DNA of 55,598 nt, from contig CAISTG010000038.1 of assembly GCA_903888345.1 (NCBI GenBank), positions 1-55,598 on the forward strand, given 5' to 3'. The notes beneath the pieces are model-generated. The model was not told the DNA's origin and made no database searches. It worked only from the letters and a program-made list of their open reading frames with translations. The stretch is from Candidatus Buchananbacteria bacterium. Lineage in GTDB: Bacteria; Patescibacteriota; Patescibacteriia; 2-01-FULL-39-33. Positions within the stretch are counted from its first letter, which is position 1. The number at the start of each line of letters is the position of its first letter. The translations under genes were made by a program, and so were the position numbers. Positions 1 to 55,598 of the stretch are shown here, piece after piece.

Positions 1-90
1 CAATGACGACCAAATTTTGCTAATTTTAGATAAAATGTAATTATTTTATCTATATATACTATATATTGTATTAATTAATCCTGTTCGAAC

Positions 91-116
91 TGTAACACTT
101 TAACTATTTTATCGTC
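91..116 (+). promoter_or_regulatory. putative ECF-sigma promoter (autoregulatory, near-leaderless)
   Basis: TGTAAC-N16-CGTC ending 7 bp before the ECF sigma ATG; matches the AAC/CGT ECF promoter pattern. Confidence 0.65.
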
Positions 117-123
117 TTATAAG

Positions 124-681
124 ATGAAGAACCCTTTAGTCGAACAAATCCTGTTTTTACGGGTTAAAAATAAAGATCATCAGGCGTACGGCCAGTTTTA
201 TGATTTGTATGTAGAGCGAATCTATCGTTTTATCTACTTTAAGATCAATTCTGAGGACGACGCTAAAGACCTGACTTCCGAAGTCTTTTTGAAGACTTGG
301 CAGTACATTAAAGAAGATCGATCCATTAAGAACTTGAATGCCTTCATCTATATGGTAGCGCGCAATTGCGTGATTGACTTCTATCGCTCACGTTCGCGCA
401 AGGAAGAAAATGAAGATTTTATCAGTGATGCCCAGGCCGATGTGCCAAGCAATGACTTACTTACCAAGCAAATTAAGGAATTTGAGGTCGCTGAAGTCCT
501 CAAAGCTCTCGCCGAGCTCAAAAGCGAATATCGCGAAGTAATCGTTCTCCATTATTTAGATGAGTTATCAACCCGAGAAATTGCCCAGATTTTACAAAAA
601 TCTCCCGGCGCTGTCCGCATTCTCGTCTATCGCGCGCTCAATGCTCTAAAAACTTCTATTAATAGTAAAACAACTAAGTAA
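124..681 (+). CDS. ECF-type RNA polymerase sigma-70 factor
   Basis: Region 2 (DAKDLTSEVFLKTW...ARNCVIDFYR) and region 4 (YREVIVLHYLDELSTREIAQIL...GAVRILVYRAL). Confidence 0.95.
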   Translation: MKNPLVEQILFLRVKNKDHQAYGQFYDLYVERIYRFIYFKINSEDDAKDLTSEVFLKTWQYIKEDRSIKNLNAFIYMVARNCVIDFYRSRSRKEENEDFISDAQADVPSNDLLTKQIKEFEVAEVLKALAELKSEYREVIVLHYLDELSTREIAQILQKSPGAVRILVYRALNALKTSINSKTTK

Positions 682-686
682 TTAAG

Positions 687-1892
687 ATGTCTCACCAAGC
701 TTTAATTAAAAACCTAAAGAAAGTGAAAAACCTCGAGTCGGTAGGCCGACCCGGGGATGCTTGGGTTTCTAGCAATCGCGCCATCTTGATGAGCCAGATC
801 AATCCACAAAACAAAGAGCTCGAATATAATCCTGTCCAATATTATGTTGATTATTTTTCGTCTCTCATGCAACAAAAGATCTTGCGTCCAGCGCTCATGG
901 CAGTCTTAGTGGTTGGTGCTTACTTTGGCTATTCAGCGGTCACTTTAGCCGCTAAAGCCAGTTTACCTGGTGAAGCCTTGTATCCGATTAAGTCCTTGGG
1001 AGAAAAGATCCAATTAGTAACAACTGTGGGCGATGAAGCTAAAGTTAAACTCAAAATGATTTTTGTTTCCCGTCGTGGTGATGAATTACAGCAATTAGCT
1101 CGCAAGCCCGATACCGATAAAGCCAAATCCGAAAATATTTCCACTGCTGTTAAGAAGATTACTGAAGATGTGGCTGATGTTAAGAAATCAATTGATCGTA
1201 TGGCTACTGGATCATCGGCCGCGTCGCTTATCAGTACCGCCAAGATCGTTGATGAAAAAACTCTGAAAGTTGAAAAGGATATTGTCGATGTTCACGCCTC
1301 CTTATCAATTGATGTCAAAAAAGAAGTAGCTAAAGACGTCAAGGACGCGATTGCTAAGACCGAAGAGGTTGGTACTAGCGCCTTAACCACAATGGTTACT
1401 AAGTCTGACGAAAAGAATGTTAAAGACACTAATCAAGCTGTACCAGACAAAGAACTAGCCTTAAGAGTTTCGGAAAGAATTAAAAGCTCAGAAGTGGCCA
1501 TTGAAACCTTGACCACCGATATGAGTAAGATGGCTAGCAATACTCCAGCGCTGATTTTGGCCAAAGAGGTCCCGCTCAATGTCGTGCCGATCAATCCTCT
1601 CAACCAGTCATCCACCCCCGCTAATTCCACTGGCACCGCTACCTTAAAAGAAGCCCTGAAAGAAGTAGTTGATACGAAACCACATGAAGCCAAAGATGTG
1701 ATTGAAGTGGCGAAAAGTTTATTAGATAATAAAGATTACGCCGCTGCCTTACAAAAGGTAGTCGAAAGCAAATCAATTGTCGCGGAAGTAATCGAGAAAG
1801 CACCAATCATTACTAATGCCATTAAAACTGAGGTAGCTAGCTCAACTCAAGCAGCGGCACTAAAAGCCTCATCATCGGTTATTGTTAAATAG
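687..1892 (+). CDS. DUF5667-type single-pass membrane protein, probable anti-sigma factor
   Basis: Follows the ECF sigma gene by 5 bp; one TM helix, then the SLPGEALYPIKSLGE motif and a helical external domain. Confidence 0.7.
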   Translation: MSHQALIKNLKKVKNLESVGRPGDAWVSSNRAILMSQINPQNKELEYNPVQYYVDYFSSLMQQKILRPALMAVLVVGAYFGYSAVTLAAKASLPGEALYPIKSLGEKIQLVTTVGDEAKVKLKMIFVSRRGDELQQLARKPDTDKAKSENISTAVKKITEDVADVKKSIDRMATGSSAASLISTAKIVDEKTLKVEKDIVDVHASLSIDVKKEVAKDVKDAIAKTEEVGTSALTTMVTKSDEKNVKDTNQAVPDKELALRVSERIKSSEVAIETLTTDMSKMASNTPALILAKEVPLNVVPINPLNQSSTPANSTGTATLKEALKEVVDTKPHEAKDVIEVAKSLLDNKDYAAALQKVVESKSIVAEVIEKAPIITNAIKTEVASSTQAAALKASSSVIVK

Positions 1893-1897
1893 TAGTT

Positions 1898-2097
1898 TGT
1901 CATTGCCGTCCGCTGCGGCGGAGCGGGAATCCACCGCCACCGTTACTTGTCATTCCGGGCTTGACCCGGAATCTGTCCCACATCTTTATAAGTAAGGCCT
2001 AGAATCTATATCGATCTTAACGATTAGATTACTGGCCTCGCTCGTAAAACAGTGAGAATTTCTAAAGCTCTGTCATTCCGGACTTGATTCGGAATCT
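1898..2097 (+). repeat. three REP-like palindromes (TGTCATTCC...GGAATC family)
   Basis: Units at 1898-1932, 1948-1974 and 2071-2097; same family as the 10744-10970 array in opposite orientation. Confidence 0.8.
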
Positions 2098-2116
2098 CGT
2101 GAGTCTAGAACTTTAA

Positions 2117-2413
2117 ATTAAACTCTGAGGGGACTTGGGCCACTGGCCCTTAGGTTCCGCGTTTTATAAGCAAAGGTCGCATTGACAACCGTCAAGCTTA
2201 TAAGATTTCGGCTTTTTCTGACAATTCTGTCAGAATTAAGTCCGCCGCGATTTGGGCAATAATGCCTGTAGAGACGCCGCGCTGTGGCGTCTCAAAAGGA
2301 GCATTCGCTTCATGCGAGGCGCAACGACGTTGCGTCTTTACAGATACGAATTATTGAACAAATCTGCGTCGGATAACCTAGGGATTCCCAGCCAAGAAGT
2401 ATCTTAGTTTAAT
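2117..2413 (+). ncRNA. long multibranched structured 5' leader of the S-layer-like gene
   Basis: 2117-2161 pairs with 2367-2413; nested hairpins at 2162-2205, 2209-2243 and 2247-2368; ends about 20 nt before the ATG. Confidence 0.6.
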
Positions 2414-2432
2414 CTAACAAATAAAATTAATT

Positions 2433-5400
2433 ATGAAAAAGTTTTTAACTTATTCCGTAGTTGCTGCCACCATGGCTTGGTCCATGGGTATTTCTGCTGT
2501 CTTGCCAGCCGCTGCTGCCACTGCCTATGTCCCAACTGATGGTGACATTGTCAAGGTTGCTGCTGCTAACAGACCTGGCGTTTACTACATCATGGGTGGC
2601 AAAAAGTATCTTTTTGTTAACCGTGTCACTTACACTACCTGGGCTTCTGCTATTGGCGATACCGCTGATAGTTTCAAAGGATTAAAAGGAATTACTCAGG
2701 CTGAATTCGATGCTTTAGACTTAGGTGGTAACATTACCGCAAGAGCTGGTGCCAGTCTTATCAAATTTGATAATAGTGACCTAGTTTATGCTGTTGCTCC
2801 AGGAGCTAAGCTTTGCAAATTGGCTGATACTGCGGCTAAAACTGCCCTTTATGGTGCAGCTACTCCAATCTTGATCCAATCTGCTTTCGAAACTGGTTAT
2901 ACCAAGGATGCTTCTTGCGCCTTGACCGCTACTTCAAAGTATCCTGATGGAACTTTGATCAAATCCGGCACCGCTTATTCTTATGTTGAAGGCGGTTTGT
3001 TGAGAGCTGTCGGAGCCGATGCTTTCTCTGCTAATGGCTTCAAGGAATCTTGGGCTGTTTCAGTTGCTAACACTTCAGCTTACACTGCTGGATCTGCCAT
3101 CTCTGGCAAATTCGTTAGCGTAATCTCTGGTGCTTCTACTGCTCCTATCGTCAATACTGGTTCTGTCACTGTTTCTTTATCATCTGACACCCCAGCTGCC
3201 GGTACATTAGTAGCTACTCAAGCTTCTGCTGATTTAGCTCACATTGTATTCTCTGGTACAGGTACTGTTTCTGGTTTAAAATTGACCAAAATCGGTGTAT
3301 CTGGTGATGATACTTTAAGCAACATCTATTTATATGATGGTGCTACTCGTTTGACTGATGCTGGAACTTTCTCTAGCGGTGTTGTTAGCTTTAGCAATGG
3401 CTCTGGCTTATTCACTGTTTCTGGAACAAAGGTTATCACTGTTAAGGCCGATGTAAAGGCTTCAACCGGTGGTTTATCTGTCGGCGTTTCTGTTAATGCT
3501 GCAGCTGATGTGACTGGTGTTACTGTCGGTGGCTCATTCCCAGTTAAGGGTAACGTTATGAGCATCGCTAGCACTCCTTCTGACATGGTTACTGCCACTA
3601 TTGGTTCTGCAACTAATGTTGGAACTACCGTTACTGCTGGCACCTCCAATGTTACCTTATGGTCAAATAGCTTAACCACAAATCAGAGAACTACTTTGTT
3701 GAAGGGTTTAACTCTTAATCAAATTGGTTCAATGTCTGCTGATTCTATCGCTAACATTAATATGTTTGTTGATGGAGTTCAGGTTGGTTCAGGTGCTATT
3801 AATACCAATGGTATTTTAGTGTTTGATTTATCAGCTAGCCCAGTTTCTATCAAGAATGGTGTTCATACCATTGATGTACGTGGAGATGTTGTTAAGGGTT
3901 CTTCCAGAACTTTCAAATTCTCTTTACGTTCTCAAGCTGATGTAGTTGTTTATGATTCAACTTACGGTGTAAATTTAGCTGCTGCTGGAACTTTCCCATC
4001 TGAAGCTAATTCTGGTTCCGCAACAACTATTAGTGCTGGAACTCTTTCCGTAACAACTGATCCTTCTTTCAACACCACTCAGATCATTTCTAATGCCACT
4101 GGTCAAACTTTAGGCAAATGGACAATGAAAGCTTATGGTGAAGATTTGAAGGTTATGAATCTTTATGCTTCTACCACTTACACTGGTTCATTAACTTCTG
4201 GTGATAAGATTAGCAATTTTGCTATTTTTGTTAACGGCGTGCAGGTTGGATCTTCACAGACCTATACCTTAGCTAGCAGCGGTTATGCTCAATTTGGTTC
4301 TACCAATTTGTTCACTATCCCTGCCGGTACAACCGTTACTGTTGAAGTTAGAGGTGATTTATCATTGAGCAGCCCTGCTACCGTGACTGGTTTAGGATCA
4401 GCAATTAAGATTGCTGCTAACCAAGTTCAAGGTATGACTTCGTTTGCTACAACTGCGGTTGGAACTGACGCTACTTACGCTTCATTAAACACTTTGACTG
4501 TTGCTTCTGGTGCTTTGACTTTAGCTGCTAACGCTGCTTTGGCCAATTCTACCACCTCTCCAAACGTTGTCGGTGCTAAGGTTGGATCATTCGTGATCAC
4601 TAACTCTAATGCTGATACCGTAAGAGTAACCAACGTTAAGATTGGTTTAGCTAATAGCACTCTTGGTTATGCTACAAACACTTCAGATTTGTATATTTCT
4701 GAAACTCCTAGCAATAAAGTAAGTCCTCAAAGCTCTAATAACTTTGCTGTTGACTTCTCTTTAGCTCCTAGTGCTACTAAGGTTATCGATGTTTATATGA
4801 CTATCGGTAATGTTACTGGTAATGACTTGAATAAGGGTATTATCACTACAATGGATATGACTGCTAGAACTAGCGCTCAAAGTGATGCTTATGCATCTGG
4901 TGCTAAGACTGGTCAGACCACTATCGTTGCAGTTGGTACTTTAAGCTCTGTCACTAAGACTAATGATTCAATGTCTTCTCAATATGTATTGGGCGGAACA
5001 TCGAACACAAACTTAATGATGTTGAACTTCAAGACTGCCAATTCTTCTGTTATTATCGATGAATTAGGCTTCCAATTCCGTGGCACAGCCGTTGGTGCTA
5101 GCTCTGTTCCAGTTACTTCTGTAACTGTTAATGGTGTTACTGCTAGCGTATCTGATGCTACAGCTACTACTACTTTAACCGGTTTGAACTTAACCGTTCC
5201 TGCAGGTTATGCTGGTTTGGATGTACCTGTCATTGCTTCTTACAATAACGTTGGTTATGGTGCTTTATCATCCAACATATTGGTAAGCTCTTCATTGGCT
5301 TACATCAAGTATCGTGGAGGTGCAACTACTTATTATTCTTATAACAATGCTTATAGCGTAACTTCAAGCGATATGCTTTTAGTTGCTACTAAGCCTACTG

Positions 5401-5855
5401 TTGCTTTGGTAGCTCCTACCAATGCTTTAGCAGCTGGTACTGTAAGAATTGGTAGAATCACTGTCAATGCTGATGCCAAGGGAGGTCTTAAATTAAAGAC
5501 TTTGAACTTGACTTTAGCTACTACTAGCGCTGCCTTCGATTACACAGCAGATAAGTTGGTAATTAAGACTGCCGCTGGTGATATCTTGACAACTACAAAC
5601 CTTGCAGTTCTCAATGGAAGCACCACTGTTAGCTTCACTAACGGTTACACCGTTAATGCAGGTAGCCAAGCCATTATGGATGTTTACGTCCAAACAGCTA
5701 GCTATTCTGGCTCAACATCTGGCGCTTCTAAGATCACTATGGGTCTTGGAACAAAATCATTATTCACTTGGGATGATGTTAATGGCAATGCCACTAATAT
5801 CACAGGTGCTTACTATAGCAACTGGCCAATTGATACCGTTTCTGTCCAGAACTAA
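2433..5855 (+). CDS. large secreted S-layer-like surface protein
   Basis: Signal peptide; three N-terminal G-x-[IL][IV]K...Y repeats; S/T/A/G/V-rich beta domains; strong GCT/ACT/GTT codon bias suggesting high expression. Confidence 0.75.
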   Translation: MKKFLTYSVVAATMAWSMGISAVLPAAAATAYVPTDGDIVKVAAANRPGVYYIMGGKKYLFVNRVTYTTWASAIGDTADSFKGLKGITQAEFDALDLGGNITARAGASLIKFDNSDLVYAVAPGAKLCKLADTAAKTALYGAATPILIQSAFETGYTKDASCALTATSKYPDGTLIKSGTAYSYVEGGLLRAVGADAFSANGFKESWAVSVANTSAYTAGSAISGKFVSVISGASTAPIVNTGSVTVSLSSDTPAAGTLVATQASADLAHIVFSGTGTVSGLKLTKIGVSGDDTLSNIYLYDGATRLTDAGTFSSGVVSFSNGSGLFTVSGTKVITVKADVKASTGGLSVGVSVNAAADVTGVTVGGSFPVKGNVMSIASTPSDMVTATIGSATNVGTTVTAGTSNVTLWSNSLTTNQRTTLLKGLTLNQIGSMSADSIANINMFVDGVQVGSGAINTNGILVFDLSASPVSIKNGVHTIDVRGDVVKGSSRTFKFSLRSQADVVVYDSTYGVNLAAAGTFPSEANSGSATTISAGTLSVTTDPSFNTTQIISNATGQTLGKWTMKAYGEDLKVMNLYASTTYTGSLTSGDKISNFAIFVNGVQVGSSQTYTLASSGYAQFGSTNLFTIPAGTTVTVEVRGDLSLSSPATVTGLGSAIKIAANQVQGMTSFATTAVGTDATYASLNTLTVASGALTLAANAALANSTTSPNVVGAKVGSFVITNSNADTVRVTNVKIGLANSTLGYATNTSDLYISETPSNKVSPQSSNNFAVDFSLAPSATKVIDVYMTIGNVTGNDLNKGIITTMDMTARTSAQSDAYASGAKTGQTTIVAVGTLSSVTKTNDSMSSQYVLGGTSNTNLMMLNFKTANSSVIIDELGFQFRGTAVGASSVPVTSVTVNGVTASVSDATATTTLTGLNLTVPAGYAGLDVPVIASYNNVGYGALSSNILVSSSLAYIKYRGGATTYYSYNNAYSVTSSDMLLVATKPTVALVAPTNALAAGTVRIGRITVNADAKGGLKLKTLNLTLATTSAAFDYTADKLVIKTAAGDILTTTNLAVLNGSTTVSFTNGYTVNAGSQAIMDVYVQTASYSGSTSGASKITMGLGTKSLFTWDDVNGNATNITGAYYSNWPIDTVSVQN

Positions 5856-5885
5856 CCTTTGATTCTTTCGAGAATTTAAGTTTAC

Positions 5886-5916
5886 AAAACTCCCGCCACT
5901 CGTGGCGGGAGTTTTT
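5886..5916 (+). terminator. intrinsic terminator
   Basis: aaaactcccgccac/gtggcgggagtttt perfect stem with T tract. Confidence 0.9.
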
Positions 5917-5936
5917 GTATAATTAAATTTTGTTGA

Positions 5937-6044
5937 TTTACCCCGTTAAATAAGCGCTCATAGGAAGTCAGTCTAAAGTACTAATTAAGCGCTACTAAAT
6001 TTAGTATGCCTAACAAGATTACTAACACTATTTAACAGGGTGAA
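5937..6044. repeat. small inverted-repeat element (ACCCCGTTAAATA...TATTTAACAGGGT)
   Basis: 14/16 terminal inverted repeat enclosing about 76 bp. Confidence 0.55.
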
Positions 6045-6113
6045 TATTTTATGCTATAATAAATATATTGTCAGGAAGGCGATGACGCTCGTTGTCGTTT
6101 ATGGGGTGGCAAA

Positions 6114-6290
6114 ATGAGATGGTTATAAATTATTTTATAAATAAATTTAGGATTTTTGATTCGAGACTAGGAGGATCAGTAAAATAGTTTGAGGTGTAGT
6201 TTAACTACAGTGAAAATTATTTTACGCCAATCCGACGACGTCGTAGCCAAAAAGACAAATTTAGAATGAAATAATTTATAACCATCTCAT
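6114..6290. mobile_element. MITE-like element with perfect 22-bp terminal inverted repeats
   Basis: atgagatggttataaattattt (6114-6135) / aaataatttataaccatctcat (6269-6290); internal hairpin gtaaaatagttt-gagg-tgtagtt/aactaca-gtga-aaattattttac; no credible ORF. Confidence 0.6.
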
Positions 6291-6302
6291 AACGTAAGGC
6301 TT

Positions 6303-6340
6303 AAATTCCTTGTTTGTAATGGACAAGGAATTTTTGTTTT
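6303..6340 (+). terminator. terminator-like hairpin, copy 1 of an identical 38-bp direct repeat
   Basis: aaattccttgt...acaaggaattt plus T tract; identical to 7156-7193. Confidence 0.8.
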
Positions 6341-6507
6341 TTTTGATATTATGTAACTCACCGGAATTTCCGGATAGTTCGATAATATGAAGGCAACTAT
6401 TGCAAAAATTGCAACGGTTGTAAAAGTAATGTAAAAAACGCATATTGCTAAAATATGGTTCTGGATATTGCCTGAGATTATAAAAATATCGGGGTGGATA
6501 ATTCATA

Positions 6508-6536
6508 TTGACAATGTATAGACAATGTAATACAAT
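6508..6536 (+). promoter_or_regulatory. sigma70 promoter of the TA operon with possible operator repeats
   Basis: TTGACA-N17-TACAAT; GACAATGTA repeated twice within it. Confidence 0.8.
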
Positions 6537-6562
6537 ATAGATATATCAATAATATTAAACAT

Positions 6563-6847
6563 ATGACCGAAATGGTTCAAGCCAGAGTGGATAGTAAAAT
6601 CAAGCATCAGGCTGCCAAGATTTTTGATTCTTTGGGTTTAGATATGAGTACCGGCATTAAGATCTATTTGGCTAAGGTAGTTAAGGATAAAGGCGTGCCT
6701 TTTTCATTATTGACGGAAAATGGGTTTACCGAAGAACAGGAAAAGCGAATCTTGGCCGAGTCTAAGGCAACCATGGCTGCATTTAAGGCGGGTAAAATCC
6801 CCAAGATTACCAGTGCCGCAGAATTGCATAAATATTTATTAACTTAA
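6563..6847 (+). CDS. RelB/DinJ-family antitoxin
   Basis: VQARVDSKIKHQAAKIFDSLGLDMSTGIKIYLAKVV...GVPF ribbon-helix-helix pattern. Confidence 0.9.
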   Translation: MTEMVQARVDSKIKHQAAKIFDSLGLDMSTGIKIYLAKVVKDKGVPFSLLTENGFTEEQEKRILAESKATMAAFKAGKIPKITSAAELHKYLLT

Positions 6848-6851
6848 TAAT

Positions 6852-7130
6852 ATGGCATATCTTGTCGTACCTTCAAAAAGATTTACCCGTCAATATAAAA
6901 AACTACTGAAATCTGACCCCGAGTTATCTGGGGAGTTAAAAATAGTTATTGATTTATTAGCTAGGCCTACTAGTTTGCCGAGTAAAAATCGTAATCATCG
7001 GCTTGTTGGCAATTTTAGTAATTATTGGGAGTGTCATATCTCATACGATTGGTTACTGATTTATCAGTATCATCATGATGTTTTAGTTTTAGAATTGATA
7101 GCTACTGGCTCGCATAATGATCTGTTTTGA
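6852..7130 (+). CDS. YafQ/RelE-family mRNA interferase toxin
   Basis: NRNHRLVGNFSNYWECHISYDWLLIY...ATGSHNDLF. Confidence 0.92.
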   Translation: MAYLVVPSKRFTRQYKKLLKSDPELSGELKIVIDLLARPTSLPSKNRNHRLVGNFSNYWECHISYDWLLIYQYHHDVLVLELIATGSHNDLF

Positions 7131-7155
7131 ATGTGCCATAATCTCTCAAAATATA

Positions 7156-7193
7156 AAATTCCTTGTTTGTAATGGACAAGGAATTTTTGTTTT
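7156..7193 (+). terminator. terminator, copy 2 of the 38-bp direct repeat
   Basis: Identical to 6303-6340. Confidence 0.85.
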
Positions 7194-7201
7194 AAATATA
7201 T

Positions 7202-7231
7202 TTGACAATGATTGCCGTATATTTGTATAAT
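7202..7231 (+). promoter_or_regulatory. sigma70 promoter
   Basis: TTGACA-N18-TATAAT. Confidence 0.7.
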
Positions 7232-7258
7232 TAATTCAATATCAATTAATTGCCATAT

Positions 7259-7702
7259 ATGGAAGAAAGTAAAATTGAAAAAAATTTAACCGATTTGATC
7301 GAAACCGTAGGCTATTTAGTTGAAACTGTCGGTTATATTAAGGAAAATATGGCTACTAAGGCAGAATTGGCTGAGGTTAAGAGTGATGTTTCTATCCTAA
7401 AGAGTGATATGGCGGGAGTTAAAGAAGACATTTCTGGTCTTAAGAGTGATGTTTCTACTCTCAAGAGTGATGTGGTGGGGGTTAAAGAAGACATTTCTGG
7501 TCTTAAGAGTGATATGGCTAATATGGAGACTCGACAAATTTTTATGGCCAAAGAGATTGCCGCCACTAAGGTCATTGTTGAGGCGATTGACGTGAGAACC
7601 GCGGAAGATGATCGGATGATTCTCGATGAAATTAGCAAGTTAAAGGCAACTGACAATGATCAGGAGATCAGGATTAAAAAGTTGGAACTGCAACGAGCTT
7701 AA
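7259..7702 (+). CDS. coiled-coil protein with heptad tandem repeats
   Basis: ATK...[KSDVSxL/KSDMAGV/KEDISGL]n; ATG 7259 preferred over TTG 7250. Confidence 0.75.
   Translation: MEESKIEKNLTDLIETVGYLVETVGYIKENMATKAELAEVKSDVSILKSDMAGVKEDISGLKSDVSTLKSDVVGVKEDISGLKSDMANMETRQIFMAKEIAATKVIVEAIDVRTAEDDRMILDEISKLKATDNDQEIRIKKLELQRA
7379..7525 (+). repeat. intragenic 21-bp x7 tandem repeat with 63-bp higher-order period
   Basis: aagagtgat.../aaagaagacatttctggtctt units. Confidence 0.85.
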
Positions 7703-7768
7703 CTTTTATATTATATTGACTGCCGGACCTAGGTCCCGCAGTTTTAATTTATTAATAACTTCAATGTT

Positions 7769-10345
7769 ATGAAGAGTCGTTCTTTTAGTTTCCTGGCGCT
7801 TTTAGGCGCGGGATTTTTTGTTGGTTTGATTTTGGCGCCGGTGCGACCGGTGTTAGCGGCTTGGGAGATTAAGACCAATACAACTTGGAAATTGAGCGAT
7901 AGCCCAATAATCGCTGCCGATTGGGTGGCAGTACGTGCTGGTGCGAAATTAACGATTGAACCGGGCGTCGTGGTGAAATTTTCGGCGCCCGATGTTTACG
8001 ATCGCGCCATCTTTGTCCAAGGAACGCTCGAGGCGGTGGGTAGCGCTGATCAGCCGATTATTTTTACTTCGATTGCTGATGATACGGTTGGCGGTGACAG
8101 TAACAATGACGGTACAGCGACCAGTCCCAGTCCAGGCGATTGGTGGAAATTGGTCTTTCAAAATAGCCTGAATAATAAATTATCCAATGTAATTATTCGC
8201 TATGGCGGTACGGGCGGGTCTAACACGGTTGAAAATTATCGCAGCCAGTTGGTAATTACGGACTCGACTATTACTAATAATGTGGCCGCGCTTTGGAATA
8301 ATGATGGCGATTTAACTATTAGTAATTCGGTGATTGCTGACAATTGGCTGCCCATGAATGGCTATTCCATGGCCACTGGCCTGCAGAATGATGGCGGGAA
8401 AACGGTGGTGGCTACTAATAATTGGTGGGGGACAGCAGATGGGCCTTGTCCTTGGCAGTCTTTAGTTGATCCGGAAACTCCGCGGTGGCAAATTAATTTC
8501 CTCTATCTTTGCGGGTCTAAACCGATTGTTGATTCCAATGTTAATTATGACCCTTGGCTCAAGCAATCGCCGACCGCGGTGCAGAAGATTAATCCAGTCA
8601 TAGTAATCCCCGGCATTATGGGCAGCTGGCAGGATTGGACGGGCCAGTGGCAGATTGATCCGATCCTTCATACCTATGATGATTTATTGGACGCCATGCG
8701 GTTGGCTGGTTATCGCGATGACGAAACTTTGTTTACTTTTCCCTATCAGTGGCGCCAGTCTAATGTGATTAGCGCGCAACAGCTAAAAGACAAGATTCAG
8801 GCTGCTAAGGCAGTTTGTAAAGGTGACGACAAGGTTGATTGCTCTAAAGTGGATTTAATCGGTCATTCGATGGGCGGATTGGTTGCCCGCGCCTATATCG
8901 AGGGTAACGATTATCAAAATGATGTCGATCAAATGATTTTCATTGCCACGCCGCATCGAGGGGCGCCTAAGGCTTATTTGATGTGGGAGGGAGGGGAGTT
9001 AAATCCAGATAATTGGATATATAATATTGTGATAAAGAAAATATTTGAAATTGAAGCCGAACTTCAGGGCTACAAAACGACAGTCATTAGTGATGGCGTT
9101 TACCAATATGTCAAAAATGAAGTTCCCGCCGTTCAACAGTTACTGCCAATTTATAATTATTTGCGAGATAATGCTACTGGTGTTATCAGAGACTATCCGA
9201 ATAATTACCCAGTTAATATTTTTTTAGAAACGATAAATAGTGTAAATAGTCTGAGTAAATTAAAAAACGTTAATTCACTTAACTTATTGGGTGATAGCGG
9301 AGCAACAACAGTTTCCGGTCTGCGTTTGGTGGCCACTGCTTTCAATTTTGATGACAAGTGGAGCGATGGAATACCAGACGACTATAATAATTTATTAAGT
9401 GATCGGGGGTTAGAATTTGGTGCAGGAGATAATACGGTGCCGATTAGTAGTAATGGAGGATTTAACGGGCTTACAGATATTGTAATAGCGGCGGCTGATC
9501 ATTCTACTATTGTTACTAAGGCGCAGAAGATAATTATTAAGGCCTTAACTGGGTCTGAGCCTACTACCGAAGTGAATACTTCGGTAGTGGATAGGATATT
9601 GATGTTTAGAATCTTTTCTCCGGTCGATTTTGAAGTGATCGCGCCCGATGGGCGACGTCTGGGAAGAAATATCGCTGGTGCAGGTAATATATCAGAAATA
9701 TCCGACGGCTTTTACTCTGGGTATACTAGTAGCACCTTGCCGGAGTTTGTGGTTATTCCCAATCCGTTACCGGGCAATTATCAAGTAAAATTACTGGGGA
9801 ATGGGAACGGCGGCAGCTATCGACTCTCAACCAGTCTGGTTTCTAATTCTACAAGCTCCGAGAGTGATTTTAGTGGTCAAATATTGGCCGGCAGTGAGCG
9901 TAATGTAAATTTTAGTTTAGATAATTCGGAATTAGTCGCTGTAGCAAAAGCCGATATTACGATTGAATCGGCAATTAGTGATATTTCGAACTTGATGGTA
10001 CGAGGACTATTAATCGATAGGCAGGCGAAACAAAAGTTAATTCAACAATATCGATTACTGCAGGTCAAGGTTAAGGTCTTTGATTTAACTTTAAAATTAG
10101 CTGATGCTGCTTTACAGAAATTGGTCAGTGATAATAAACTGAAGCCAGAAAATAAGACTAAATTAGTTACTTTGGCACAAAAAGAGCTAGATAAAATAAG
10201 GTTGAAGCGTTTAGAGGTTATTAGCGAAGAGTTGAATAAAATAAGTGAGGTGGCTAATAATTATCGAGCCAGGGGCGTGCTTAAGCAATTGGGGTATGAT
10301 ATAATTAAAGCAAATAATGATTATTTAAAAATTAATTGGCAATAA
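7769..10345 (+). CDS. secreted alpha/beta-hydrolase (PGAP1/LCAT-like lipase) with N-terminal beta-helix
   Basis: Signal peptide; LTIEPGVVVKF/PIIFTS/NNWWG beta-helix motifs; PVIVIPGIMGS, FPYQWR, GHSMGG, ATPHRGAP, GDNTVP and catalytic His. Confidence 0.85.
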   Translation: MKSRSFSFLALLGAGFFVGLILAPVRPVLAAWEIKTNTTWKLSDSPIIAADWVAVRAGAKLTIEPGVVVKFSAPDVYDRAIFVQGTLEAVGSADQPIIFTSIADDTVGGDSNNDGTATSPSPGDWWKLVFQNSLNNKLSNVIIRYGGTGGSNTVENYRSQLVITDSTITNNVAALWNNDGDLTISNSVIADNWLPMNGYSMATGLQNDGGKTVVATNNWWGTADGPCPWQSLVDPETPRWQINFLYLCGSKPIVDSNVNYDPWLKQSPTAVQKINPVIVIPGIMGSWQDWTGQWQIDPILHTYDDLLDAMRLAGYRDDETLFTFPYQWRQSNVISAQQLKDKIQAAKAVCKGDDKVDCSKVDLIGHSMGGLVARAYIEGNDYQNDVDQMIFIATPHRGAPKAYLMWEGGELNPDNWIYNIVIKKIFEIEAELQGYKTTVISDGVYQYVKNEVPAVQQLLPIYNYLRDNATGVIRDYPNNYPVNIFLETINSVNSLSKLKNVNSLNLLGDSGATTVSGLRLVATAFNFDDKWSDGIPDDYNNLLSDRGLEFGAGDNTVPISSNGGFNGLTDIVIAAADHSTIVTKAQKIIIKALTGSEPTTEVNTSVVDRILMFRIFSPVDFEVIAPDGRRLGRNIAGAGNISEISDGFYSGYTSSTLPEFVVIPNPLPGNYQVKLLGNGNGGSYRLSTSLVSNSTSSESDFSGQILAGSERNVNFSLDNSELVAVAKADITIESAISDISNLMVRGLLIDRQAKQKLIQQYRLLQVKVKVFDLTLKLADAALQKLVSDNKLKPENKTKLVTLAQKELDKIRLKRLEVISEELNKISEVANNYRARGVLKQLGYDIIKANNDYLKINWQ

Positions 10346-10346
10346 T

Positions 10347-10739
10347 ATGAATAAATATCTTAAGTATTTTTTAGTCGTTCTTTTAACTTTGGTTTTGATT
10401 ACTATTTTTACACCGATTTTTGGAATTGTTTATGTTAATCTATTTGGAAATCTTGGTGGGGGTATGGATAGCTTAAATTGGGGTAATTTTTGGAATATTT
10501 TAGTTGGTTTATTTATTTCTTATGTTTTGTTTATTCCATTAATTGTCGCTGTCTTTGTTATTAAATCAATTAAATATTTTTTAATATTGGCCTTGGTTGG
10601 GTTGCCGTTGTTATTTATCATTTTAAGTTCAAATTTATTAACCGGGATTCAGTTAGTATTGCCATTTATTGGGATAGCATTAGTGGGCTGGTTGATTGGT
10701 GAGGGAATATTGCTGGCTTATAATAAACTCAAAAAGTAG
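10347..10739 (+). CDS. small multi-TM membrane protein (possible immunity partner of the lipase)
   Basis: About four hydrophobic helices, very AT-rich, starts 1 bp after the lipase stop. Confidence 0.7.
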   Translation: MNKYLKYFLVVLLTLVLITIFTPIFGIVYVNLFGNLGGGMDSLNWGNFWNILVGLFISYVLFIPLIVAVFVIKSIKYFLILALVGLPLLFIILSSNLLTGIQLVLPFIGIALVGWLIGEGILLAYNKLKK

Positions 10740-10743
10740 GGGT

Positions 10744-10970
10744 GGATTCCGGGTCAAGCCCGGAATGACAAGGAGCGAGTGGTGGATTCAGGGTCAAGTT
10801 TACCCTGCCGTTAGGCGTGAGGGCCCGGAATGACGGGGCGAGGGGTAGATTCCCGCCTGCGCGGGAATGACAGAGAGCGAGGGGTGGATTCCTGACTTCT
10901 CGGGAATGGCAGGAGATGAGGAGTGGATTCTCGCCTCTGCCTGACGGCAGGCAAGTTCGCAGTAATAACA
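10744..10970 (-). repeat. tandem array of five REP-like palindromes
   Basis: (G/A)GATTC...GGAATGACA-type units with related purine-rich linkers (e.g. gagcgaggggt); units 2 and 5 carry extra palindromic inserts. Confidence 0.85.
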
Positions 10971-10981
10971 ATATAAAATAA

Positions 10982-11012
10982 AAGACCCCGCGCAGCTTGG
11001 CTGGCGGGGTTT
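10982..11012. terminator. bidirectional terminator between convergent genes
   Basis: accccgc...gcggggttt flanked by A and T tracts. Confidence 0.7.
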
Positions 11013-11017
11013 GTTGG

Positions 11018-11683
11018 TTAGGGTTTAGGGGGCGAAGTGGAGTTCAGGGTTTTGGCGAACTCCCTTTGCAGATATTGGCCTTGTATTGGGTACACGGCGG
11101 TAACGCAGGGAATCAGGGGAACATAGTGTACTATTGACTCGGTGCTTTTCCGTTCCTGCTTCTCGTCCGTGCAATCGAATCTAGTTCTCATGTTGTTCAA
11201 GTTGTCGAGGAACTTGATCATCATGGCGTCAACTTCGGCGTTTCTTATTTGCTGATGGTAGAAGTCGTGTCGCTCTTCGTCGCTACTGAAGCGAGGATCA
11301 TCCTTCTTGGGCTTCGTGACAGTTCGAACTAGACGGGCGACTTTCTTGCCAAACAATTTTTTGATGGTCCGGCGGTTGACCACATACGAATCTTCAATCA
11401 CGTCATGCAGGAGAGCAGCAATAACCAGTTTGTAACGGGTTATGCCGAGCTCTTCAATCAAAATCAGTGCTGTCTGGCGACAATGCTCGAAATAGCGTTC
11501 GCCATTGTCTCTAAACTGGTTGCGGTGGCCATATTTGGCTAGGTTGTAAGCCTGGTCAATTAGTTCGAGCTTCTTGGGAGAAACACGCCCGCGTAGAATA
11601 TTGAGGAACCTCTCATGGTTTTGTGGGTTAGCCTCCAATTCATCCATATTGGCGAGGTTTTTCGGATCAAGGTTGTCGGTCAT
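11018..11683 (-). CDS. HD-domain (p)ppGpp hydrolase-like protein (small alarmone hydrolase/Mesh1 type)
   Basis: HRNQFRDNGERYFEH, AALLHDVIED, LVRTVTK, IKFLDNLNNMRT; no synthetase domain. Confidence 0.85.
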   Translation of the reverse strand: MTDNLDPKNLANMDELEANPQNHERFLNILRGRVSPKKLELIDQAYNLAKYGHRNQFRDNGERYFEHCRQTALILIEELGITRYKLVIAALLHDVIEDSYVVNRRTIKKLFGKKVARLVRTVTKPKKDDPRFSSDEERHDFYHQQIRNAEVDAMMIKFLDNLNNMRTRFDCTDEKQERKSTESIVHYVPLIPCVTAVYPIQGQYLQREFAKTLNSTSPPKP

Positions 11684-11733
11684 GATAGCAACTCCTCTTG
11701 GTTCTCGTTGTTAAATGTTCAAGTTAATAGTTG

Positions 11734-11762
11734 ACTATATTATATTATTAGATCTTTGTCAA
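11734..11762 (-). promoter_or_regulatory. sigma70 promoter of the HD gene
   Basis: TTGACA-N17-TATAGT on the minus strand. Confidence 0.7.
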
Positions 11763-11847
11763 ATTGACGCCTAAATTAAGGCAATCTAAGTAACTTTTTT
11801 GCCAATCACTCGTAAAAATGCTATAATAGTATCTAAAATATCCAATC

Positions 11848-13620
11848 ATGAAAACAAATACTAAAAAAACAATTAGTTATTACTGGCAAGCAGCCAAAAA
11901 GCATCCCATCTCCGGTCTTTCCTTGTTTGGCACGATGTTTGTGGCCACAATTTTGGGCTTAGTCACTCCTCTATATTACAAGCAATTATTCAATCAGTTG
12001 GCAGCTGGTGTCGGCAGTACTAACGCGGCGCAAGCAGCGCAAACCGCCTTAATCGCGACTTTGATAATTATTGCCTGTTTGAAATTTGGTGCTTTATTTT
12101 TGCGACGCTTGAATAATTTTTTGTTGAACTATTTCGAATCAAAAGTCATTGCCGAATTGACGGATTTTTGTTTTGCCGAAATGCATAAGCGGTCGTTTAG
12201 TTATTTTAATAATAATTTTGTCGGATCACTGACCAAGAAAATTAAATGGTTTGTCAGTGCTTTTGAGGCTTTGTGCGATCGCGTGATCTGGAATTTCTTG
12301 CCGTTGGTTGTTTCTCTGGTCGTAATAATTTTTGTCTTTTGGTCCATTAATCGTAACTTGGCGATTGGCGTCATCGCTTGGATTGTATTGTTTATGATTG
12401 TTAATTGGGTGTTTACGCGCTACAAGATGAAATTCGATTTGGTTCGCACCGAACTGGAAACTAAAAGCACCGGTTTGCTCGCTGATACTTTAACTAATAA
12501 TGCTAACGTTAAATTGTTTAATGGCTATCAGCGCGAAGTTAAAAAATATGCGAGTGTTACCGAATCTTTACGCAAGGCGCGTCGCTGGACTTGGGATTTG
12601 GGCGCAATCTTCGATTCAATTCAGGGCTTATTTATGGTGGCACTTGAAGTCGGAATTATTGCTTATGCGATTTATTTGTATACCTTAGGTCAATTCACTA
12701 TTGGTGATTTTGTTTTAGTGCAATCTTACGTTGGCAACTTAGTCGACAAGATGTGGGATTTTGGTAATGTCATTCGTTGGACTTATCAGAATTTAGCCGA
12801 TGCTGAAGAAATGACCGTTGTTTTAGAAACGCCGCCGGATATTGTTGATGTACCCAATGCTAAAAAGTTAAAAGCAGGAGAGGGAAGTATTGAGTTTGAT
12901 AAAGTTAATTTCAAATATGGCGATAGTCACGATATCTTAAATAATTTTTCACTGACTATCCCGGCGCGGCAACGCTTGGCGATTATTGGGCCATCGGGTG
13001 CCGGCAAAACAACGGTAATTAAATTATTGTTCCGCATGCATGACCTAACTGGTGGCCGCATTTTAATTGATGGCCAGAACTTATCCGAAGTTACTCAAGA
13101 AAGTTTATGGAATGCCGTTTCGTTGGTACCGCAGGATCCGATTTTGTTTCATCGCACCATCAAAGAAAATATCCAGTATGGCCGGCCAAGTGCGACCGAA
13201 AAGGAAATTATTGCTGCCGCTAAAGCTGCGCACTGTCATGAATTTATTTCTAAATTAGATAAGGGCTACGACACCTTTGTCGGAGAACGTGGCATTAAAT
13301 TGTCGGGTGGTGAACGCCAGCGCGTCGCCATTGCGCGAGCCATTCTAAAGAACGCGCCAATTTTGGTGCTAGATGAGGCGACTTCGTCACTCGATTCGCA
13401 GTCCGAGCGCTTGATTCAGGCCGCTCTTGATCGTTTAATGAAAGACAAGACGGTTATTGTTATCGCGCATCGTTTATCAACGATTCGCAAAATGGATCGC
13501 ATAATTACGGTTGATGCGGGGCGAATCACTGAAGATGGCACGCATGATGAATTATTACATCAAGCCAGTGGCACCTATTCAAAGTTGTGGAACTTACAAG
13601 CAGGAGGATTTATAAAATAA
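11848..13620 (+). CDS. ABC exporter, fused permease/ATPase
   Basis: TM domain plus GPSGAGKT, LSGGERQ and ILVLDEATS. Confidence 0.95.
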   Translation: MKTNTKKTISYYWQAAKKHPISGLSLFGTMFVATILGLVTPLYYKQLFNQLAAGVGSTNAAQAAQTALIATLIIIACLKFGALFLRRLNNFLLNYFESKVIAELTDFCFAEMHKRSFSYFNNNFVGSLTKKIKWFVSAFEALCDRVIWNFLPLVVSLVVIIFVFWSINRNLAIGVIAWIVLFMIVNWVFTRYKMKFDLVRTELETKSTGLLADTLTNNANVKLFNGYQREVKKYASVTESLRKARRWTWDLGAIFDSIQGLFMVALEVGIIAYAIYLYTLGQFTIGDFVLVQSYVGNLVDKMWDFGNVIRWTYQNLADAEEMTVVLETPPDIVDVPNAKKLKAGEGSIEFDKVNFKYGDSHDILNNFSLTIPARQRLAIIGPSGAGKTTVIKLLFRMHDLTGGRILIDGQNLSEVTQESLWNAVSLVPQDPILFHRTIKENIQYGRPSATEKEIIAAAKAAHCHEFISKLDKGYDTFVGERGIKLSGGERQRVAIARAILKNAPILVLDEATSSLDSQSERLIQAALDRLMKDKTVIVIAHRLSTIRKMDRIITVDAGRITEDGTHDELLHQASGTYSKLWNLQAGGFIK

Positions 13621-13622
13621 TT

Positions 13623-14306
13623 ATGAAAATTCTCCTCTCCATCACTACGACTCGCGGCTCTAATTGGCGCGAGAAAATTATAGAAGCCAAAAAGTTAGGC
13701 ATCACTGAAGTGGCATTCTTTTTGACGTGCTTAAACGCGCCGCACCGCCAGGAATTTTATCGCTTAGCTAAAGCAGCCGGTATCAAGAAAGCTCCCTTCG
13801 TTCATTTGCGCTCCGATATGAGTCCAACCGAAATTGATTATTTGATTAAAGAATTCGGTGCTAAATATTTTAATATTCACAGTCAAAAGGACCATCAGCT
13901 GACGCATGATCTGACAAAATATCGGGCGAAGATCTATATGGAAAATAATTTGGATCCGATTGCTGACGAAGCGCGAGACTGGGCTGGAGTCTGCTTAGAT
14001 GTTTCGCATTATGAAGATAAGCGCTTAAGGAAAATTAAAACTTTGCGGCAAGATGTTACTAAAGCGTTGCGTCGCTATAAAGTTGGTGCTTGGCATCTTA
14101 ACGCCATCGCCGCGCAGCCGTTTTATGATAAGAATGGTATCCACGGCTATGATTGTCATCATTTTACTGAGCTAAAGGAATTCAATTATTGTCTGAAATA
14201 CAAAAAATATTTGCCACAACATTATATCGCGCTCGAGCTAGAAAACACTTTGGCGGAGCAATTACAAGCCAAGGCATACCTGACAAAACTCTTGCGAAAT
14301 TCCTAA
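13623..14306 (+). CDS. TIM-barrel protein (xylose isomerase/AP endonuclease-like)
   Basis: FVHL, FNIH, YMENN, VCLDVSH, WHLNA, IALELEN metal-ligand pattern. Confidence 0.55.
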   Translation: MKILLSITTTRGSNWREKIIEAKKLGITEVAFFLTCLNAPHRQEFYRLAKAAGIKKAPFVHLRSDMSPTEIDYLIKEFGAKYFNIHSQKDHQLTHDLTKYRAKIYMENNLDPIADEARDWAGVCLDVSHYEDKRLRKIKTLRQDVTKALRRYKVGAWHLNAIAAQPFYDKNGIHGYDCHHFTELKEFNYCLKYKKYLPQHYIALELENTLAEQLQAKAYLTKLLRNS

Positions 14307-14396
14307 ATTACAACAAAAAAATCTCGGACAGTGTCTGGGATTTTTTAGTTACGTAAAATTTGTGGTATAATTAAGCTGTCAAATTAGGTGATAATT

Positions 14397-14996
14397 ATGA
14401 TTAATAGTTTTTTAACTAAAAAACTCTGGCTCAAGCAAGAAGAGATTCCCATTGTGGTTATCCGCACCTCATTTTTAAATTGGTGGCCATCTTGGTTGCT
14501 GGGCGGAATTTTTCTCTTGGCCTCCTTTTTCTTAATGTTTTATTTGTGGCAACAAAATGTTTGGGGCCCGCTGGTCTTTGGGGCGCTGATTATAGTAGCC
14601 TTAATATTACTGCTTCGAGCTTACTGGCAGCATTATTTTACGGCCTGGATTCTGACCAATTTGCGTTTGGTAGATTTTTATCAGCAAGGCTTTTTTCATC
14701 AAGAAACCAGTGAAGTTATTTATGATAAAATTCTGGAGGTCTATAGTCGCAAAGAAGGGGTGATGAGTGGTTTATTTAATTTGGGTGATGTTTATGTGGA
14801 AATCTCCGGCAGCAAGGCTAAATTGAAGCTAAAGCGAGTGCGCAGTTATGATCGGGCGGTCGCTGAGATTTTATTGCAGCAAGAAGATTACCAAAAAAAC
14901 CTGCTCAATGAGCATGAGCGACGCGCGCAGTATTTATTGCTTAAAATCAAACAAAAAATCGGCGAAAAAGCGTTTAATAATTTAATTGGAGCTTAA
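14397..14996 (+). CDS. membrane protein with bacterial PH-like domain
   Basis: Two TM helices then WILTNLRLVD...QQGFF...LFNLGDVYVE. Confidence 0.7.
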   Translation: MINSFLTKKLWLKQEEIPIVVIRTSFLNWWPSWLLGGIFLLASFFLMFYLWQQNVWGPLVFGALIIVALILLLRAYWQHYFTAWILTNLRLVDFYQQGFFHQETSEVIYDKILEVYSRKEGVMSGLFNLGDVYVEISGSKAKLKLKRVRSYDRAVAEILLQQEDYQKNLLNEHERRAQYLLLKIKQKIGEKAFNNLIGA

Positions 14997-15018
14997 GCGA
15001 TTTTGTGTTATAATTATT

Positions 15019-15471
15019 ATGTCCAAGGAAGGTATAGTCAAAAATAATTCAGCAGTCAAGAGAGTGGCTTTTTTTCTCAGCTTCTTGCTGTTTTTTGTAT
15101 TAATGTTCGCTTTAACCAAGGAATTAGTTAATCGGCGACAAATTGATCGTCAATTAGCAGATTATCAGCTTCGAATTGATAAATTACAATCAGAAAATAG
15201 TTCTTTAGCAACGAAAATTAGCTCTTGGGATCAAAGTGGAGAATTGGAAGCGAGCGCGCGTCAGAAATTAGGTTTAGAAAAGCCTGGTGAACAGACGATT
15301 ATTATTGCGCGTAACAGTTCCGGTGTTGTGAGTCAAGCATTGAAGAGCAATCAGGAGGTAGTTGATTTGGCACCAAAGATCGCCTCGAGTAATTATGAAA
15401 GCAACGTGACGCAGTGGTGGAAATATTTCTTCGAGTCCAACAACGTAAATAATAAAGCACAAAATAATTAA
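15019..15471 (+). CDS. FtsB/DivIC-family septum formation initiator
   Basis: TM plus coiled coil plus EASARQKLGLEKPGE. Confidence 0.8.
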   Translation: MSKEGIVKNNSAVKRVAFFLSFLLFFVLMFALTKELVNRRQIDRQLADYQLRIDKLQSENSSLATKISSWDQSGELEASARQKLGLEKPGEQTIIIARNSSGVVSQALKSNQEVVDLAPKIASSNYESNVTQWWKYFFESNNVNNKAQNN

Positions 15472-15486
15472 CGTACTTTTAGTCAT

Positions 15487-17079
15487 ATGGCACTAAAAAA
15501 ATCTAATCTTTCGCCGGAAGTAAAATCCAGGTTGAGGCAAGCTGTTTTGGGAGAAATCACGCACAAGGCGGCGCCAGCTAAAGCAAAAACTGCAGCCGCT
15601 AAGGTTCCAGTCGTGGCAGCTGCATCGAAGCCGGCTCTAAAAACTCTCAATAAAATTACGGTAGCTACTCCGGTGATTACTCCAATTAAGGCGGTGGTGG
15701 CAGCACCTAAGCCTGCTGTCGTTAAGGCTCAAGTGGTTAAGGCTAAGGATGCGGCACCGATAATTACTGCTAAACCGGAAGTTGCTCCTGCTAAGGCCGT
15801 CAAAAAAACCAAGGCGCATAAAAAGGCGGTTGCTAAAGTCAAAAAAGCCGCATCCCGGACGACTAAGAAAAAAATTAAAGCCGTGCCGGCCATAAAACCA
15901 CCGGTCGCTGTTAAAGCGGTGGCACCGATTGTCGGTGTGCCTAAAGTCGCGCCGGCGAAATCAATTTATTCTAAGCCGCGTCCTGTTGCTAAACGTGATT
16001 GGGAATTGCCTCAGAAGCCGAGTCAGTCATTAGAAGCCCTATTTTCGAAGCCAAAATCGACCATCTCTCCGTCGACTGGATTTTTCCGTAAACCGGCCAG
16101 TACGTCGGTTCGGGAAACTAAAGTTGTTTTTCCTAGCGCTAAGTTAGCAAAGGAAAAAGCTCGTAAACATTGGGGTGGCGCTAGAATTTTAAAGTTTATC
16201 GGATTAATTGTTCTGTTATTAATCGTATTGTTGGCTTTTGATATTTTCGGTCTTTATCAACTAGGTTTCCGCGATACAGTTAGTTACCAGGTTTCCCAAA
16301 ATTTACAGTTGCCAGCTGGCAGTGTTAATGGTAGCTATATTCCCTTAGCCAACTATTTGAGTGACGTTCAGCTGTTGAATTTACCAATGTCCCAGAAACG
16401 CGAAGGCATGTTCGATTATACCGACCAAACAGATATTAAAGCAAAGATATTTTATCGTTTGGCGGCCTTAGATATCATGACTCAGAAATTAACCGGTTAT
16501 GGCAAGTCAGTTACAATGGCTGATATGGATAATCAAGTGAATTTGTTATTACAGCAGACCGGCGGTAAAGATCAGGCGGAAAAAATCGTTGGCAACTTGT
16601 ATGGCCTGAATTTAGCTCAATTCCGTGAAAAGATTCTGGGGCCAATGTTGTTACGAGAGGGTTTACAGCAAGCAATTATTAATGATGAAACAGTGGCAAT
16701 TAATAAGGCGGCTAAAGATCGCGCCGATGAAGTTCTGAAATTAGCGCAAGTATCCAGTACTGATTTTGCTGCGTTAGCACACCAGTATAGTGATGATGAG
16801 GCGAGTATTAATACCGGCGGCGATTTGGGTTGGGTGATTAAGGGCCAATTAGATCAGCAATGGGAAAATTTAATTTTTAGTGGTACCAGTACTAAAGTTT
16901 TGCCACAATTAGTTAAAAGCAATTTTGGTTATCATATCATTAAGATTGAACAGCGAGTGGTTGATCCGAAGACTAATGTCGAAACCGTTAAGCTCCGTCA
17001 TATTTTAGTTAAAGTTGATATCGATAAGTATATTAAAGAATTATTAGACGGTGCGAAATTAATAAAATATATAAAATAA
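15487..17079 (+). CDS. SurA/PrsA-like parvulin peptidyl-prolyl isomerase with long Ala/Lys/Pro-rich N-terminus
   Basis: FAALAHQYSDD..S...GGDLGW and KSNFGYHIIK; TM helix near residue 240. Confidence 0.85.
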   Translation: MALKKSNLSPEVKSRLRQAVLGEITHKAAPAKAKTAAAKVPVVAAASKPALKTLNKITVATPVITPIKAVVAAPKPAVVKAQVVKAKDAAPIITAKPEVAPAKAVKKTKAHKKAVAKVKKAASRTTKKKIKAVPAIKPPVAVKAVAPIVGVPKVAPAKSIYSKPRPVAKRDWELPQKPSQSLEALFSKPKSTISPSTGFFRKPASTSVRETKVVFPSAKLAKEKARKHWGGARILKFIGLIVLLLIVLLAFDIFGLYQLGFRDTVSYQVSQNLQLPAGSVNGSYIPLANYLSDVQLLNLPMSQKREGMFDYTDQTDIKAKIFYRLAALDIMTQKLTGYGKSVTMADMDNQVNLLLQQTGGKDQAEKIVGNLYGLNLAQFREKILGPMLLREGLQQAIINDETVAINKAAKDRADEVLKLAQVSSTDFAALAHQYSDDEASINTGGDLGWVIKGQLDQQWENLIFSGTSTKVLPQLVKSNFGYHIIKIEQRVVDPKTNVETVKLRHILVKVDIDKYIKELLDGAKLIKYIK

Positions 17080-17118
17080 CTAAAAAAGCCGCCAACTTGG
17101 CGACTGCAGAAGTTATTT

Positions 17119-17191
17119 AGCCGACCGTGGGGATCGAACCCACGACCTACGGTTTACGATACCGTCGCTCTACCAACTGAGCTAGGTCGGC
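17119..17191 (-). tRNA. tRNA-Thr(CGT)
   Basis: Cloverleaf gccgacc/ggtcggc; D arm agctcagttggtagagc; anticodon loop aTCGTaa; T loop ttcgatc; CCA not encoded. Confidence 0.92.
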
Positions 17192-17196
17192 AAAAA

Positions 17197-17267
17197 AGCG
17201 GGTAACGAGAATCGAACTCGTGCATCAGCCTTGGGAAGGCCGCATTCTACCACTGAATCATACCCGC
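17197..17267 (-). tRNA. tRNA-Gly(CCC)
   Basis: Cloverleaf gcgggta/tacccgc; anticodon loop ttCCCaa; CCA not encoded. Confidence 0.93.
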
Positions 17268-17310
17268 AAATCAATAAAATTATAACTTATAATTATTAAA
17301 AAAGCAACTC

Positions 17311-18147
17311 ATGAACAATACTTTTTTTCGGTTTAAGGGGGTAAAAACCGTATTCATTTCATTATTTCTTGTTTTATTCTGTGGTTTCCTGTGGTTCACT
17401 GATCTAATTCCAGCTCAGGCGGATGATTGGGCGATTATGGATGTTATTCCAACTGAGCGTTCGACAAAATTGACTTTTGCATCTACTGATAATCAAGTCA
17501 CGTTAACTTTTGCGGCCGGAACTTCGACCATTGTTTCCTATGTTAAGTTCATGTCATATTTAGCGCCCGAGGAAATTGCTGCTAAATATCCTTATACTGA
17601 TATTGTACCAGTGAGCAGTCTTTATTTTCTGGAATTATCGCCCATTGAAGTTGAGTATTCGTTGCAACCAAAGGTGGCAGTCAAGTTTACTAACGATAAT
17701 AAGTTAAAGAGTTTGTATTATTGGAATGAAGCGCAACAGCAATTTATTAAACTAGACACTGTTCGTGATACCAAAAAAAATATTTTGACTTTTGTTGCGC
17801 CTAAGGTCAAAGATCTGACTTTTGCTTTGTTTGAAGAGCCAATACAGTTGGGAACTGCCTCCTGGTATGTGCATCCAAGATACAAAAAGGAGTTAATGGC
17901 AGCGTCGACTGATTTTTCTTTCGGCTCGAAAGTAAAAGTAACCAATTTAGCTAATAATAAATCGGTGGTAGTGACAATTAAGGATTACGGTCCAGTTAAG
18001 AGTATCCATCCTGATCGAGTGATTGACCTCGGCAAAGAAGCCTTTAAAAAAATTGCCTCGACTGGCGCCGGCGTGATTAAGGTTAAAGTAGAGCCGTATC
18101 TAATTGAAACGAGCACCGCGACCACGACTAGTATTATAAAAAAATAA
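17311..18147 (+). CDS. RlpA-family (DPBB) lytic transglycosylase-like protein
   Basis: GTASWY...FGSKVKVTNLANNKSVVVTIKDYGP...RVIDLGKEAFKKIA...GVIKVKVE. Confidence 0.85.
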   Translation: MNNTFFRFKGVKTVFISLFLVLFCGFLWFTDLIPAQADDWAIMDVIPTERSTKLTFASTDNQVTLTFAAGTSTIVSYVKFMSYLAPEEIAAKYPYTDIVPVSSLYFLELSPIEVEYSLQPKVAVKFTNDNKLKSLYYWNEAQQQFIKLDTVRDTKKNILTFVAPKVKDLTFALFEEPIQLGTASWYVHPRYKKELMAASTDFSFGSKVKVTNLANNKSVVVTIKDYGPVKSIHPDRVIDLGKEAFKKIASTGAGVIKVKVEPYLIETSTATTTSIIKK

Positions 18148-18220
18148 GTTCAGCGAAATATTATCTGATTACCTCGCTTGCAATTAGTAATTTTTAATTC
18201 GTCACTCTTAATTTAACCCT

Positions 18221-18901
18221 GTGATCCATTTAGAAAAAGTTTCTAAAAATTTTCAGCCTAATGTTAATGCACTCTCTGATATTACCTTGCATATTGATGC
18301 GGGGGAGTTTGTTTCGATTGTTGGTCAGTCCGGATCAGGCAAGACGACAATTGTGCGCTTACTTATTTCGGAAATCCAGCCAGATGCGGGCGAAGTGGAG
18401 GTCGGCGGTTGGAATATTACCAAAATTAAAAAAGTTCAAGTACCGTTACTGCGCCGCCAAATTGGAGTTGTATTTCAGGATTTTAAATTATTACCAAAGA
18501 AAACTGTTTTTGAGAATGTGGCTTTTGCCTTGCAGGTTTCCGGAGCGCCACGAGCTAGAATTCAGCAAGTAGTGCCTCAAGTCTTAAATATTGTCGATTT
18601 AAGCGATAAACTCCATCGCTATCCGCAGGAACTCTCTGGCGGTGAACGCCAACGCGTCGCCATTGCCCGCGCCTTGATTCATCGGCCGAAAGTGTTATTG
18701 GCGGATGAGCCGACGGGTAATCTAGACGCCTTAAATACCAAAGACATTATCGAGTTATTATTGAAAATCAATGAATTCGGCACTACTGTCGTCATGGTTA
18801 CTCATAATAAAGAAATCGTTAATTCGCTGAAGCGACGTGTTATCACCCTCGATCGGGGACTGATGGCCGGTGATCAGCGTGTTGGTAAATACGTAATTTA
18901 G
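18221..18901 (+). CDS. ftsE: cell division ATP-binding protein FtsE
   Basis: GQSGSGKT, LRRQIGVVFQDFKLL, ADEPTGNLD; upstream of ftsX. Confidence 0.95.
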   Translation: MIHLEKVSKNFQPNVNALSDITLHIDAGEFVSIVGQSGSGKTTIVRLLISEIQPDAGEVEVGGWNITKIKKVQVPLLRRQIGVVFQDFKLLPKKTVFENVAFALQVSGAPRARIQQVVPQVLNIVDLSDKLHRYPQELSGGERQRVAIARALIHRPKVLLADEPTGNLDALNTKDIIELLLKINEFGTTVVMVTHNKEIVNSLKRRVITLDRGLMAGDQRVGKYVI

Positions 18902-18904
18902 CTT

Positions 18905-19822
18905 ATGTTCTTACATGCTCTCTCCCGTGGAATAATTTTTGCCCTGCAGTCATTTTGGCGCAACGTTTGGTTGTCGATTGCCACGATTTTTGTGATCTTC
19001 TTGACTTTAGTATCGGTTAACTTTTTGATTGCGGTTAATGTTATTGCTGATTCAGCTATAAATGTCGTCAAGGAGCGCATCGATGTTTCTATTTATCTGA
19101 AACCAGATATTCAAGAAAGTAAAATTGCTGAGCTTAAAACGCGACTAGAGTCTGATTCGCAGGTAAAAAATGTTGTCTATCGTTCGCCAGCAGATAATTT
19201 GGCAGACTTTAAGGCCAAACATGTTAATGATGAAAAAATTAAAGAAACGCTCGACTCACTGAATGGTAATCCGATGGGTGCCACCCTTATTATCAAGGCC
19301 AAGAATCTTAAGGATTATCCGGTCATTTTACGAACTCTAGAAGATCCGATACTGAATGAGATTATCGAAGAAAAAAATTACGACGACAATCAATTAGTTA
19401 TCGACCGTATCAACCTGATTGCCAGTAATATCAAGCGCGTCATCTTGGCTATTTCCATTATTTTTATTATTATTTCAATTTTGATCGTTTTTAATACTGT
19501 GCGTATTGCGATTTTTACACATCAGAACGAAATTGCGATTATGAAGTTGGTCGGCGCGAGTAATTGGTTTATTCGTTTTCCATTTGTTTTCGAAAGTATT
19601 TTGGCGGGGCTCTTCGCTTGTATCTTAGCGATGTTTTTTATCTATCCGCTACTGTCTTTTACGCAAGGTTATATTGGCGGTTTCTTTGGGGGTGCTGATT
19701 TCAATATCATCAGTTATTTCAATGCTAATTTTTTCTTAATTTGGGGTGCGCAGCTGCTCGGCATTATTGTCATTAATGCTATTTCTTCTTCAATTGCCCT
19801 ATCGAAGTATTTGAAGGTCTAG
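18905..19822 (+). CDS. ftsX: cell division permease FtsX
   Basis: NTVRIAIF...EIAIMKLVGASNWFIRFPF..E. Confidence 0.93.
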   Translation: MFLHALSRGIIFALQSFWRNVWLSIATIFVIFLTLVSVNFLIAVNVIADSAINVVKERIDVSIYLKPDIQESKIAELKTRLESDSQVKNVVYRSPADNLADFKAKHVNDEKIKETLDSLNGNPMGATLIIKAKNLKDYPVILRTLEDPILNEIIEEKNYDDNQLVIDRINLIASNIKRVILAISIIFIIISILIVFNTVRIAIFTHQNEIAIMKLVGASNWFIRFPFVFESILAGLFACILAMFFIYPLLSFTQGYIGGFFGGADFNIISYFNANFFLIWGAQLLGIIVINAISSSIALSKYLKV

Positions 19823-19842
19823 ATCATAGAATAGACATCATC

Positions 19843-19876
19843 TTGACAGAATAGCCTTAATTGGGCTATTCTTTTT
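19843..19876 (+). promoter_or_regulatory. overlapping ftsX terminator and promoter of the zinc-ribbon gene
   Basis: TTGACA-N18-TATTCT whose spacer forms the hairpin agaatagcc/ggctattct followed by a T tract. Confidence 0.6.
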
Positions 19877-19921
19877 AAATCAACGAACTTTTGGCAATTA
19901 TAACAATAAGGAGTAGGTGCC

Positions 19922-20245
19922 ATGAACGTCCTAATGCAGCTTTTGGGTGAGTTCAGTATGATTGCTTTTGCGCTGGGATTCTTTATCTATTTAACCGGCA
20001 TTAAGGTTGCTTGTCCGCATTGTGGCGCTAGATTCTATTATCAGAAAAATCAAAGTACTTGTCCCAGTTGTGAGCGCGACCTGGAAACGACAGAGGAGGC
20101 GACGGTTGAAGAAACCGAGCCAGAATTAGAGACTTATGTCTGCTATAATTGCGGTTTTGAGGTAGCAACCAAGGTTGATCAGTGTCCTCAATGCTCGGCC
20201 TGGATTGGTCAGTCTGAAGAGGATGAACCGGCGGCCAATAAGTAA
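19922..20245 (+). CDS. membrane-anchored double zinc-ribbon protein
   Basis: N-terminal TM; CPHC..CPSC and CYNC..CPQC; SD aaggag. Confidence 0.75.
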   Translation: MNVLMQLLGEFSMIAFALGFFIYLTGIKVACPHCGARFYYQKNQSTCPSCERDLETTEEATVEETEPELETYVCYNCGFEVATKVDQCPQCSAWIGQSEEDEPAANK

Positions 20246-20270
20246 ATAATAGTATTGCTCATTGAACCAG

Positions 20271-20295
20271 AAGATCGGTAGCTACCGGTCTTTTT
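20271..20295 (+). terminator. intrinsic terminator
   Basis: aagatcggta/taccggtctt plus T tract. Confidence 0.75.
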
Positions 20296-20312
20296 AATTT
20301 AACGCCAAAATA

Positions 20313-20341
20313 TTGACAAAATTGGTTATTTAGGATATATT
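20313..20341 (+). promoter_or_regulatory. sigma70 promoter of the coaB-coaC unit
   Basis: TTGACA-N17-TATATT. Confidence 0.7.
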
Positions 20342-20401
20342 AATCTGAATCGAACTTTGATAATTTGAGTATATTTAACCATCAACCAGGAGAACAGACC
20401 C

Positions 20402-21256
20402 ATGGAAAAAAGAAAACGCGTTTTGGTGACGGCTGGCAATACCATTGTGCCAATTGATCAGGTGCGCAGTATCACCAATATTTTCAAAGGTAAGACCGGA
20501 ACTGAGATCGCCATTTATTTGGCAGATTATGGTTATCAGGTGACCTTGATTACTTCGAATCCAACGCTGCTTGCTGAGCTTATTTGGAAATATTCTGAAG
20601 CGGCGAGTGAATGTAGTTATCTGAGGACAATTGAGTCTTTGAATAACAATATCGATGAATATCGGGCCAAGTTATCGGCAGCCATAAAGGTTGTCCCGTA
20701 TCGTACCTATGATGAGCTGTATCAGGCAATGGAGGTTGAGATTCGCGATGGTCAATATGACATCGTGATTCACTCGGCCGCGGTATCGGATTATTATGTG
20801 CAGGCAGTATGCGTGATGGAAGAGACGCCGGCTGATAGTTGTGCCGAGCCGCACTTGATCGAGATCGACAAGAGTAAAAAAGTCAGTTCCGATTATGAGA
20901 CCATGTATCTGCGCCTCAAAAAGACGCCGAAAATTATCAGCTTGATTCGTGAACCCTGGGGGTTTAAGGGTCAGCTGGTGATGTTTAAGCTTCAGGTCGG
21001 AATTTCTAATACCGAGTTGATGGATATCGCTGGTAAAAGTATGCGCCGTTCTCAGGCTGACATTATTGTCGCCAATTGTCTCGAGTGGGCGAACGATCGC
21101 GCGATTATCATTCGGCCGTTTTCAACCCGGAACACGTCGGCGCCACGTAATGGTACACTCTGTCGGATCATCAAAAGGTCTCAGTTGCCGTCAAGGCTCG
21201 TAGCTGAGCTGGAGCGTATGGCCACTGAACCGAAAAATACGGAGGCCACTTCATGA
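20402..21256 (+). CDS. coaB: phosphopantothenate-cysteine ligase (monofunctional CoaB)
   Basis: VLVTAGNTIVPIDQVRSITNIFKGKTG, HSAAVSDY, TPKII, FKL, DIIVAN. Confidence 0.85.
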   Translation: MEKRKRVLVTAGNTIVPIDQVRSITNIFKGKTGTEIAIYLADYGYQVTLITSNPTLLAELIWKYSEAASECSYLRTIESLNNNIDEYRAKLSAAIKVVPYRTYDELYQAMEVEIRDGQYDIVIHSAAVSDYYVQAVCVMEETPADSCAEPHLIEIDKSKKVSSDYETMYLRLKKTPKIISLIREPWGFKGQLVMFKLQVGISNTELMDIAGKSMRRSQADIIVANCLEWANDRAIIIRPFSTRNTSAPRNGTLCRIIKRSQLPSRLVAELERMATEPKNTEATS

Positions 21257-21852
21257 GTAATACGATCAAAGGCAAAGTACTCTTGGGAGTAACTGGATCA
21301 GTCGCCGCGACAGTGGCGGGAAAACTAGCTAACCTGCTTTTGAACAATGGTTTTGACACACGCATAATGGCGACCGAAAATTCTTTCTACTTTACTGGCT
21401 GGACTGAGGATAAATTTATGGCAGAGGCCTGTGGAATGAGGTTTCCGGTCAAAGTTTATACACGTCAGGATGAATTCACCGGTCAAGGCTATCAGAAGAA
21501 TCAGGCGGTTACCCATATTGATTTGGGTGTCTGGGCTGATGTGCTCTTGATTGCTCCTGTTGATGCTCTGACGATTGGCAAAATGGCCAATGGCTTACCA
21601 GACAATCTCGTTGCTTCCACTTATCTGGCGTGGCCAATGGAAAAGCCGATTATTTTGGCGCCAGCAATGAATACGCGGATGTGGGAACATCCTGCCGTTC
21701 AGGAAAACATCGCTAAGCTGCGTAAGTGGCATCAAGATTGTCTCACCCTGTTTGTTCCAGTCACTAAGAGGCTCGCCTGTGGCGAGACTGGTGTTGGCGC
21801 GATGGCTGATATCGGCGATATTGTTAGGGCAGTGGAATTTTACTTGTCGTAA
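21253..21852 (+). CDS. coaC: phosphopantothenoylcysteine decarboxylase (HFCD flavoprotein, monofunctional CoaC)
   Basis: LLGVTGSVAA, HIDL..WAD..LIAP, PAMNTRMW, LACGETGVGAM. Confidence 0.87.
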   Translation: MSNTIKGKVLLGVTGSVAATVAGKLANLLLNNGFDTRIMATENSFYFTGWTEDKFMAEACGMRFPVKVYTRQDEFTGQGYQKNQAVTHIDLGVWADVLLIAPVDALTIGKMANGLPDNLVASTYLAWPMEKPIILAPAMNTRMWEHPAVQENIAKLRKWHQDCLTLFVPVTKRLACGETGVGAMADIGDIVRAVEFYLS

Positions 21853-21871
21853 AAGAAAGGAACAAAACAAG

Positions 21872-22075
21872 ATGTCAACACCACTGGTTAATGAGCTTAA
21901 AGCGCTTAATGATGACCCGGAATTTTTTGAGGAAGTGGCAAGACTTGCAGCCAATACCAATGCGGCTGTCTTTAAGGAGTGTAAGAAGACTATGAATTAC
22001 GATTCCATAAATATAGTAACTGCCGGATTGGTTTCTGGAATTGTTGGTGCTCTGATCAACAAAAACGGAGGCTAA
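21872..22075 (+). CDS. small hypothetical protein with C-terminal hydrophobic segment
   Basis: SD aaagga then MSTPLVNELK...; in operon with coaBC. Confidence 0.6.
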   Translation: MSTPLVNELKALNDDPEFFEEVARLAANTNAAVFKECKKTMNYDSINIVTAGLVSGIVGALINKNGG

Positions 22076-22213
22076 AGTTATGGCCAAATTCAGTCTGCAT
22101 AATTGGTGGATGCGCTGATTGCAGAAAATGACAGGTAGCGGCTTGGGTTGCTCAACCTTGCTTTATCAGGATAAGCCACGTCAGAGCCATAAGAAATAGT
22201 ACTTTGAACTTTC

Positions 22214-22241
22214 AAGGATCAGTCTCGAACTGGTCCTTTTT
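22214..22241 (+). terminator. intrinsic terminator
   Basis: aaggatcagt/actggtcctt plus T tract. Confidence 0.75.
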
Positions 22242-22279
22242 AATTTGATTTTTTGGGTCTATCTTAGTATAATGAAGCC

Positions 22280-23335
22280 ATGGAAAACACTGATTTTTTA
22301 ATTTATTTTGGCGTAATTTTAGCCTCATTTTTGCTGGCAGCCGCGCTAACGCCGCTGATTATTATGATTGCCAAAAAATACCGCATCACTGACGATCCAG
22401 AAGCGGCCCTACGCAAGGTTCACGTTCAACCAACGCCCCTGCTAGGTGGCTGGTCGGTGTTTTTAGCGACCACGTTAGTAGTTCTGGCGGCGAAGCTATT
22501 TAACTTCGCTAATTTTTCTCAAATTCCCTTAGTGTTATTGTTAGGCATTATCGGCGCCTCGGCCGTAATTATTATTGGTGGGACTTTGGATGATAAATAT
22601 AATTTAAAACCACAAGAGCAAATTATTTTTCCCATAGCAGCGGTCATGATTGTTTTGGTTTGCGGCTTGCGAGTCGCCTTTATTACTAATCCACTTGGCA
22701 ACCTGGGTTCTGTTATTTATTTCGGTCAATGGTTGGGTTTAATCTCGGCCGGGCTTTGGTTGCTGGGTATGATGTATACCACTAAATTTTTGGATGGCTT
22801 GGATGGCTTAGTTGCTGGTATTGCCACGATTGCCGCCTTTTTTATTTTTTTGGTCTCGCTCAATTGGGATGTGCCTCTTTCAGCGACGGGAATCTGGGCA
22901 TTGGCTTTACTAGGTGCTTCGCTTGGTTTTTTGATTTACAATTGGCAACCAGCGAAAATATTTTTAGGTGAAGGTGGTTCGGTACTGATCGGCTTTACAC
23001 TTGGTGTTTTGTCGATTGTAAGTGGCTCCAAAATAATTACCACTCTATTAGTCATGGGTTTGCCGGCACTAGATGTCTTGTTTGTTATTGTTAAGCGATT
23101 GTTAGAAAAAAAATCTCCCTTCCACGGTGATCGCAACCATTTACATTATCAATTGTTAACCTGGGGCTTATCAAAAAAGCAAGTAGTTTTAATTTTTTAT
23201 TGTTTAGCAATTGGCTTTGGTGCTTTGGGGGCGATCAGTTCGAGTTATGGCAAAATGGTATTATTTATCTGCTTAATTTTAGTTATTGTTTTGGTTTCTT
23301 TGGGATTAAAGTTCAAGCAAAAGCCACTGAATTAA
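22280..23335 (+). CDS. undecaprenyl-phosphate GlcNAc-1-phosphate transferase (WecA/TagO, MraY superfamily)
   Basis: RKVH..PTPLLGG, GTLDDK, FLDGLDGL, NWQPAKIFLGEGGS, DRNHLHYQL. Confidence 0.9.
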   Translation: MENTDFLIYFGVILASFLLAAALTPLIIMIAKKYRITDDPEAALRKVHVQPTPLLGGWSVFLATTLVVLAAKLFNFANFSQIPLVLLLGIIGASAVIIIGGTLDDKYNLKPQEQIIFPIAAVMIVLVCGLRVAFITNPLGNLGSVIYFGQWLGLISAGLWLLGMMYTTKFLDGLDGLVAGIATIAAFFIFLVSLNWDVPLSATGIWALALLGASLGFLIYNWQPAKIFLGEGGSVLIGFTLGVLSIVSGSKIITTLLVMGLPALDVLFVIVKRLLEKKSPFHGDRNHLHYQLLTWGLSKKQVVLIFYCLAIGFGALGAISSSYGKMVLFICLILVIVLVSLGLKFKQKPLN

Positions 23336-23338
23336 TTT

Positions 23339-23809
23339 ATGAATAATTTGTTTGTTACTAAAAAACTAGGTTTGGTTGTAGTGGTTGTGGTGATAATTGT
23401 TTTGCTGATCGTGGGCATTTTTGTTTCATTTGGCGCCAAGTCAGTTAAGCTTAAGACTTTAACTATTAATGGTGGTCCGAGTGTTAAAGTGGAATTAGCA
23501 ACAACCGAAGAACAATGGGCACAAGGATTAAGTGGCCGCCAAGCGTTACCGCCCGGCCAAGGAATGATTTTTCTATTTACTGATTATTCGGTCAAGAAAT
23601 TTTGGATGAAAGATTTAAATTTTCCTCTTGATTTGGTTTGGATTTATGATGGCAAGATTATTGGAATAGAAAAGAATTTACCGCCGGCAGGTTCTAAACC
23701 GACAGTTTCATATGCTTCGCCTGGTCCGGTAAATCTGGTGCTAGAAGTAAACGGTGGCTGGGTTGAGGCTAATACTATTAAAGTGGGGGATGTAATATTG
23801 ATTAAATAG
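23339..23809 (+). CDS. DUF192-family protein
   Basis: VELATT...QGLSGR..L....GMIF.F....FWMKDLNFPLD..W...VLEVNGG. Confidence 0.88.
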   Translation: MNNLFVTKKLGLVVVVVVIIVLLIVGIFVSFGAKSVKLKTLTINGGPSVKVELATTEEQWAQGLSGRQALPPGQGMIFLFTDYSVKKFWMKDLNFPLDLVWIYDGKIIGIEKNLPPAGSKPTVSYASPGPVNLVLEVNGGWVEANTIKVGDVILIK

Positions 23810-23877
23810 TCAGACTCACTGTCATTCCCGTGTAGGTGGTAACAGAAACATAAAAAATGATTTATTAATATAAAACT

Positions 23878-25293
23878 ATGTTGAAGATTTATAATACCTT
23901 AACAAAGACACAAGAAGAATTTAAGCCAATTAATCCTAAACTGGTCAGTTTTTATCAGTGTGGCCCGACGGTTTATTGGACCCAGCATCTTGGCAATATG
24001 CGCGCCATGGTTTTGGCTGATTTAATTCGCCGATCTTTGTCGTATTTGGGTTATCCAGTTAACTTTGCTCGCAATTATACTGATGTTGGTCATATGACTA
24101 CTGATGATGATGGTGGTGAAGACAAGATGACTAAGGCGGCCAAGCGAGAAAATTTATCACCACTAGAGATTGCTAATAAGTATATTGCACAATTTGAAGG
24201 CGATATCGCGCTTTTGAATTGTTTGCCGCCGGATGAAAAACCCCGTGCCACTGAGTATATCACTCCAATGCAGGAAATGGTCCAAGCGCTACTTGATAAG
24301 GATTTCGCTTATGTCACCGATTTGGCAATTTATTTTGATATTTCCAAAGCGACTGACTACACTAAGCTGTCCGGACAAAAATTAGATATGAATCAAAGCG
24401 AAGCGGGCAAGGGTGATGTTGGCGATCCGGGTAAGCGGCAAGCGGCTGATTTTGCTGTTTGGTTTTTTAAAGCCGGTACGCATGCCAATGCTTTACAAAC
24501 TTGGCCATATAAATTTAGTGTAGGGGAATCGGTTATTGAAGGCGAAGGCTTTCCCGGCTGGCATTTGGAATGCTCCGCTATGAATTATGCGTTATTTGGG
24601 TCAACGATTGATATTCATTTAGGTGGCATTGAGCATGTGCCAGTGCACCATACCAATGAAATTGCCCAAAGCGAAGCGTTTACTGGAAAGACTTTTGTTG
24701 ATTATTGGATGCATAATGAACATTTGAATGTTGCTGGTGGCAAAATGTCTAAGTCCGAAGGTACTGCCTATGCAGTCGCTGATATTATTGCCAAAGGCTA
24801 TGATCCTCTTATTTTAAGATATTTTTTCTTAGGGGCGCATTATCGTAGTAAACAGAATTTTACTTGGGAAGCGCTCGACGGTGCCAAATCGGCACTCGAC
24901 AATTTAAGAGCACAATTAATTGATTATCTCGCGGACGGTATTAGTAACGGAGAAATTGATCTCGATATTAAAAACAAGTTTATTGCTGCTCTCGAAGATG
25001 ATTTTAATTTACCACAAGCATTATCTCAGGTGTGGGAAATTTTAAAATCCGATCTACCGGTAGCCAACAAATATGCAACAATCATTGATTTTGATCAAGT
25101 TTTGGGCTTGAATTTAGCGCAACTAAAAGCCGAAGAAATTCCGGCAGAAATCCAAGCAGCGGCTGAAGCACGTTGGCAAGCGAGACAACTCAAAGATTGG
25201 ACGGAAACAGACCGCTTGCGACTAGAACTTACAGCGGCTGGCTGGCAAATGGAAGATGGTAAAGATGACTATAAATTAAGAAAAATTCAATAA
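23878..25293 (+). CDS. cysS: cysteine--tRNA ligase
   Basis: CGPTVY, HLGN, GFPGWHLECSAM, HHTNEIAQSE, KMSKS. Confidence 0.97.
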   Translation: MLKIYNTLTKTQEEFKPINPKLVSFYQCGPTVYWTQHLGNMRAMVLADLIRRSLSYLGYPVNFARNYTDVGHMTTDDDGGEDKMTKAAKRENLSPLEIANKYIAQFEGDIALLNCLPPDEKPRATEYITPMQEMVQALLDKDFAYVTDLAIYFDISKATDYTKLSGQKLDMNQSEAGKGDVGDPGKRQAADFAVWFFKAGTHANALQTWPYKFSVGESVIEGEGFPGWHLECSAMNYALFGSTIDIHLGGIEHVPVHHTNEIAQSEAFTGKTFVDYWMHNEHLNVAGGKMSKSEGTAYAVADIIAKGYDPLILRYFFLGAHYRSKQNFTWEALDGAKSALDNLRAQLIDYLADGISNGEIDLDIKNKFIAALEDDFNLPQALSQVWEILKSDLPVANKYATIIDFDQVLGLNLAQLKAEEIPAEIQAAAEARWQARQLKDWTETDRLRLELTAAGWQMEDGKDDYKLRKIQ

Positions 25294-25319
25294 AAAAAAC
25301 ACAGCAAGGTTGCTGTGTT
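25293..25319. terminator. terminator between convergent units
   Basis: aacacagcaa/ttgctgtgtt preceded by an A tract. Confidence 0.75.
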
Positions 25320-25329
25320 GGTAAGGTGC

Positions 25330-25629
25330 TTAATACTCTTCAATCCGATAAATGGCGCTCAGGTCATAATAGTAGGTGTGAATGGTAGAATTTTCAACGT
25401 CAGTTCTCTTTTCATGAACTTCGACATACCCACTATAGCTGATCGCGCTGATCAAGTTTAGACTGATAGTTGCCTCATAGCCAGTGTTACCGAGTGTATT
25501 GTCGTTGATAACGAATATTCCAGTTATCGGAACTTGAATATCAAATTTCAAGCCGAAATCCACACCAAATTTTTCTCTCAGAATTGTTACTACTACTTCG
25601 GGTAGGAATGGCAATCTCGCCTTACACAT
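25330..25629 (-). CDS. hypothetical protein
   Basis: 99-aa ORF with SD aaggag. Confidence 0.65.
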   Translation of the reverse strand: MCKARLPFLPEVVVTILREKFGVDFGLKFDIQVPITGIFVINDNTLGNTGYEATISLNLISAISYSGYVEVHEKRTDVENSTIHTYYYDLSAIYRIEEY

Positions 25630-25651
25630 CGTTAGACTCCTTGGTTGAGGT

Positions 25652-25900
25652 TTAAAATATATGTCGACCTTGATTATCGCAATCAGTGTTAAGACATCTC
25701 GGATGTCCGCTGTCGATTAGTTTCTTAGCTTCCAGTAGACCGCTGGCTTGAGGGTAACCCAAGAGCTTTAATACTGGCATAATCACGTTATGATGCACAA
25801 TATGATTAGCATTATGCGGATGATCGGATAATTGCTTGGGTCGAACCATGTCGCGCCAAGCTGCTACACCGTTAAGGTTAATGAATTCTAGTCTACTCAT
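25652..25900 (-). CDS. hypothetical His-rich protein
   Basis: 82-aa ORF with SD ggaggt. Confidence 0.65.
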   Translation of the reverse strand: MSRLEFINLNGVAAWRDMVRPKQLSDHPHNANHIVHHNVIMPVLKLLGYPQASGLLEAKKLIDSGHPRCLNTDCDNQGRHIF

Positions 25901-26072
25901 TTTTTACCTCCGGTGGATGATTTTTTTCCGCTTGAGCTTGAATCATAGCTTGCTCTCCAAGGTTCTCGCAGGCGTGATCGCCGAAACAAAGTCGGGGATC
26001 AGTGATGCCATTGGGACAGGGAGTAGTGGGTTCATTGGTCACTCGAGCGCGGGCGGGACAATCAGGACACAT
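25893..26072 (-). CDS. small Cys-rich protein (59 aa, below the ORF-track cutoff)
   Basis: MCPDCPARARVTNEPTTPCPNGITDPRLCFGDHACENLGEQAMIQAQAEKNHPPEVKNE; SD aaagga; overlaps the next start by 8 bp. Confidence 0.6.
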   Translation of the reverse strand: MCPDCPARARVTNEPTTPCPNGITDPRLCFGDHACENLGEQAMIQAQAEKNHPPEVKNE

Positions 26073-26132
26073 AGTCAGTTCCTTTTTGGTTGTTGGATTA
26101 TCTGAAATTGAGAAAAGGATTAAGTGTGTTTA

Positions 26133-26333
26133 CTATGTATTTCCACCATAAATCTTTTCAGCTTCTCCCGGTGCTAATTCTTTTTTGGACCAACGGCCGA
26201 AACGTTTTTTACAACGCTTGCACTGAATTTCGCTGACACCGTCATAATGATTCGGATCATCATAAGAATATTCAACTAGGGTAATCCTTTTGCTTTGGCA
26301 ATGAGGACAGCGATCAGGAATTGGAGTTAGCAT
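26133..26333 (-). CDS. small zinc-ribbon protein
   Basis: CPHC...EY...HYDGVSE..CKRC..RFGRWS. Confidence 0.75.
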   Translation of the reverse strand: MLTPIPDRCPHCQSKRITLVEYSYDDPNHYDGVSEIQCKRCKKRFGRWSKKELAPGEAEKIYGGNT

Positions 26334-26346
26334 AATCCTTGTTCCC

Positions 26347-26607
26347 TTAGGTTAAGAATTTGAAGGCTAAGCAGATTAAGGTCATGGTGCCAATTGCAGT
26401 GATGCTGATGGCAAGTCCGACCAGTACGCCAATAATGATATCTCGTTTGCTTTTCTTTCGCAGTTCAAGTTGAATTGCCAGCTGAATTGCGGATTCATTG
26501 CTTGCCTGTAATTCTTTTTGGCGCTCTAATGCTTTTCTCTCTTGTGATTCTTTGTCCAAACCCCAGAACTCTGGAGAAATGTCTTCGCCGTATCTTGGCC
26601 AGCCCAT
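26347..26607 (-). CDS. small coiled-coil membrane protein
   Basis: Coiled segment plus C-terminal TM; SD aagggag. Confidence 0.65.
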   Translation of the reverse strand: MGWPRYGEDISPEFWGLDKESQERKALERQKELQASNESAIQLAIQLELRKKSKRDIIIGVLVGLAISITAIGTMTLICLAFKFLT

Positions 26608-26701
26608 AATGCTTGCTCTCCCTTTCAGGTTGTATTGACAGAATATTGTTAAAGTGCTAAAATTACTCTCTTCATATAACCATATCTAATCAAATAAGTC
26701 A

Positions 26702-29320
26702 ATGGAAGATAAAATCATTATCCGCGGCGCGCGGGTTCACAATTTAAAGAATGTTTCGCTGGAAATACCGCACAATAAGCTAACGGTGATGACTGGCGTC
26801 TCGGGAAGCGGCAAGTCTTCCTTGGCTTTTGATACCATTTTTGCTGAAGGCCAACGCCGTTATATTGAGTCTTTGAGCCCTTATGCTCGTCAATTCTTGG
26901 GTCAAATGAAACCGGCTGATGTTGATGAAATCATTGGTTTAGCACCAGCGATTAGTATTGACCAAAAGGCTCTCTCCCATAACCCACGTTCGACCGTGGG
27001 AACTTTAACTGAGATTTATGATTACTTGCGCGTATTGTATGCGCGTTTAGGAGAAGTCTATTGTCCTTTATGTGGTACTAAGATTTCTAAAATGGCACTT
27101 GATGAAATGTTAGAGATCATTGCTGGGCGTGCTAAAGAATTGGGAGCGGAGCATGTTAAAATATTGGCTCCAGTAGTTGTTGATCGCAAAGGCGAATATT
27201 ATCAAATGCTTTACGATCAATTGGCGCTCGGTTATAGTGAAGCCAGAATCGACGGCACCTATTATTCTTTGCGCGATCAAATTAAATTAACTAAAACTAA
27301 AAATCATTCAATTGATATTGTTGTTGATAAGGTGATGCCTGATGCTGAGTCGCGCTTATCAGAATCAGTGGAAGCGTCACTCGACATGGCAAATGGTTTA
27401 GTGCGTATTATTTTTTCTGATGGCGCCAAAGATTTAAGTGAAATGCTCTTATCATCTAATTGGACTTGTCCGAATGATGGTTTTGCTTTTCCCGAATTAG
27501 AGCCGCGCTTATTTTCTTTTAATTCGCCACATGGCGCCTGCCCCGAATGTCATGGCTTAGGCCATAAAGAAAAATGGGTCTTGCGCGAAAAAACCGAAGA
27601 TGATGATGACGATAATAAATATGAACGTGTAGTAGAAGACTGTTTGGTTTGCGAAGGCAAGCGCTTGAATGAAAATGCCTTATCGGTAAGAATTAATAAT
27701 AAAAATATTGCTGAAGTAACTGCTTTGAGTTTAGATAAAGCGCATCATTTCTTTGCTGACTATTATAATAAAATGACGGAACGCCAAAAAACGATCGGTG
27801 AAACCGTGGTTTACGAAATTTCAGCGCGCTTAGATTTCTTACTGAAAGTTGGAATTAATTATTTGACGCTCGATCGCGGTGCGGAAACACTCTCGGGTGG
27901 CGAAGCGCAACGCATTCGTTTGGCTTCCCAAATTGGTTCACATTTATCGCATACACTATACGTGTTAGATGAACCGACGATTGGCTTGCACGAACGTGAT
28001 ACTGATCGTTTGATTGAAACCTTAAAATCCTTGCGTGATCAAAATAATACCGTGGTCGTGGTTGAACATGACGAGCGTACCATTATGGAATCAGATTTTT
28101 TGGTTGATCTCGGTCCTTATGCTGGGAGACACGGCGGGGAAGTAGTAGCGATTGGTGAAACCAAAAAGTTGTTGGCACCAGTTGTCGCCAAACCAACGCG
28201 CGGTAAAACTGCGAAATCAGTAACAGCGCCGGCGGTTAGTACTGATTTTCCTAAATCCTTAACCTTACAATATTTACGCGGCGAAAAAGAAATTAATTTA
28301 GATCGCGCGCGTCGCGTTAAGGAAGCTGAATCTATAAAAGTGATTGGAGCGAAAGTGAATAATTTAAAGAATATTGATGCCGAATTTCCATTGCGCAAAT
28401 TAGTGGTTATCACTGGTGTCTCCGGATCAGGCAAGTCAACTTTACTCTATGACGCTTTGTATGAAAACTTACTGAAAGTAAAACACGGTTTCCGTAAGGA
28501 TATGCATGGAATTGCCAAGTTAATCGGCAGCGAGTATATCAATAAGATTGTCATTGTTAATCAGTCACCAATCGGCCGCACGCCGCGTTCTAATCCGGCG
28601 ACTTATACTGGTATCTTTACGCCGATCCGTGAATTCTTTGCGCAATTGCCGGCCAGCCAAGAACGCGCTTATACTCCATCACGTTTTTCTTTTAATCGTC
28701 CCGGCGGACGCTGTGAATCGTGCGATGGTGCTGGTTTTAACTTGATTGAAATGCATTTCTTGCCAGCGGTGTTAGCGGAGTGCGAAGTTTGCCGTGGCAA
28801 AAGATTTAATCGCGAAACGTTGCAGGTTAAATATAAAAATAAAAATATCGCTGAGGTTTTGCAATTGACCATTGATGAGGCCGTCGATTATTTTGATGGC
28901 CAATATTTGATTACGGATAAGTTAAAAGTTTTGTCGGAAGTTGGTTTGGGTTATTTACAATTAGGCCAATCAGCCACGACCTTATCGGGCGGTGAAGCGC
29001 AACGCATTAAATTGGCACGCGAACTGACTCATACCCTAGGCTCAAAAACTTTATATCTTTTAGATGAGCCATCGGTGGGATTGCATTACCATGATATTGA
29101 ATTGCTTTTACATACTCTAAATAAATTAATCGACAAAGGGAATAGCGTGATTGTGATCGAACACAATATGCATATTATTAAAGAGGCGGATTGGGTGATT
29201 GATCTTGGCCCGGAAGGTGGCGATGGCGGTGGTAAGATTGTTGCCAAAGGCACACCAGAACAAGTCGCTAATGCTAAGGACTCGTTAACTGGCAGTTATT
29301 TAAGAAAATATTTGAAATAA
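26702..29320 (+). CDS. uvrA: excinuclease ABC subunit A (short form)
   Basis: Two ABC cassettes (GVSGSGKS, LSGGEAQRI), zinc fingers and FSFNSPHGAC. Confidence 0.97.
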   Translation: MEDKIIIRGARVHNLKNVSLEIPHNKLTVMTGVSGSGKSSLAFDTIFAEGQRRYIESLSPYARQFLGQMKPADVDEIIGLAPAISIDQKALSHNPRSTVGTLTEIYDYLRVLYARLGEVYCPLCGTKISKMALDEMLEIIAGRAKELGAEHVKILAPVVVDRKGEYYQMLYDQLALGYSEARIDGTYYSLRDQIKLTKTKNHSIDIVVDKVMPDAESRLSESVEASLDMANGLVRIIFSDGAKDLSEMLLSSNWTCPNDGFAFPELEPRLFSFNSPHGACPECHGLGHKEKWVLREKTEDDDDDNKYERVVEDCLVCEGKRLNENALSVRINNKNIAEVTALSLDKAHHFFADYYNKMTERQKTIGETVVYEISARLDFLLKVGINYLTLDRGAETLSGGEAQRIRLASQIGSHLSHTLYVLDEPTIGLHERDTDRLIETLKSLRDQNNTVVVVEHDERTIMESDFLVDLGPYAGRHGGEVVAIGETKKLLAPVVAKPTRGKTAKSVTAPAVSTDFPKSLTLQYLRGEKEINLDRARRVKEAESIKVIGAKVNNLKNIDAEFPLRKLVVITGVSGSGKSTLLYDALYENLLKVKHGFRKDMHGIAKLIGSEYINKIVIVNQSPIGRTPRSNPATYTGIFTPIREFFAQLPASQERAYTPSRFSFNRPGGRCESCDGAGFNLIEMHFLPAVLAECEVCRGKRFNRETLQVKYKNKNIAEVLQLTIDEAVDYFDGQYLITDKLKVLSEVGLGYLQLGQSATTLSGGEAQRIKLARELTHTLGSKTLYLLDEPSVGLHYHDIELLLHTLNKLIDKGNSVIVIEHNMHIIKEADWVIDLGPEGGDGGGKIVAKGTPEQVANAKDSLTGSYLRKYLK

Positions 29321-29356
29321 AAAATGCCCGCTCTGTCTTACGACATTGCGGGCTTT
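29320..29356. terminator. terminator between convergent genes
   Basis: gcccgc...gcgggc flanked by A and T tracts. Confidence 0.65.
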
Positions 29357-29387
29357 ATTGTTGTACAATTCGCTAGTATGCGCTGGT

Positions 29388-30164
29388 CTAGAATCCTTTG
29401 CTCATGCTAGGTCGACCACTGCCCAAACGTTCGGACAGCTTTTGGTACCAGGGACGTCGTGTCCATAAGTTATCATACTGAGTCTGCAGTTGGTCACGTT
29501 GTGACTTAAATATTTCAATTTGTGTCGTCAGGCTATTTTCAGTCGTCTCCAATTCGACAATTCTCTGATACAGCCTGGCACGCTCGGATTCAAGGTCTTC
29601 AACGCAGCCTTGCCGGCTTGTGAGAAGGTCTTTCAATCGGCGAATTTCCGTCTGGAAACTGTTGAGCGTTGTTTCTGAGTCCTTGAGTTGTTGCTGCAGT
29701 TCCTTGACGAGCTCAGGAGCGGTTTTGTCAACCGGTAGCGGACTCAGCTCGTTGGCCACGATAGCCTGGTACAGTCCAATGACATCATCGATACAATCGC
29801 CGTAAACTTCGACGATACAATGGATGGACGCGCCACTGGGATTGAGATGTTGGGTAACTCGGGCCTCGGATCGGGAAAATTTTTCATCCCGGTAGATGCC
29901 AGGCTCGCGAAAGCCACGCACATCGCTGTTGAAGATCGAGCAGGTCCCATCCAGCAACTCGCTGAACACACAAGGAACTTTGCCGTTGGCGGCATCGATG
30001 AAGAATTGACCTTGGTCAAATCTGATCGGCAAGCTGGCAATGGAGTGATATACATTTGGTCCCTTGCTGTCAGTTCCATGTTGGCCGTGGTTCATGACCT
30101 TGTCCGCATCAAAGTAGACTCGCACTGTCGTCGGAATAAACACGGGCTTCGTTGAATTTTCCAT
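29388..30164 (-). CDS. hypothetical protein: globular N-domain, coiled coil and RRPW tail
   Basis: Start at 30164 supported by SD aaggag; heptad-rich C-terminal half ending RRPWYQKLSERL. Confidence 0.75.
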   Translation of the reverse strand: MENSTKPVFIPTTVRVYFDADKVMNHGQHGTDSKGPNVYHSIASLPIRFDQGQFFIDAANGKVPCVFSELLDGTCSIFNSDVRGFREPGIYRDEKFSRSEARVTQHLNPSGASIHCIVEVYGDCIDDVIGLYQAIVANELSPLPVDKTAPELVKELQQQLKDSETTLNSFQTEIRRLKDLLTSRQGCVEDLESERARLYQRIVELETTENSLTTQIEIFKSQRDQLQTQYDNLWTRRPWYQKLSERLGSGRPSMSKGF

Positions 30165-30255
30165 GTCTTTGCTCCTTCTTGCTGCTCGGTGTATTCGCCT
30201 GGCTTCTACCATGACGGGCCGTAGTCAGCTTTGGAGTTGCGGTTTTGATCGTGCT

Positions 30256-30308
30256 GGAACACCCAGTACAAATCATTAAATTGTATCATGTTTTGTAATG
30301 TTTGTCAA
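30256..30308 (-). promoter_or_regulatory. sigma70 promoter with conserved 22-bp downstream element
   Basis: TTGACA-N17-TACAAT (extended TG), then aatgatttgtactgggtgttcc. Confidence 0.75.
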
Positions 30309-30360
30309 TAGGCGGGGCTAATTTATCCATAATACGAGAAATAAATGTTTAAATTTAAAT

Positions 30361-30396
30361 AAAAAAAGCCCCGCCGATCATTCTATCTGGCGGGGC
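30361..30396 (-). terminator. intrinsic terminator
   Basis: gccccgcc/ggcggggc with a minus-strand U tract. Confidence 0.8.
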
Positions 30397-30419
30397 ATTG
30401 CGTTCAAAAAAAGTACTGA

Positions 30420-30617
30420 TTACGACTGATAGGGTCGAGTTTCACATATGGCGGTGCAGGTCATTACACGACCCTTGCCTTCGCGTGAGGTGTTCGTCTC
30501 GGTTTGAATAACGACCCATTTATCCTGATTCGGATCATCCTCGGCGAAGCATTCTTCGAGGTTCTCGTTGAGATTTTCCATCTCACGCTCAAGTTCCTCG
30601 GTCAACCTTTTCGCCAA
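30420..30617 (-). CDS. small acidic hypothetical protein (start uncertain, possibly frameshifted)
   Basis: Frame stays open upstream to a TGA near 30677; the SD-supported ATG near 30689 is in another frame. Confidence 0.4.
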   Translation of the reverse strand: MAKRLTEELEREMENLNENLEECFAEDDPNQDKWVVIQTETNTSREGKGRVMTCTAICETRPYQS

Positions 30618-30723
30618 CTGTCCAATGCCCAGAAGGCCGAATTCAGTCTCAACGCCACAAACACAACCTTTCGGTCACTGACGGGGGCATTTTTTTCATC
30701 ATTGATTCCTTGTTGTTGTTCGG

Positions 30724-31359
30724 TCAGACCTTCAGCCACAATGGCCGAAGGAAGATGAGTGTCAAAATACATGTATTATTAAAAGAGAAACCAATCGGCT
30801 GAATCATATCGGCCCAAGTCAAATGGGGTATGGCAATCACCGCACAGACACAGGACAGCCAACCCAGGGTCCAAGCCAGTTTGTTTTCTCGTTGGGGCTT
30901 TTCCCAAATCGAGATAACGGTCGGAATGGCACCAATCAGATTAACTCCGGCGGCAACCAGGATGGCAATTACTGGATTAATTGGTAAGAGCCAGAGAAAA
31001 ATTCCCACTTCGGCTCCGAAGATGCAAACCTTTTCCAGTTGCGTCCAGCCACCCTTGCCCTTGATGAGTGCGAGAGTCGTAATCATGGTGACGCTGCACA
31101 TAATTCCGCACATTTGCCAGTTTAGTGTTTTCGCCGAATACATACCCAGAAAGGTAATGGCGTCGACTGCAAACCAAATGATCCACGACGATTTGGCCGG
31201 ACGAACATCCGGATTGGTGATCACAGCCTTAGTATAAGGAATAGCTCCGGCAATGCAGAGGATCCCGGCAATAACGCCGATAACTATTTGGGCTAGCAAA
31301 AAGTACATGCCAGGAACGAAGTTCACCAGCAAGATTAGACACGCTAGACTGTCACGCAT
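30724..31359 (-). CDS. multi-pass membrane protein (PQ-loop-like repeat)
   Basis: About seven TM helices; IPY...RPAKSSWIIW and IPT...W.KP..E...W halves; SD aaggagg. Confidence 0.75.
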   Translation of the reverse strand: MRDSLACLILLVNFVPGMYFLLAQIVIGVIAGILCIAGAIPYTKAVITNPDVRPAKSSWIIWFAVDAITFLGMYSAKTLNWQMCGIMCSVTMITTLALIKGKGGWTQLEKVCIFGAEVGIFLWLLPINPVIAILVAAGVNLIGAIPTVISIWEKPQRENKLAWTLGWLSCVCAVIAIPHLTWADMIQPIGFSFNNTCILTLIFLRPLWLKV

Positions 31360-31375
31360 TCACTATCCTCCTTTT

Positions 31376-31639
31376 CTAGAAGTTAATTCGCTCAAAACAA
31401 TAATTGAGAGCGAGTCGGCAATCGTCGCAGATTTGCTCAAACCAGGGGCGACGCGCCAACCTGAGTTGTTCGGTCTGTTGATCAGACAGCTTCTGATTAG
31501 CTTCCACCAGCTTGGTTAAGCGCTGTATTTCCCGATTTGCTACTCGTAGTGCTTGGGTGGCCCGTTCAATGGCGGCGTCCTTTGCGACACCCGCCTGCTT
31601 TAGCTCGGCGATAATCCGTTGTTCGTTAGTCATATCCAT
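31376..31639 (-). CDS. small coiled-coil protein with RRPW tail
   Basis: SD aggag; heptads then RRPWFEQI. Confidence 0.7.
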   Translation of the reverse strand: MDMTNEQRIIAELKQAGVAKDAAIERATQALRVANREIQRLTKLVEANQKLSDQQTEQLRLARRPWFEQICDDCRLALNYCFERINF

Positions 31640-31688
31640 CGTATTTACTCCTGTTAGGTAGTATATTTTAGAGTACGTTGATTCTAAA

Positions 31689-31741
31689 GGAACGCCCAGT
31701 AGAAATCATTTCATCATATCATATTTTAATAAATTTGTCAA
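31689..31741 (-). promoter_or_regulatory. sigma70 promoter with conserved 22-bp downstream element
   Basis: TTGACA-N17-TATGAT (extended TG), then aatgatttctactgggcgttcc. Confidence 0.75.
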
Positions 31742-31851
31742 TCAAGACCAAACTGCTCGTAAACAATCGTCTAAATTTAAACAAAATTGTAAATATATTA
31801 CTAATTTTGGCTATTTACTGCTATAATACCTTTAGTTAGCTATCAATTTTT

Positions 31852-32463
31852 ATGAAAAATTTAGTTTCCATTTTGGTCATTATTACTTGCCTGGCTTTAA
31901 TTATTATCGGTTTGAGTAGTAAAAATATTTGGGTTAAATCTAATGAAACTAGCGCCAATCGAGTTACCGATTCGACCTCAAATGTGAAGGCCGAGACTTC
32001 GAGCCCGGTGACTCAGCGGGCAGTTATTAGTTCACAGTTAGCCAAGTATTATCCGGACGATGGTGCTGTCGCCGTTGACTCCGCTAGTCAAGCCGATCAG
32101 AACTTTATGCTAACGCCGCGCTTGCTAGCGCAGCTAGACTTGATTGATAAGTATAAGCCGGGAATTTGTTTTGGCACACCAGTAGCGCCAACTCAACTGA
32201 TGGTTGTTAATGCTTTGGACGTAAATCCGTCTTTAACGAAATACCTCAAGCAGCACTATAACTTAATGAGTGATCTAGACGTTTATAATAAATTAATACA
32301 ATTGCAAAACGTTAGTTTGATTGAAACGCAAAGTAGCAACTTCGACTTCAGTTTTGAAGACGGCGAATGTTCGAATGTTATTGTCTATCAGGGGACAATT
32401 AGTGTCGCCGATAATCAGGTTAGTGTTAAAGTTATTTCTTCGGCTACTAAATCACAACCATAA
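31852..32463 (+). CDS. exported or membrane-anchored hypothetical protein
   Basis: N-terminal hydrophobic segment, S/T linker and two Cys in the C-terminal domain. Confidence 0.7.
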   Translation: MKNLVSILVIITCLALIIIGLSSKNIWVKSNETSANRVTDSTSNVKAETSSPVTQRAVISSQLAKYYPDDGAVAVDSASQADQNFMLTPRLLAQLDLIDKYKPGICFGTPVAPTQLMVVNALDVNPSLTKYLKQHYNLMSDLDVYNKLIQLQNVSLIETQSSNFDFSFEDGECSNVIVYQGTISVADNQVSVKVISSATKSQP

Positions 32464-32467
32464 TTGT

Positions 32468-33283
32468 ATGATGAAATTTTTAAAAGTATTGTCACTAGCC
32501 GCGCTGATAATCATCGGTAGCGGTTGTCAAAAGCAAGGAAGTCTAGTGACGGTCTCATTGCAGCCAGAACCCCCAGCCACTAGTTCGATCACAAGCGTTA
32601 CAGCAACCTCAACCATCAAAAAGACGTCAACGCCGATTGTTGGTAGTACTGCGACGAAACCGACCTCTAGTCCAACCCAACAAGCTCAAATACCAAATGT
32701 TTTTCAATTGAATGTTGCGTTTGTGCAACAAGCACCTTTTGGTAAGTGGGATGTTGTTCATGAGGAAACCTGCGAAGAGGCTTCGATGATTATGGCGGAT
32801 AAGTATTTCCGTCAACAGCCACTTACTGAAACCATTGGTGAACAGGAAATTCAAAAAATTATTGCTTGGGAAAACTTACATAATTACACAGTTGATTTAA
32901 CCGCCGCCGAAACAGTCAAAGTTTTGAATGATTACTATGGCTTGTCCGCACGTTTAAGTCGCGATGTAACTGTTGATCGGATTAAGTATGAATTATTTAA
33001 GGGTAATATTGTAATTATACCAGCGGCCGGCCGTTTACTCGGTAACCCTAACTTTAAGGCGCCAGGACCCATTTACCATATGTTGCTGATCAAGGGCTAT
33101 AATGATACTGAATTTATTACGAATGACCCGGGGACGCGCAAGGGTAATAGCTATAAGTATTCATATGAGCGTTTACTAAATGCCATTCATGATTGGAATC
33201 CGGTTTTAGCAAAGGATGGAATGACTGATGGGGAAATGGCACAAGGTGAAAAGGTGATTATTGTGGTTGAAGGCAAATTATAA
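32468..33283 (+). CDS. C39-like (papain-fold) peptidase, probable lipoprotein
   Basis: GSGC lipobox-like site; T/S/P linker; QQAPFG.W...ETCEEAS, YHMLLIKGY, NDPG. Confidence 0.85.
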   Translation: MMKFLKVLSLAALIIIGSGCQKQGSLVTVSLQPEPPATSSITSVTATSTIKKTSTPIVGSTATKPTSSPTQQAQIPNVFQLNVAFVQQAPFGKWDVVHEETCEEASMIMADKYFRQQPLTETIGEQEIQKIIAWENLHNYTVDLTAAETVKVLNDYYGLSARLSRDVTVDRIKYELFKGNIVIIPAAGRLLGNPNFKAPGPIYHMLLIKGYNDTEFITNDPGTRKGNSYKYSYERLLNAIHDWNPVLAKDGMTDGEMAQGEKVIIVVEGKL

Positions 33284-33291
33284 CCAAAATT

Positions 33292-33358
33292 AAAAGGGCG
33301 GCCTTGACAGCCGCTTTTTTTGTTGGTATAATTATATTACTGAGTAATTTACTAGGAT
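33292..33358 (+). promoter_or_regulatory. overlapping terminator, sigma70 promoter and Rrf2/IscR-like operator
   Basis: gcggc-cTTGACA-gccgc-T tract; TTGACA-N17-TATAAT (33304-33332); imperfect palindrome tactgagt-aattt-actaggat (33338-33358). Confidence 0.7.
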
Positions 33359-33748
33359 ATGCTATTTACGACTAAAACTGAATATGGCTTAAAGGCTCTG
33401 GGCTTTTTGGCTAAATCTAAACTCAAAGAACCGGTATCACTAGGGGAAATTAGCCGGCAAACCGGTATTTCTTTAAGTTATCTTGAACAGATTTTCTCCA
33501 AACTCAAAAAGGGTGGAGTGGTCTTAAGTCTTAAGGGTGCTGACGGTGGTTATGTTTTGGCGCGTTCAGCTAAGCAGATTAATTTATTTGATATTATCGA
33601 AAGTATTGAGGGTGACCTCGAAATCTTCTATTGTATGGCTAATGGCGGTTGCTCGTCTCGGGGCTGCTTAACCAAAAAAGTCTGGGTAGATTTACAAGGC
33701 ACAATTACTAAGACACTAAAAAAATATAAACTAAGCGATTTGATTTAA
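33359..33748 (+). CDS. iscR: Rrf2-family (IscR-like) regulator
   Basis: TKTEYGL, ISLSYLEQIF.KL, G.DGGY.L, C-x5-C-x4-C-LT..VW. Confidence 0.85.
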   Translation: MLFTTKTEYGLKALGFLAKSKLKEPVSLGEISRQTGISLSYLEQIFSKLKKGGVVLSLKGADGGYVLARSAKQINLFDIIESIEGDLEIFYCMANGGCSSRGCLTKKVWVDLQGTITKTLKKYKLSDLI

Positions 33749-33751
33749 TAT

Positions 33752-33877
33752 ACTTTCAACTTTAAACACTTTATACTTTACACTTTAAACTTTCCACTTT
33801 ATACTTTATACTTTACACTTTAAACTTTCCACTTTTCACCTTCCACTTTAAACACTTTAAACTTTAAACTTTCCACT
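33752..33877 (+). repeat. heptamer tandem array (ACTTTNN)x17
   Basis: Directly readable; no G on the + strand over 126 bp. Confidence 0.95.
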
Positions 33878-33883
33878 AATAAT

Positions 33884-34261
33884 ATGTATACCGAAAAAGT
33901 AATGGATCATTTCAGTCACCCGCGCAATCAAGGCATTATTCCTGATGCCGATGCGATTGGCCAAGTTGGCAATCCGAAGTGTGGTGATGTCATGAAGATC
34001 TATTTGAAACTAAATAAAAACAAGACCGGAGATGATGTAATTAAAGACATTAAATTCGAAACTTTAGGTTGTGGTGCGGCCATTGCGACTTCTTCGATGT
34101 TAACGGAAATGGCTAAGGGCAAAACAATTAAAGAAGCTCTCAAAATCAAGAAATTAGATATCGCTGACGCCTTAGGTGGTTTGCCGGAACCGAAACTACA
34201 TTGTTCTATTCTGGCGCATGATGCTTTAGCTGAGGCGATTAAAAATTATCAAACTAAATAA
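33884..34261 (+). CDS. iscU: Fe-S cluster scaffold IscU/NifU-N
   Basis: YTEKVMDHF..PRN, GNPKCGD, GCGAAIA, KLHCS. Confidence 0.95.
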   Translation: MYTEKVMDHFSHPRNQGIIPDADAIGQVGNPKCGDVMKIYLKLNKNKTGDDVIKDIKFETLGCGAAIATSSMLTEMAKGKTIKEALKIKKLDIADALGGLPEPKLHCSILAHDALAEAIKNYQTK

Positions 34262-34275
34262 TATTAAAAATATAC

Positions 34276-34340
34276 GTCATCCTGAACTCGTGAAGGATCT
34301 CGCGACCAAAACATGAGATCCTTCGTAAACTCAGGATGAC
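34276..34340. repeat. REP-like palindrome pair (GTCATCCTGA...GAAGGATCT/AGATCCTTC...TCAGGATGAC)
   Basis: Long imperfect inverted repeat in the intergenic space. Confidence 0.8.
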
Positions 34341-34363
34341 AACAAAGCTAAATAATCTAAAAT

Positions 34364-34603
34364 ATGTCAGAATTAACTTTAAAAGAAAAAATTGAAAAAG
34401 CTCTAGACGCGATTCGACCACAACTGCAAATGGACGGCGGTAATGTGGAATTTGTCGCTTTTGATGAAGCGACTGGAGAATTACAAGTTAGAATGCAAGG
34501 CGCTTGCCATGGTTGTCCGATGGCCCAAATGACTTTACAAAATGGCATCAGCCTGGTCGTGAAAGAACAAGTGCCGGAAGTCAAAGCGGTGTTCGCCGTT
34601 TAA
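34364..34603 (+). CDS. NifU-C/NfuA-like Fe-S carrier
   Basis: IRPQLQMDGGNVE...GACHGCP. Confidence 0.92.
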   Translation: MSELTLKEKIEKALDAIRPQLQMDGGNVEFVAFDEATGELQVRMQGACHGCPMAQMTLQNGISLVVKEQVPEVKAVFAV

Positions 34604-34619
34604 AATAATCAACATTTTT

Positions 34620-35810
34620 ATGAAAGCGATCTATTTGGATAATGCGGCAACTACCAGAATCGACCCTAAGGTTTTGGCAGCGATGTTGCCTTATCTGCAG
34701 GAGGATTTCGCCAACGCCTCGTCGATTCACGACTTAGGCAATAAAAGTGCGGTCGCGGTAATGGCTGCTAGAGCCAAGGTGGCGACCTTTTTGGGCTGTT
34801 TACCGGAAGAAGTAATCTTTACCGGGGGAGCCACCGAAAGCGATAATTTGGCCATTCTGGGGCTAATTAAGGCCATTGTAGGGGCAAAATCTACTCTTAA
34901 GCCGCACGTGATTGTTTCGGCGATTGAGCACGAAGCTGTTTTAGAGCCGGCGCAGGTGCTTAAACGCGAAGGCGTGATTGAGCTGACTGTCTTACCAGTT
35001 AATAATTTCGGCTTAGTCGAATTAGCAGAATTAAAAAAAGCGATTAAACCGAACACGGTTTTGGTTTCCATTATGTTAGCTAATAATGAGATTGGCACCA
35101 TTGAACCGATTACGGAAATCGGCAATCTGCTGGAGCAATTAAATTTAACACGAACACAAAAAATCTATTTTCATACTGACGCCACGCAAGCCCCCGCGTA
35201 TGTTGATTGTAACGTCAAGAAATTAAAAGTTGATTTATTATCAATGTCAGCGCATAAGATTTATGGTCCCAAAGGCGTCGGGGCTCTCTATATTAAAAAG
35301 GGAACACCACTCAAACCCCTCGTCTACGGCGGTGGCCAAGAACGGAAAATTCGTTCCGGCACCTATAATGTCGCTGGTATTGTTGGTTTGGCGACAGCGA
35401 TCGAATTAATTAGTAATAAAAAATCCCGCGTTAAAGAAATCGGAGAGATTAAAAATTTGCGTGATTATTTAATTAAGGCCCTCAAGAAAATTCCGCGCGC
35501 GAAATTAAACGGTGCTCTTAAAAATCGTTTGGCTAATAATGTTAATTTTGTCTTTCCGGGTGTTGAAGGCGAAAGCATCGTCCTGATGTTGTCCCAAAAG
35601 GGAATTATGGCTTCCACTGGCTCGGCTTGCTCTTCCGGATCACTTGATCCGTCGCATGTTTTACTAGCGATTGGTTTGCCGGCAGAAATTGCTCATGGGA
35701 GTTTGCGTTTAACCTTGGGTAGATATACCACCAAAAAAGAAGTTGATGCCTTTATCAAGGCGTTGCCTCCAATTATAGAAAAGTTGAGACAGATGTCACC
35801 GTTAAAATAA
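34620..35810 (+). CDS. iscS: cysteine desulfurase (IscS/NifS group)
   Basis: YLDNAATT, HTDATQ, SAHKIYGPKG, STGSACSSG. Confidence 0.95.
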   Translation: MKAIYLDNAATTRIDPKVLAAMLPYLQEDFANASSIHDLGNKSAVAVMAARAKVATFLGCLPEEVIFTGGATESDNLAILGLIKAIVGAKSTLKPHVIVSAIEHEAVLEPAQVLKREGVIELTVLPVNNFGLVELAELKKAIKPNTVLVSIMLANNEIGTIEPITEIGNLLEQLNLTRTQKIYFHTDATQAPAYVDCNVKKLKVDLLSMSAHKIYGPKGVGALYIKKGTPLKPLVYGGGQERKIRSGTYNVAGIVGLATAIELISNKKSRVKEIGEIKNLRDYLIKALKKIPRAKLNGALKNRLANNVNFVFPGVEGESIVLMLSQKGIMASTGSACSSGSLDPSHVLLAIGLPAEIAHGSLRLTLGRYTTKKEVDAFIKALPPIIEKLRQMSPLK

Positions 35811-35817
35811 AAATATT

Positions 35818-35854
35818 AAAATCCCGCTGCCAGTTATTGGTAGCGGGATTTTTT
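35818..35854. terminator. bidirectional terminator
   Basis: aaaatcccgctgcca/tggtagcgggatttt. Confidence 0.85.
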
Positions 35855-35862
35855 AAAGTCGA

Positions 35863-36465
35863 TTATTTTTTGGTTGTCGTGGCGCTAGTTGAAGCAACGC
35901 TCGTAGTGGTAGCTTTTGTTGAGGCGGTGGTCGAAGAAATTTTGATTGGTGTGGTGCTGGTTTTAGTAGAACTAACAGTAGTTAGGGTTGAAGACGTTGT
36001 CGTCAGGGGAGTGGAGGTCGCTGGTAGTGGTGTGGTCGAGGTTGTGATCGAGTTTATGTAGTTATTACGCGCTCCAAAGTTAAAGGGGCTTAGTAGACTA
36101 CTTAGTCGATTCCAGTTGGCTAGAGCCGCTTTGGCCTCAATGTTCTTGATGATTTCGTTGAATTTTGCTTGATTAAGTTGACTAGCGGCGACCTCAATTT
36201 TTAAATTACTGACAACTTCCGCCTGAGTCATGGTTAAATAGAAATTGTTGTAAAGAAAAGCAAAAAACCAAATTAGGATCGCCACAATTAAGACGATGGT
36301 GAGGGGATAAATACGGCGAATCAAGGCCGAGGTGTCTAAGTTCAGTTGCTTATTTTTTTTGTCACCACCAAAAGAGAAATTAAAAAATTTCTTACTGAGT
36401 ACCGGTGTCGTTGCTTGCTCGTTTTGTTCGGCGAGGGTTTCGGTTAATTTTTCGTTTGGTAGCAT
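35863..36465 (-). CDS. pilus-operon membrane protein with Thr/Ser-rich tail (PilP position)
   Basis: One TM; last gene of the pilMNO unit. Confidence 0.6.
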   Translation of the reverse strand: MLPNEKLTETLAEQNEQATTPVLSKKFFNFSFGGDKKNKQLNLDTSALIRRIYPLTIVLIVAILIWFFAFLYNNFYLTMTQAEVVSNLKIEVAASQLNQAKFNEIIKNIEAKAALANWNRLSSLLSPFNFGARNNYINSITTSTTPLPATSTPLTTTSSTLTTVSSTKTSTTPIKISSTTASTKATTTSVASTSATTTKK

Positions 36466-36471
36466 AATAAA

Positions 36472-37035
36472 TTATTGCTTGATCTTCGTTTCTTCGTCCA
36501 TCAGATAGACTTGGCCCGTTAAGGATAGCTGCATGGTAGAAGTGGCAGCGGTTGTGGCCCCAGTTAAATCAATATTGTCGACAATATAGTAATAGGGGGT
36601 GCCATCAAGATCGTTGGTAAAAGACATGAGGTCACTAAAAGTGCCACGAGCATTAATGGTTAAGGGAATTTTGATCAGTTGATCGCCGATTCTTTGTCCA
36701 GTAAAGTCGGGACTAATGGAGATGGCCACATGATGTTGGCTGGCCAGAGCCTCATAAATTGTCAGCAGGCTTAGCTCTTCGCCGGGTTTAATAAAGACTT
36801 GGTCGAGATTTTTGACTGAACCTTCGATGTTGTCTAATTCGTTCTTGATTCTTTTGGCATTTAAACCGCTGTTTAATTTTTTCTCTAAATCGGATTTTTC
36901 TTGGCTAATTTGATGCTTGATGGTTATGATTTTGTGGAAGGCTGGATAAATTAAAACTAGACTAACCACACCCAACATAAAAATTAGGAACAGTGAATAG
37001 ATGAGATAATAGCGATAGATTGGCTGATTCTTCAT
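36472..37035 (-). CDS. pilO: type IV pilus assembly protein PilO-like
   Basis: TM, coiled coil and IPLTINARGTFSDLMSF. Confidence 0.75.
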   Translation of the reverse strand: MKNQPIYRYYLIYSLFLIFMLGVVSLVLIYPAFHKIITIKHQISQEKSDLEKKLNSGLNAKRIKNELDNIEGSVKNLDQVFIKPGEELSLLTIYEALASQHHVAISISPDFTGQRIGDQLIKIPLTINARGTFSDLMSFTNDLDGTPYYYIVDNIDLTGATTAATSTMQLSLTGQVYLMDEETKIKQ

Positions 37036-37574
37036 AGTTGAGGCAGTTTGGTCGGGTTAAGCTCCAAACGAATAATGAAATCATTATTTTCTTTGTCGAT
37101 TAAGGAGGCCATGGGTAGATCGACTGATTTGATCCAGTTAATAATGGACAATTGATTTTTGAAGTCCACTAGATCATTGCGAGTGCGCGCGCTGCCGGTA
37201 AGTTCGACGAGATTTTGCTGGCGGTAGACATGGATTTCCTGGTAAGCGACGTTGGTGGGCGCCAGTAATGACAGATCTTCGAGTAAACGACGATTAGAAA
37301 TAAAATTCGCCTGCACATTACTGATTGTTTGAATGCGAGCATTTAATTCAGAGATTTTTTTATCAGTGCTGGCGTTACTGGCAATAAAAGTGGCATTAGC
37401 AATGGCTAAATCCACTAGTTCTTTCTCGAGATAATAACGCGAGACCCAGAGCAGAGTCGCAATAATTGTGGCAAACAAAAATAATAAAGTCAGCGATTCT
37501 TTGATGGCTTCGTAAAGTCGCGTATTGCGTAGAGCGATTTTTTGTTCTTTGGGTATTAAATTAAGGGCGATCAT
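37032..37574 (-). CDS. pilN: type IV pilus assembly protein PilN-like
   Basis: LNLIP N-terminal motif, TM and LTGSARTR.DL..F. Confidence 0.8.
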   Translation of the reverse strand: MIALNLIPKEQKIALRNTRLYEAIKESLTLLFLFATIIATLLWVSRYYLEKELVDLAIANATFIASNASTDKKISELNARIQTISNVQANFISNRRLLEDLSLLAPTNVAYQEIHVYRQQNLVELTGSARTRNDLVDFKNQLSIINWIKSVDLPMASLIDKENNDFIIRLELNPTKLPQL

Positions 37575-38631
37575 AAAAAGTTTCTGGTTGTAAACCTCGA
37601 AGGCCTAAGCCGAAAGTGGTGATGAATGATTGACTTTTGGCTGGCGTAAAGAAGCCCTTGTTAGGATTAGTGATAACCGTAAAGGGCTCACTAATTGTTG
37701 TGGCAATGTCGGTTGATTTCTTAATAATCTTGGCTAAATTCAGCATATTGGAGCCGCCACCACAAATAATTATCGCTTTAATTTCCTTGGGGTTGATAAA
37801 ATTCTCGTAATAAAAATTGACCGCATTCAAGATTTCGCGCGCCAGTTCTTCAATTGTTGGAGCCAGGATTTCTAAAACTGCGCCTTGGCATTTGGTTTCG
37901 TCGAGGCCACAAATAATCTTCGCTTCTTCGGCTTGCGGCAAGGTTAAGTCTAGGGTCTGGGAAATGACTTCATCAATTTGGTTTCCGGAAATGTTGAGAC
38001 TAACCGTGAACTGAATGGCATCACCGTCGTAAAGGAAAAGACCGGTGCGATTTTGACCGATATCGATAACGATTTGCGGAACATGATTTTTGTTGATGTC
38101 AATGAGAAGATTACTGATAGCGGCGGCTTCAATTTCTAAAACCACTGGAATAATTCCCGCTTCTGCAAAAATCTTGAGGTAATCATTAACTAGCGTTTTG
38201 GGCGAAGCCCCGACAATAACTTGACAAGTGGTAGCATCTTTTTTAACTATTTGATAATCCCAATAAATTTCCTCCATACTTAGTGGTAAGGCCTGAGGTA
38301 AAACTTGTTCAATTAAATCTGGAATTTGCGAATTTGAATTAATTTCAAGATTAAGGGTTTTAAGAAAAGTTTCCGTTTCCGGTAGCGAGATCACCGCTTC
38401 TTTGGATAGTTGACCGCGACCGATTTTGGTTTTTAGTAATTTATGTAGATGCGCAATAAAAACTTCCGGCTGTTTGATTTCGCCTTTAACTAAGCAACCG
38501 ACTGGCAGCTGTATTTCGTTATAGATTTTTAGCTTGGGGTGTTTACGTCCGGTCGAGAATTGCGCTAAGCGCAAAGTCTGATCGGAGATATCTAAACCAA
38601 AAGCTTTTTCTTTAGTCGAAAATAACGACAC
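37561..38631 (-). CDS. pilM: type IV pilus assembly protein PilM
   Basis: FGLDISD, IDIGQNRT, AEEAK, ICGGGS actin-like fold. Confidence 0.9.
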   Translation of the reverse strand: MSLFSTKEKAFGLDISDQTLRLAQFSTGRKHPKLKIYNEIQLPVGCLVKGEIKQPEVFIAHLHKLLKTKIGRGQLSKEAVISLPETETFLKTLNLEINSNSQIPDLIEQVLPQALPLSMEEIYWDYQIVKKDATTCQVIVGASPKTLVNDYLKIFAEAGIIPVVLEIEAAAISNLLIDINKNHVPQIVIDIGQNRTGLFLYDGDAIQFTVSLNISGNQIDEVISQTLDLTLPQAEEAKIICGLDETKCQGAVLEILAPTIEELAREILNAVNFYYENFINPKEIKAIIICGGGSNMLNLAKIIKKSTDIATTISEPFTVITNPNKGFFTPAKSQSFITTFGLGLRGLQPETFYDRP

Positions 38632-38744
38632 GATAATTTTTTAGTTACTAACAAAAATAATTAGTGGATGTTACTTATATTATAACACTAACTGGCAATT
38701 AAAGAAAATATTTTGACAACGTTTAATTGATTTCGGGGTATTAT

Positions 38745-40013
38745 TTAGTATTCCTCTTCCCAGTGATCAACAGTAACGATTGGCGAAAATTGAGGGTCGC
38801 TGCCTAAAACAATAGGATTGTCATAAGTCAAGTAGATCCCTTTCACGCTTGATACCGATAGTCCATTGCCGCCGATAATTGCCCCGGTTACGTATACATC
38901 ATTGGGCAGTCCAGAAAAAGTAATGCCATTAGCCGTGTAGATGAGGCCTGTTACGTTCATTCCTTTGAGGCAAGACTGAAAATTAATTCCATTCATGCTT
39001 ATAATCCCCGTCGCATCAGTCGGGTTCAGTCTATTGATTGTTAGGTAGGTTCCATTGCAGTATGAGCCGGAACAACAGTCCGATGTTGCTTGACCGATAA
39101 TCATGCTATTTTCTGCTACCAGCGCCCCATTTATTACGAGGTTAGTACTGCCCTTAATCGTGATACTGCCAGTAACATAAATAACGCCATTAAGAGTCAG
39201 CGTTTTACCCTGATTGGCTGCTAATAAATTACTAAATTCGGTCTGGCTATAAATATGCCCATTTCTCGTAGCCATCGATTTGTAGGAGTCTGGATCATTG
39301 GAATTAGTAACAGAGATCGCTGGCATTGGGGTAGAGGTGGGAGCGGGGTTGTCGTGTTTGTCGGCAGTAGATGAGGCGTATAAGAGGGCACCACTATTAA
39401 CAATTAAGTTGTTGACGGCTCTAACTGATCCATTTACCCTGACGACGCTTGATTGCATTATTTGGGTGTTATTATTAGAAAACATGCCGCCGTTAGTAAC
39501 GTAAAGTTTGGAATTATTAATATCAATGCCGTTGGCCGAATATTTAGCTGTTCCCGGCAATACGGTAGAAGTAATTGCCTTATAAACTCCGGCTTCAATT
39601 ACTCGACGTGAAGAGTTTGTTCCTAGATTGAGGTTGGCAGTAACCGTGATAACACCTCGAGCATTATCAGTATTTTGGATGTGAATAGTGTAGGAGCCAT
39701 TGGGGTAGAGTGCCGAACTTCTGGTGGTGGTAACTGCCCAGGTTGGATCATCTTCAAAATTAGTTTTCCAAGTTGAGTCATTTTTTAATTTCCAAATCGC
39801 TTCAGCTACACCGGCTTCTGCCAAATAGTAGGTTTGGACGGAAGTTTTTTGGCTGCTGGCAATACGACGTTCAGTTAATGTAAAGCTGGTCGCATAAATG
39901 GCTAATGATAATATTAAGAGCATAACTAGCATTGCTGTTACTAGAACAAAACCAGCCTGAGAAGTTTTTGTTAAGCGTAATTTACGCTGATAAAAATTAA
40001 AGGTTGCGGCCAT
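38745..40013 (-). CDS. PilX-like minor pilin
   Basis: AGFVLV cleavage motif without E+5; YYLAEAGVAEA. Confidence 0.8.
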   Translation of the reverse strand: MAATFNFYQRKLRLTKTSQAGFVLVTAMLVMLLILSLAIYATSFTLTERRIASSQKTSVQTYYLAEAGVAEAIWKLKNDSTWKTNFEDDPTWAVTTTRSSALYPNGSYTIHIQNTDNARGVITVTANLNLGTNSSRRVIEAGVYKAITSTVLPGTAKYSANGIDINNSKLYVTNGGMFSNNNTQIMQSSVVRVNGSVRAVNNLIVNSGALLYASSTADKHDNPAPTSTPMPAISVTNSNDPDSYKSMATRNGHIYSQTEFSNLLAANQGKTLTLNGVIYVTGSITIKGSTNLVINGALVAENSMIIGQATSDCCSGSYCNGTYLTINRLNPTDATGIISMNGINFQSCLKGMNVTGLIYTANGITFSGLPNDVYVTGAIIGGNGLSVSSVKGIYLTYDNPIVLGSDPQFSPIVTVDHWEEEY

Positions 40014-40560
40014 AAACTGAAGTATTGATAATGATATTTTTATTATTTTTAGTTAAATATAAATTAATATTAATCAGGCTTTCACCCCAAAACTCAATAT
40101 CGTCGATGTATTCTCCGATTATTTTTTCATCGAGTGTTTGTTGAATTGGTTGACTGTAAGGCGGATCGCTATCAGTGTCAAAGAAATGGACGTAAGCAGT
40201 TGAGCTCGCAGCAAAATAATAGATGATTGTCTGCCGTTTAAGATTGGTGCCATCCATGAAATAACGAATATATCGAATATCGCTGGTATTGTGTCCGTCT
40301 TGAAACATAATCTCTGATGGTAATAGATTGGGGTTCGAATTCGATTCTGGAAGTTGCGTGACAACCTCTGGTGTTTGTCGCACCTCGCGAACAATTCGGT
40401 CCAAAATAACGCGGCCATTTTGACTTAATTCCGCCTTGGTATCAGTTTCCGTATAGACTCTCTGACTAATAATATAGACGCCACTGATTAAAATAAATAT
40501 CAAGGCCGCAATGGAGATAGTGATTATAACTTCAATTAAACTAAAAGCCCTCTGTTTCAT
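39997..40560 (-). CDS. PilW-like minor pilin
   Basis: AFSLIEVII prepilin motif. Confidence 0.8.
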   Translation of the reverse strand: MKQRAFSLIEVIITISIAALIFILISGVYIISQRVYTETDTKAELSQNGRVILDRIVREVRQTPEVVTQLPESNSNPNLLPSEIMFQDGHNTSDIRYIRYFMDGTNLKRQTIIYYFAASSTAYVHFFDTDSDPPYSQPIQQTLDEKIIGEYIDDIEFWGESLININLYLTKNNKNIIINTSVYGRNL

Positions 40561-40562
40561 AA

Positions 40563-40991
40563 TTATTTTTGACTTATTAAAATTGTCACTGGTAGACTAC
40601 TGGAAGTATTAATCGTCGGAAGGTGGTAAAAGACGGTAACAGTAATTTTTTTGAGCCCCAGATCAGCAGTCGAGGTATTCAGGTTACTGTCAACGGTTGT
40701 GACTACAGTTTGTCGCTCGTAATTATAAAAGGGGTTTTGAGTGCTGGTGGCTAAACGATGACGTGCTTCAATCGTGCTGGTGCCGATACTTTCATAGCCT
40801 AACGAAAATAGCTCCTCGATTTTTGCCTGCGCCAAATCAGCAGCAACTGTTTCTTGCTCGGCGTTTTTGGAAATTTTTAAGGCTAAAGGAAAAAGTTTAA
40901 TGATACCCAAAATACCGATCGTTAAAACGGCGACCGCTAAGACGGCCTCGATCATGGTGATACCGCGTTTGTTATTAATCGATTTTAACAT
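40563..40991 (-). CDS. PilV-like minor pilin
   Basis: GITMIEAVLA...LAQAKIEEL. Confidence 0.8.
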   Translation of the reverse strand: MLKSINNKRGITMIEAVLAVAVLTIGILGIIKLFPLALKISKNAEQETVAADLAQAKIEELFSLGYESIGTSTIEARHRLATSTQNPFYNYERQTVVTTVDSNLNTSTADLGLKKITVTVFYHLPTINTSSSLPVTILISQK

Positions 40992-41424
40992 AGCCCGATG
41001 GTTTAATTTCTATGATTGCCGTATGATTGAGGGGATTAATGAGGGTAATACTGCCAATAGAGAGTGCTGCCCCTGTGGCATTGAAAGTGACGGTACTGCT
41101 GGTTAGACCGCTAATATTTTGCAGACGAATATTATTTTTTATGGTTACGGTTTTAATGGCCGTGCTGGTAGCTGTATTTTTGATTTGATAAGAGTTGGAG
41201 TTGACGTTAAAGCTGACGCTGTAGTTGACTTGCGTAGTGACGGCCAGTTGCTGGGCATAACGCAAATCAGAGGTTAAATCACGGGTAGCCGAACTAAGAT
41301 TGTAGTTTTTGATGGCACCATCAAAGAATGGCACACAAATAATGGCGATGATGGCTAAAATGCCAATCGCAATTAATAATTCTATTAAAGAAAAGCCCGC
41401 AGGCGTAGTTTTGATAACTAACAT
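40975..41424 (-). CDS. FimT/GspH-like minor pilin
   Basis: GFSLIELLI...LRYAQQLA...TFNATG. Confidence 0.82.
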   Translation of the reverse strand: MLVIKTTPAGFSLIELLIAIGILAIIAIICVPFFDGAIKNYNLSSATRDLTSDLRYAQQLAVTTQVNYSVSFNVNSNSYQIKNTATSTAIKTVTIKNNIRLQNISGLTSSTVTFNATGAALSIGSITLINPLNHTAIIEIKPSGYVKID

Positions 41425-42494
41425 TAAAAAGCTTGAGTCAAAGAATAAATTGGCAAGATAACGGCGATGGCCAGGCCACCGACAGCGGCGCCCATCATCA
41501 ACATCAGAATTGGTTCGATGATAACTGGCAGATTTTCCATGGTTTGTTCAACTTCTTCTTGATAAAAATCAGCCATATTTTTTAGAACAACGTCCAAGGC
41601 TCCAGTTTCTTCACCGACTGAAATCATCTGAATAACAATGGGCGACATAATATTAGAATATTCTTTAAAAATATCGGCGATCTTTTTTCCTTTTTTAACT
41701 TTTTCCGCTGCTTCTAATAAGGCTCGTTTATACAGTTCGTTGTTTAAGGTATTGGCGGTAATCTTCAGGGCCTCTGGAATGGCGATATCGGTTTGAATGA
41801 GATTACTTAAATTAAGTGCGAGTCTAGCAATATTAACCTTTTTAATAATGTCTCCAGCAATCGGAGTTTTAAGCAGTATTTGATGCCAGATGGGGCGACC
41901 GAAGCTAGTGCGTGTCCAACGTAAGAACAGAAAAATAAAGATAATCAGAGCCGGAAAAAAGATTAAGCCGTCGTTTTGGGCGAAATTAGAAATGCCGATT
42001 AAGATTTTGGTTGGCAATGGTAAATCGACATTCAAATCTTTAAACATTGAAGTGATATTGGGCAGCACAAAGAAAATTACTAAAGCCCCAATGCCCAACA
42101 TCGCGCAAACGATGATGACCGGGTAAGTCATGGCATTACGGATTTTAGTTTTTAAGGTGTGATCTTTTTTGGATTGAATATATAAGCCATTAAGAACGCC
42201 TTCAAGACTGCCAGACGCTTCGCCGGCAGCGATCATGTTAATGAAAATTTCACCGAAATCCTTAGCATAGGGCGTCAAGGCTTCGGCAAAAGATTTGCCC
42301 GCTGTAATTTTTTCTTTGGTGTCGAGTAGGATGTTTTTTAATTTTGGGCTTTTGGTTTGATCGGCAATAGTATTGAGGGCCTCACCCAGTGGTAATCCCG
42401 CTCGAATCATAACGCCCAAATTTTGCAGTAAGAAGATTTTAGCCGTGGCGGGAATTTTTTGGAGATTAACAAACCAGAATTCAATTTTAGTCAT
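41424..42494 (-). CDS. pilC: type IV pilus platform protein PilC/GspF
   Basis: Two GspF repeats; AGEASGSLE and VGEETGALD. Confidence 0.92.
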   Translation of the reverse strand: MTKIEFWFVNLQKIPATAKIFLLQNLGVMIRAGLPLGEALNTIADQTKSPKLKNILLDTKEKITAGKSFAEALTPYAKDFGEIFINMIAAGEASGSLEGVLNGLYIQSKKDHTLKTKIRNAMTYPVIIVCAMLGIGALVIFFVLPNITSMFKDLNVDLPLPTKILIGISNFAQNDGLIFFPALIIFIFLFLRWTRTSFGRPIWHQILLKTPIAGDIIKKVNIARLALNLSNLIQTDIAIPEALKITANTLNNELYKRALLEAAEKVKKGKKIADIFKEYSNIMSPIVIQMISVGEETGALDVVLKNMADFYQEEVEQTMENLPVIIEPILMLMMGAAVGGLAIAVILPIYSLTQAF

Positions 42495-42502
42495 AATAAT
42501 TA

Positions 42503-44239
42503 CTATTCTTTAGTGACTCTTAGTACTTCTTCAATCGAAGTAATGCCGCTTTTGGCCTTAATGAAACCATCTTGCAAGATCGTGATCATGCCGTTTTTGA
42601 CGGCGGCTTTTTGTAATTCGGCGCGGGAGGCTTTGGTTAAGATCATTTGGCTGATTTCATCATTGATTTCAATGATTTCATAGATTCCAAGACGTCCCTT
42701 GTAACCACTGTTATTGCATTGTTGGCAGCCACGGCCGCGATAAAATAAAACGTTCTTGATTTTTTGTTTTTTGACTAAGAAGCCGAGTTGACTGAGATTT
42801 TTTTCAAGTTCAGGAATGTTGAATTCTTTTTCTAGTTCTTTATAAGTTTTGGCGTCCAGATTATAACTCTCGATGCAGTTGCGGCAGATTTTTCGGACTA
42901 AACGTTGAGCAATAATAATGTTGATAGTTGAGGAAATTAAAAAGGTTGGTACGCCCATATCGATGAAACGGGGGATAGCAGTAACGGCGTCATTAGTATG
43001 CAACGTTGAGAGCACTAAATGCCCCGTCATAGCGGCGTTAATAGCGATGTCCGCAGTTTCATTGTCACGAATTTCGCCCACCAGAATAATGTTCGGATCT
43101 TGGCGTAAAAAGGCGCGGAGTGCTCCAGCGAAAGTAAAGCCGATTTTTGGTTGTACTTGGCATTGATTGACGCCAGGCATTTTATATTCGATCGGATCCT
43201 CAATTGTGGAGATGTTGACCTCTGGTTTGTTAAGTATTTGTAACATGGTGTATAAGGTCGTGGTTTTACCGCTACCGGTTGGACCAGTCACCAGCACCAT
43301 GCCGTGTGGTTTGCTAATATTACGTTTGACGATTTCTAAGACTTGCGGTTGAAAACCCAGTTGCTCTAAGCTCATTTGTTGGGCTTGATCTGGCAAGAGA
43401 CGCATGACGACTTTTTCACCATCAAAAGTGGGAATAATAGACACACGGAACGACACTTGATAGTCAGAAGTTTTGATTTTGAAACGGCCATCTTGGGGTA
43501 AACGGTGTTCGTCTAATTTTAGATTGGAAAGAATCTTAATTCTCGCAATAATACCAGCATGGGCGGTTTTTGGTAGTGTCATTACTTTGCGTAAAATACC
43601 ATCAATACGATAACGCACGGACACCTCTTGATCGGTCGGCTCAATATGAATATCGGAAGCCTTTTCTAAAATTGCGTATTCGAGGAGGGTGTCAACGACG
43701 CGAACTACTGGCAAGTCTTGGGCCAAAGTTTTTAAATTTTCTTCTTTGGTGATGTTTTCGAGGCCGTTATTATTACTATTTTCTTTTTCACCAAGAATTT
43801 CTGCTGACAAACCCTTATGGTATTGTTTAATGATTTCACTAATATTTTCTGGGCTGGTTAAATGTAAACTAATCTCTAAATTAGTTTTTTTGCCTAAGTA
43901 GTCGAAGAGTTCGATATTCGAAATATCTAAGGTCGCAATTTTTAGTTCTTTGTCATCTTTATCAAAAGCGATTGTTTGGTGTGCCTTGGCAGTAATTTCG
44001 GGAATAATAAATAAGATATCCTTGCGAATAATGCGACTTTTAAGGTCAATATAGGGCAGTTTATAATATTTAGCTGCTGCCTCATAAATAACTTGGGAAG
44101 AAATAATTTTCTTTTCCAATAGAAAATCTTCGAGTTTTTTGCCGGCGGTGCGTGCCTTGGCCAGATAATCTTTTAGTTCTTTTTCTTTTAAGATGTTATT
44201 GGTCAGCAAAATTTCCTCAAAATCTTTTTGACTAAGCAT
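42503..44239 (-). CDS. pilB: type IV pilus extension ATPase PilB/GspE
   Basis: ASDIHIEP, GPTGSGKTT, LRQDPNIILVGEIRD, TGHLVLSTLHTN, tetra-Cys. Confidence 0.95.
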   Translation of the reverse strand: MLSQKDFEEILLTNNILKEKELKDYLAKARTAGKKLEDFLLEKKIISSQVIYEAAAKYYKLPYIDLKSRIIRKDILFIIPEITAKAHQTIAFDKDDKELKIATLDISNIELFDYLGKKTNLEISLHLTSPENISEIIKQYHKGLSAEILGEKENSNNNGLENITKEENLKTLAQDLPVVRVVDTLLEYAILEKASDIHIEPTDQEVSVRYRIDGILRKVMTLPKTAHAGIIARIKILSNLKLDEHRLPQDGRFKIKTSDYQVSFRVSIIPTFDGEKVVMRLLPDQAQQMSLEQLGFQPQVLEIVKRNISKPHGMVLVTGPTGSGKTTTLYTMLQILNKPEVNISTIEDPIEYKMPGVNQCQVQPKIGFTFAGALRAFLRQDPNIILVGEIRDNETADIAINAAMTGHLVLSTLHTNDAVTAIPRFIDMGVPTFLISSTINIIIAQRLVRKICRNCIESYNLDAKTYKELEKEFNIPELEKNLSQLGFLVKKQKIKNVLFYRGRGCQQCNNSGYKGRLGIYEIIEINDEISQMILTKASRAELQKAAVKNGMITILQDGFIKAKSGITSIEEVLRVTKE

Positions 44240-44363
44240 AATTGTATAAATTACGAATTACGAAATTAAGAATGATAAATCAATTCTTAATAGATGTTTG
44301 TCGCCTTCCGGGGCATTAATATTATCATTATTATAACATAATTTCATAAAGTAAACAAAATTT

Positions 44364-44393
44364 AAAAACCACTAAGAGATTATCTTAGTGGTT
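44364..44393 (-). terminator. intrinsic terminator
   Basis: aaccactaaga/tcttagtggtt with a minus-strand U tract. Confidence 0.8.
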
Positions 44394-44408
44394 CGAAAGT
44401 TCAAATTG

Positions 44409-45263
44409 TTAAAAAATGTATCTGATGCCTTGCTTGGCATAGCCTACAAAGTCACTGACGTCATGCTTATCAAAGTTATCATCATAATGTTTGAGTAGCA
44501 TTTTCTTTTTTATTTCCGGTGGCAACTGTTTCAAGTCAGTTAGCGGTGCATGGACGGCACCGGGGAAAAACTGAACGTCATGGAACATCATCTCAGAGCG
44601 ATCGGCATACAGTTCAATCAACTCCCGATCGAATTTAGTGTCACCAGAATAGAAGACACGGTCATCGATCAAAAGTCCATAGCTTAAAAAGGCCGCTTCC
44701 CAATTTTTGGCTTGCTCGGGAATATGGACCGTGCGGAAGATTTCCAAATGAATGCCTTCATAATCAAGCTCAAAAGTTTCTCGCGGTTGATGCGTTTTCC
44801 AGCCGGGATGAATAATATCAAAGAGATCAGTAACCATCATGCTATGGCCATCACTAATCGCTTCTTCATTCCATTCCAGCCCGCCGCGCAGCGTATTATC
44901 CCAGAGGACCCGCTGATATTCTCGACAAATAATCATTTTGATTTTCGGATGATTGAGTAGTGGCCGGCCGATGTAACGATTTTGTAAAGCCAGGCACTCA
45001 AAACCGCCGACATGATCGGCATGAGAGTGGGTGGGCAAAACGCAACGGATATCTGTTGGCTTTAAACGTGTAGTTTTGGCAATAGCCATTTTACCATCGG
45101 CGCCGAAATCTACCAATAAGTGTGCCTGACCTTTGATAATCAGCGCGCACGTATTAAAATGGCGGGTCGCGTTGGCCGATCCGGTACCAATAAAGAATAG
45201 TTCTAATTCTCCGTTGTTCGTTAAAGAGAGCGTATCTTTTTTCAGTAACCGTTTGGTTTTCAT
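44409..45263 (-). CDS. MBL-fold metallo-hydrolase (Apyc1/RNase Z-like phosphodiesterase)
   Basis: FIGTGSA, THSHADHVGG, LW..TLRGGL, FYSGDT.FD, FHDVQ....VHA, LKHY; SD ggagg. Confidence 0.8.
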   Translation of the reverse strand: MKTKRLLKKDTLSLTNNGELELFFIGTGSANATRHFNTCALIIKGQAHLLVDFGADGKMAIAKTTRLKPTDIRCVLPTHSHADHVGGFECLALQNRYIGRPLLNHPKIKMIICREYQRVLWDNTLRGGLEWNEEAISDGHSMMVTDLFDIIHPGWKTHQPRETFELDYEGIHLEIFRTVHIPEQAKNWEAAFLSYGLLIDDRVFYSGDTKFDRELIELYADRSEMMFHDVQFFPGAVHAPLTDLKQLPPEIKKKMLLKHYDDNFDKHDVSDFVGYAKQGIRYIF

Positions 45264-45365
45264 GGTCAGCCTCCGTTTGACTAGTTGTTGTAAAGTTCTT
45301 AATTAACTTACTAAACCATGACGGCGCCGGAAAATAAATTCCGACGCCGAACATAGATTGCTAAG

Positions 45366-46502
45366 TTACTCAGTGATATTAATTGCTACTTTAGCAGCGA
45401 GTTCTTGGTAAGTCAAGGCAGTTTCTTTGGCGATGTTATTCCAGTCGTATTCGCTGGCAGCGCGAGCTTTGGCTTTAATGGCGAGATTATTCATGATTTC
45501 TGGATTAGCTAAGGCAAATTTAAGTTTTCTTTTTAGGTCATCAACCGATTTATTGGCGAATTCCAGTGAAACGCCTTCAGCGGCTTCTTGGTTTTCTTCA
45601 ATATTGGAAATAATTACCGGTACGCCGTAAAGCATGGCTTCTAATAATGCGATTGATAATCCTTCTGCCTCTGAAGGCTGAATGAATAAACCGGCATTAC
45701 TAAAGAGGGTAGTTAGATCAGCGCCGGACTTTTGACCGGCAAAAATAATATTTGGGTTGTTCTTGGCGAGGTCTTTGATTTCATTGACGTAGGAGTCAGA
45801 GTTAGCCCCATCGCCGACGATTACTAATTTTTGGTCAGTAGTTAAATGATTGTAAGCTTTAATTAAAGTATGCAAGCCTTTGTGGCGGACAATGCGAGAG
45901 ATGGCCACGATATAATTTTGTGGTTGCAATGATAGTTTATTCAAGATTTCAGTTTCGTTGGTCGGATGAATAGCGACGCCATTAGGAATATATTTAGCGT
46001 GAGTGTTGTATTGGTAGCGACTGTATCGTTCTAGAGTTTTGGAAATAACGATTGTTTGATGCGGAAATTTACAGGCTGCCCATTCACCAATCTGTAACAT
46101 TAATTTCGCAAATACGCCCCATTTTTGGTGTTGGCGATCTAAACAATGGAAAGTGACAATAACCTTGGTTTGTGGTTTAAAGATTCTTGGGATCCAAGAG
46201 AGTAATGCCGGACCGACACCATGATAATGAATAATGTCATAATCTTGGCGCAGGGCATGCAGACTGGAAATTAGGGTATGTGAAATAGCATCGAGATGCT
46301 TAGTGTTGAAAGATGGGGTGGTAATGACATTAACTCCGTTCCACTGGTAGGTTTTAGCAGAATTTCCAGTATAGTGCTTCCGAGCATAGACATAAATATC
46401 AAAACCTAACCCTGCCATTTTTTGGGAGAGTTCTTCGACGTGTTTTTCGATTCCACCTTGTTTGGTTGGAACGCCTTTTTGGCCGATGTAAGCGATTTTC
46501 AT
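45366..46502 (-). CDS. GT4-family glycosyltransferase
   Basis: GQKGVP..GGIEKHVEEL; PS..EGLSIALLEAM. Confidence 0.92.
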   Translation of the reverse strand: MKIAYIGQKGVPTKQGGIEKHVEELSQKMAGLGFDIYVYARKHYTGNSAKTYQWNGVNVITTPSFNTKHLDAISHTLISSLHALRQDYDIIHYHGVGPALLSWIPRIFKPQTKVIVTFHCLDRQHQKWGVFAKLMLQIGEWAACKFPHQTIVISKTLERYSRYQYNTHAKYIPNGVAIHPTNETEILNKLSLQPQNYIVAISRIVRHKGLHTLIKAYNHLTTDQKLVIVGDGANSDSYVNEIKDLAKNNPNIIFAGQKSGADLTTLFSNAGLFIQPSEAEGLSIALLEAMLYGVPVIISNIEENQEAAEGVSLEFANKSVDDLKRKLKFALANPEIMNNLAIKAKARAASEYDWNNIAKETALTYQELAAKVAINITE

Positions 46503-46640
46503 ATGATATTTGTAGTTGTATATCTCAAAGCTAAAAGCTAATCAATAGATAATTATAGCAAAAATATTTGATATTGTCAATGATTTTATCCACAGTGGTG
46601 TTGATTAATGTCGATTGATTACCTAAATTTAGACAAAAAG

Positions 46641-46677
46641 AAAACCGGTCAGACAAGTTATTAGCTTGGCTGACCGG
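46641..46677 (-). terminator. intrinsic terminator of the lipoprotein gene
   Basis: ccggtcag/ctgaccgg with a minus-strand U tract. Confidence 0.7.
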
Positions 46678-46698
46678 GCAGGGGTTTAAAAGGTACTT

Positions 46699-48306
46699 TT
46701 AGACGGAGGCTTGGAAGGCTTGCTTGCCTTCCGAGTTGGCAACAAGCGGCATGAGCTCACCGTTGAGGGTGATAATCACAGCGTCGTTGGGCACAAATCC
46801 ATCGAGTGATACGTTGCCATTGGTGACAACGGTACAGCGCAAGATTCGGCTAATATTTGACCGAAACTGCGTGACCGTCCCAGAGGCGATACCCTGCGAG
46901 GAGACGTCCCAAAGTTCGCGTTCAATCCAAACCGCCGAAGGCTGATACAGTTCCAGCCCGATATGACCGCTGGCCGGGGCGTTCGTGGCAGCGAGTGTCA
47001 GGTAGGTCCCATTCCAAACGAGGTCGATCCGGAGCTTCTTGGTATCGGCATTGGTCGCGACGTGCACCGTACGGGTAATCGAGCTGGCGTTGCCGGCACG
47101 ATCAACTGCATGGTACGTCAAGACATAGTTCCCAACGACGGTCACATTAACGTTGCCAGTTACGGTAACGTTCACAACACCGTCGACGGCATCGTAAGCG
47201 GTGGCGCCCGGGTCAACCCAGACTCCGCCGACGATCAAATTGACCGTAGCCGAACCATTCAGCGTTATCACGGGAGGCGTAACGTCACCAACTGGCGGCG
47301 TCACGGCCCTAAACTTGGCGACGACCTTGACGGTTTCGCTGTTCATCTGCACCGAGGCGCTGACACTGGTAGTACCCAGTTCATCGTTCACTGTCCAATC
47401 CACGAATTCGAATCCGGCATTGGCATTGGCCTGAAGGCTAACGTCTTTGCCGTACTCATACTCGACGAGGGAGGGGTTAACGGTGACGCTGCCAGCTCCC
47501 GGAGGGGAGATGGAAACGATCAGCTTTGACATGTTCGACTTAAAAACGGCGATCAGAAGCACGTGGCCATCCATCTTGACAGATGCGTTGGCATCCAACC
47601 AAGGCGATTCGTCCGTGTTAACGGTCCAGTGGTCAAAGATGAAGCCTTCGTTGGCCACAGCCTGGACATCGACAGTAACACCGGCAGCGTAGAGATCCTG
47701 ATTCGGACTCACGCTAATTCCGCCGGCATTGGCAGGCGAAACCATGGTCGAGAGATGATACAGACCGGTTGGCGGCGGCGTTATGCCGTAGTGCCCGGGA
47801 CCGTAAAAAAGGGTCATGGCACTGCGACCATTACCACCAATAACGGTTAGAATGATCCGGTCGACAGCGTCGCCCGGCTTCAGACCGATGTTGAAGGTAT
47901 CATCGTTCAGGTTCTCGCCGATCATGGTGGCAATCGTGCCACCGATAGCGGCTGCAGCTGTTCCTCCCAGCAAGATCACGCCAGTGCAAGTCAGACACTT
48001 TTCGGCGTCTGCACTCTTTGCGGTGGCCTTGGTGGCGGGGAAGATGTTAATCGGTCTGGACACAGTCTCGCCCACCAGGAAAACTTCTCCCGTGGCTCGA
48101 CCAAACCCGTTGCCTCCCTGATAGGTCATGGAGACCTCAGCTCGGGCATCGACGACCGAACCCAAAGGGTTCAGGGTTGTCTGGACCGGATAGCCGGCCT
48201 CATTCAGGGTGTTCTGCATCACGGTCAGGTTGGAAGTGTCGGGGCAGCCTGTCAGGCATACTCCCAGTGACATCAATACGACGGCCAGTAACAGAGTCTT
48301 CTTCAT
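46699..48306 (-). CDS. lipoprotein with two InlB-B/Flg_new-like repeats and a DUF5011-type Ig-like domain
   Basis: LTGC lipobox; GFxFxxWT repeats; DVTPPVITLNG...DPGATAYD.VDG...G.Y.LTY.A.D.AGN; visibly GC-richer than flanks. Confidence 0.8.
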   Translation of the reverse strand: MKKTLLLAVVLMSLGVCLTGCPDTSNLTVMQNTLNEAGYPVQTTLNPLGSVVDARAEVSMTYQGGNGFGRATGEVFLVGETVSRPINIFPATKATAKSADAEKCLTCTGVILLGGTAAAAIGGTIATMIGENLNDDTFNIGLKPGDAVDRIILTVIGGNGRSAMTLFYGPGHYGITPPPTGLYHLSTMVSPANAGGISVSPNQDLYAAGVTVDVQAVANEGFIFDHWTVNTDESPWLDANASVKMDGHVLLIAVFKSNMSKLIVSISPPGAGSVTVNPSLVEYEYGKDVSLQANANAGFEFVDWTVNDELGTTSVSASVQMNSETVKVVAKFRAVTPPVGDVTPPVITLNGSATVNLIVGGVWVDPGATAYDAVDGVVNVTVTGNVNVTVVGNYVLTYHAVDRAGNASSITRTVHVATNADTKKLRIDLVWNGTYLTLAATNAPASGHIGLELYQPSAVWIERELWDVSSQGIASGTVTQFRSNISRILRCTVVTNGNVSLDGFVPNDAVIITLNGELMPLVANSEGKQAFQASV

Positions 48307-48467
48307 GATCTTTCATCTCCTGTTTCGTTTTTTTGCCTCGAGTCTGGCAACCATATAGCTGCCAAAACTCATATCCATTGAGTTGACAGCTACAGGCCGT
48401 CAGAGCTCGTTTTTCATGGCTTTCAAGGTACAATAAGCTAAGACCACAAAGTCTTACTTAATAGACT

Positions 48468-48496
48468 ATTATATCATGCCTATCAAAAAATGTCAA
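48468..48496 (-). promoter_or_regulatory. sigma70 promoter of the lipoprotein gene
   Basis: TTGACA-N17-TATAAT with extended TG. Confidence 0.8.
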
Positions 48497-48592
48497 TAGG
48501 CAAACTGGTTGACTACTGACATTTAAAATTGGCTAGTATTTGTAATTTATTTTACCTAAATTTAGCTAAAATATTTGATTAAAAAATAATAA

Positions 48593-49753
48593 TTATTTAA
48601 TCTTACCACCGCTAGCATCCTCGGGAATTTTGGAGGTTAGATTTGGCAGACTGAAATTCATGGTTTCTCCGGTGAATTTGTCTTGGCCGCTAGCCTTGAT
48701 ATTCTGCAATAAGTCCGCTAGTTGGCCAGTTTGACCCTTGGTTGGGATCAATTCCACCTCAAAAGCGGTGCCGACCTGTGGATAACTTACGCTCGGGGCG
48801 ACTAATTTTTGGATTTCCCAGCTGACGGTATTATTATCGCTGGCGAATTTAACGGGTTGCGGTGAGGTAGCACTCAGACGACCAGTGGGTCGAACGTTGG
48901 CTGGCAGGGTTGCTGTCAGTTGAACATTTTCAGCGTCGTTATAATCAGTTTCGGCGGCAAAGAAAATCCAGTACTTGGTTGCTTGTCCCACGATTGGTGG
49001 TAATGGACCGACGCCTAATTGGTCGCCTTCGTTTAGTCGATATTTAGCGACAGCGGTTAGAACCAGATTGGTGGAAATTTTTTGGGTGAGTTGCTGGCTA
49101 ATTGCCGTTAGCTCAGGCGTACCGGTTTTGGTATCATGGTAGGTTGCAGTTAGTTTGGCTTGAACTATATAGTTGTTAGGATTGGTAGGTTGTTCAACTT
49201 TAGTGTTCAGATTTAACTGATACTTAATGGTGCCGGTTTGACCTGGATTAATTGCTTTCAGCTCCGGATACTTGGTTTGGTCCAAGACAATTTTTTTGTT
49301 GATACCAGGAATCTCACTTTCTAAATTTAGAATCACCATTACCTTAGTGGCGACAGCGGCACCGTCATTTTTGTAATTGATCGAATAGGTAAAGGGAACG
49401 CCAGTTTTGATGTGGTCGCGATCTTTGACTAAGTCCAGCGTTAAATGTGGTTGCTGGTTGATGATTAAGACGCCTTGATCGAAATAACTCTGGATGGAGT
49501 TTTTGGCGGGATGCGTCAACAGAAAAATGTTTAGGCCGAAGAGACTAATAATGATGAGCAGTAGTATCACGTCGGCAATTAAGTGTGCGAGCCAGAAATT
49601 ATTAGTTGGATGATAAAACTTTTGGTAACGATTTTTGGCCGGAACCAAAAAAACGTTTAAGGTTTTAATAAATATACCATTAGCTGGAGCTGGAGTGGCC
49701 GGACTTAATGGCCGCGTTTCGACTTTGATTATTTTGTTTGATGTTTTTTTCAT
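48593..49753 (-). CDS. membrane-anchored Ig-like (DUF11-like) protein
   Basis: One TM; TYSINYKNDG; GPLPP.VG..T.YW motif. Confidence 0.7.
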   Translation of the reverse strand: MKKTSNKIIKVETRPLSPATPAPANGIFIKTLNVFLVPAKNRYQKFYHPTNNFWLAHLIADVILLLIIISLFGLNIFLLTHPAKNSIQSYFDQGVLIINQQPHLTLDLVKDRDHIKTGVPFTYSINYKNDGAAVATKVMVILNLESEIPGINKKIVLDQTKYPELKAINPGQTGTIKYQLNLNTKVEQPTNPNNYIVQAKLTATYHDTKTGTPELTAISQQLTQKISTNLVLTAVAKYRLNEGDQLGVGPLPPIVGQATKYWIFFAAETDYNDAENVQLTATLPANVRPTGRLSATSPQPVKFASDNNTVSWEIQKLVAPSVSYPQVGTAFEVELIPTKGQTGQLADLLQNIKASGQDKFTGETMNFSLPNLTSKIPEDASGGKIK

Positions 49754-49755
49754 AG

Positions 49756-52700
49756 TTATTTAGCGTTAGCGGTAAAGACACCACTTGATAGAGCAACGAC
49801 TTCTACTTTGCCATCACCATCAACATCAGCCACACTGACGTTGACGCCTTGGCGGCTATTGGTATCAAAAGCAAACCACTCTTTGATTAGTTGTCCGGAA
49901 GCATTAAAGACTTTGACGTGAGGGCCGCCAGTGACGCCAGCACCAGTAACAACCTGATTGGTATTGTCGCCACTTAAATCACCGCAAGCAACATTAACGC
50001 CACCACGGAAATTTGAGTTATAAGCAAACCATTCTTTCAATAATTTTCCGGTTGAAGTAAACACTTTAATATGGGGACCGCCACCAGATCCAGCGCCCGT
50101 AATAATTTCAAATTCGCCGTCATTATTTAGATCACAGGCAGCAACACTAGCGCCGAGATTCTTCCAGAGAGGGGAATAGGCAGTGAAACTTTTGTTGGTG
50201 TCGATTAAATTATGATCAAAATATTTAATTAAGTTGGAACCACCCTTTTCTGGAGCGACAACAATTGATAACTCCGAATCAGACGGCAGTTTGGTTAAGG
50301 CTAGATTAAAGCCACCGCGGAAGTTAAGACCATAAGGGTAAACGGTTTTAAGATTATTACCATTCTTATCAAAGAGTGAAATGGAGCTTAGTCCGGCGGT
50401 GAGGATTTCATTCTCGCCATCGCCATTAAGATCAGTTTTAATAACTTTGTTGCCGCCGGTAAAGTTGGAATTATAGACGAAGAAACCCGTACGCTTAACT
50501 TGTCCGCTACCACTAAAAATTCTAGCGAAAGAACCATTAGTATAAACAGCGTCCGTTAATTCATTTAAAGGTTTTAATAAGATAATAGCGTCCCCAGCGG
50601 GTAGCGTCAGTTGATTGACAATCGAACCATCATTGGTGGTTTTGTCTTGAGTGCCACGGATTTTTTCTAATTCAGCGTCGAAAGAAAGTTTTTGTGCTTG
50701 TTGACTAGAATTTAATAAAACGACGCCGTTTTCAAAATTGCGTTGCCAAACAGCGGCACTCCAAGCTTTGTTGTTGGTTGTAAGATTGATAGGATTGCCG
50801 GTTGGTTGACCGAGACTGACATTATATTCATCATACCACCATAATTGTTCACGCAAGTTCGGACCATAGTCAAAGCTGTAATAGGCGTTAAACATTAAGG
50901 CGCTAGCCAGGCCAAAGCGCATGGTTTGGTAATCATTTTGGTTACCGGTATTATTGCTATCGGAATTGATAATGTTAAAACGGGGCTGATAGCCGGAATT
51001 GGTAGAAATTTCTAATTTTGGCATTTGGCCATTAAAGCCACCCTCCCAATATTCGGGGAAACCTTCTAGCTCTCGGCCATTGGTGTATTGTGAATAGTCA
51101 CCATCACCATTGCCAATAATTAGATAACGAGAACCGATGGAGGCGCGAAGTTTTTCGAAAAAGGTGTTGTAGGATTTCTGCCAAGCACTATTAACCACTG
51201 CGGCAGAATCGGCGCGGCCATCGTTATTGATATCGATGTTATTGTTGAGGCTCGAAACATTCTGCCAAGTATTATCGAATAACAAGCCATCCCAAAGTCC
51301 CGAGGACAAGAGTTGATTGGTGTAGAAGTTAACTAAATAATCGGCATAAGTTTGGCCATTGTTATCTTTGGTGCCCAGGTTCATCATTACGTTGCCCGCC
51401 CAAAAACTAATGTCTTCACCGTTAGCGGTTTTTAGATGCCAGATGTTTTGATCACCTTTGGCGAGTTGATGCCACATACCGTAACCCGCCGGCTCAATCG
51501 AGTTGAGTCGGCTCGTCGGCATTTCATTGGCCGAGGTATAGGCTAAGATAACTATTTTTGGATTCAATTTTCTAATGTCGCGAATGGCATCAGCGCTATA
51601 AGTCTGCGCTGTCATATCGAGAACAAGTACGTCCCATTTGGCAAGCTCTTTAGCAACTTCCGGAGTAATGGGATTGCGCCAGTAAAGATTAACCAGGCGG
51701 GGATAGTCATGATTCGGGATCAAATAGGCCTGGCCTTGTTCAATATTGATCTGGTAAAAGGGGATGGTTAATAAGGCTGATAAAGTGACTAGCAATATCA
51801 AATTCACCAGCAACATATTGATGCGGCGCAAGGGCTTTTTGTGGCGAGTGATCGCTGTTTGGTAAATGGCTAGTATCTTATGGTAGTAAGCTTGGCCATC
51901 GTATTTTTGGCTTTCCTGTTGTGCTTGATCGCCTAAATAGTTTCTTAAGGTTTCGTCAGAAAGTAATCGTGTTAGTTGTTCTTTTAGGGCACCTAAATCA
52001 GACACTTCATAAAGCAGTCCTGTTTTTTCATTTTCAATTAGTTCAGGAATTGCTCCGACTTTGGAGGCAATAACCGCCTTGCCCAAAGACATGGCTTCGA
52101 GTACGGTCAAACCGAAAGTTTCGTGGACGCGAGAGCAATTGACGACAAAGAGTGAGTTCTTAATTAACTCAATAATCTCGCCCCGATTCTTTTGGCCAAC
52201 TAATTCAATTTTGTCGGCTAGGCCGAAGTCATTAATCTGTTGCTGTAATTGCGTTTCATTGGGTCCGGCACCGGCGATTTTTAGTTTTAGACCATTAACG
52301 CCAATATTGGCAAAGGCAGTAATCAGACCGCTAAAACCCTTACTTTCATCGAGGCGGCCGTAACTGAAAATATATTTTTCGCTGCTAGTCGCTACTGGTG
52401 CCAATGCTGCTAGTAAGAATTCATCAGGCACGAAATGAGGTTGAACAACTATTTTGTTCGGATCAAAACCATGTTTAACTAGTTGGTTTTTCACAAACTC
52501 ACTGGGCGCGATAAAGAGGTCAACGTTGTTTTGGTAAACTTTAAGATAGCGATGAAGCCAGAATTCAAGGTGCAGAATCAGATCAGTTAAGAGTGAATCT
52601 TTATGTAGAAAAGCGCGACCGTCAGCGCGAAGAGTATAGTCGTGGCGAATCAATTTAAAATCATGAACCGTCATAACAACGGGCACACCGAGACGCTTAA

Positions 52701-53034
52701 GTGTCGGTAAGATTGAGGGTGAGAGTTGATGATAAATATTATGAATGTGGGCAATATCTGGTTTGGTTTCTAGTACTACCTTTTGAATTAAACGACTCGC
52801 CTTGAAGGACCAAAATAAACGCGGTAAACGATAGAGGGATTTAAGGGAAAAGCCACTGAGATCTAAATCTTCAATAAAGAGTGATTCTTGTTCGCAGGGG
52901 ATATTTAAAGGATTTTTTTGAGAAAAACAAACCACCCCTTGGCCGTTGTTCTCCAAGAGTTTCTTGAGTGCTAAGAGGTGGATTTCAGCTCCGCCCTTGG
53001 CGTAAAGATATTTGTTGATCTGTAAAATCTTCAT
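49756..53034 (-). CDS. fusion: GT4 glycosyltransferase + TM + putative glycoside hydrolase TIM barrel + FG-GAP-like repeats
   Basis: ETFGLTVLEAM; TM at about residues 407-427; LAKWDVLVLD..LNP...ILAY, WDGLLFDN, NGRELE; DLNGDG/DVDGDG and GGGPHIKVF repeats. Confidence 0.8.
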   Translation of the reverse strand: MKILQINKYLYAKGGAEIHLLALKKLLENNGQGVVCFSQKNPLNIPCEQESLFIEDLDLSGFSLKSLYRLPRLFWSFKASRLIQKVVLETKPDIAHIHNIYHQLSPSILPTLKRLGVPVVMTVHDFKLIRHDYTLRADGRAFLHKDSLLTDLILHLEFWLHRYLKVYQNNVDLFIAPSEFVKNQLVKHGFDPNKIVVQPHFVPDEFLLAALAPVATSSEKYIFSYGRLDESKGFSGLITAFANIGVNGLKLKIAGAGPNETQLQQQINDFGLADKIELVGQKNRGEIIELIKNSLFVVNCSRVHETFGLTVLEAMSLGKAVIASKVGAIPELIENEKTGLLYEVSDLGALKEQLTRLLSDETLRNYLGDQAQQESQKYDGQAYYHKILAIYQTAITRHKKPLRRINMLLVNLILLVTLSALLTIPFYQINIEQGQAYLIPNHDYPRLVNLYWRNPITPEVAKELAKWDVLVLDMTAQTYSADAIRDIRKLNPKIVILAYTSANEMPTSRLNSIEPAGYGMWHQLAKGDQNIWHLKTANGEDISFWAGNVMMNLGTKDNNGQTYADYLVNFYTNQLLSSGLWDGLLFDNTWQNVSSLNNNIDINNDGRADSAAVVNSAWQKSYNTFFEKLRASIGSRYLIIGNGDGDYSQYTNGRELEGFPEYWEGGFNGQMPKLEISTNSGYQPRFNIINSDSNNTGNQNDYQTMRFGLASALMFNAYYSFDYGPNLREQLWWYDEYNVSLGQPTGNPINLTTNNKAWSAAVWQRNFENGVVLLNSSQQAQKLSFDAELEKIRGTQDKTTNDGSIVNQLTLPAGDAIILLKPLNELTDAVYTNGSFARIFSGSGQVKRTGFFVYNSNFTGGNKVIKTDLNGDGENEILTAGLSSISLFDKNGNNLKTVYPYGLNFRGGFNLALTKLPSDSELSIVVAPEKGGSNLIKYFDHNLIDTNKSFTAYSPLWKNLGASVAACDLNNDGEFEIITGAGSGGGPHIKVFTSTGKLLKEWFAYNSNFRGGVNVACGDLSGDNTNQVVTGAGVTGGPHVKVFNASGQLIKEWFAFDTNSRQGVNVSVADVDGDGKVEVVALSSGVFTANAK

Positions 53035-53038
53035 GGTA

Positions 53039-54484
53039 TTAAGCTAATTCCTTATTGACTGGTTTATTATTAATTAGGGTCGCAGTTCGCAGTAAGCCGA
53101 GAATGATCCAGAGCCAGATACCCATTAAATTGGTTTCTAAGTAGGGTTGGAAAATACTGGAAATCAGAAAGACGGCTAGTGCACCGATCAGACCTAAATA
53201 GTATGGTGCTAAATCGGCAGATTCAAATAGCTTCTTTCTGATACTTAAAAGGACGGCGAGAATAAATAGTCCTAAAACCGCGATTCCTAACAGACCGGTT
53301 TGGACCATAATCGCTAGGGGTGAATTATGGATATTGCGAAGTTCTTCAAAGTCTTGCCAGTCACCAGTATCAACTAAGATTTGATGACCAAAACCAACAC
53401 CGTAAAATGGATTTTTTAGCCATTCGATTTTGGCTTGACCCCAAGTGTCTTCACGCCAACTGGCTGAGCTATCCTCACTGAGATTAACGACAGTAGCCGC
53501 TCGTTCGATCAGTGCATCAAGATTCGCCGTGACTTTATCCATTGATCCCGAGAAGTATAATAAATTTGAAGAAAGAAAAATAAATAGCACGAGAGCGGCC
53601 AAAGTTAAGCCGATTTTAAGGGCATAGCCACTAAAAACTTTTTTGTGTTGTTTATCGATGATTATAAATATTGACCCTAAACCAACGACCACCGCTAGCC
53701 ATAAATGGCGCATCAAAGAAACGCCGATACCTAAAGCCCAAAATGTCATTACGATCATTGCTAGAGTCGTTGAGCGTAAGCGATTATATAATAATAAACT
53801 GACACCCAACATGGCGGCTAGAGTTAAGTAGAAAGCATGAGTGCCAGCGAGATATCGAGTACCGGTGGTAGAAAGCGGCGTGAACTCGGTCCATAAACCA
53901 TTGCCTCGAATAAAGCCAATAAAGATAAAGGCGATTAATCCGGTTGCTACCAGCAAGATTAAATGAATGATGTTTTTTAATTTTTTGCCACTGTTAACGG
54001 TATAAATGATTAATAGGTAAAGCAGGGCATAGATGAAATAGTTTTTAAAAGAAGAAAAGGCGACCTCGAATTTAGCGTTAATATCAAAGACGCTACGCAA
54101 TAAATAACTGGCAGTTAAAATTAACCAAACCGCCAGGGCCTTTTCGGGCCAACCCCAGATAAAGCGAAAGGTTTTATTTTTGGTTTTATAACTGAAGGCT
54201 AGTGCGAGAAAAGAATAGGCAATGATAACGTCGAGTAAATAGAATTTATAGGTGGTGTCGTCGAAGACTAAACCCTGTAAGGTAAAATAACGTTCAAAAA
54301 CCATGGTTAAGGCAATTAATAAGCCAACACCCAAATAAGCACGATCTGGCAAAATACAAACTCCGGCCAGCACAGCAAAGGCTAGATAAAATATTGGTAA
54401 GGGGCCATAAGCAATCATCGCGATAATGATACCGCTTAAATAGAGATAGGCCAGGAAGTTAATGATTTTAGATTTAGCAATCAT
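53039..54484 (-). CDS. O-antigen ligase/polymerase-family membrane protein
   Basis: Many TM helices; SLMR..W; R...W.....NP.YGVGFG; HNSPL..MVQTG..G. Confidence 0.88.
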   Translation of the reverse strand: MIAKSKIINFLAYLYLSGIIIAMIAYGPLPIFYLAFAVLAGVCILPDRAYLGVGLLIALTMVFERYFTLQGLVFDDTTYKFYLLDVIIAYSFLALAFSYKTKNKTFRFIWGWPEKALAVWLILTASYLLRSVFDINAKFEVAFSSFKNYFIYALLYLLIIYTVNSGKKLKNIIHLILLVATGLIAFIFIGFIRGNGLWTEFTPLSTTGTRYLAGTHAFYLTLAAMLGVSLLLYNRLRSTTLAMIVMTFWALGIGVSLMRHLWLAVVVGLGSIFIIIDKQHKKVFSGYALKIGLTLAALVLFIFLSSNLLYFSGSMDKVTANLDALIERAATVVNLSEDSSASWREDTWGQAKIEWLKNPFYGVGFGHQILVDTGDWQDFEELRNIHNSPLAIMVQTGLLGIAVLGLFILAVLLSIRKKLFESADLAPYYLGLIGALAVFLISSIFQPYLETNLMGIWLWIILGLLRTATLINNKPVNKELA

Positions 54485-54540
54485 AGGTTGGGGGATGTTT
54501 TCGAAAAAGCCGCAGCTTAAAATAAAGCGGCGGCTTAGCG

Positions 54541-55365
54541 TTATTGATTTGGTGTATTAGGAAGGTTTTCTTCGTAATATTGCTCCAGCCAAGGATTATT
54601 AGTTGTTCTGGCGATGGTTTGCTCTTCTATCGGTGGTGTAGGAATTACGGTAGCCGCTGGTTGCGCACTAGCGATAGGAGCAGTGTAGACCGGTTGAGTC
54701 ACCGGAGTTGTTGGATAGGTGTTGGCCGGTTGGTAGGCTTTAACCTTCTTATTGAAAACAAATAGACGATGATTAGGAAAGATAATAATAAAAGTGAAAC
54801 CCAGTAAGATACCGGCTAGTAAGCCTAGTAAACCGTCACTAATAATTTTAGTGGTGGACCAGCTTTCAAAAATTGAGGGGACATCAATCATTTTCAGGGT
54901 TACGCGATCGGCCGAACCGTCATACAGACCGTGCTGACTAATAATGACAGAACTAATGTTGGTAGCCAAAAGGTTGGTTTGATAACGATCATCACCAAAG
55001 ACATCAATTGTTACAATACCCTTATTATCAGAAATACTAGTTTTGACAGCTTGTTTCCAGGCCCGTTGTTTTTGCTCTGGGTTTAAGCCGAGACTATCAA
55101 TCAAATTAGTATCGTTTTTATAGACAGAGTCAATGAAAGAATCGGAATAGATGACTTCACCCAAAATACCAGTAATGTAGTTAGCGGTTTTGCTGGCAGT
55201 ATAGGTGTCAATATTGGTTTGGTTAAAGACAGCCAAGAGTTTGACGGTTGATTTATAGCGAGGTGTTTGCCATAAACTGACGGAAAAGGCTAATAGGCCT
55301 AGTAACAGGGAAATAAAGCCGACCGTTAAGATGTTTTTAAGATTGAAATGTTTGTTTGTTGACAT
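54541..55365 (-). CDS. Wzz/CpsC-like polysaccharide co-polymerase
   Basis: Two TM helices, P.YKSTVKLL motif and a Pro/Thr-rich C-terminal tail. Confidence 0.75.
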   Translation of the reverse strand: MSTNKHFNLKNILTVGFISLLLGLLAFSVSLWQTPRYKSTVKLLAVFNQTNIDTYTASKTANYITGILGEVIYSDSFIDSVYKNDTNLIDSLGLNPEQKQRAWKQAVKTSISDNKGIVTIDVFGDDRYQTNLLATNISSVIISQHGLYDGSADRVTLKMIDVPSIFESWSTTKIISDGLLGLLAGILLGFTFIIIFPNHRLFVFNKKVKAYQPANTYPTTPVTQPVYTAPIASAQPAATVIPTPPIEEQTIARTTNNPWLEQYYEENLPNTPNQ

Positions 55366-55598
55366 ATTTATCTAAATTTAGACACTTTTTTAGTATTTAT
55401 TACACTTTTAATTCGTAATATATTATTATATCATAGCTACGCAATTTTGTCAATAGAATGTACAGTTAACATCAAAGGGTGACATTTTGGTAAGATAAGG
55501 GTGACACTGTTAACTCACCTAAACTTAGCAAAATATATGCCAGGATCAAAGCTTAGCGCCCCTCAAGAAATAAGGTTCAGATGGTATCGTCAGGTCGA

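Follow-up and report, generated by a model that had tools for sequence, protein, structure and literature searches.

The genes of this Candidatus Buchananbacteria genome fall into two classes according to what precedes their start codons: most lack an SD, and a smaller set, dispersed as self-contained units with a common promoter and leader grammar, carries a strong one. The SD-bearing genes are accessory and occupy variable slots of a backbone that is conserved across the genus. We think it fairly probable that they represent an accessory gene pool internal to the phylum and equipped with a portable expression module, which exists beside an SD-independent backbone. The backbone (class I, about 63% of the genes) is conserved and syntenic, with a promoter dominated by its -10 box 5-40 nt before the ATG and with leaders that are absent or short, A/U-rich, with T at -1 and without an SD; since these leaders lack an SD, initiation would be SD-independent, a shift as in Bacteroidia. 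Class II (clearly about 18% of the genes, at most one third if intermediates are included) is the flexible set: its unit heads combine an exact TTGACA -35 box, a weak -10 box and a leader of 40-80 nt with a boxA-like element at the 5' end and then a CA-rich CAACC tract, followed by a canonical SD that could pair with the intact 16S tail at a spacer of about 7 nt and, often, by an own terminator. Such promoter-leader-SD-ORF-terminator units, probably portable, fill variable slots between backbone genes; they most likely belong to a phylum-internal pool, and their expression module may be functional wherever it is inserted. Use of the SDs, firing of the promoters and the reason for the split we infer from the sequence. 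The coexistence in one small genome of housekeeping genes without an SD and accessory genes with a stereotyped promoter, leader and strong SD hints at control of the accessory genome at the level of the ribosome.

The genome analysed (G000; Patescibacteria, about 1.39 Mb in 66 contigs, 98.5% complete, estimated contamination 2.1%) has a 16S 3' tail with a canonical anti-SD, GGATCACCTCCTTTCT. Pairing strength to this tail is bimodal over the 1272 genes (BIC 6518 for a two-component mixture vs 7024; Ashman D 2.8; antimode at -5 to -4 kcal/mol) and unimodal in the null distribution of internal ATGs. The classes comprise 224 SD-bearing, 252 intermediate and 796 SD-less genes; pairing in the last is at the internal-ATG null level, and the many intermediates make the class borders soft. 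Log-odds of real versus alternative starts follow a U-shape (+0.45, -0.83, -0.89, -0.03, +0.73), and the spacer peaks at 7 nt, lying between 6 and 9 nt in 187 of the 224 SD-bearing genes. Among genes with a GC content below 0.44 (n=890), 9.2% reach a dG of -8 or lower, vs 8.7% in the null, and at 0.44 or above (n=382) 40.3% do so, vs 9.9%, the cut having been picked post hoc after inspection of GC bins. SD-bearing genes are GC-richer (0.460 vs 0.410; Mann-Whitney p 2e-42), have atypical codon usage and are interspersed on all large contigs. A few core genes (DnaB, RpoA, PNPase, S2 and S15) also carry an SD, so the split is not purely one of core vs accessory.

Gene calls and starts came from an ad hoc finder whose start model contains an SD term and whose strand is sometimes wrong for small atypical ORFs (e.g. 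25652-25900 and 31376-31639). Together with the fragmentation into 66 contigs and the 2.1% contamination, this could suggest that bin contamination, a chimeric assembly or start choice created the SD-bearing class. We regard such an artefact as very improbable: bimodality survives when starts are chosen by coding score alone, SD-bearing and SD-less genes alternate on single contigs, including the window (the whole stretch of 55,598 nucleotides that was analysed), and the pattern recurs on a single 958-kb contig of another genome. The proposal of the sequence-only reading that the genome runs two initiation regimes is thus borne out by the bimodal strength, the GC-split counts and the result without the SD term.

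Backbone genes of the window (ABC exporter, FtsEX, WecA, CysS, UvrA-like, IscU/S, the pil operon and other genes) start behind leaders that are rich in A/T and contain no SD. One block encodes the ABC exporter, DivIC, a PPIase, a DPBB protein, FtsE and FtsX (11848..19822, + strand); it has TATAAT boxes near the ATG, and its synteny and SD-less state recur in the same-genus loci examined, G001-G006 and G008, where covered. Further SD-less stretches hold a WecA-like protein, DUF192 and CysS (22280..25293, +), the UvrA-like gene (26702..29320, +) and, at 31852..44239, a C39-like peptidase, Rrf2, IscU, NifU and IscS on the + strand and the pilB..pilO type IV pilus operon on the - strand. The TATAAT box of WecA ends 6 nt 5' of the ATG, and its mRNA may therefore be leaderless.

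Between these genes stand the accessory units, for which clear SDs had been claimed; they are indeed present 5-9 nt 5' of the start in 12 of 14 ORFs, next to adjoining backbone genes without one. The two exceptions are 26333, with a weak SD, and 30617, with none and a doubtful ORF. A single-gene unit encodes HD_4, a stand-alone RelA/SpoT-type HD hydrolase (11018..11683, -; PF13328, 1.5e-17; GC 0.48; SD GAGGAG). Its promoter and leader (11697..11762) comprise a -35 box TTGACA (11762..11757), a -10 box TATAGT (11739..11734), a weak boxA-like GAACATTTAACAAC (~11720..11707), CAAC and the SD near 11697, and a terminator-like hairpin follows at 10986..11009. The Zn-ribbon unit (19843..20291, +) consists of TTGACA (19843..19848), TATTCT (19867..19872), SD AAGGAG at 19908, the ORF (19922-20245) and a terminator-like hairpin (20272-20291). 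Downstream lies the CoaB-CoaC operon with a small SD-bearing ORF (20313..22075, +), headed by TTGACA at 20313, TATATT at 20336, the boxA-like GAACTTTGATA (20352..20362; 11.1 bits), CAACC at 20383 and SD AGGAG at 20388; CoaB (20402-21256) is followed by CoaC (21253-21852; SD GGAGG at 21241) and the small ORF (21872-22075; SD AAAGGAA).

Four small Pfam-less proteins are encoded by an SD-bearing operon at 25299..26710 (-): 26607-26347 (SD AAGGGAG), 26333-26133 (the weak SD), 25900-25652 (GGAGG) and 25629-25330 (AAGGAG). TTGACT at ~26701, the boxA-like GCACTTTAACA (26657..26647; 16.5 bits) and CAAC at 26632 form its head, and a terminator-like hairpin (25299-25318) its end. The cluster at 29326..31741 (-; GC 0.48-0.51) has two promoters, TTGACA (31741..31736) with TATGAT (31718..31713) and TTGACA (30308..30303) with TACAAT (30285..30280), and two terminator-like hairpins (30368-30396 and 29326-29353). 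Its genes are 31639-31376 (SD AGGAG), 31359-30724 (SD AAAGGAGG), the doubtful ORF 30617-30420 and a coiled-coil gene (30164-29388), whose SD AAGGAG fits the start at 30164 and not that at 30212. An MBL-fold/Apyc1-like hydrolase (unit 44367..45298, -; ORF 45263-44409; PF23023, 1.7e-28) has the boxA-like GAACTTTACAA (45298..45288; 13.8 bits), CAAC at 45290, SD GGAGG at 45274 and a terminator-like hairpin (44367-44393). Finally, a surface Ig-repeat protein (unit 46645..48431, -; ORF 48306-46699; GC 0.56) has the boxA-like GTACCTTGAAA (48431..48421; 12.0 bits), SD AGGAG at 48321 and a terminator-like hairpin (46645-46677).

This grammar extends genome-wide. Scanning genes with an upstream gap of at least 60 nt for TTGACA-N16-18-TAnnnT with up to 3 mismatches returned a match in 87 of 141 SD-bearing genes (shuffled, 13%), and 228 of 440 SD-less genes had a promoter-like match. 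The -35 box is exactly TTGACA in 73 of the 87 matches; the distance from -10 box to ATG is at least 40 nt in 85 of them and below 40 nt in 135 of the 228. The claim that most of these units own a TTGAC[A/T] promoter holds across the genome, with exceptions in the window: CoaC and the inner genes of both clusters lie within operons and lack an own promoter, and no -35 box can be recognised upstream of the MBL gene. Terminator-like hairpins are, as proposed, commoner 3' of SD-bearing genes (113/224 vs 241/784; reverse-complement control 21-26%). The suggestion that the units oppose their neighbours is right in direction but modest in effect, 51% of SD-bearing vs 37% of SD-less genes opposing at least one. 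CAACC occurs in 61 of 223 SD-bearing vs 17 of 795 SD-less leaders, and a boxA-like motif found de novo, G(.98)-W-W-C(.96)-Y-T(.98)-T(.85)-R-M-M-A, reaches 12 bits or more in 51 SD-bearing, 19 intermediate and 3 SD-less leaders. Both are concentrated where the SD is. The sequence-only reading would have been refuted by a unimodal strength or by very recent transfers that have no leader motif in common, and neither was found. In an independent genome, G002, 33 matches lie in the leaders of 167 SD-bearing genes vs 6 in those of 502 SD-less ones.

Food for thought is whether this element is a true boxA. According to one study, the consensus is GYTCTTTAANA with a critical C4, the boxA of suhB represses translation even 100 nt away from the SD, and a survey counted at most 7 targets per genome (bioRxiv 10.1101/091223). 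A Nus-factor regulon, in which NusB/NusE bind the element and an antitermination-type complex loads on RNA polymerase at accessory units, would lead to read-through or to translation being held back as at E. coli suhB. The motif is in register with the consensus, its invariant columns aligning with G1, C4, T6, T7 and A11, which makes the label 'boxA-like' defensible, but positions 2, 3 and 5 differ. It begins 8-14 nt past the -10 box in most leaders read by eye, which would place it at the 5' terminus of the mRNA. The genome encodes NusB, and in G000 motif followed by SD occurs 50 times, vs 6 for a motif-reversed control. Similar elements stand in the 16S-23S spacer of G000 (GATCTTTGACAAT, 11.6 bits) and in the 16S leader of G002, though the latter has T at C4. 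Against this, only about a quarter of SD-bearing leaders reach 12 bits (51 matches, 224 genes), and the survey's maximum was 7 targets per genome; the PWM is weakly enriched genome-wide (170 matches vs 107 in a shuffled genome), and most other Patescibacteria show about 1-2 fold over the motif-reversed control. Moreover, a search of the 98.5%-complete genome did not turn up the RNA-binding domain of Rho, so a classical anti-Rho role would have no target. We consider such a regulon rather unlikely.

The accessory status of the SD-bearing genes emerges from several comparisons. Pfam matches were obtained for 36 of 150 SD-bearing vs 118 of 150 SD-less proteins. With classes set by dG alone, 46 of 236 SD-bearing vs 340 of 801 SD-less genes have a reciprocal best hit in an 800-kb portion of G002 (median identity 45% vs 65%), and both partners agree in SD state in 29 of the 46 and 294 of the 340 pairs. 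G002 and G006, of the same genus, show the same U-shaped strength pattern; in the 0.7-Mb G005 the SD-bearing class is almost absent (5.5% vs null 7.7%). Presence in relatives is patchy. Of 8 genus relatives, 5 have a stand-alone ortholog of HD_4, 3 have CoaB and 2 have the 211-aa protein of the 29326..31741 cluster, and CoaB was found in none of 22 additional relatives; among syntenic loci examined, the Zn-ribbon has an SD-bearing ortholog only in G008. In G001-G006 the FtsX-WecA slot contains no called ORF matching the CoaB-CoaC operon genes, and the CysS-UvrA slot holds different SD-bearing genes in G001, G002, G003, G005 and G006, that of G004 being empty. For the MBL gene, a search of 30 relatives gave no ortholog with an E-value below 2.7e-5.

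Could these genes be neutral remnants, recently acquired by horizontal transfer from donors that use SDs, whose leaders and SDs have no role here? Their higher GC, atypical codon usage, patchy distribution and mostly orphan character would fit. Nonetheless, about 140 independent unit heads share a position-specific promoter and leader grammar, the spacer is sharply peaked at 7 nt, intermediate pairing strengths are depleted, and orthologs that are about 45% identical tend to retain their SD state. For HD_4 and CoaB, the nearest homologs come from other Patescibacteria (42-49% identity); strong SDs precede the HD_4 homologs L101-L105, in most cases together with a TTGACA promoter or a boxA-like element. 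Transfers that are very recent and come from diverse donors, which the sequence-only reading had considered, thus find no favour, and we hold neutral remnants to be improbable. No integrase or further transfer machinery could be linked to the SD-bearing units. The GC offset of SD-bearing over SD-less genes varies among genomes (+3.6 points in G005, +5.0 in G000, +3.2 in G002 and +1.4, not significant, in G006), so the data do not support a common pool of constant GC. Alternatively, the units might hold genes that act in a host cell, by delivery or by expression there, or genes for host takeover that derive from phages; both had also been suggested, the latter from the cargo. Some nucleotide- or NAD-related cargo with relatives in phage families (thymidylate kinase-like, ThyA-like, T4-type RNA ligase, GP30.3, ADP-ribosylglycohydrolase, an Apyc1-like MBL) does occur, but PHROG matches are rarer in SD-bearing (31/150) than in SD-less proteins (61/150), with no capsid, portal or terminase seen in that comparison, and the SDs fit the organism's own 16S tail. 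Delivery to a host finds no support in the data, and either origin seems highly unlikely to us.

An unexpected result was the strong, conserved SD of bS21, at about -18 kcal/mol. The gene (81 aa, C7:6827-7072) was identified by a profile of 21 orthologs, 27 of whose 28 PDB matches are S21 chains (best E 1.2e-8). Its SD, AGAAAG-N-GAGGTGA (dG -18.4), is the third strongest of 1272; among 29 orthologs of relatives, 27 retain the extended form (dG <= -12), including that of G005, otherwise without the class, and in a second set of 29 orthologs, drawn from 12 further families of the phylum, dG is <= -13 in 23. By analogy with Bacteroidia, bS21 on most 30S subunits might mask the anti-SD and allow translation of the SD-less backbone, and subunits without bS21 would expose it and prefer SD-bearing mRNAs, so that some 220 genes would co-vary with bS21 occupancy. 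In Flavobacterium, bS21 autoregulation is marked by an rpsU SD below -13 kcal/mol, and strong-SD reporters are better translated by bS21-depleted ribosomes (PMC9976891, PMC7797042, PMC13000453). There, however, only the extended SD responds, and most class II SDs lie between -8 and -13. Anti-SD masking has, to our knowledge, been demonstrated in Bacteroidia alone. We therefore see such a specialised-ribosome regulon as possible but doubtful; it is compatible with a portable accessory pool beside an SD-independent backbone, and both could coexist. An extended SD such as that found here is the hallmark of the rpsU gene in Bacteroidota, a group with SD-blind ribosomes. In Flavobacteriales we know of virtually no SD gene besides rpsU, whereas this genome has about 220, which argues that its anti-SD is generally available.

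The source genome (G000, Candidatus Buchananbacteria) amounts to 1.387 Mb in 66 contigs at 98.5% completeness, and the window is the whole of one of these contigs (C38, 55.6 kb). A Pfam search of 55 window ORFs upheld the gene names proposed by the sequence-only reading. The backbone, a gene set typical for Patescibacteria, comprises DUF5667, FtsE/X, a WecA-like transferase, DUF192, CysS, a UvrA-like ATPase, Rrf2-IscU-NifU-IscS and a type IV pilus operon. Interspersed with it are an HD_4 protein, a Zn-ribbon protein, CoaB/CoaC, an MBL/Apyc1-like hydrolase, an Ig-repeat surface protein and two clusters of small proteins lacking a Pfam match. Pfam detected no mobility gene among the 55 ORFs, and an Rfam scan of the window returned two tRNAs and nothing else; these occupy 17119-17267 of the minus strand, with the PPIase gene on one side and the DPBB gene on the other. 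Judging from the 45 nt 5' of each ORF, backbone leaders are A/T-rich and devoid of a purine run, usually with a T just before the ATG. Clear Shine-Dalgarno (SD) sites had been assigned to the interspersed units, and indeed AGGAG, GGAGG or AAGGAG lies 5-9 nt from the start in 12 of the 14 ORFs concerned; the SD of the coiled-coil gene belongs to the ATG at 30164, not to the one at 30212. A 67-aa ORF 3' of CoaC (21872-22075, plus strand) has its own SD, AAAGGAA, and is probably part of the CoaBC unit. The terminator-like hairpin 3' of ftsX (19849-19871) falls exactly into the interval from the -35 to the -10 box of the Zn-ribbon promoter; on these predicted sites, one piece of DNA would therefore serve both to end the backbone operon and to start the cassette. 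Elsewhere (10740-10960), a GC-rich unit of ~45 nt that contains an inverted repeat (GGATTCC...GGAATG) is present four to five times in tandem; contig depth there is 10-40x that of the flanks in four metagenome runs, and some contigs skip 92 nt. This repeat looks like one common to other organisms or other loci.

The contrast extends to the whole genome. The 16S rRNA of G000 ends in GGATCACCTCCTTTCT, which confirms a canonical anti-SD. We called 1272 genes with a caller of our own, which combines a dicodon model with greedy selection of non-overlapping ORFs and an iterative start model and has weaknesses with small, atypical ORFs; the starts, the energy thresholds and the scans for promoters and terminators likewise come from simple implementations of ours. 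Pairing of positions -22 to -1 with the 15-nt 16S tail (dG, in kcal/mol) defined 224 genes as SD+ (dG ≤ -8 plus an exact match of at least 4 nt), 796 as SD- (no SD) and 252 as intermediate. Compared with alternative starts of the same ORFs, real starts are enriched at no pairing and at strong pairing and depleted in between, with log-odds of +0.45, -0.83, -0.89, -0.03 and +0.73 from none to strong. The two initiation regimes supposed by the sequence-only reading are thus visible as a bimodal distribution: the antimode lies at -5 to -4 kcal/mol, a two-component mixture is favoured (BIC 6518 vs 7024, Ashman D 2.8), and the result is unchanged with starts chosen by coding score alone, whereas internal ATGs, taken as null, have one mode only. 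The spacer mode is 7 nt, and 187/224 SD+ genes have a spacer of 6-9 nt. At a GC content of at least 0.44, a cut picked after inspecting the bins, 40.3% of genes reach a dG ≤ -8, vs 9.9% of internal ATGs and 7.7% of shuffled leaders; below it the figure is 9.2% vs 8.7% for the internal-ATG null. SD+ genes have a GC of 0.460 and a GC3 of 0.479, vs 0.410 and 0.391 in SD- genes, and their codon-model scores are lower. Bin contamination as the source of the two classes can be ruled out, since SD+ and SD- genes alternate along every large G000 contig. The same genome of 1.39 Mb holds open frames of 8030, 7843, 6307 and 4728 codons.

The two classes differ in more than the SD. SD+ leaders have a CA-rich tract at -25 to -14 and favour C at -1; CAAC occurs in 116/223 of them vs 80/795 SD- leaders, CAACC in 61 vs 17 and ACAACC in 28 vs 3. 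SD- leaders are A/T-rich, with G below 10% from -20 to -1. The base at -1 is T for 72% of the SD- genes of G000 and for 71-79% of those of three same-genus relatives (G002, G005, G006); together with the low G, this T may constitute a Kozak-like context of SD-independent starts. Putative promoters and terminators proper to the accessory units, as originally proposed, are also borne out by the counts. Among genes with an upstream gap of at least 60 nt, a sigma-70-like match precedes 87 of 141 SD+ genes (13% in shuffled sequence); 73 of these 87 have TTGACA without any mismatch as their -35 box, and the -10 boxes, 40-150 nt from the ATG, are degenerate. Promoter-like matches precede 228/440 SD- genes (shuffled, 23%), with the -10 box less than 40 nt from the ATG in 135 and within 9 nt in 30 of the 228, a distance that suggests short or absent leaders. 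A terminator-like hairpin lies 3' of 113/224 SD+ vs 241/784 SD- genes (21-26% in the reverse-complement control). The tendency of accessory units to oppose their neighbours holds as a difference between the classes, but only a mild one. Taken as a composite, TTGACA-N50-80-RGGAG-N5-9-ATG occurs 86 times in G000 vs once in the reversed control; none of the 201 Patescibacteria genomes compared has a higher count of such a TTGACA-SD composite. We considered and rejected that a leader CCTT sequesters the SD: the SD is unpaired with a probability of 0.508 in real vs 0.492 in shuffled leaders (p 0.14), and minimum free energy does not set real leaders apart from shuffles either.

Early in the SD+ leaders, de novo search recovered an 11-nt motif, G-W-W-C-Y-T-T-R-M-M-A, in which G, C, T and T are near-invariant (frequencies: G1.98, C4.96, T6.98, T7.85, A11.82). 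In most leaders inspected by eye it begins 8-14 nt past the -10 box, and therefore at the predicted mRNA 5' end. The boxA-like element noted at the outset does accompany the SD: matches of at least 12 bits occur in 51 SD+, 19 intermediate and 3 SD- leaders (chance ~3), and enrichment over the whole genome is weak (170 vs 107 in a shuffled genome). Because the weight matrix was trained on the G000 SD+ leaders that it scored, we used an independent same-genus genome as test; in G002, it has 33 matches in the leaders of 167 SD+ genes and 6 in those of 502 SD- genes. In one other family, counts of the element plus SD vs a motif-reversed control are 42/10, 51/13 and 29/9 (50/6 in G000); as a universal feature of Patescibacteria the combination was discarded, the excess over control being weak in most genomes. 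The invariant columns coincide with G1, C4, T6, T7 and A11 of the gamma-proteobacterial boxA consensus, GYTCTTTAANA (Baniulyte et al., bioRxiv 10.1101/091223), and positions 2, 3 and 5 deviate. The 16S-23S spacer of G000 contains GATCTTTGACAAT (11.6 bits), and its 16S leader is unassembled; the 16S leader of G002 contains GTATTTTGACAAC, with T at position 4 where the boxA consensus has C. In G002 (locus L053, 15562-16000), a small SD+ ORF with a boxA-like element lies immediately 3' of the 16S gene and is followed by three tRNAs. NusB is encoded in G000 (126.6 bits), a NusG domain is also present, and the RNA-binding domain of Rho (PF07497) was not found in the genome. That the leader element is a boxA is plausible but unproven; if so, it may add a Nus-dependent layer of control.

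Comparison with relatives points to accessory status. A 20-kb DNA query and fetched loci of seven same-genus genomes (G001-G006, G008) show the backbone conserved and SD-less, at a backbone GC from ~0.28 to 0.52. In the FtsX-WecA slot of G001-G006 no called ORF matches the Zn-ribbon, CoaB or CoaC genes, and the CysS-UvrA slot is empty in one of the genomes, five others having small SD+ genes there that differ. In a comparison with 800 kb of G002, two thirds of this single relative, and with classes assigned by dG alone, 46/236 SD+ vs 340/801 SD- genes have reciprocal best hits (Fisher p 5e-11), with median identities of 45% vs 65%; SD state is kept in 29 of the 46 and 294 of the 340 pairs. A few core genes are among the conserved SD+ orthologs (DnaB, RpoA and PNPase), which also include the bS21 gene described below, and S2 and S15 are likewise SD+. 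A Pfam match at 1e-5 was obtained for 36/150 SD+ vs 118/150 randomly drawn SD- proteins, a difference due in part to the shorter length of SD+ proteins. Across 30 relatives, which are non-independent samples, the window units proved patchy: a stand-alone HD_4 gene is present in 5/8 genus genomes, CoaB in 3/8 and in none of 22 other relatives, the 211-aa protein in 2/8 genus genomes and the MBL gene in none of the 30. The U-shaped SD pattern is repeated in G002 and G006, and the smallest genome, G005, is almost without an SD+ class. An accessory pool of constant GC found no support, as SD+ GC follows host GC (0.327 in G005, 0.484 in G006). Contigs from four DNA runs of one study cover 10500-30499 at a depth of only ~1-8, and at that depth none has a joint skipping a cassette; among the RNA runs listed, none covers 17000-26999.

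Recent transfer from diverse donors, one origin entertained from the sequence, does not fit the two genes tested: HD_4 and CoaB are most similar, at 42-49% identity, to proteins of other Patescibacteria. A strong SD precedes each of the five nearest homologs of HD_4, most of which also have a TTGACA promoter or boxA-like element; the architecture therefore appears to move with the gene inside the phylum. The suggested resemblance of the cargo to phage host-takeover genes fared no better, as PHROG matches are rarer in SD+ proteins (31/150) than in SD- proteins (61/150), with no capsid, portal or terminase among the matches. Several SD+ nucleotide- and NAD-related enzymes nonetheless belong to phage-like families. 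The longest runs of SD+ genes lie on two other G000 contigs, C28 (~33-46 kb) and C39. One run carries NAD/ADP-ribose enzymes (CN-hydrolase, histidine phosphatase, NUDIX, ADP-ribosylglycohydrolase, isochorismatase-like), and the other, which may form a module for transfer or secretion, has small proteins, cREC_REC and VirB11-like ATPases.

One SD stands apart by its length and conservation. The gene for ribosomal protein bS21 (rpsU), outside the window at C7:6827-7072 (plus strand), starts with GTG and encodes a basic protein of 81 aa. It falls below threshold in single-sequence Pfam and is missed by Pfam on six-frame DNA; a profile of 21 orthologs identifies it, with 27 of 28 PDB matches being S21 (best E 1.2e-8). 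Its leader, AGAAAG-N-GAGGTGA, forms 13 bp with the 16S tail around a one-base bulge at a dG of -18.4, the third strongest SD among the 1272 genes of G000. Orthologs in relatives reach ≤ -12 in 27/29 cases, including the otherwise SD+-poor G005, and ≤ -16 in 25/29, and those of 12 other Patescibacteria families reach ≤ -13 in 23/29 (L164-L192 and L194-L222 for the two ortholog sets). Passages of the Bacteroidota literature give as the hallmark of bS21 autoregulation an SD on rpsU that pairs more strongly than -13 kcal/mol, a value obtained by a method differing from our own duplex folding with a 15-nt tail; these passages also describe an anti-SD sequestered by bS21, bS18 and bS6, and bS21-free ribosomes that are better at translating SD-bearing reporters (PMC9976891; PMC7797042; PMC13000453). 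Patescibacteria go unmentioned in those passages. In Bacteroidia, the platform pocket that holds the 16S 3' tail involves residues of bS21 (Tyr54), bS18 and bS6; our sequence alignment (A1) has a near-invariant Tyr in the C-terminal EYLKKIGK of bS21.

The best-supported reading of these sequences is that the SD-led units represent the lineage's flexible gene pool, carried as complete expression cassettes among a backbone whose starts would be SD-independent. A bolder possibility, raised by bS21, is partial masking of the anti-SD, in which case the SD+ cassettes may be translated as a block by bS21-free ribosomes. Food for speculation is a switch at the level of the ribosome, which we hold to be improbable. 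On 30S subunits bearing bS21 the anti-SD would be masked and the SD-less backbone served; on those without it, the exposed anti-SD would allow translation of ~220 SD-led, boxA-tagged accessory cassettes, and bS21 would regulate itself via its own conserved 13-bp SD. The rpsU-SD circuit of Bacteroidota would thereby be widened to a genome-wide, two-tier expression of horizontally circulating genes. What speaks against masking is the presence of ~220 ordinary SDs at a tight spacing, which point to an anti-SD that is generally available. The rpsU signature appears here in another phylum, alongside a large and sharply defined SD-led class, coincident with the flexible genome and marked by a promoter type and a leader element of its own. 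These findings offer a concrete explanation, open to testing, for the retention of the anti-SD in lineages poor in SDs. They also suggest that accessory genes of ultra-small symbionts move together with their full set of expression signals and may be under joint control. For annotation, gene callers that assume a single kind of start will misplace starts in genomes like this one, and the motif grammar could flag accessory genes straight from sequence.

To our knowledge, SD-independent initiation despite a retained anti-SD is mechanistically understood only in Bacteroidia, where rpsU is the sole anti-SD client that we know of. GeneMarkS-2 reportedly lets leaderless, non-SD and SD start-site models coexist within one genome; beyond such mixed classes, those of G000 also differ in promoter type, leader element, GC, conservation and synteny. 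In the main texts of a limited full-text collection, we found no within-genome SD split linked to accessory genes and no extended rpsU SD in Patescibacteria. By genomic-island criteria, the SD+ genes resemble islands and the flexible genome in their atypical composition, patchy distribution, variable slots between conserved genes and mostly orphan proteins. Unlike islands, the units consist of 1-5 genes sharing one common promoter and leader grammar, have their nearest homologs within the phylum and are not tied to integrases or repeats. As in published boxA, the leader element has 11 nt with G1/C4/T6/T7/A11 in register, lies in the 5' leader with the SD downstream at variable distance, and occurs in a genome encoding NusB; it differs by tens of copies per genome vs 0-7 (bioRxiv 10.1101/091223), by the degeneracy of the predicted element at positions 2, 3 and 5 relative to published boxA, and by a genome in which Rho was not found. 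Like the anti-SD-less Parcubacteria (Tsurumaki 2022, PMC9297842), G000 belongs to those Patescibacteria in which SD-independent initiation must dominate, but it retains the anti-SD and apparently uses it for a defined gene class. The closest parallel is the SD-blind system of Bacteroidia, as far as the passages used here describe it (Jha 2021, PMC7797042; McNutt 2023, PMC9976891; PMC13000453). Apart from the phylum, G000 departs from it by ~220 more genes with ordinary strong SDs, vs virtually none in Flavobacteriales, and by SD-less genes whose base at -1 is T and whose leaders are in many cases very short. The likeness is one of sequence signature, sequestration and the pocket residues being described from Bacteroidia. 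It consists of a canonical anti-SD, a majority of SD-less genes with A-rich leaders, and a very long SD on the bS21 gene (here with a dG of about -18) that is conserved across the lineage.
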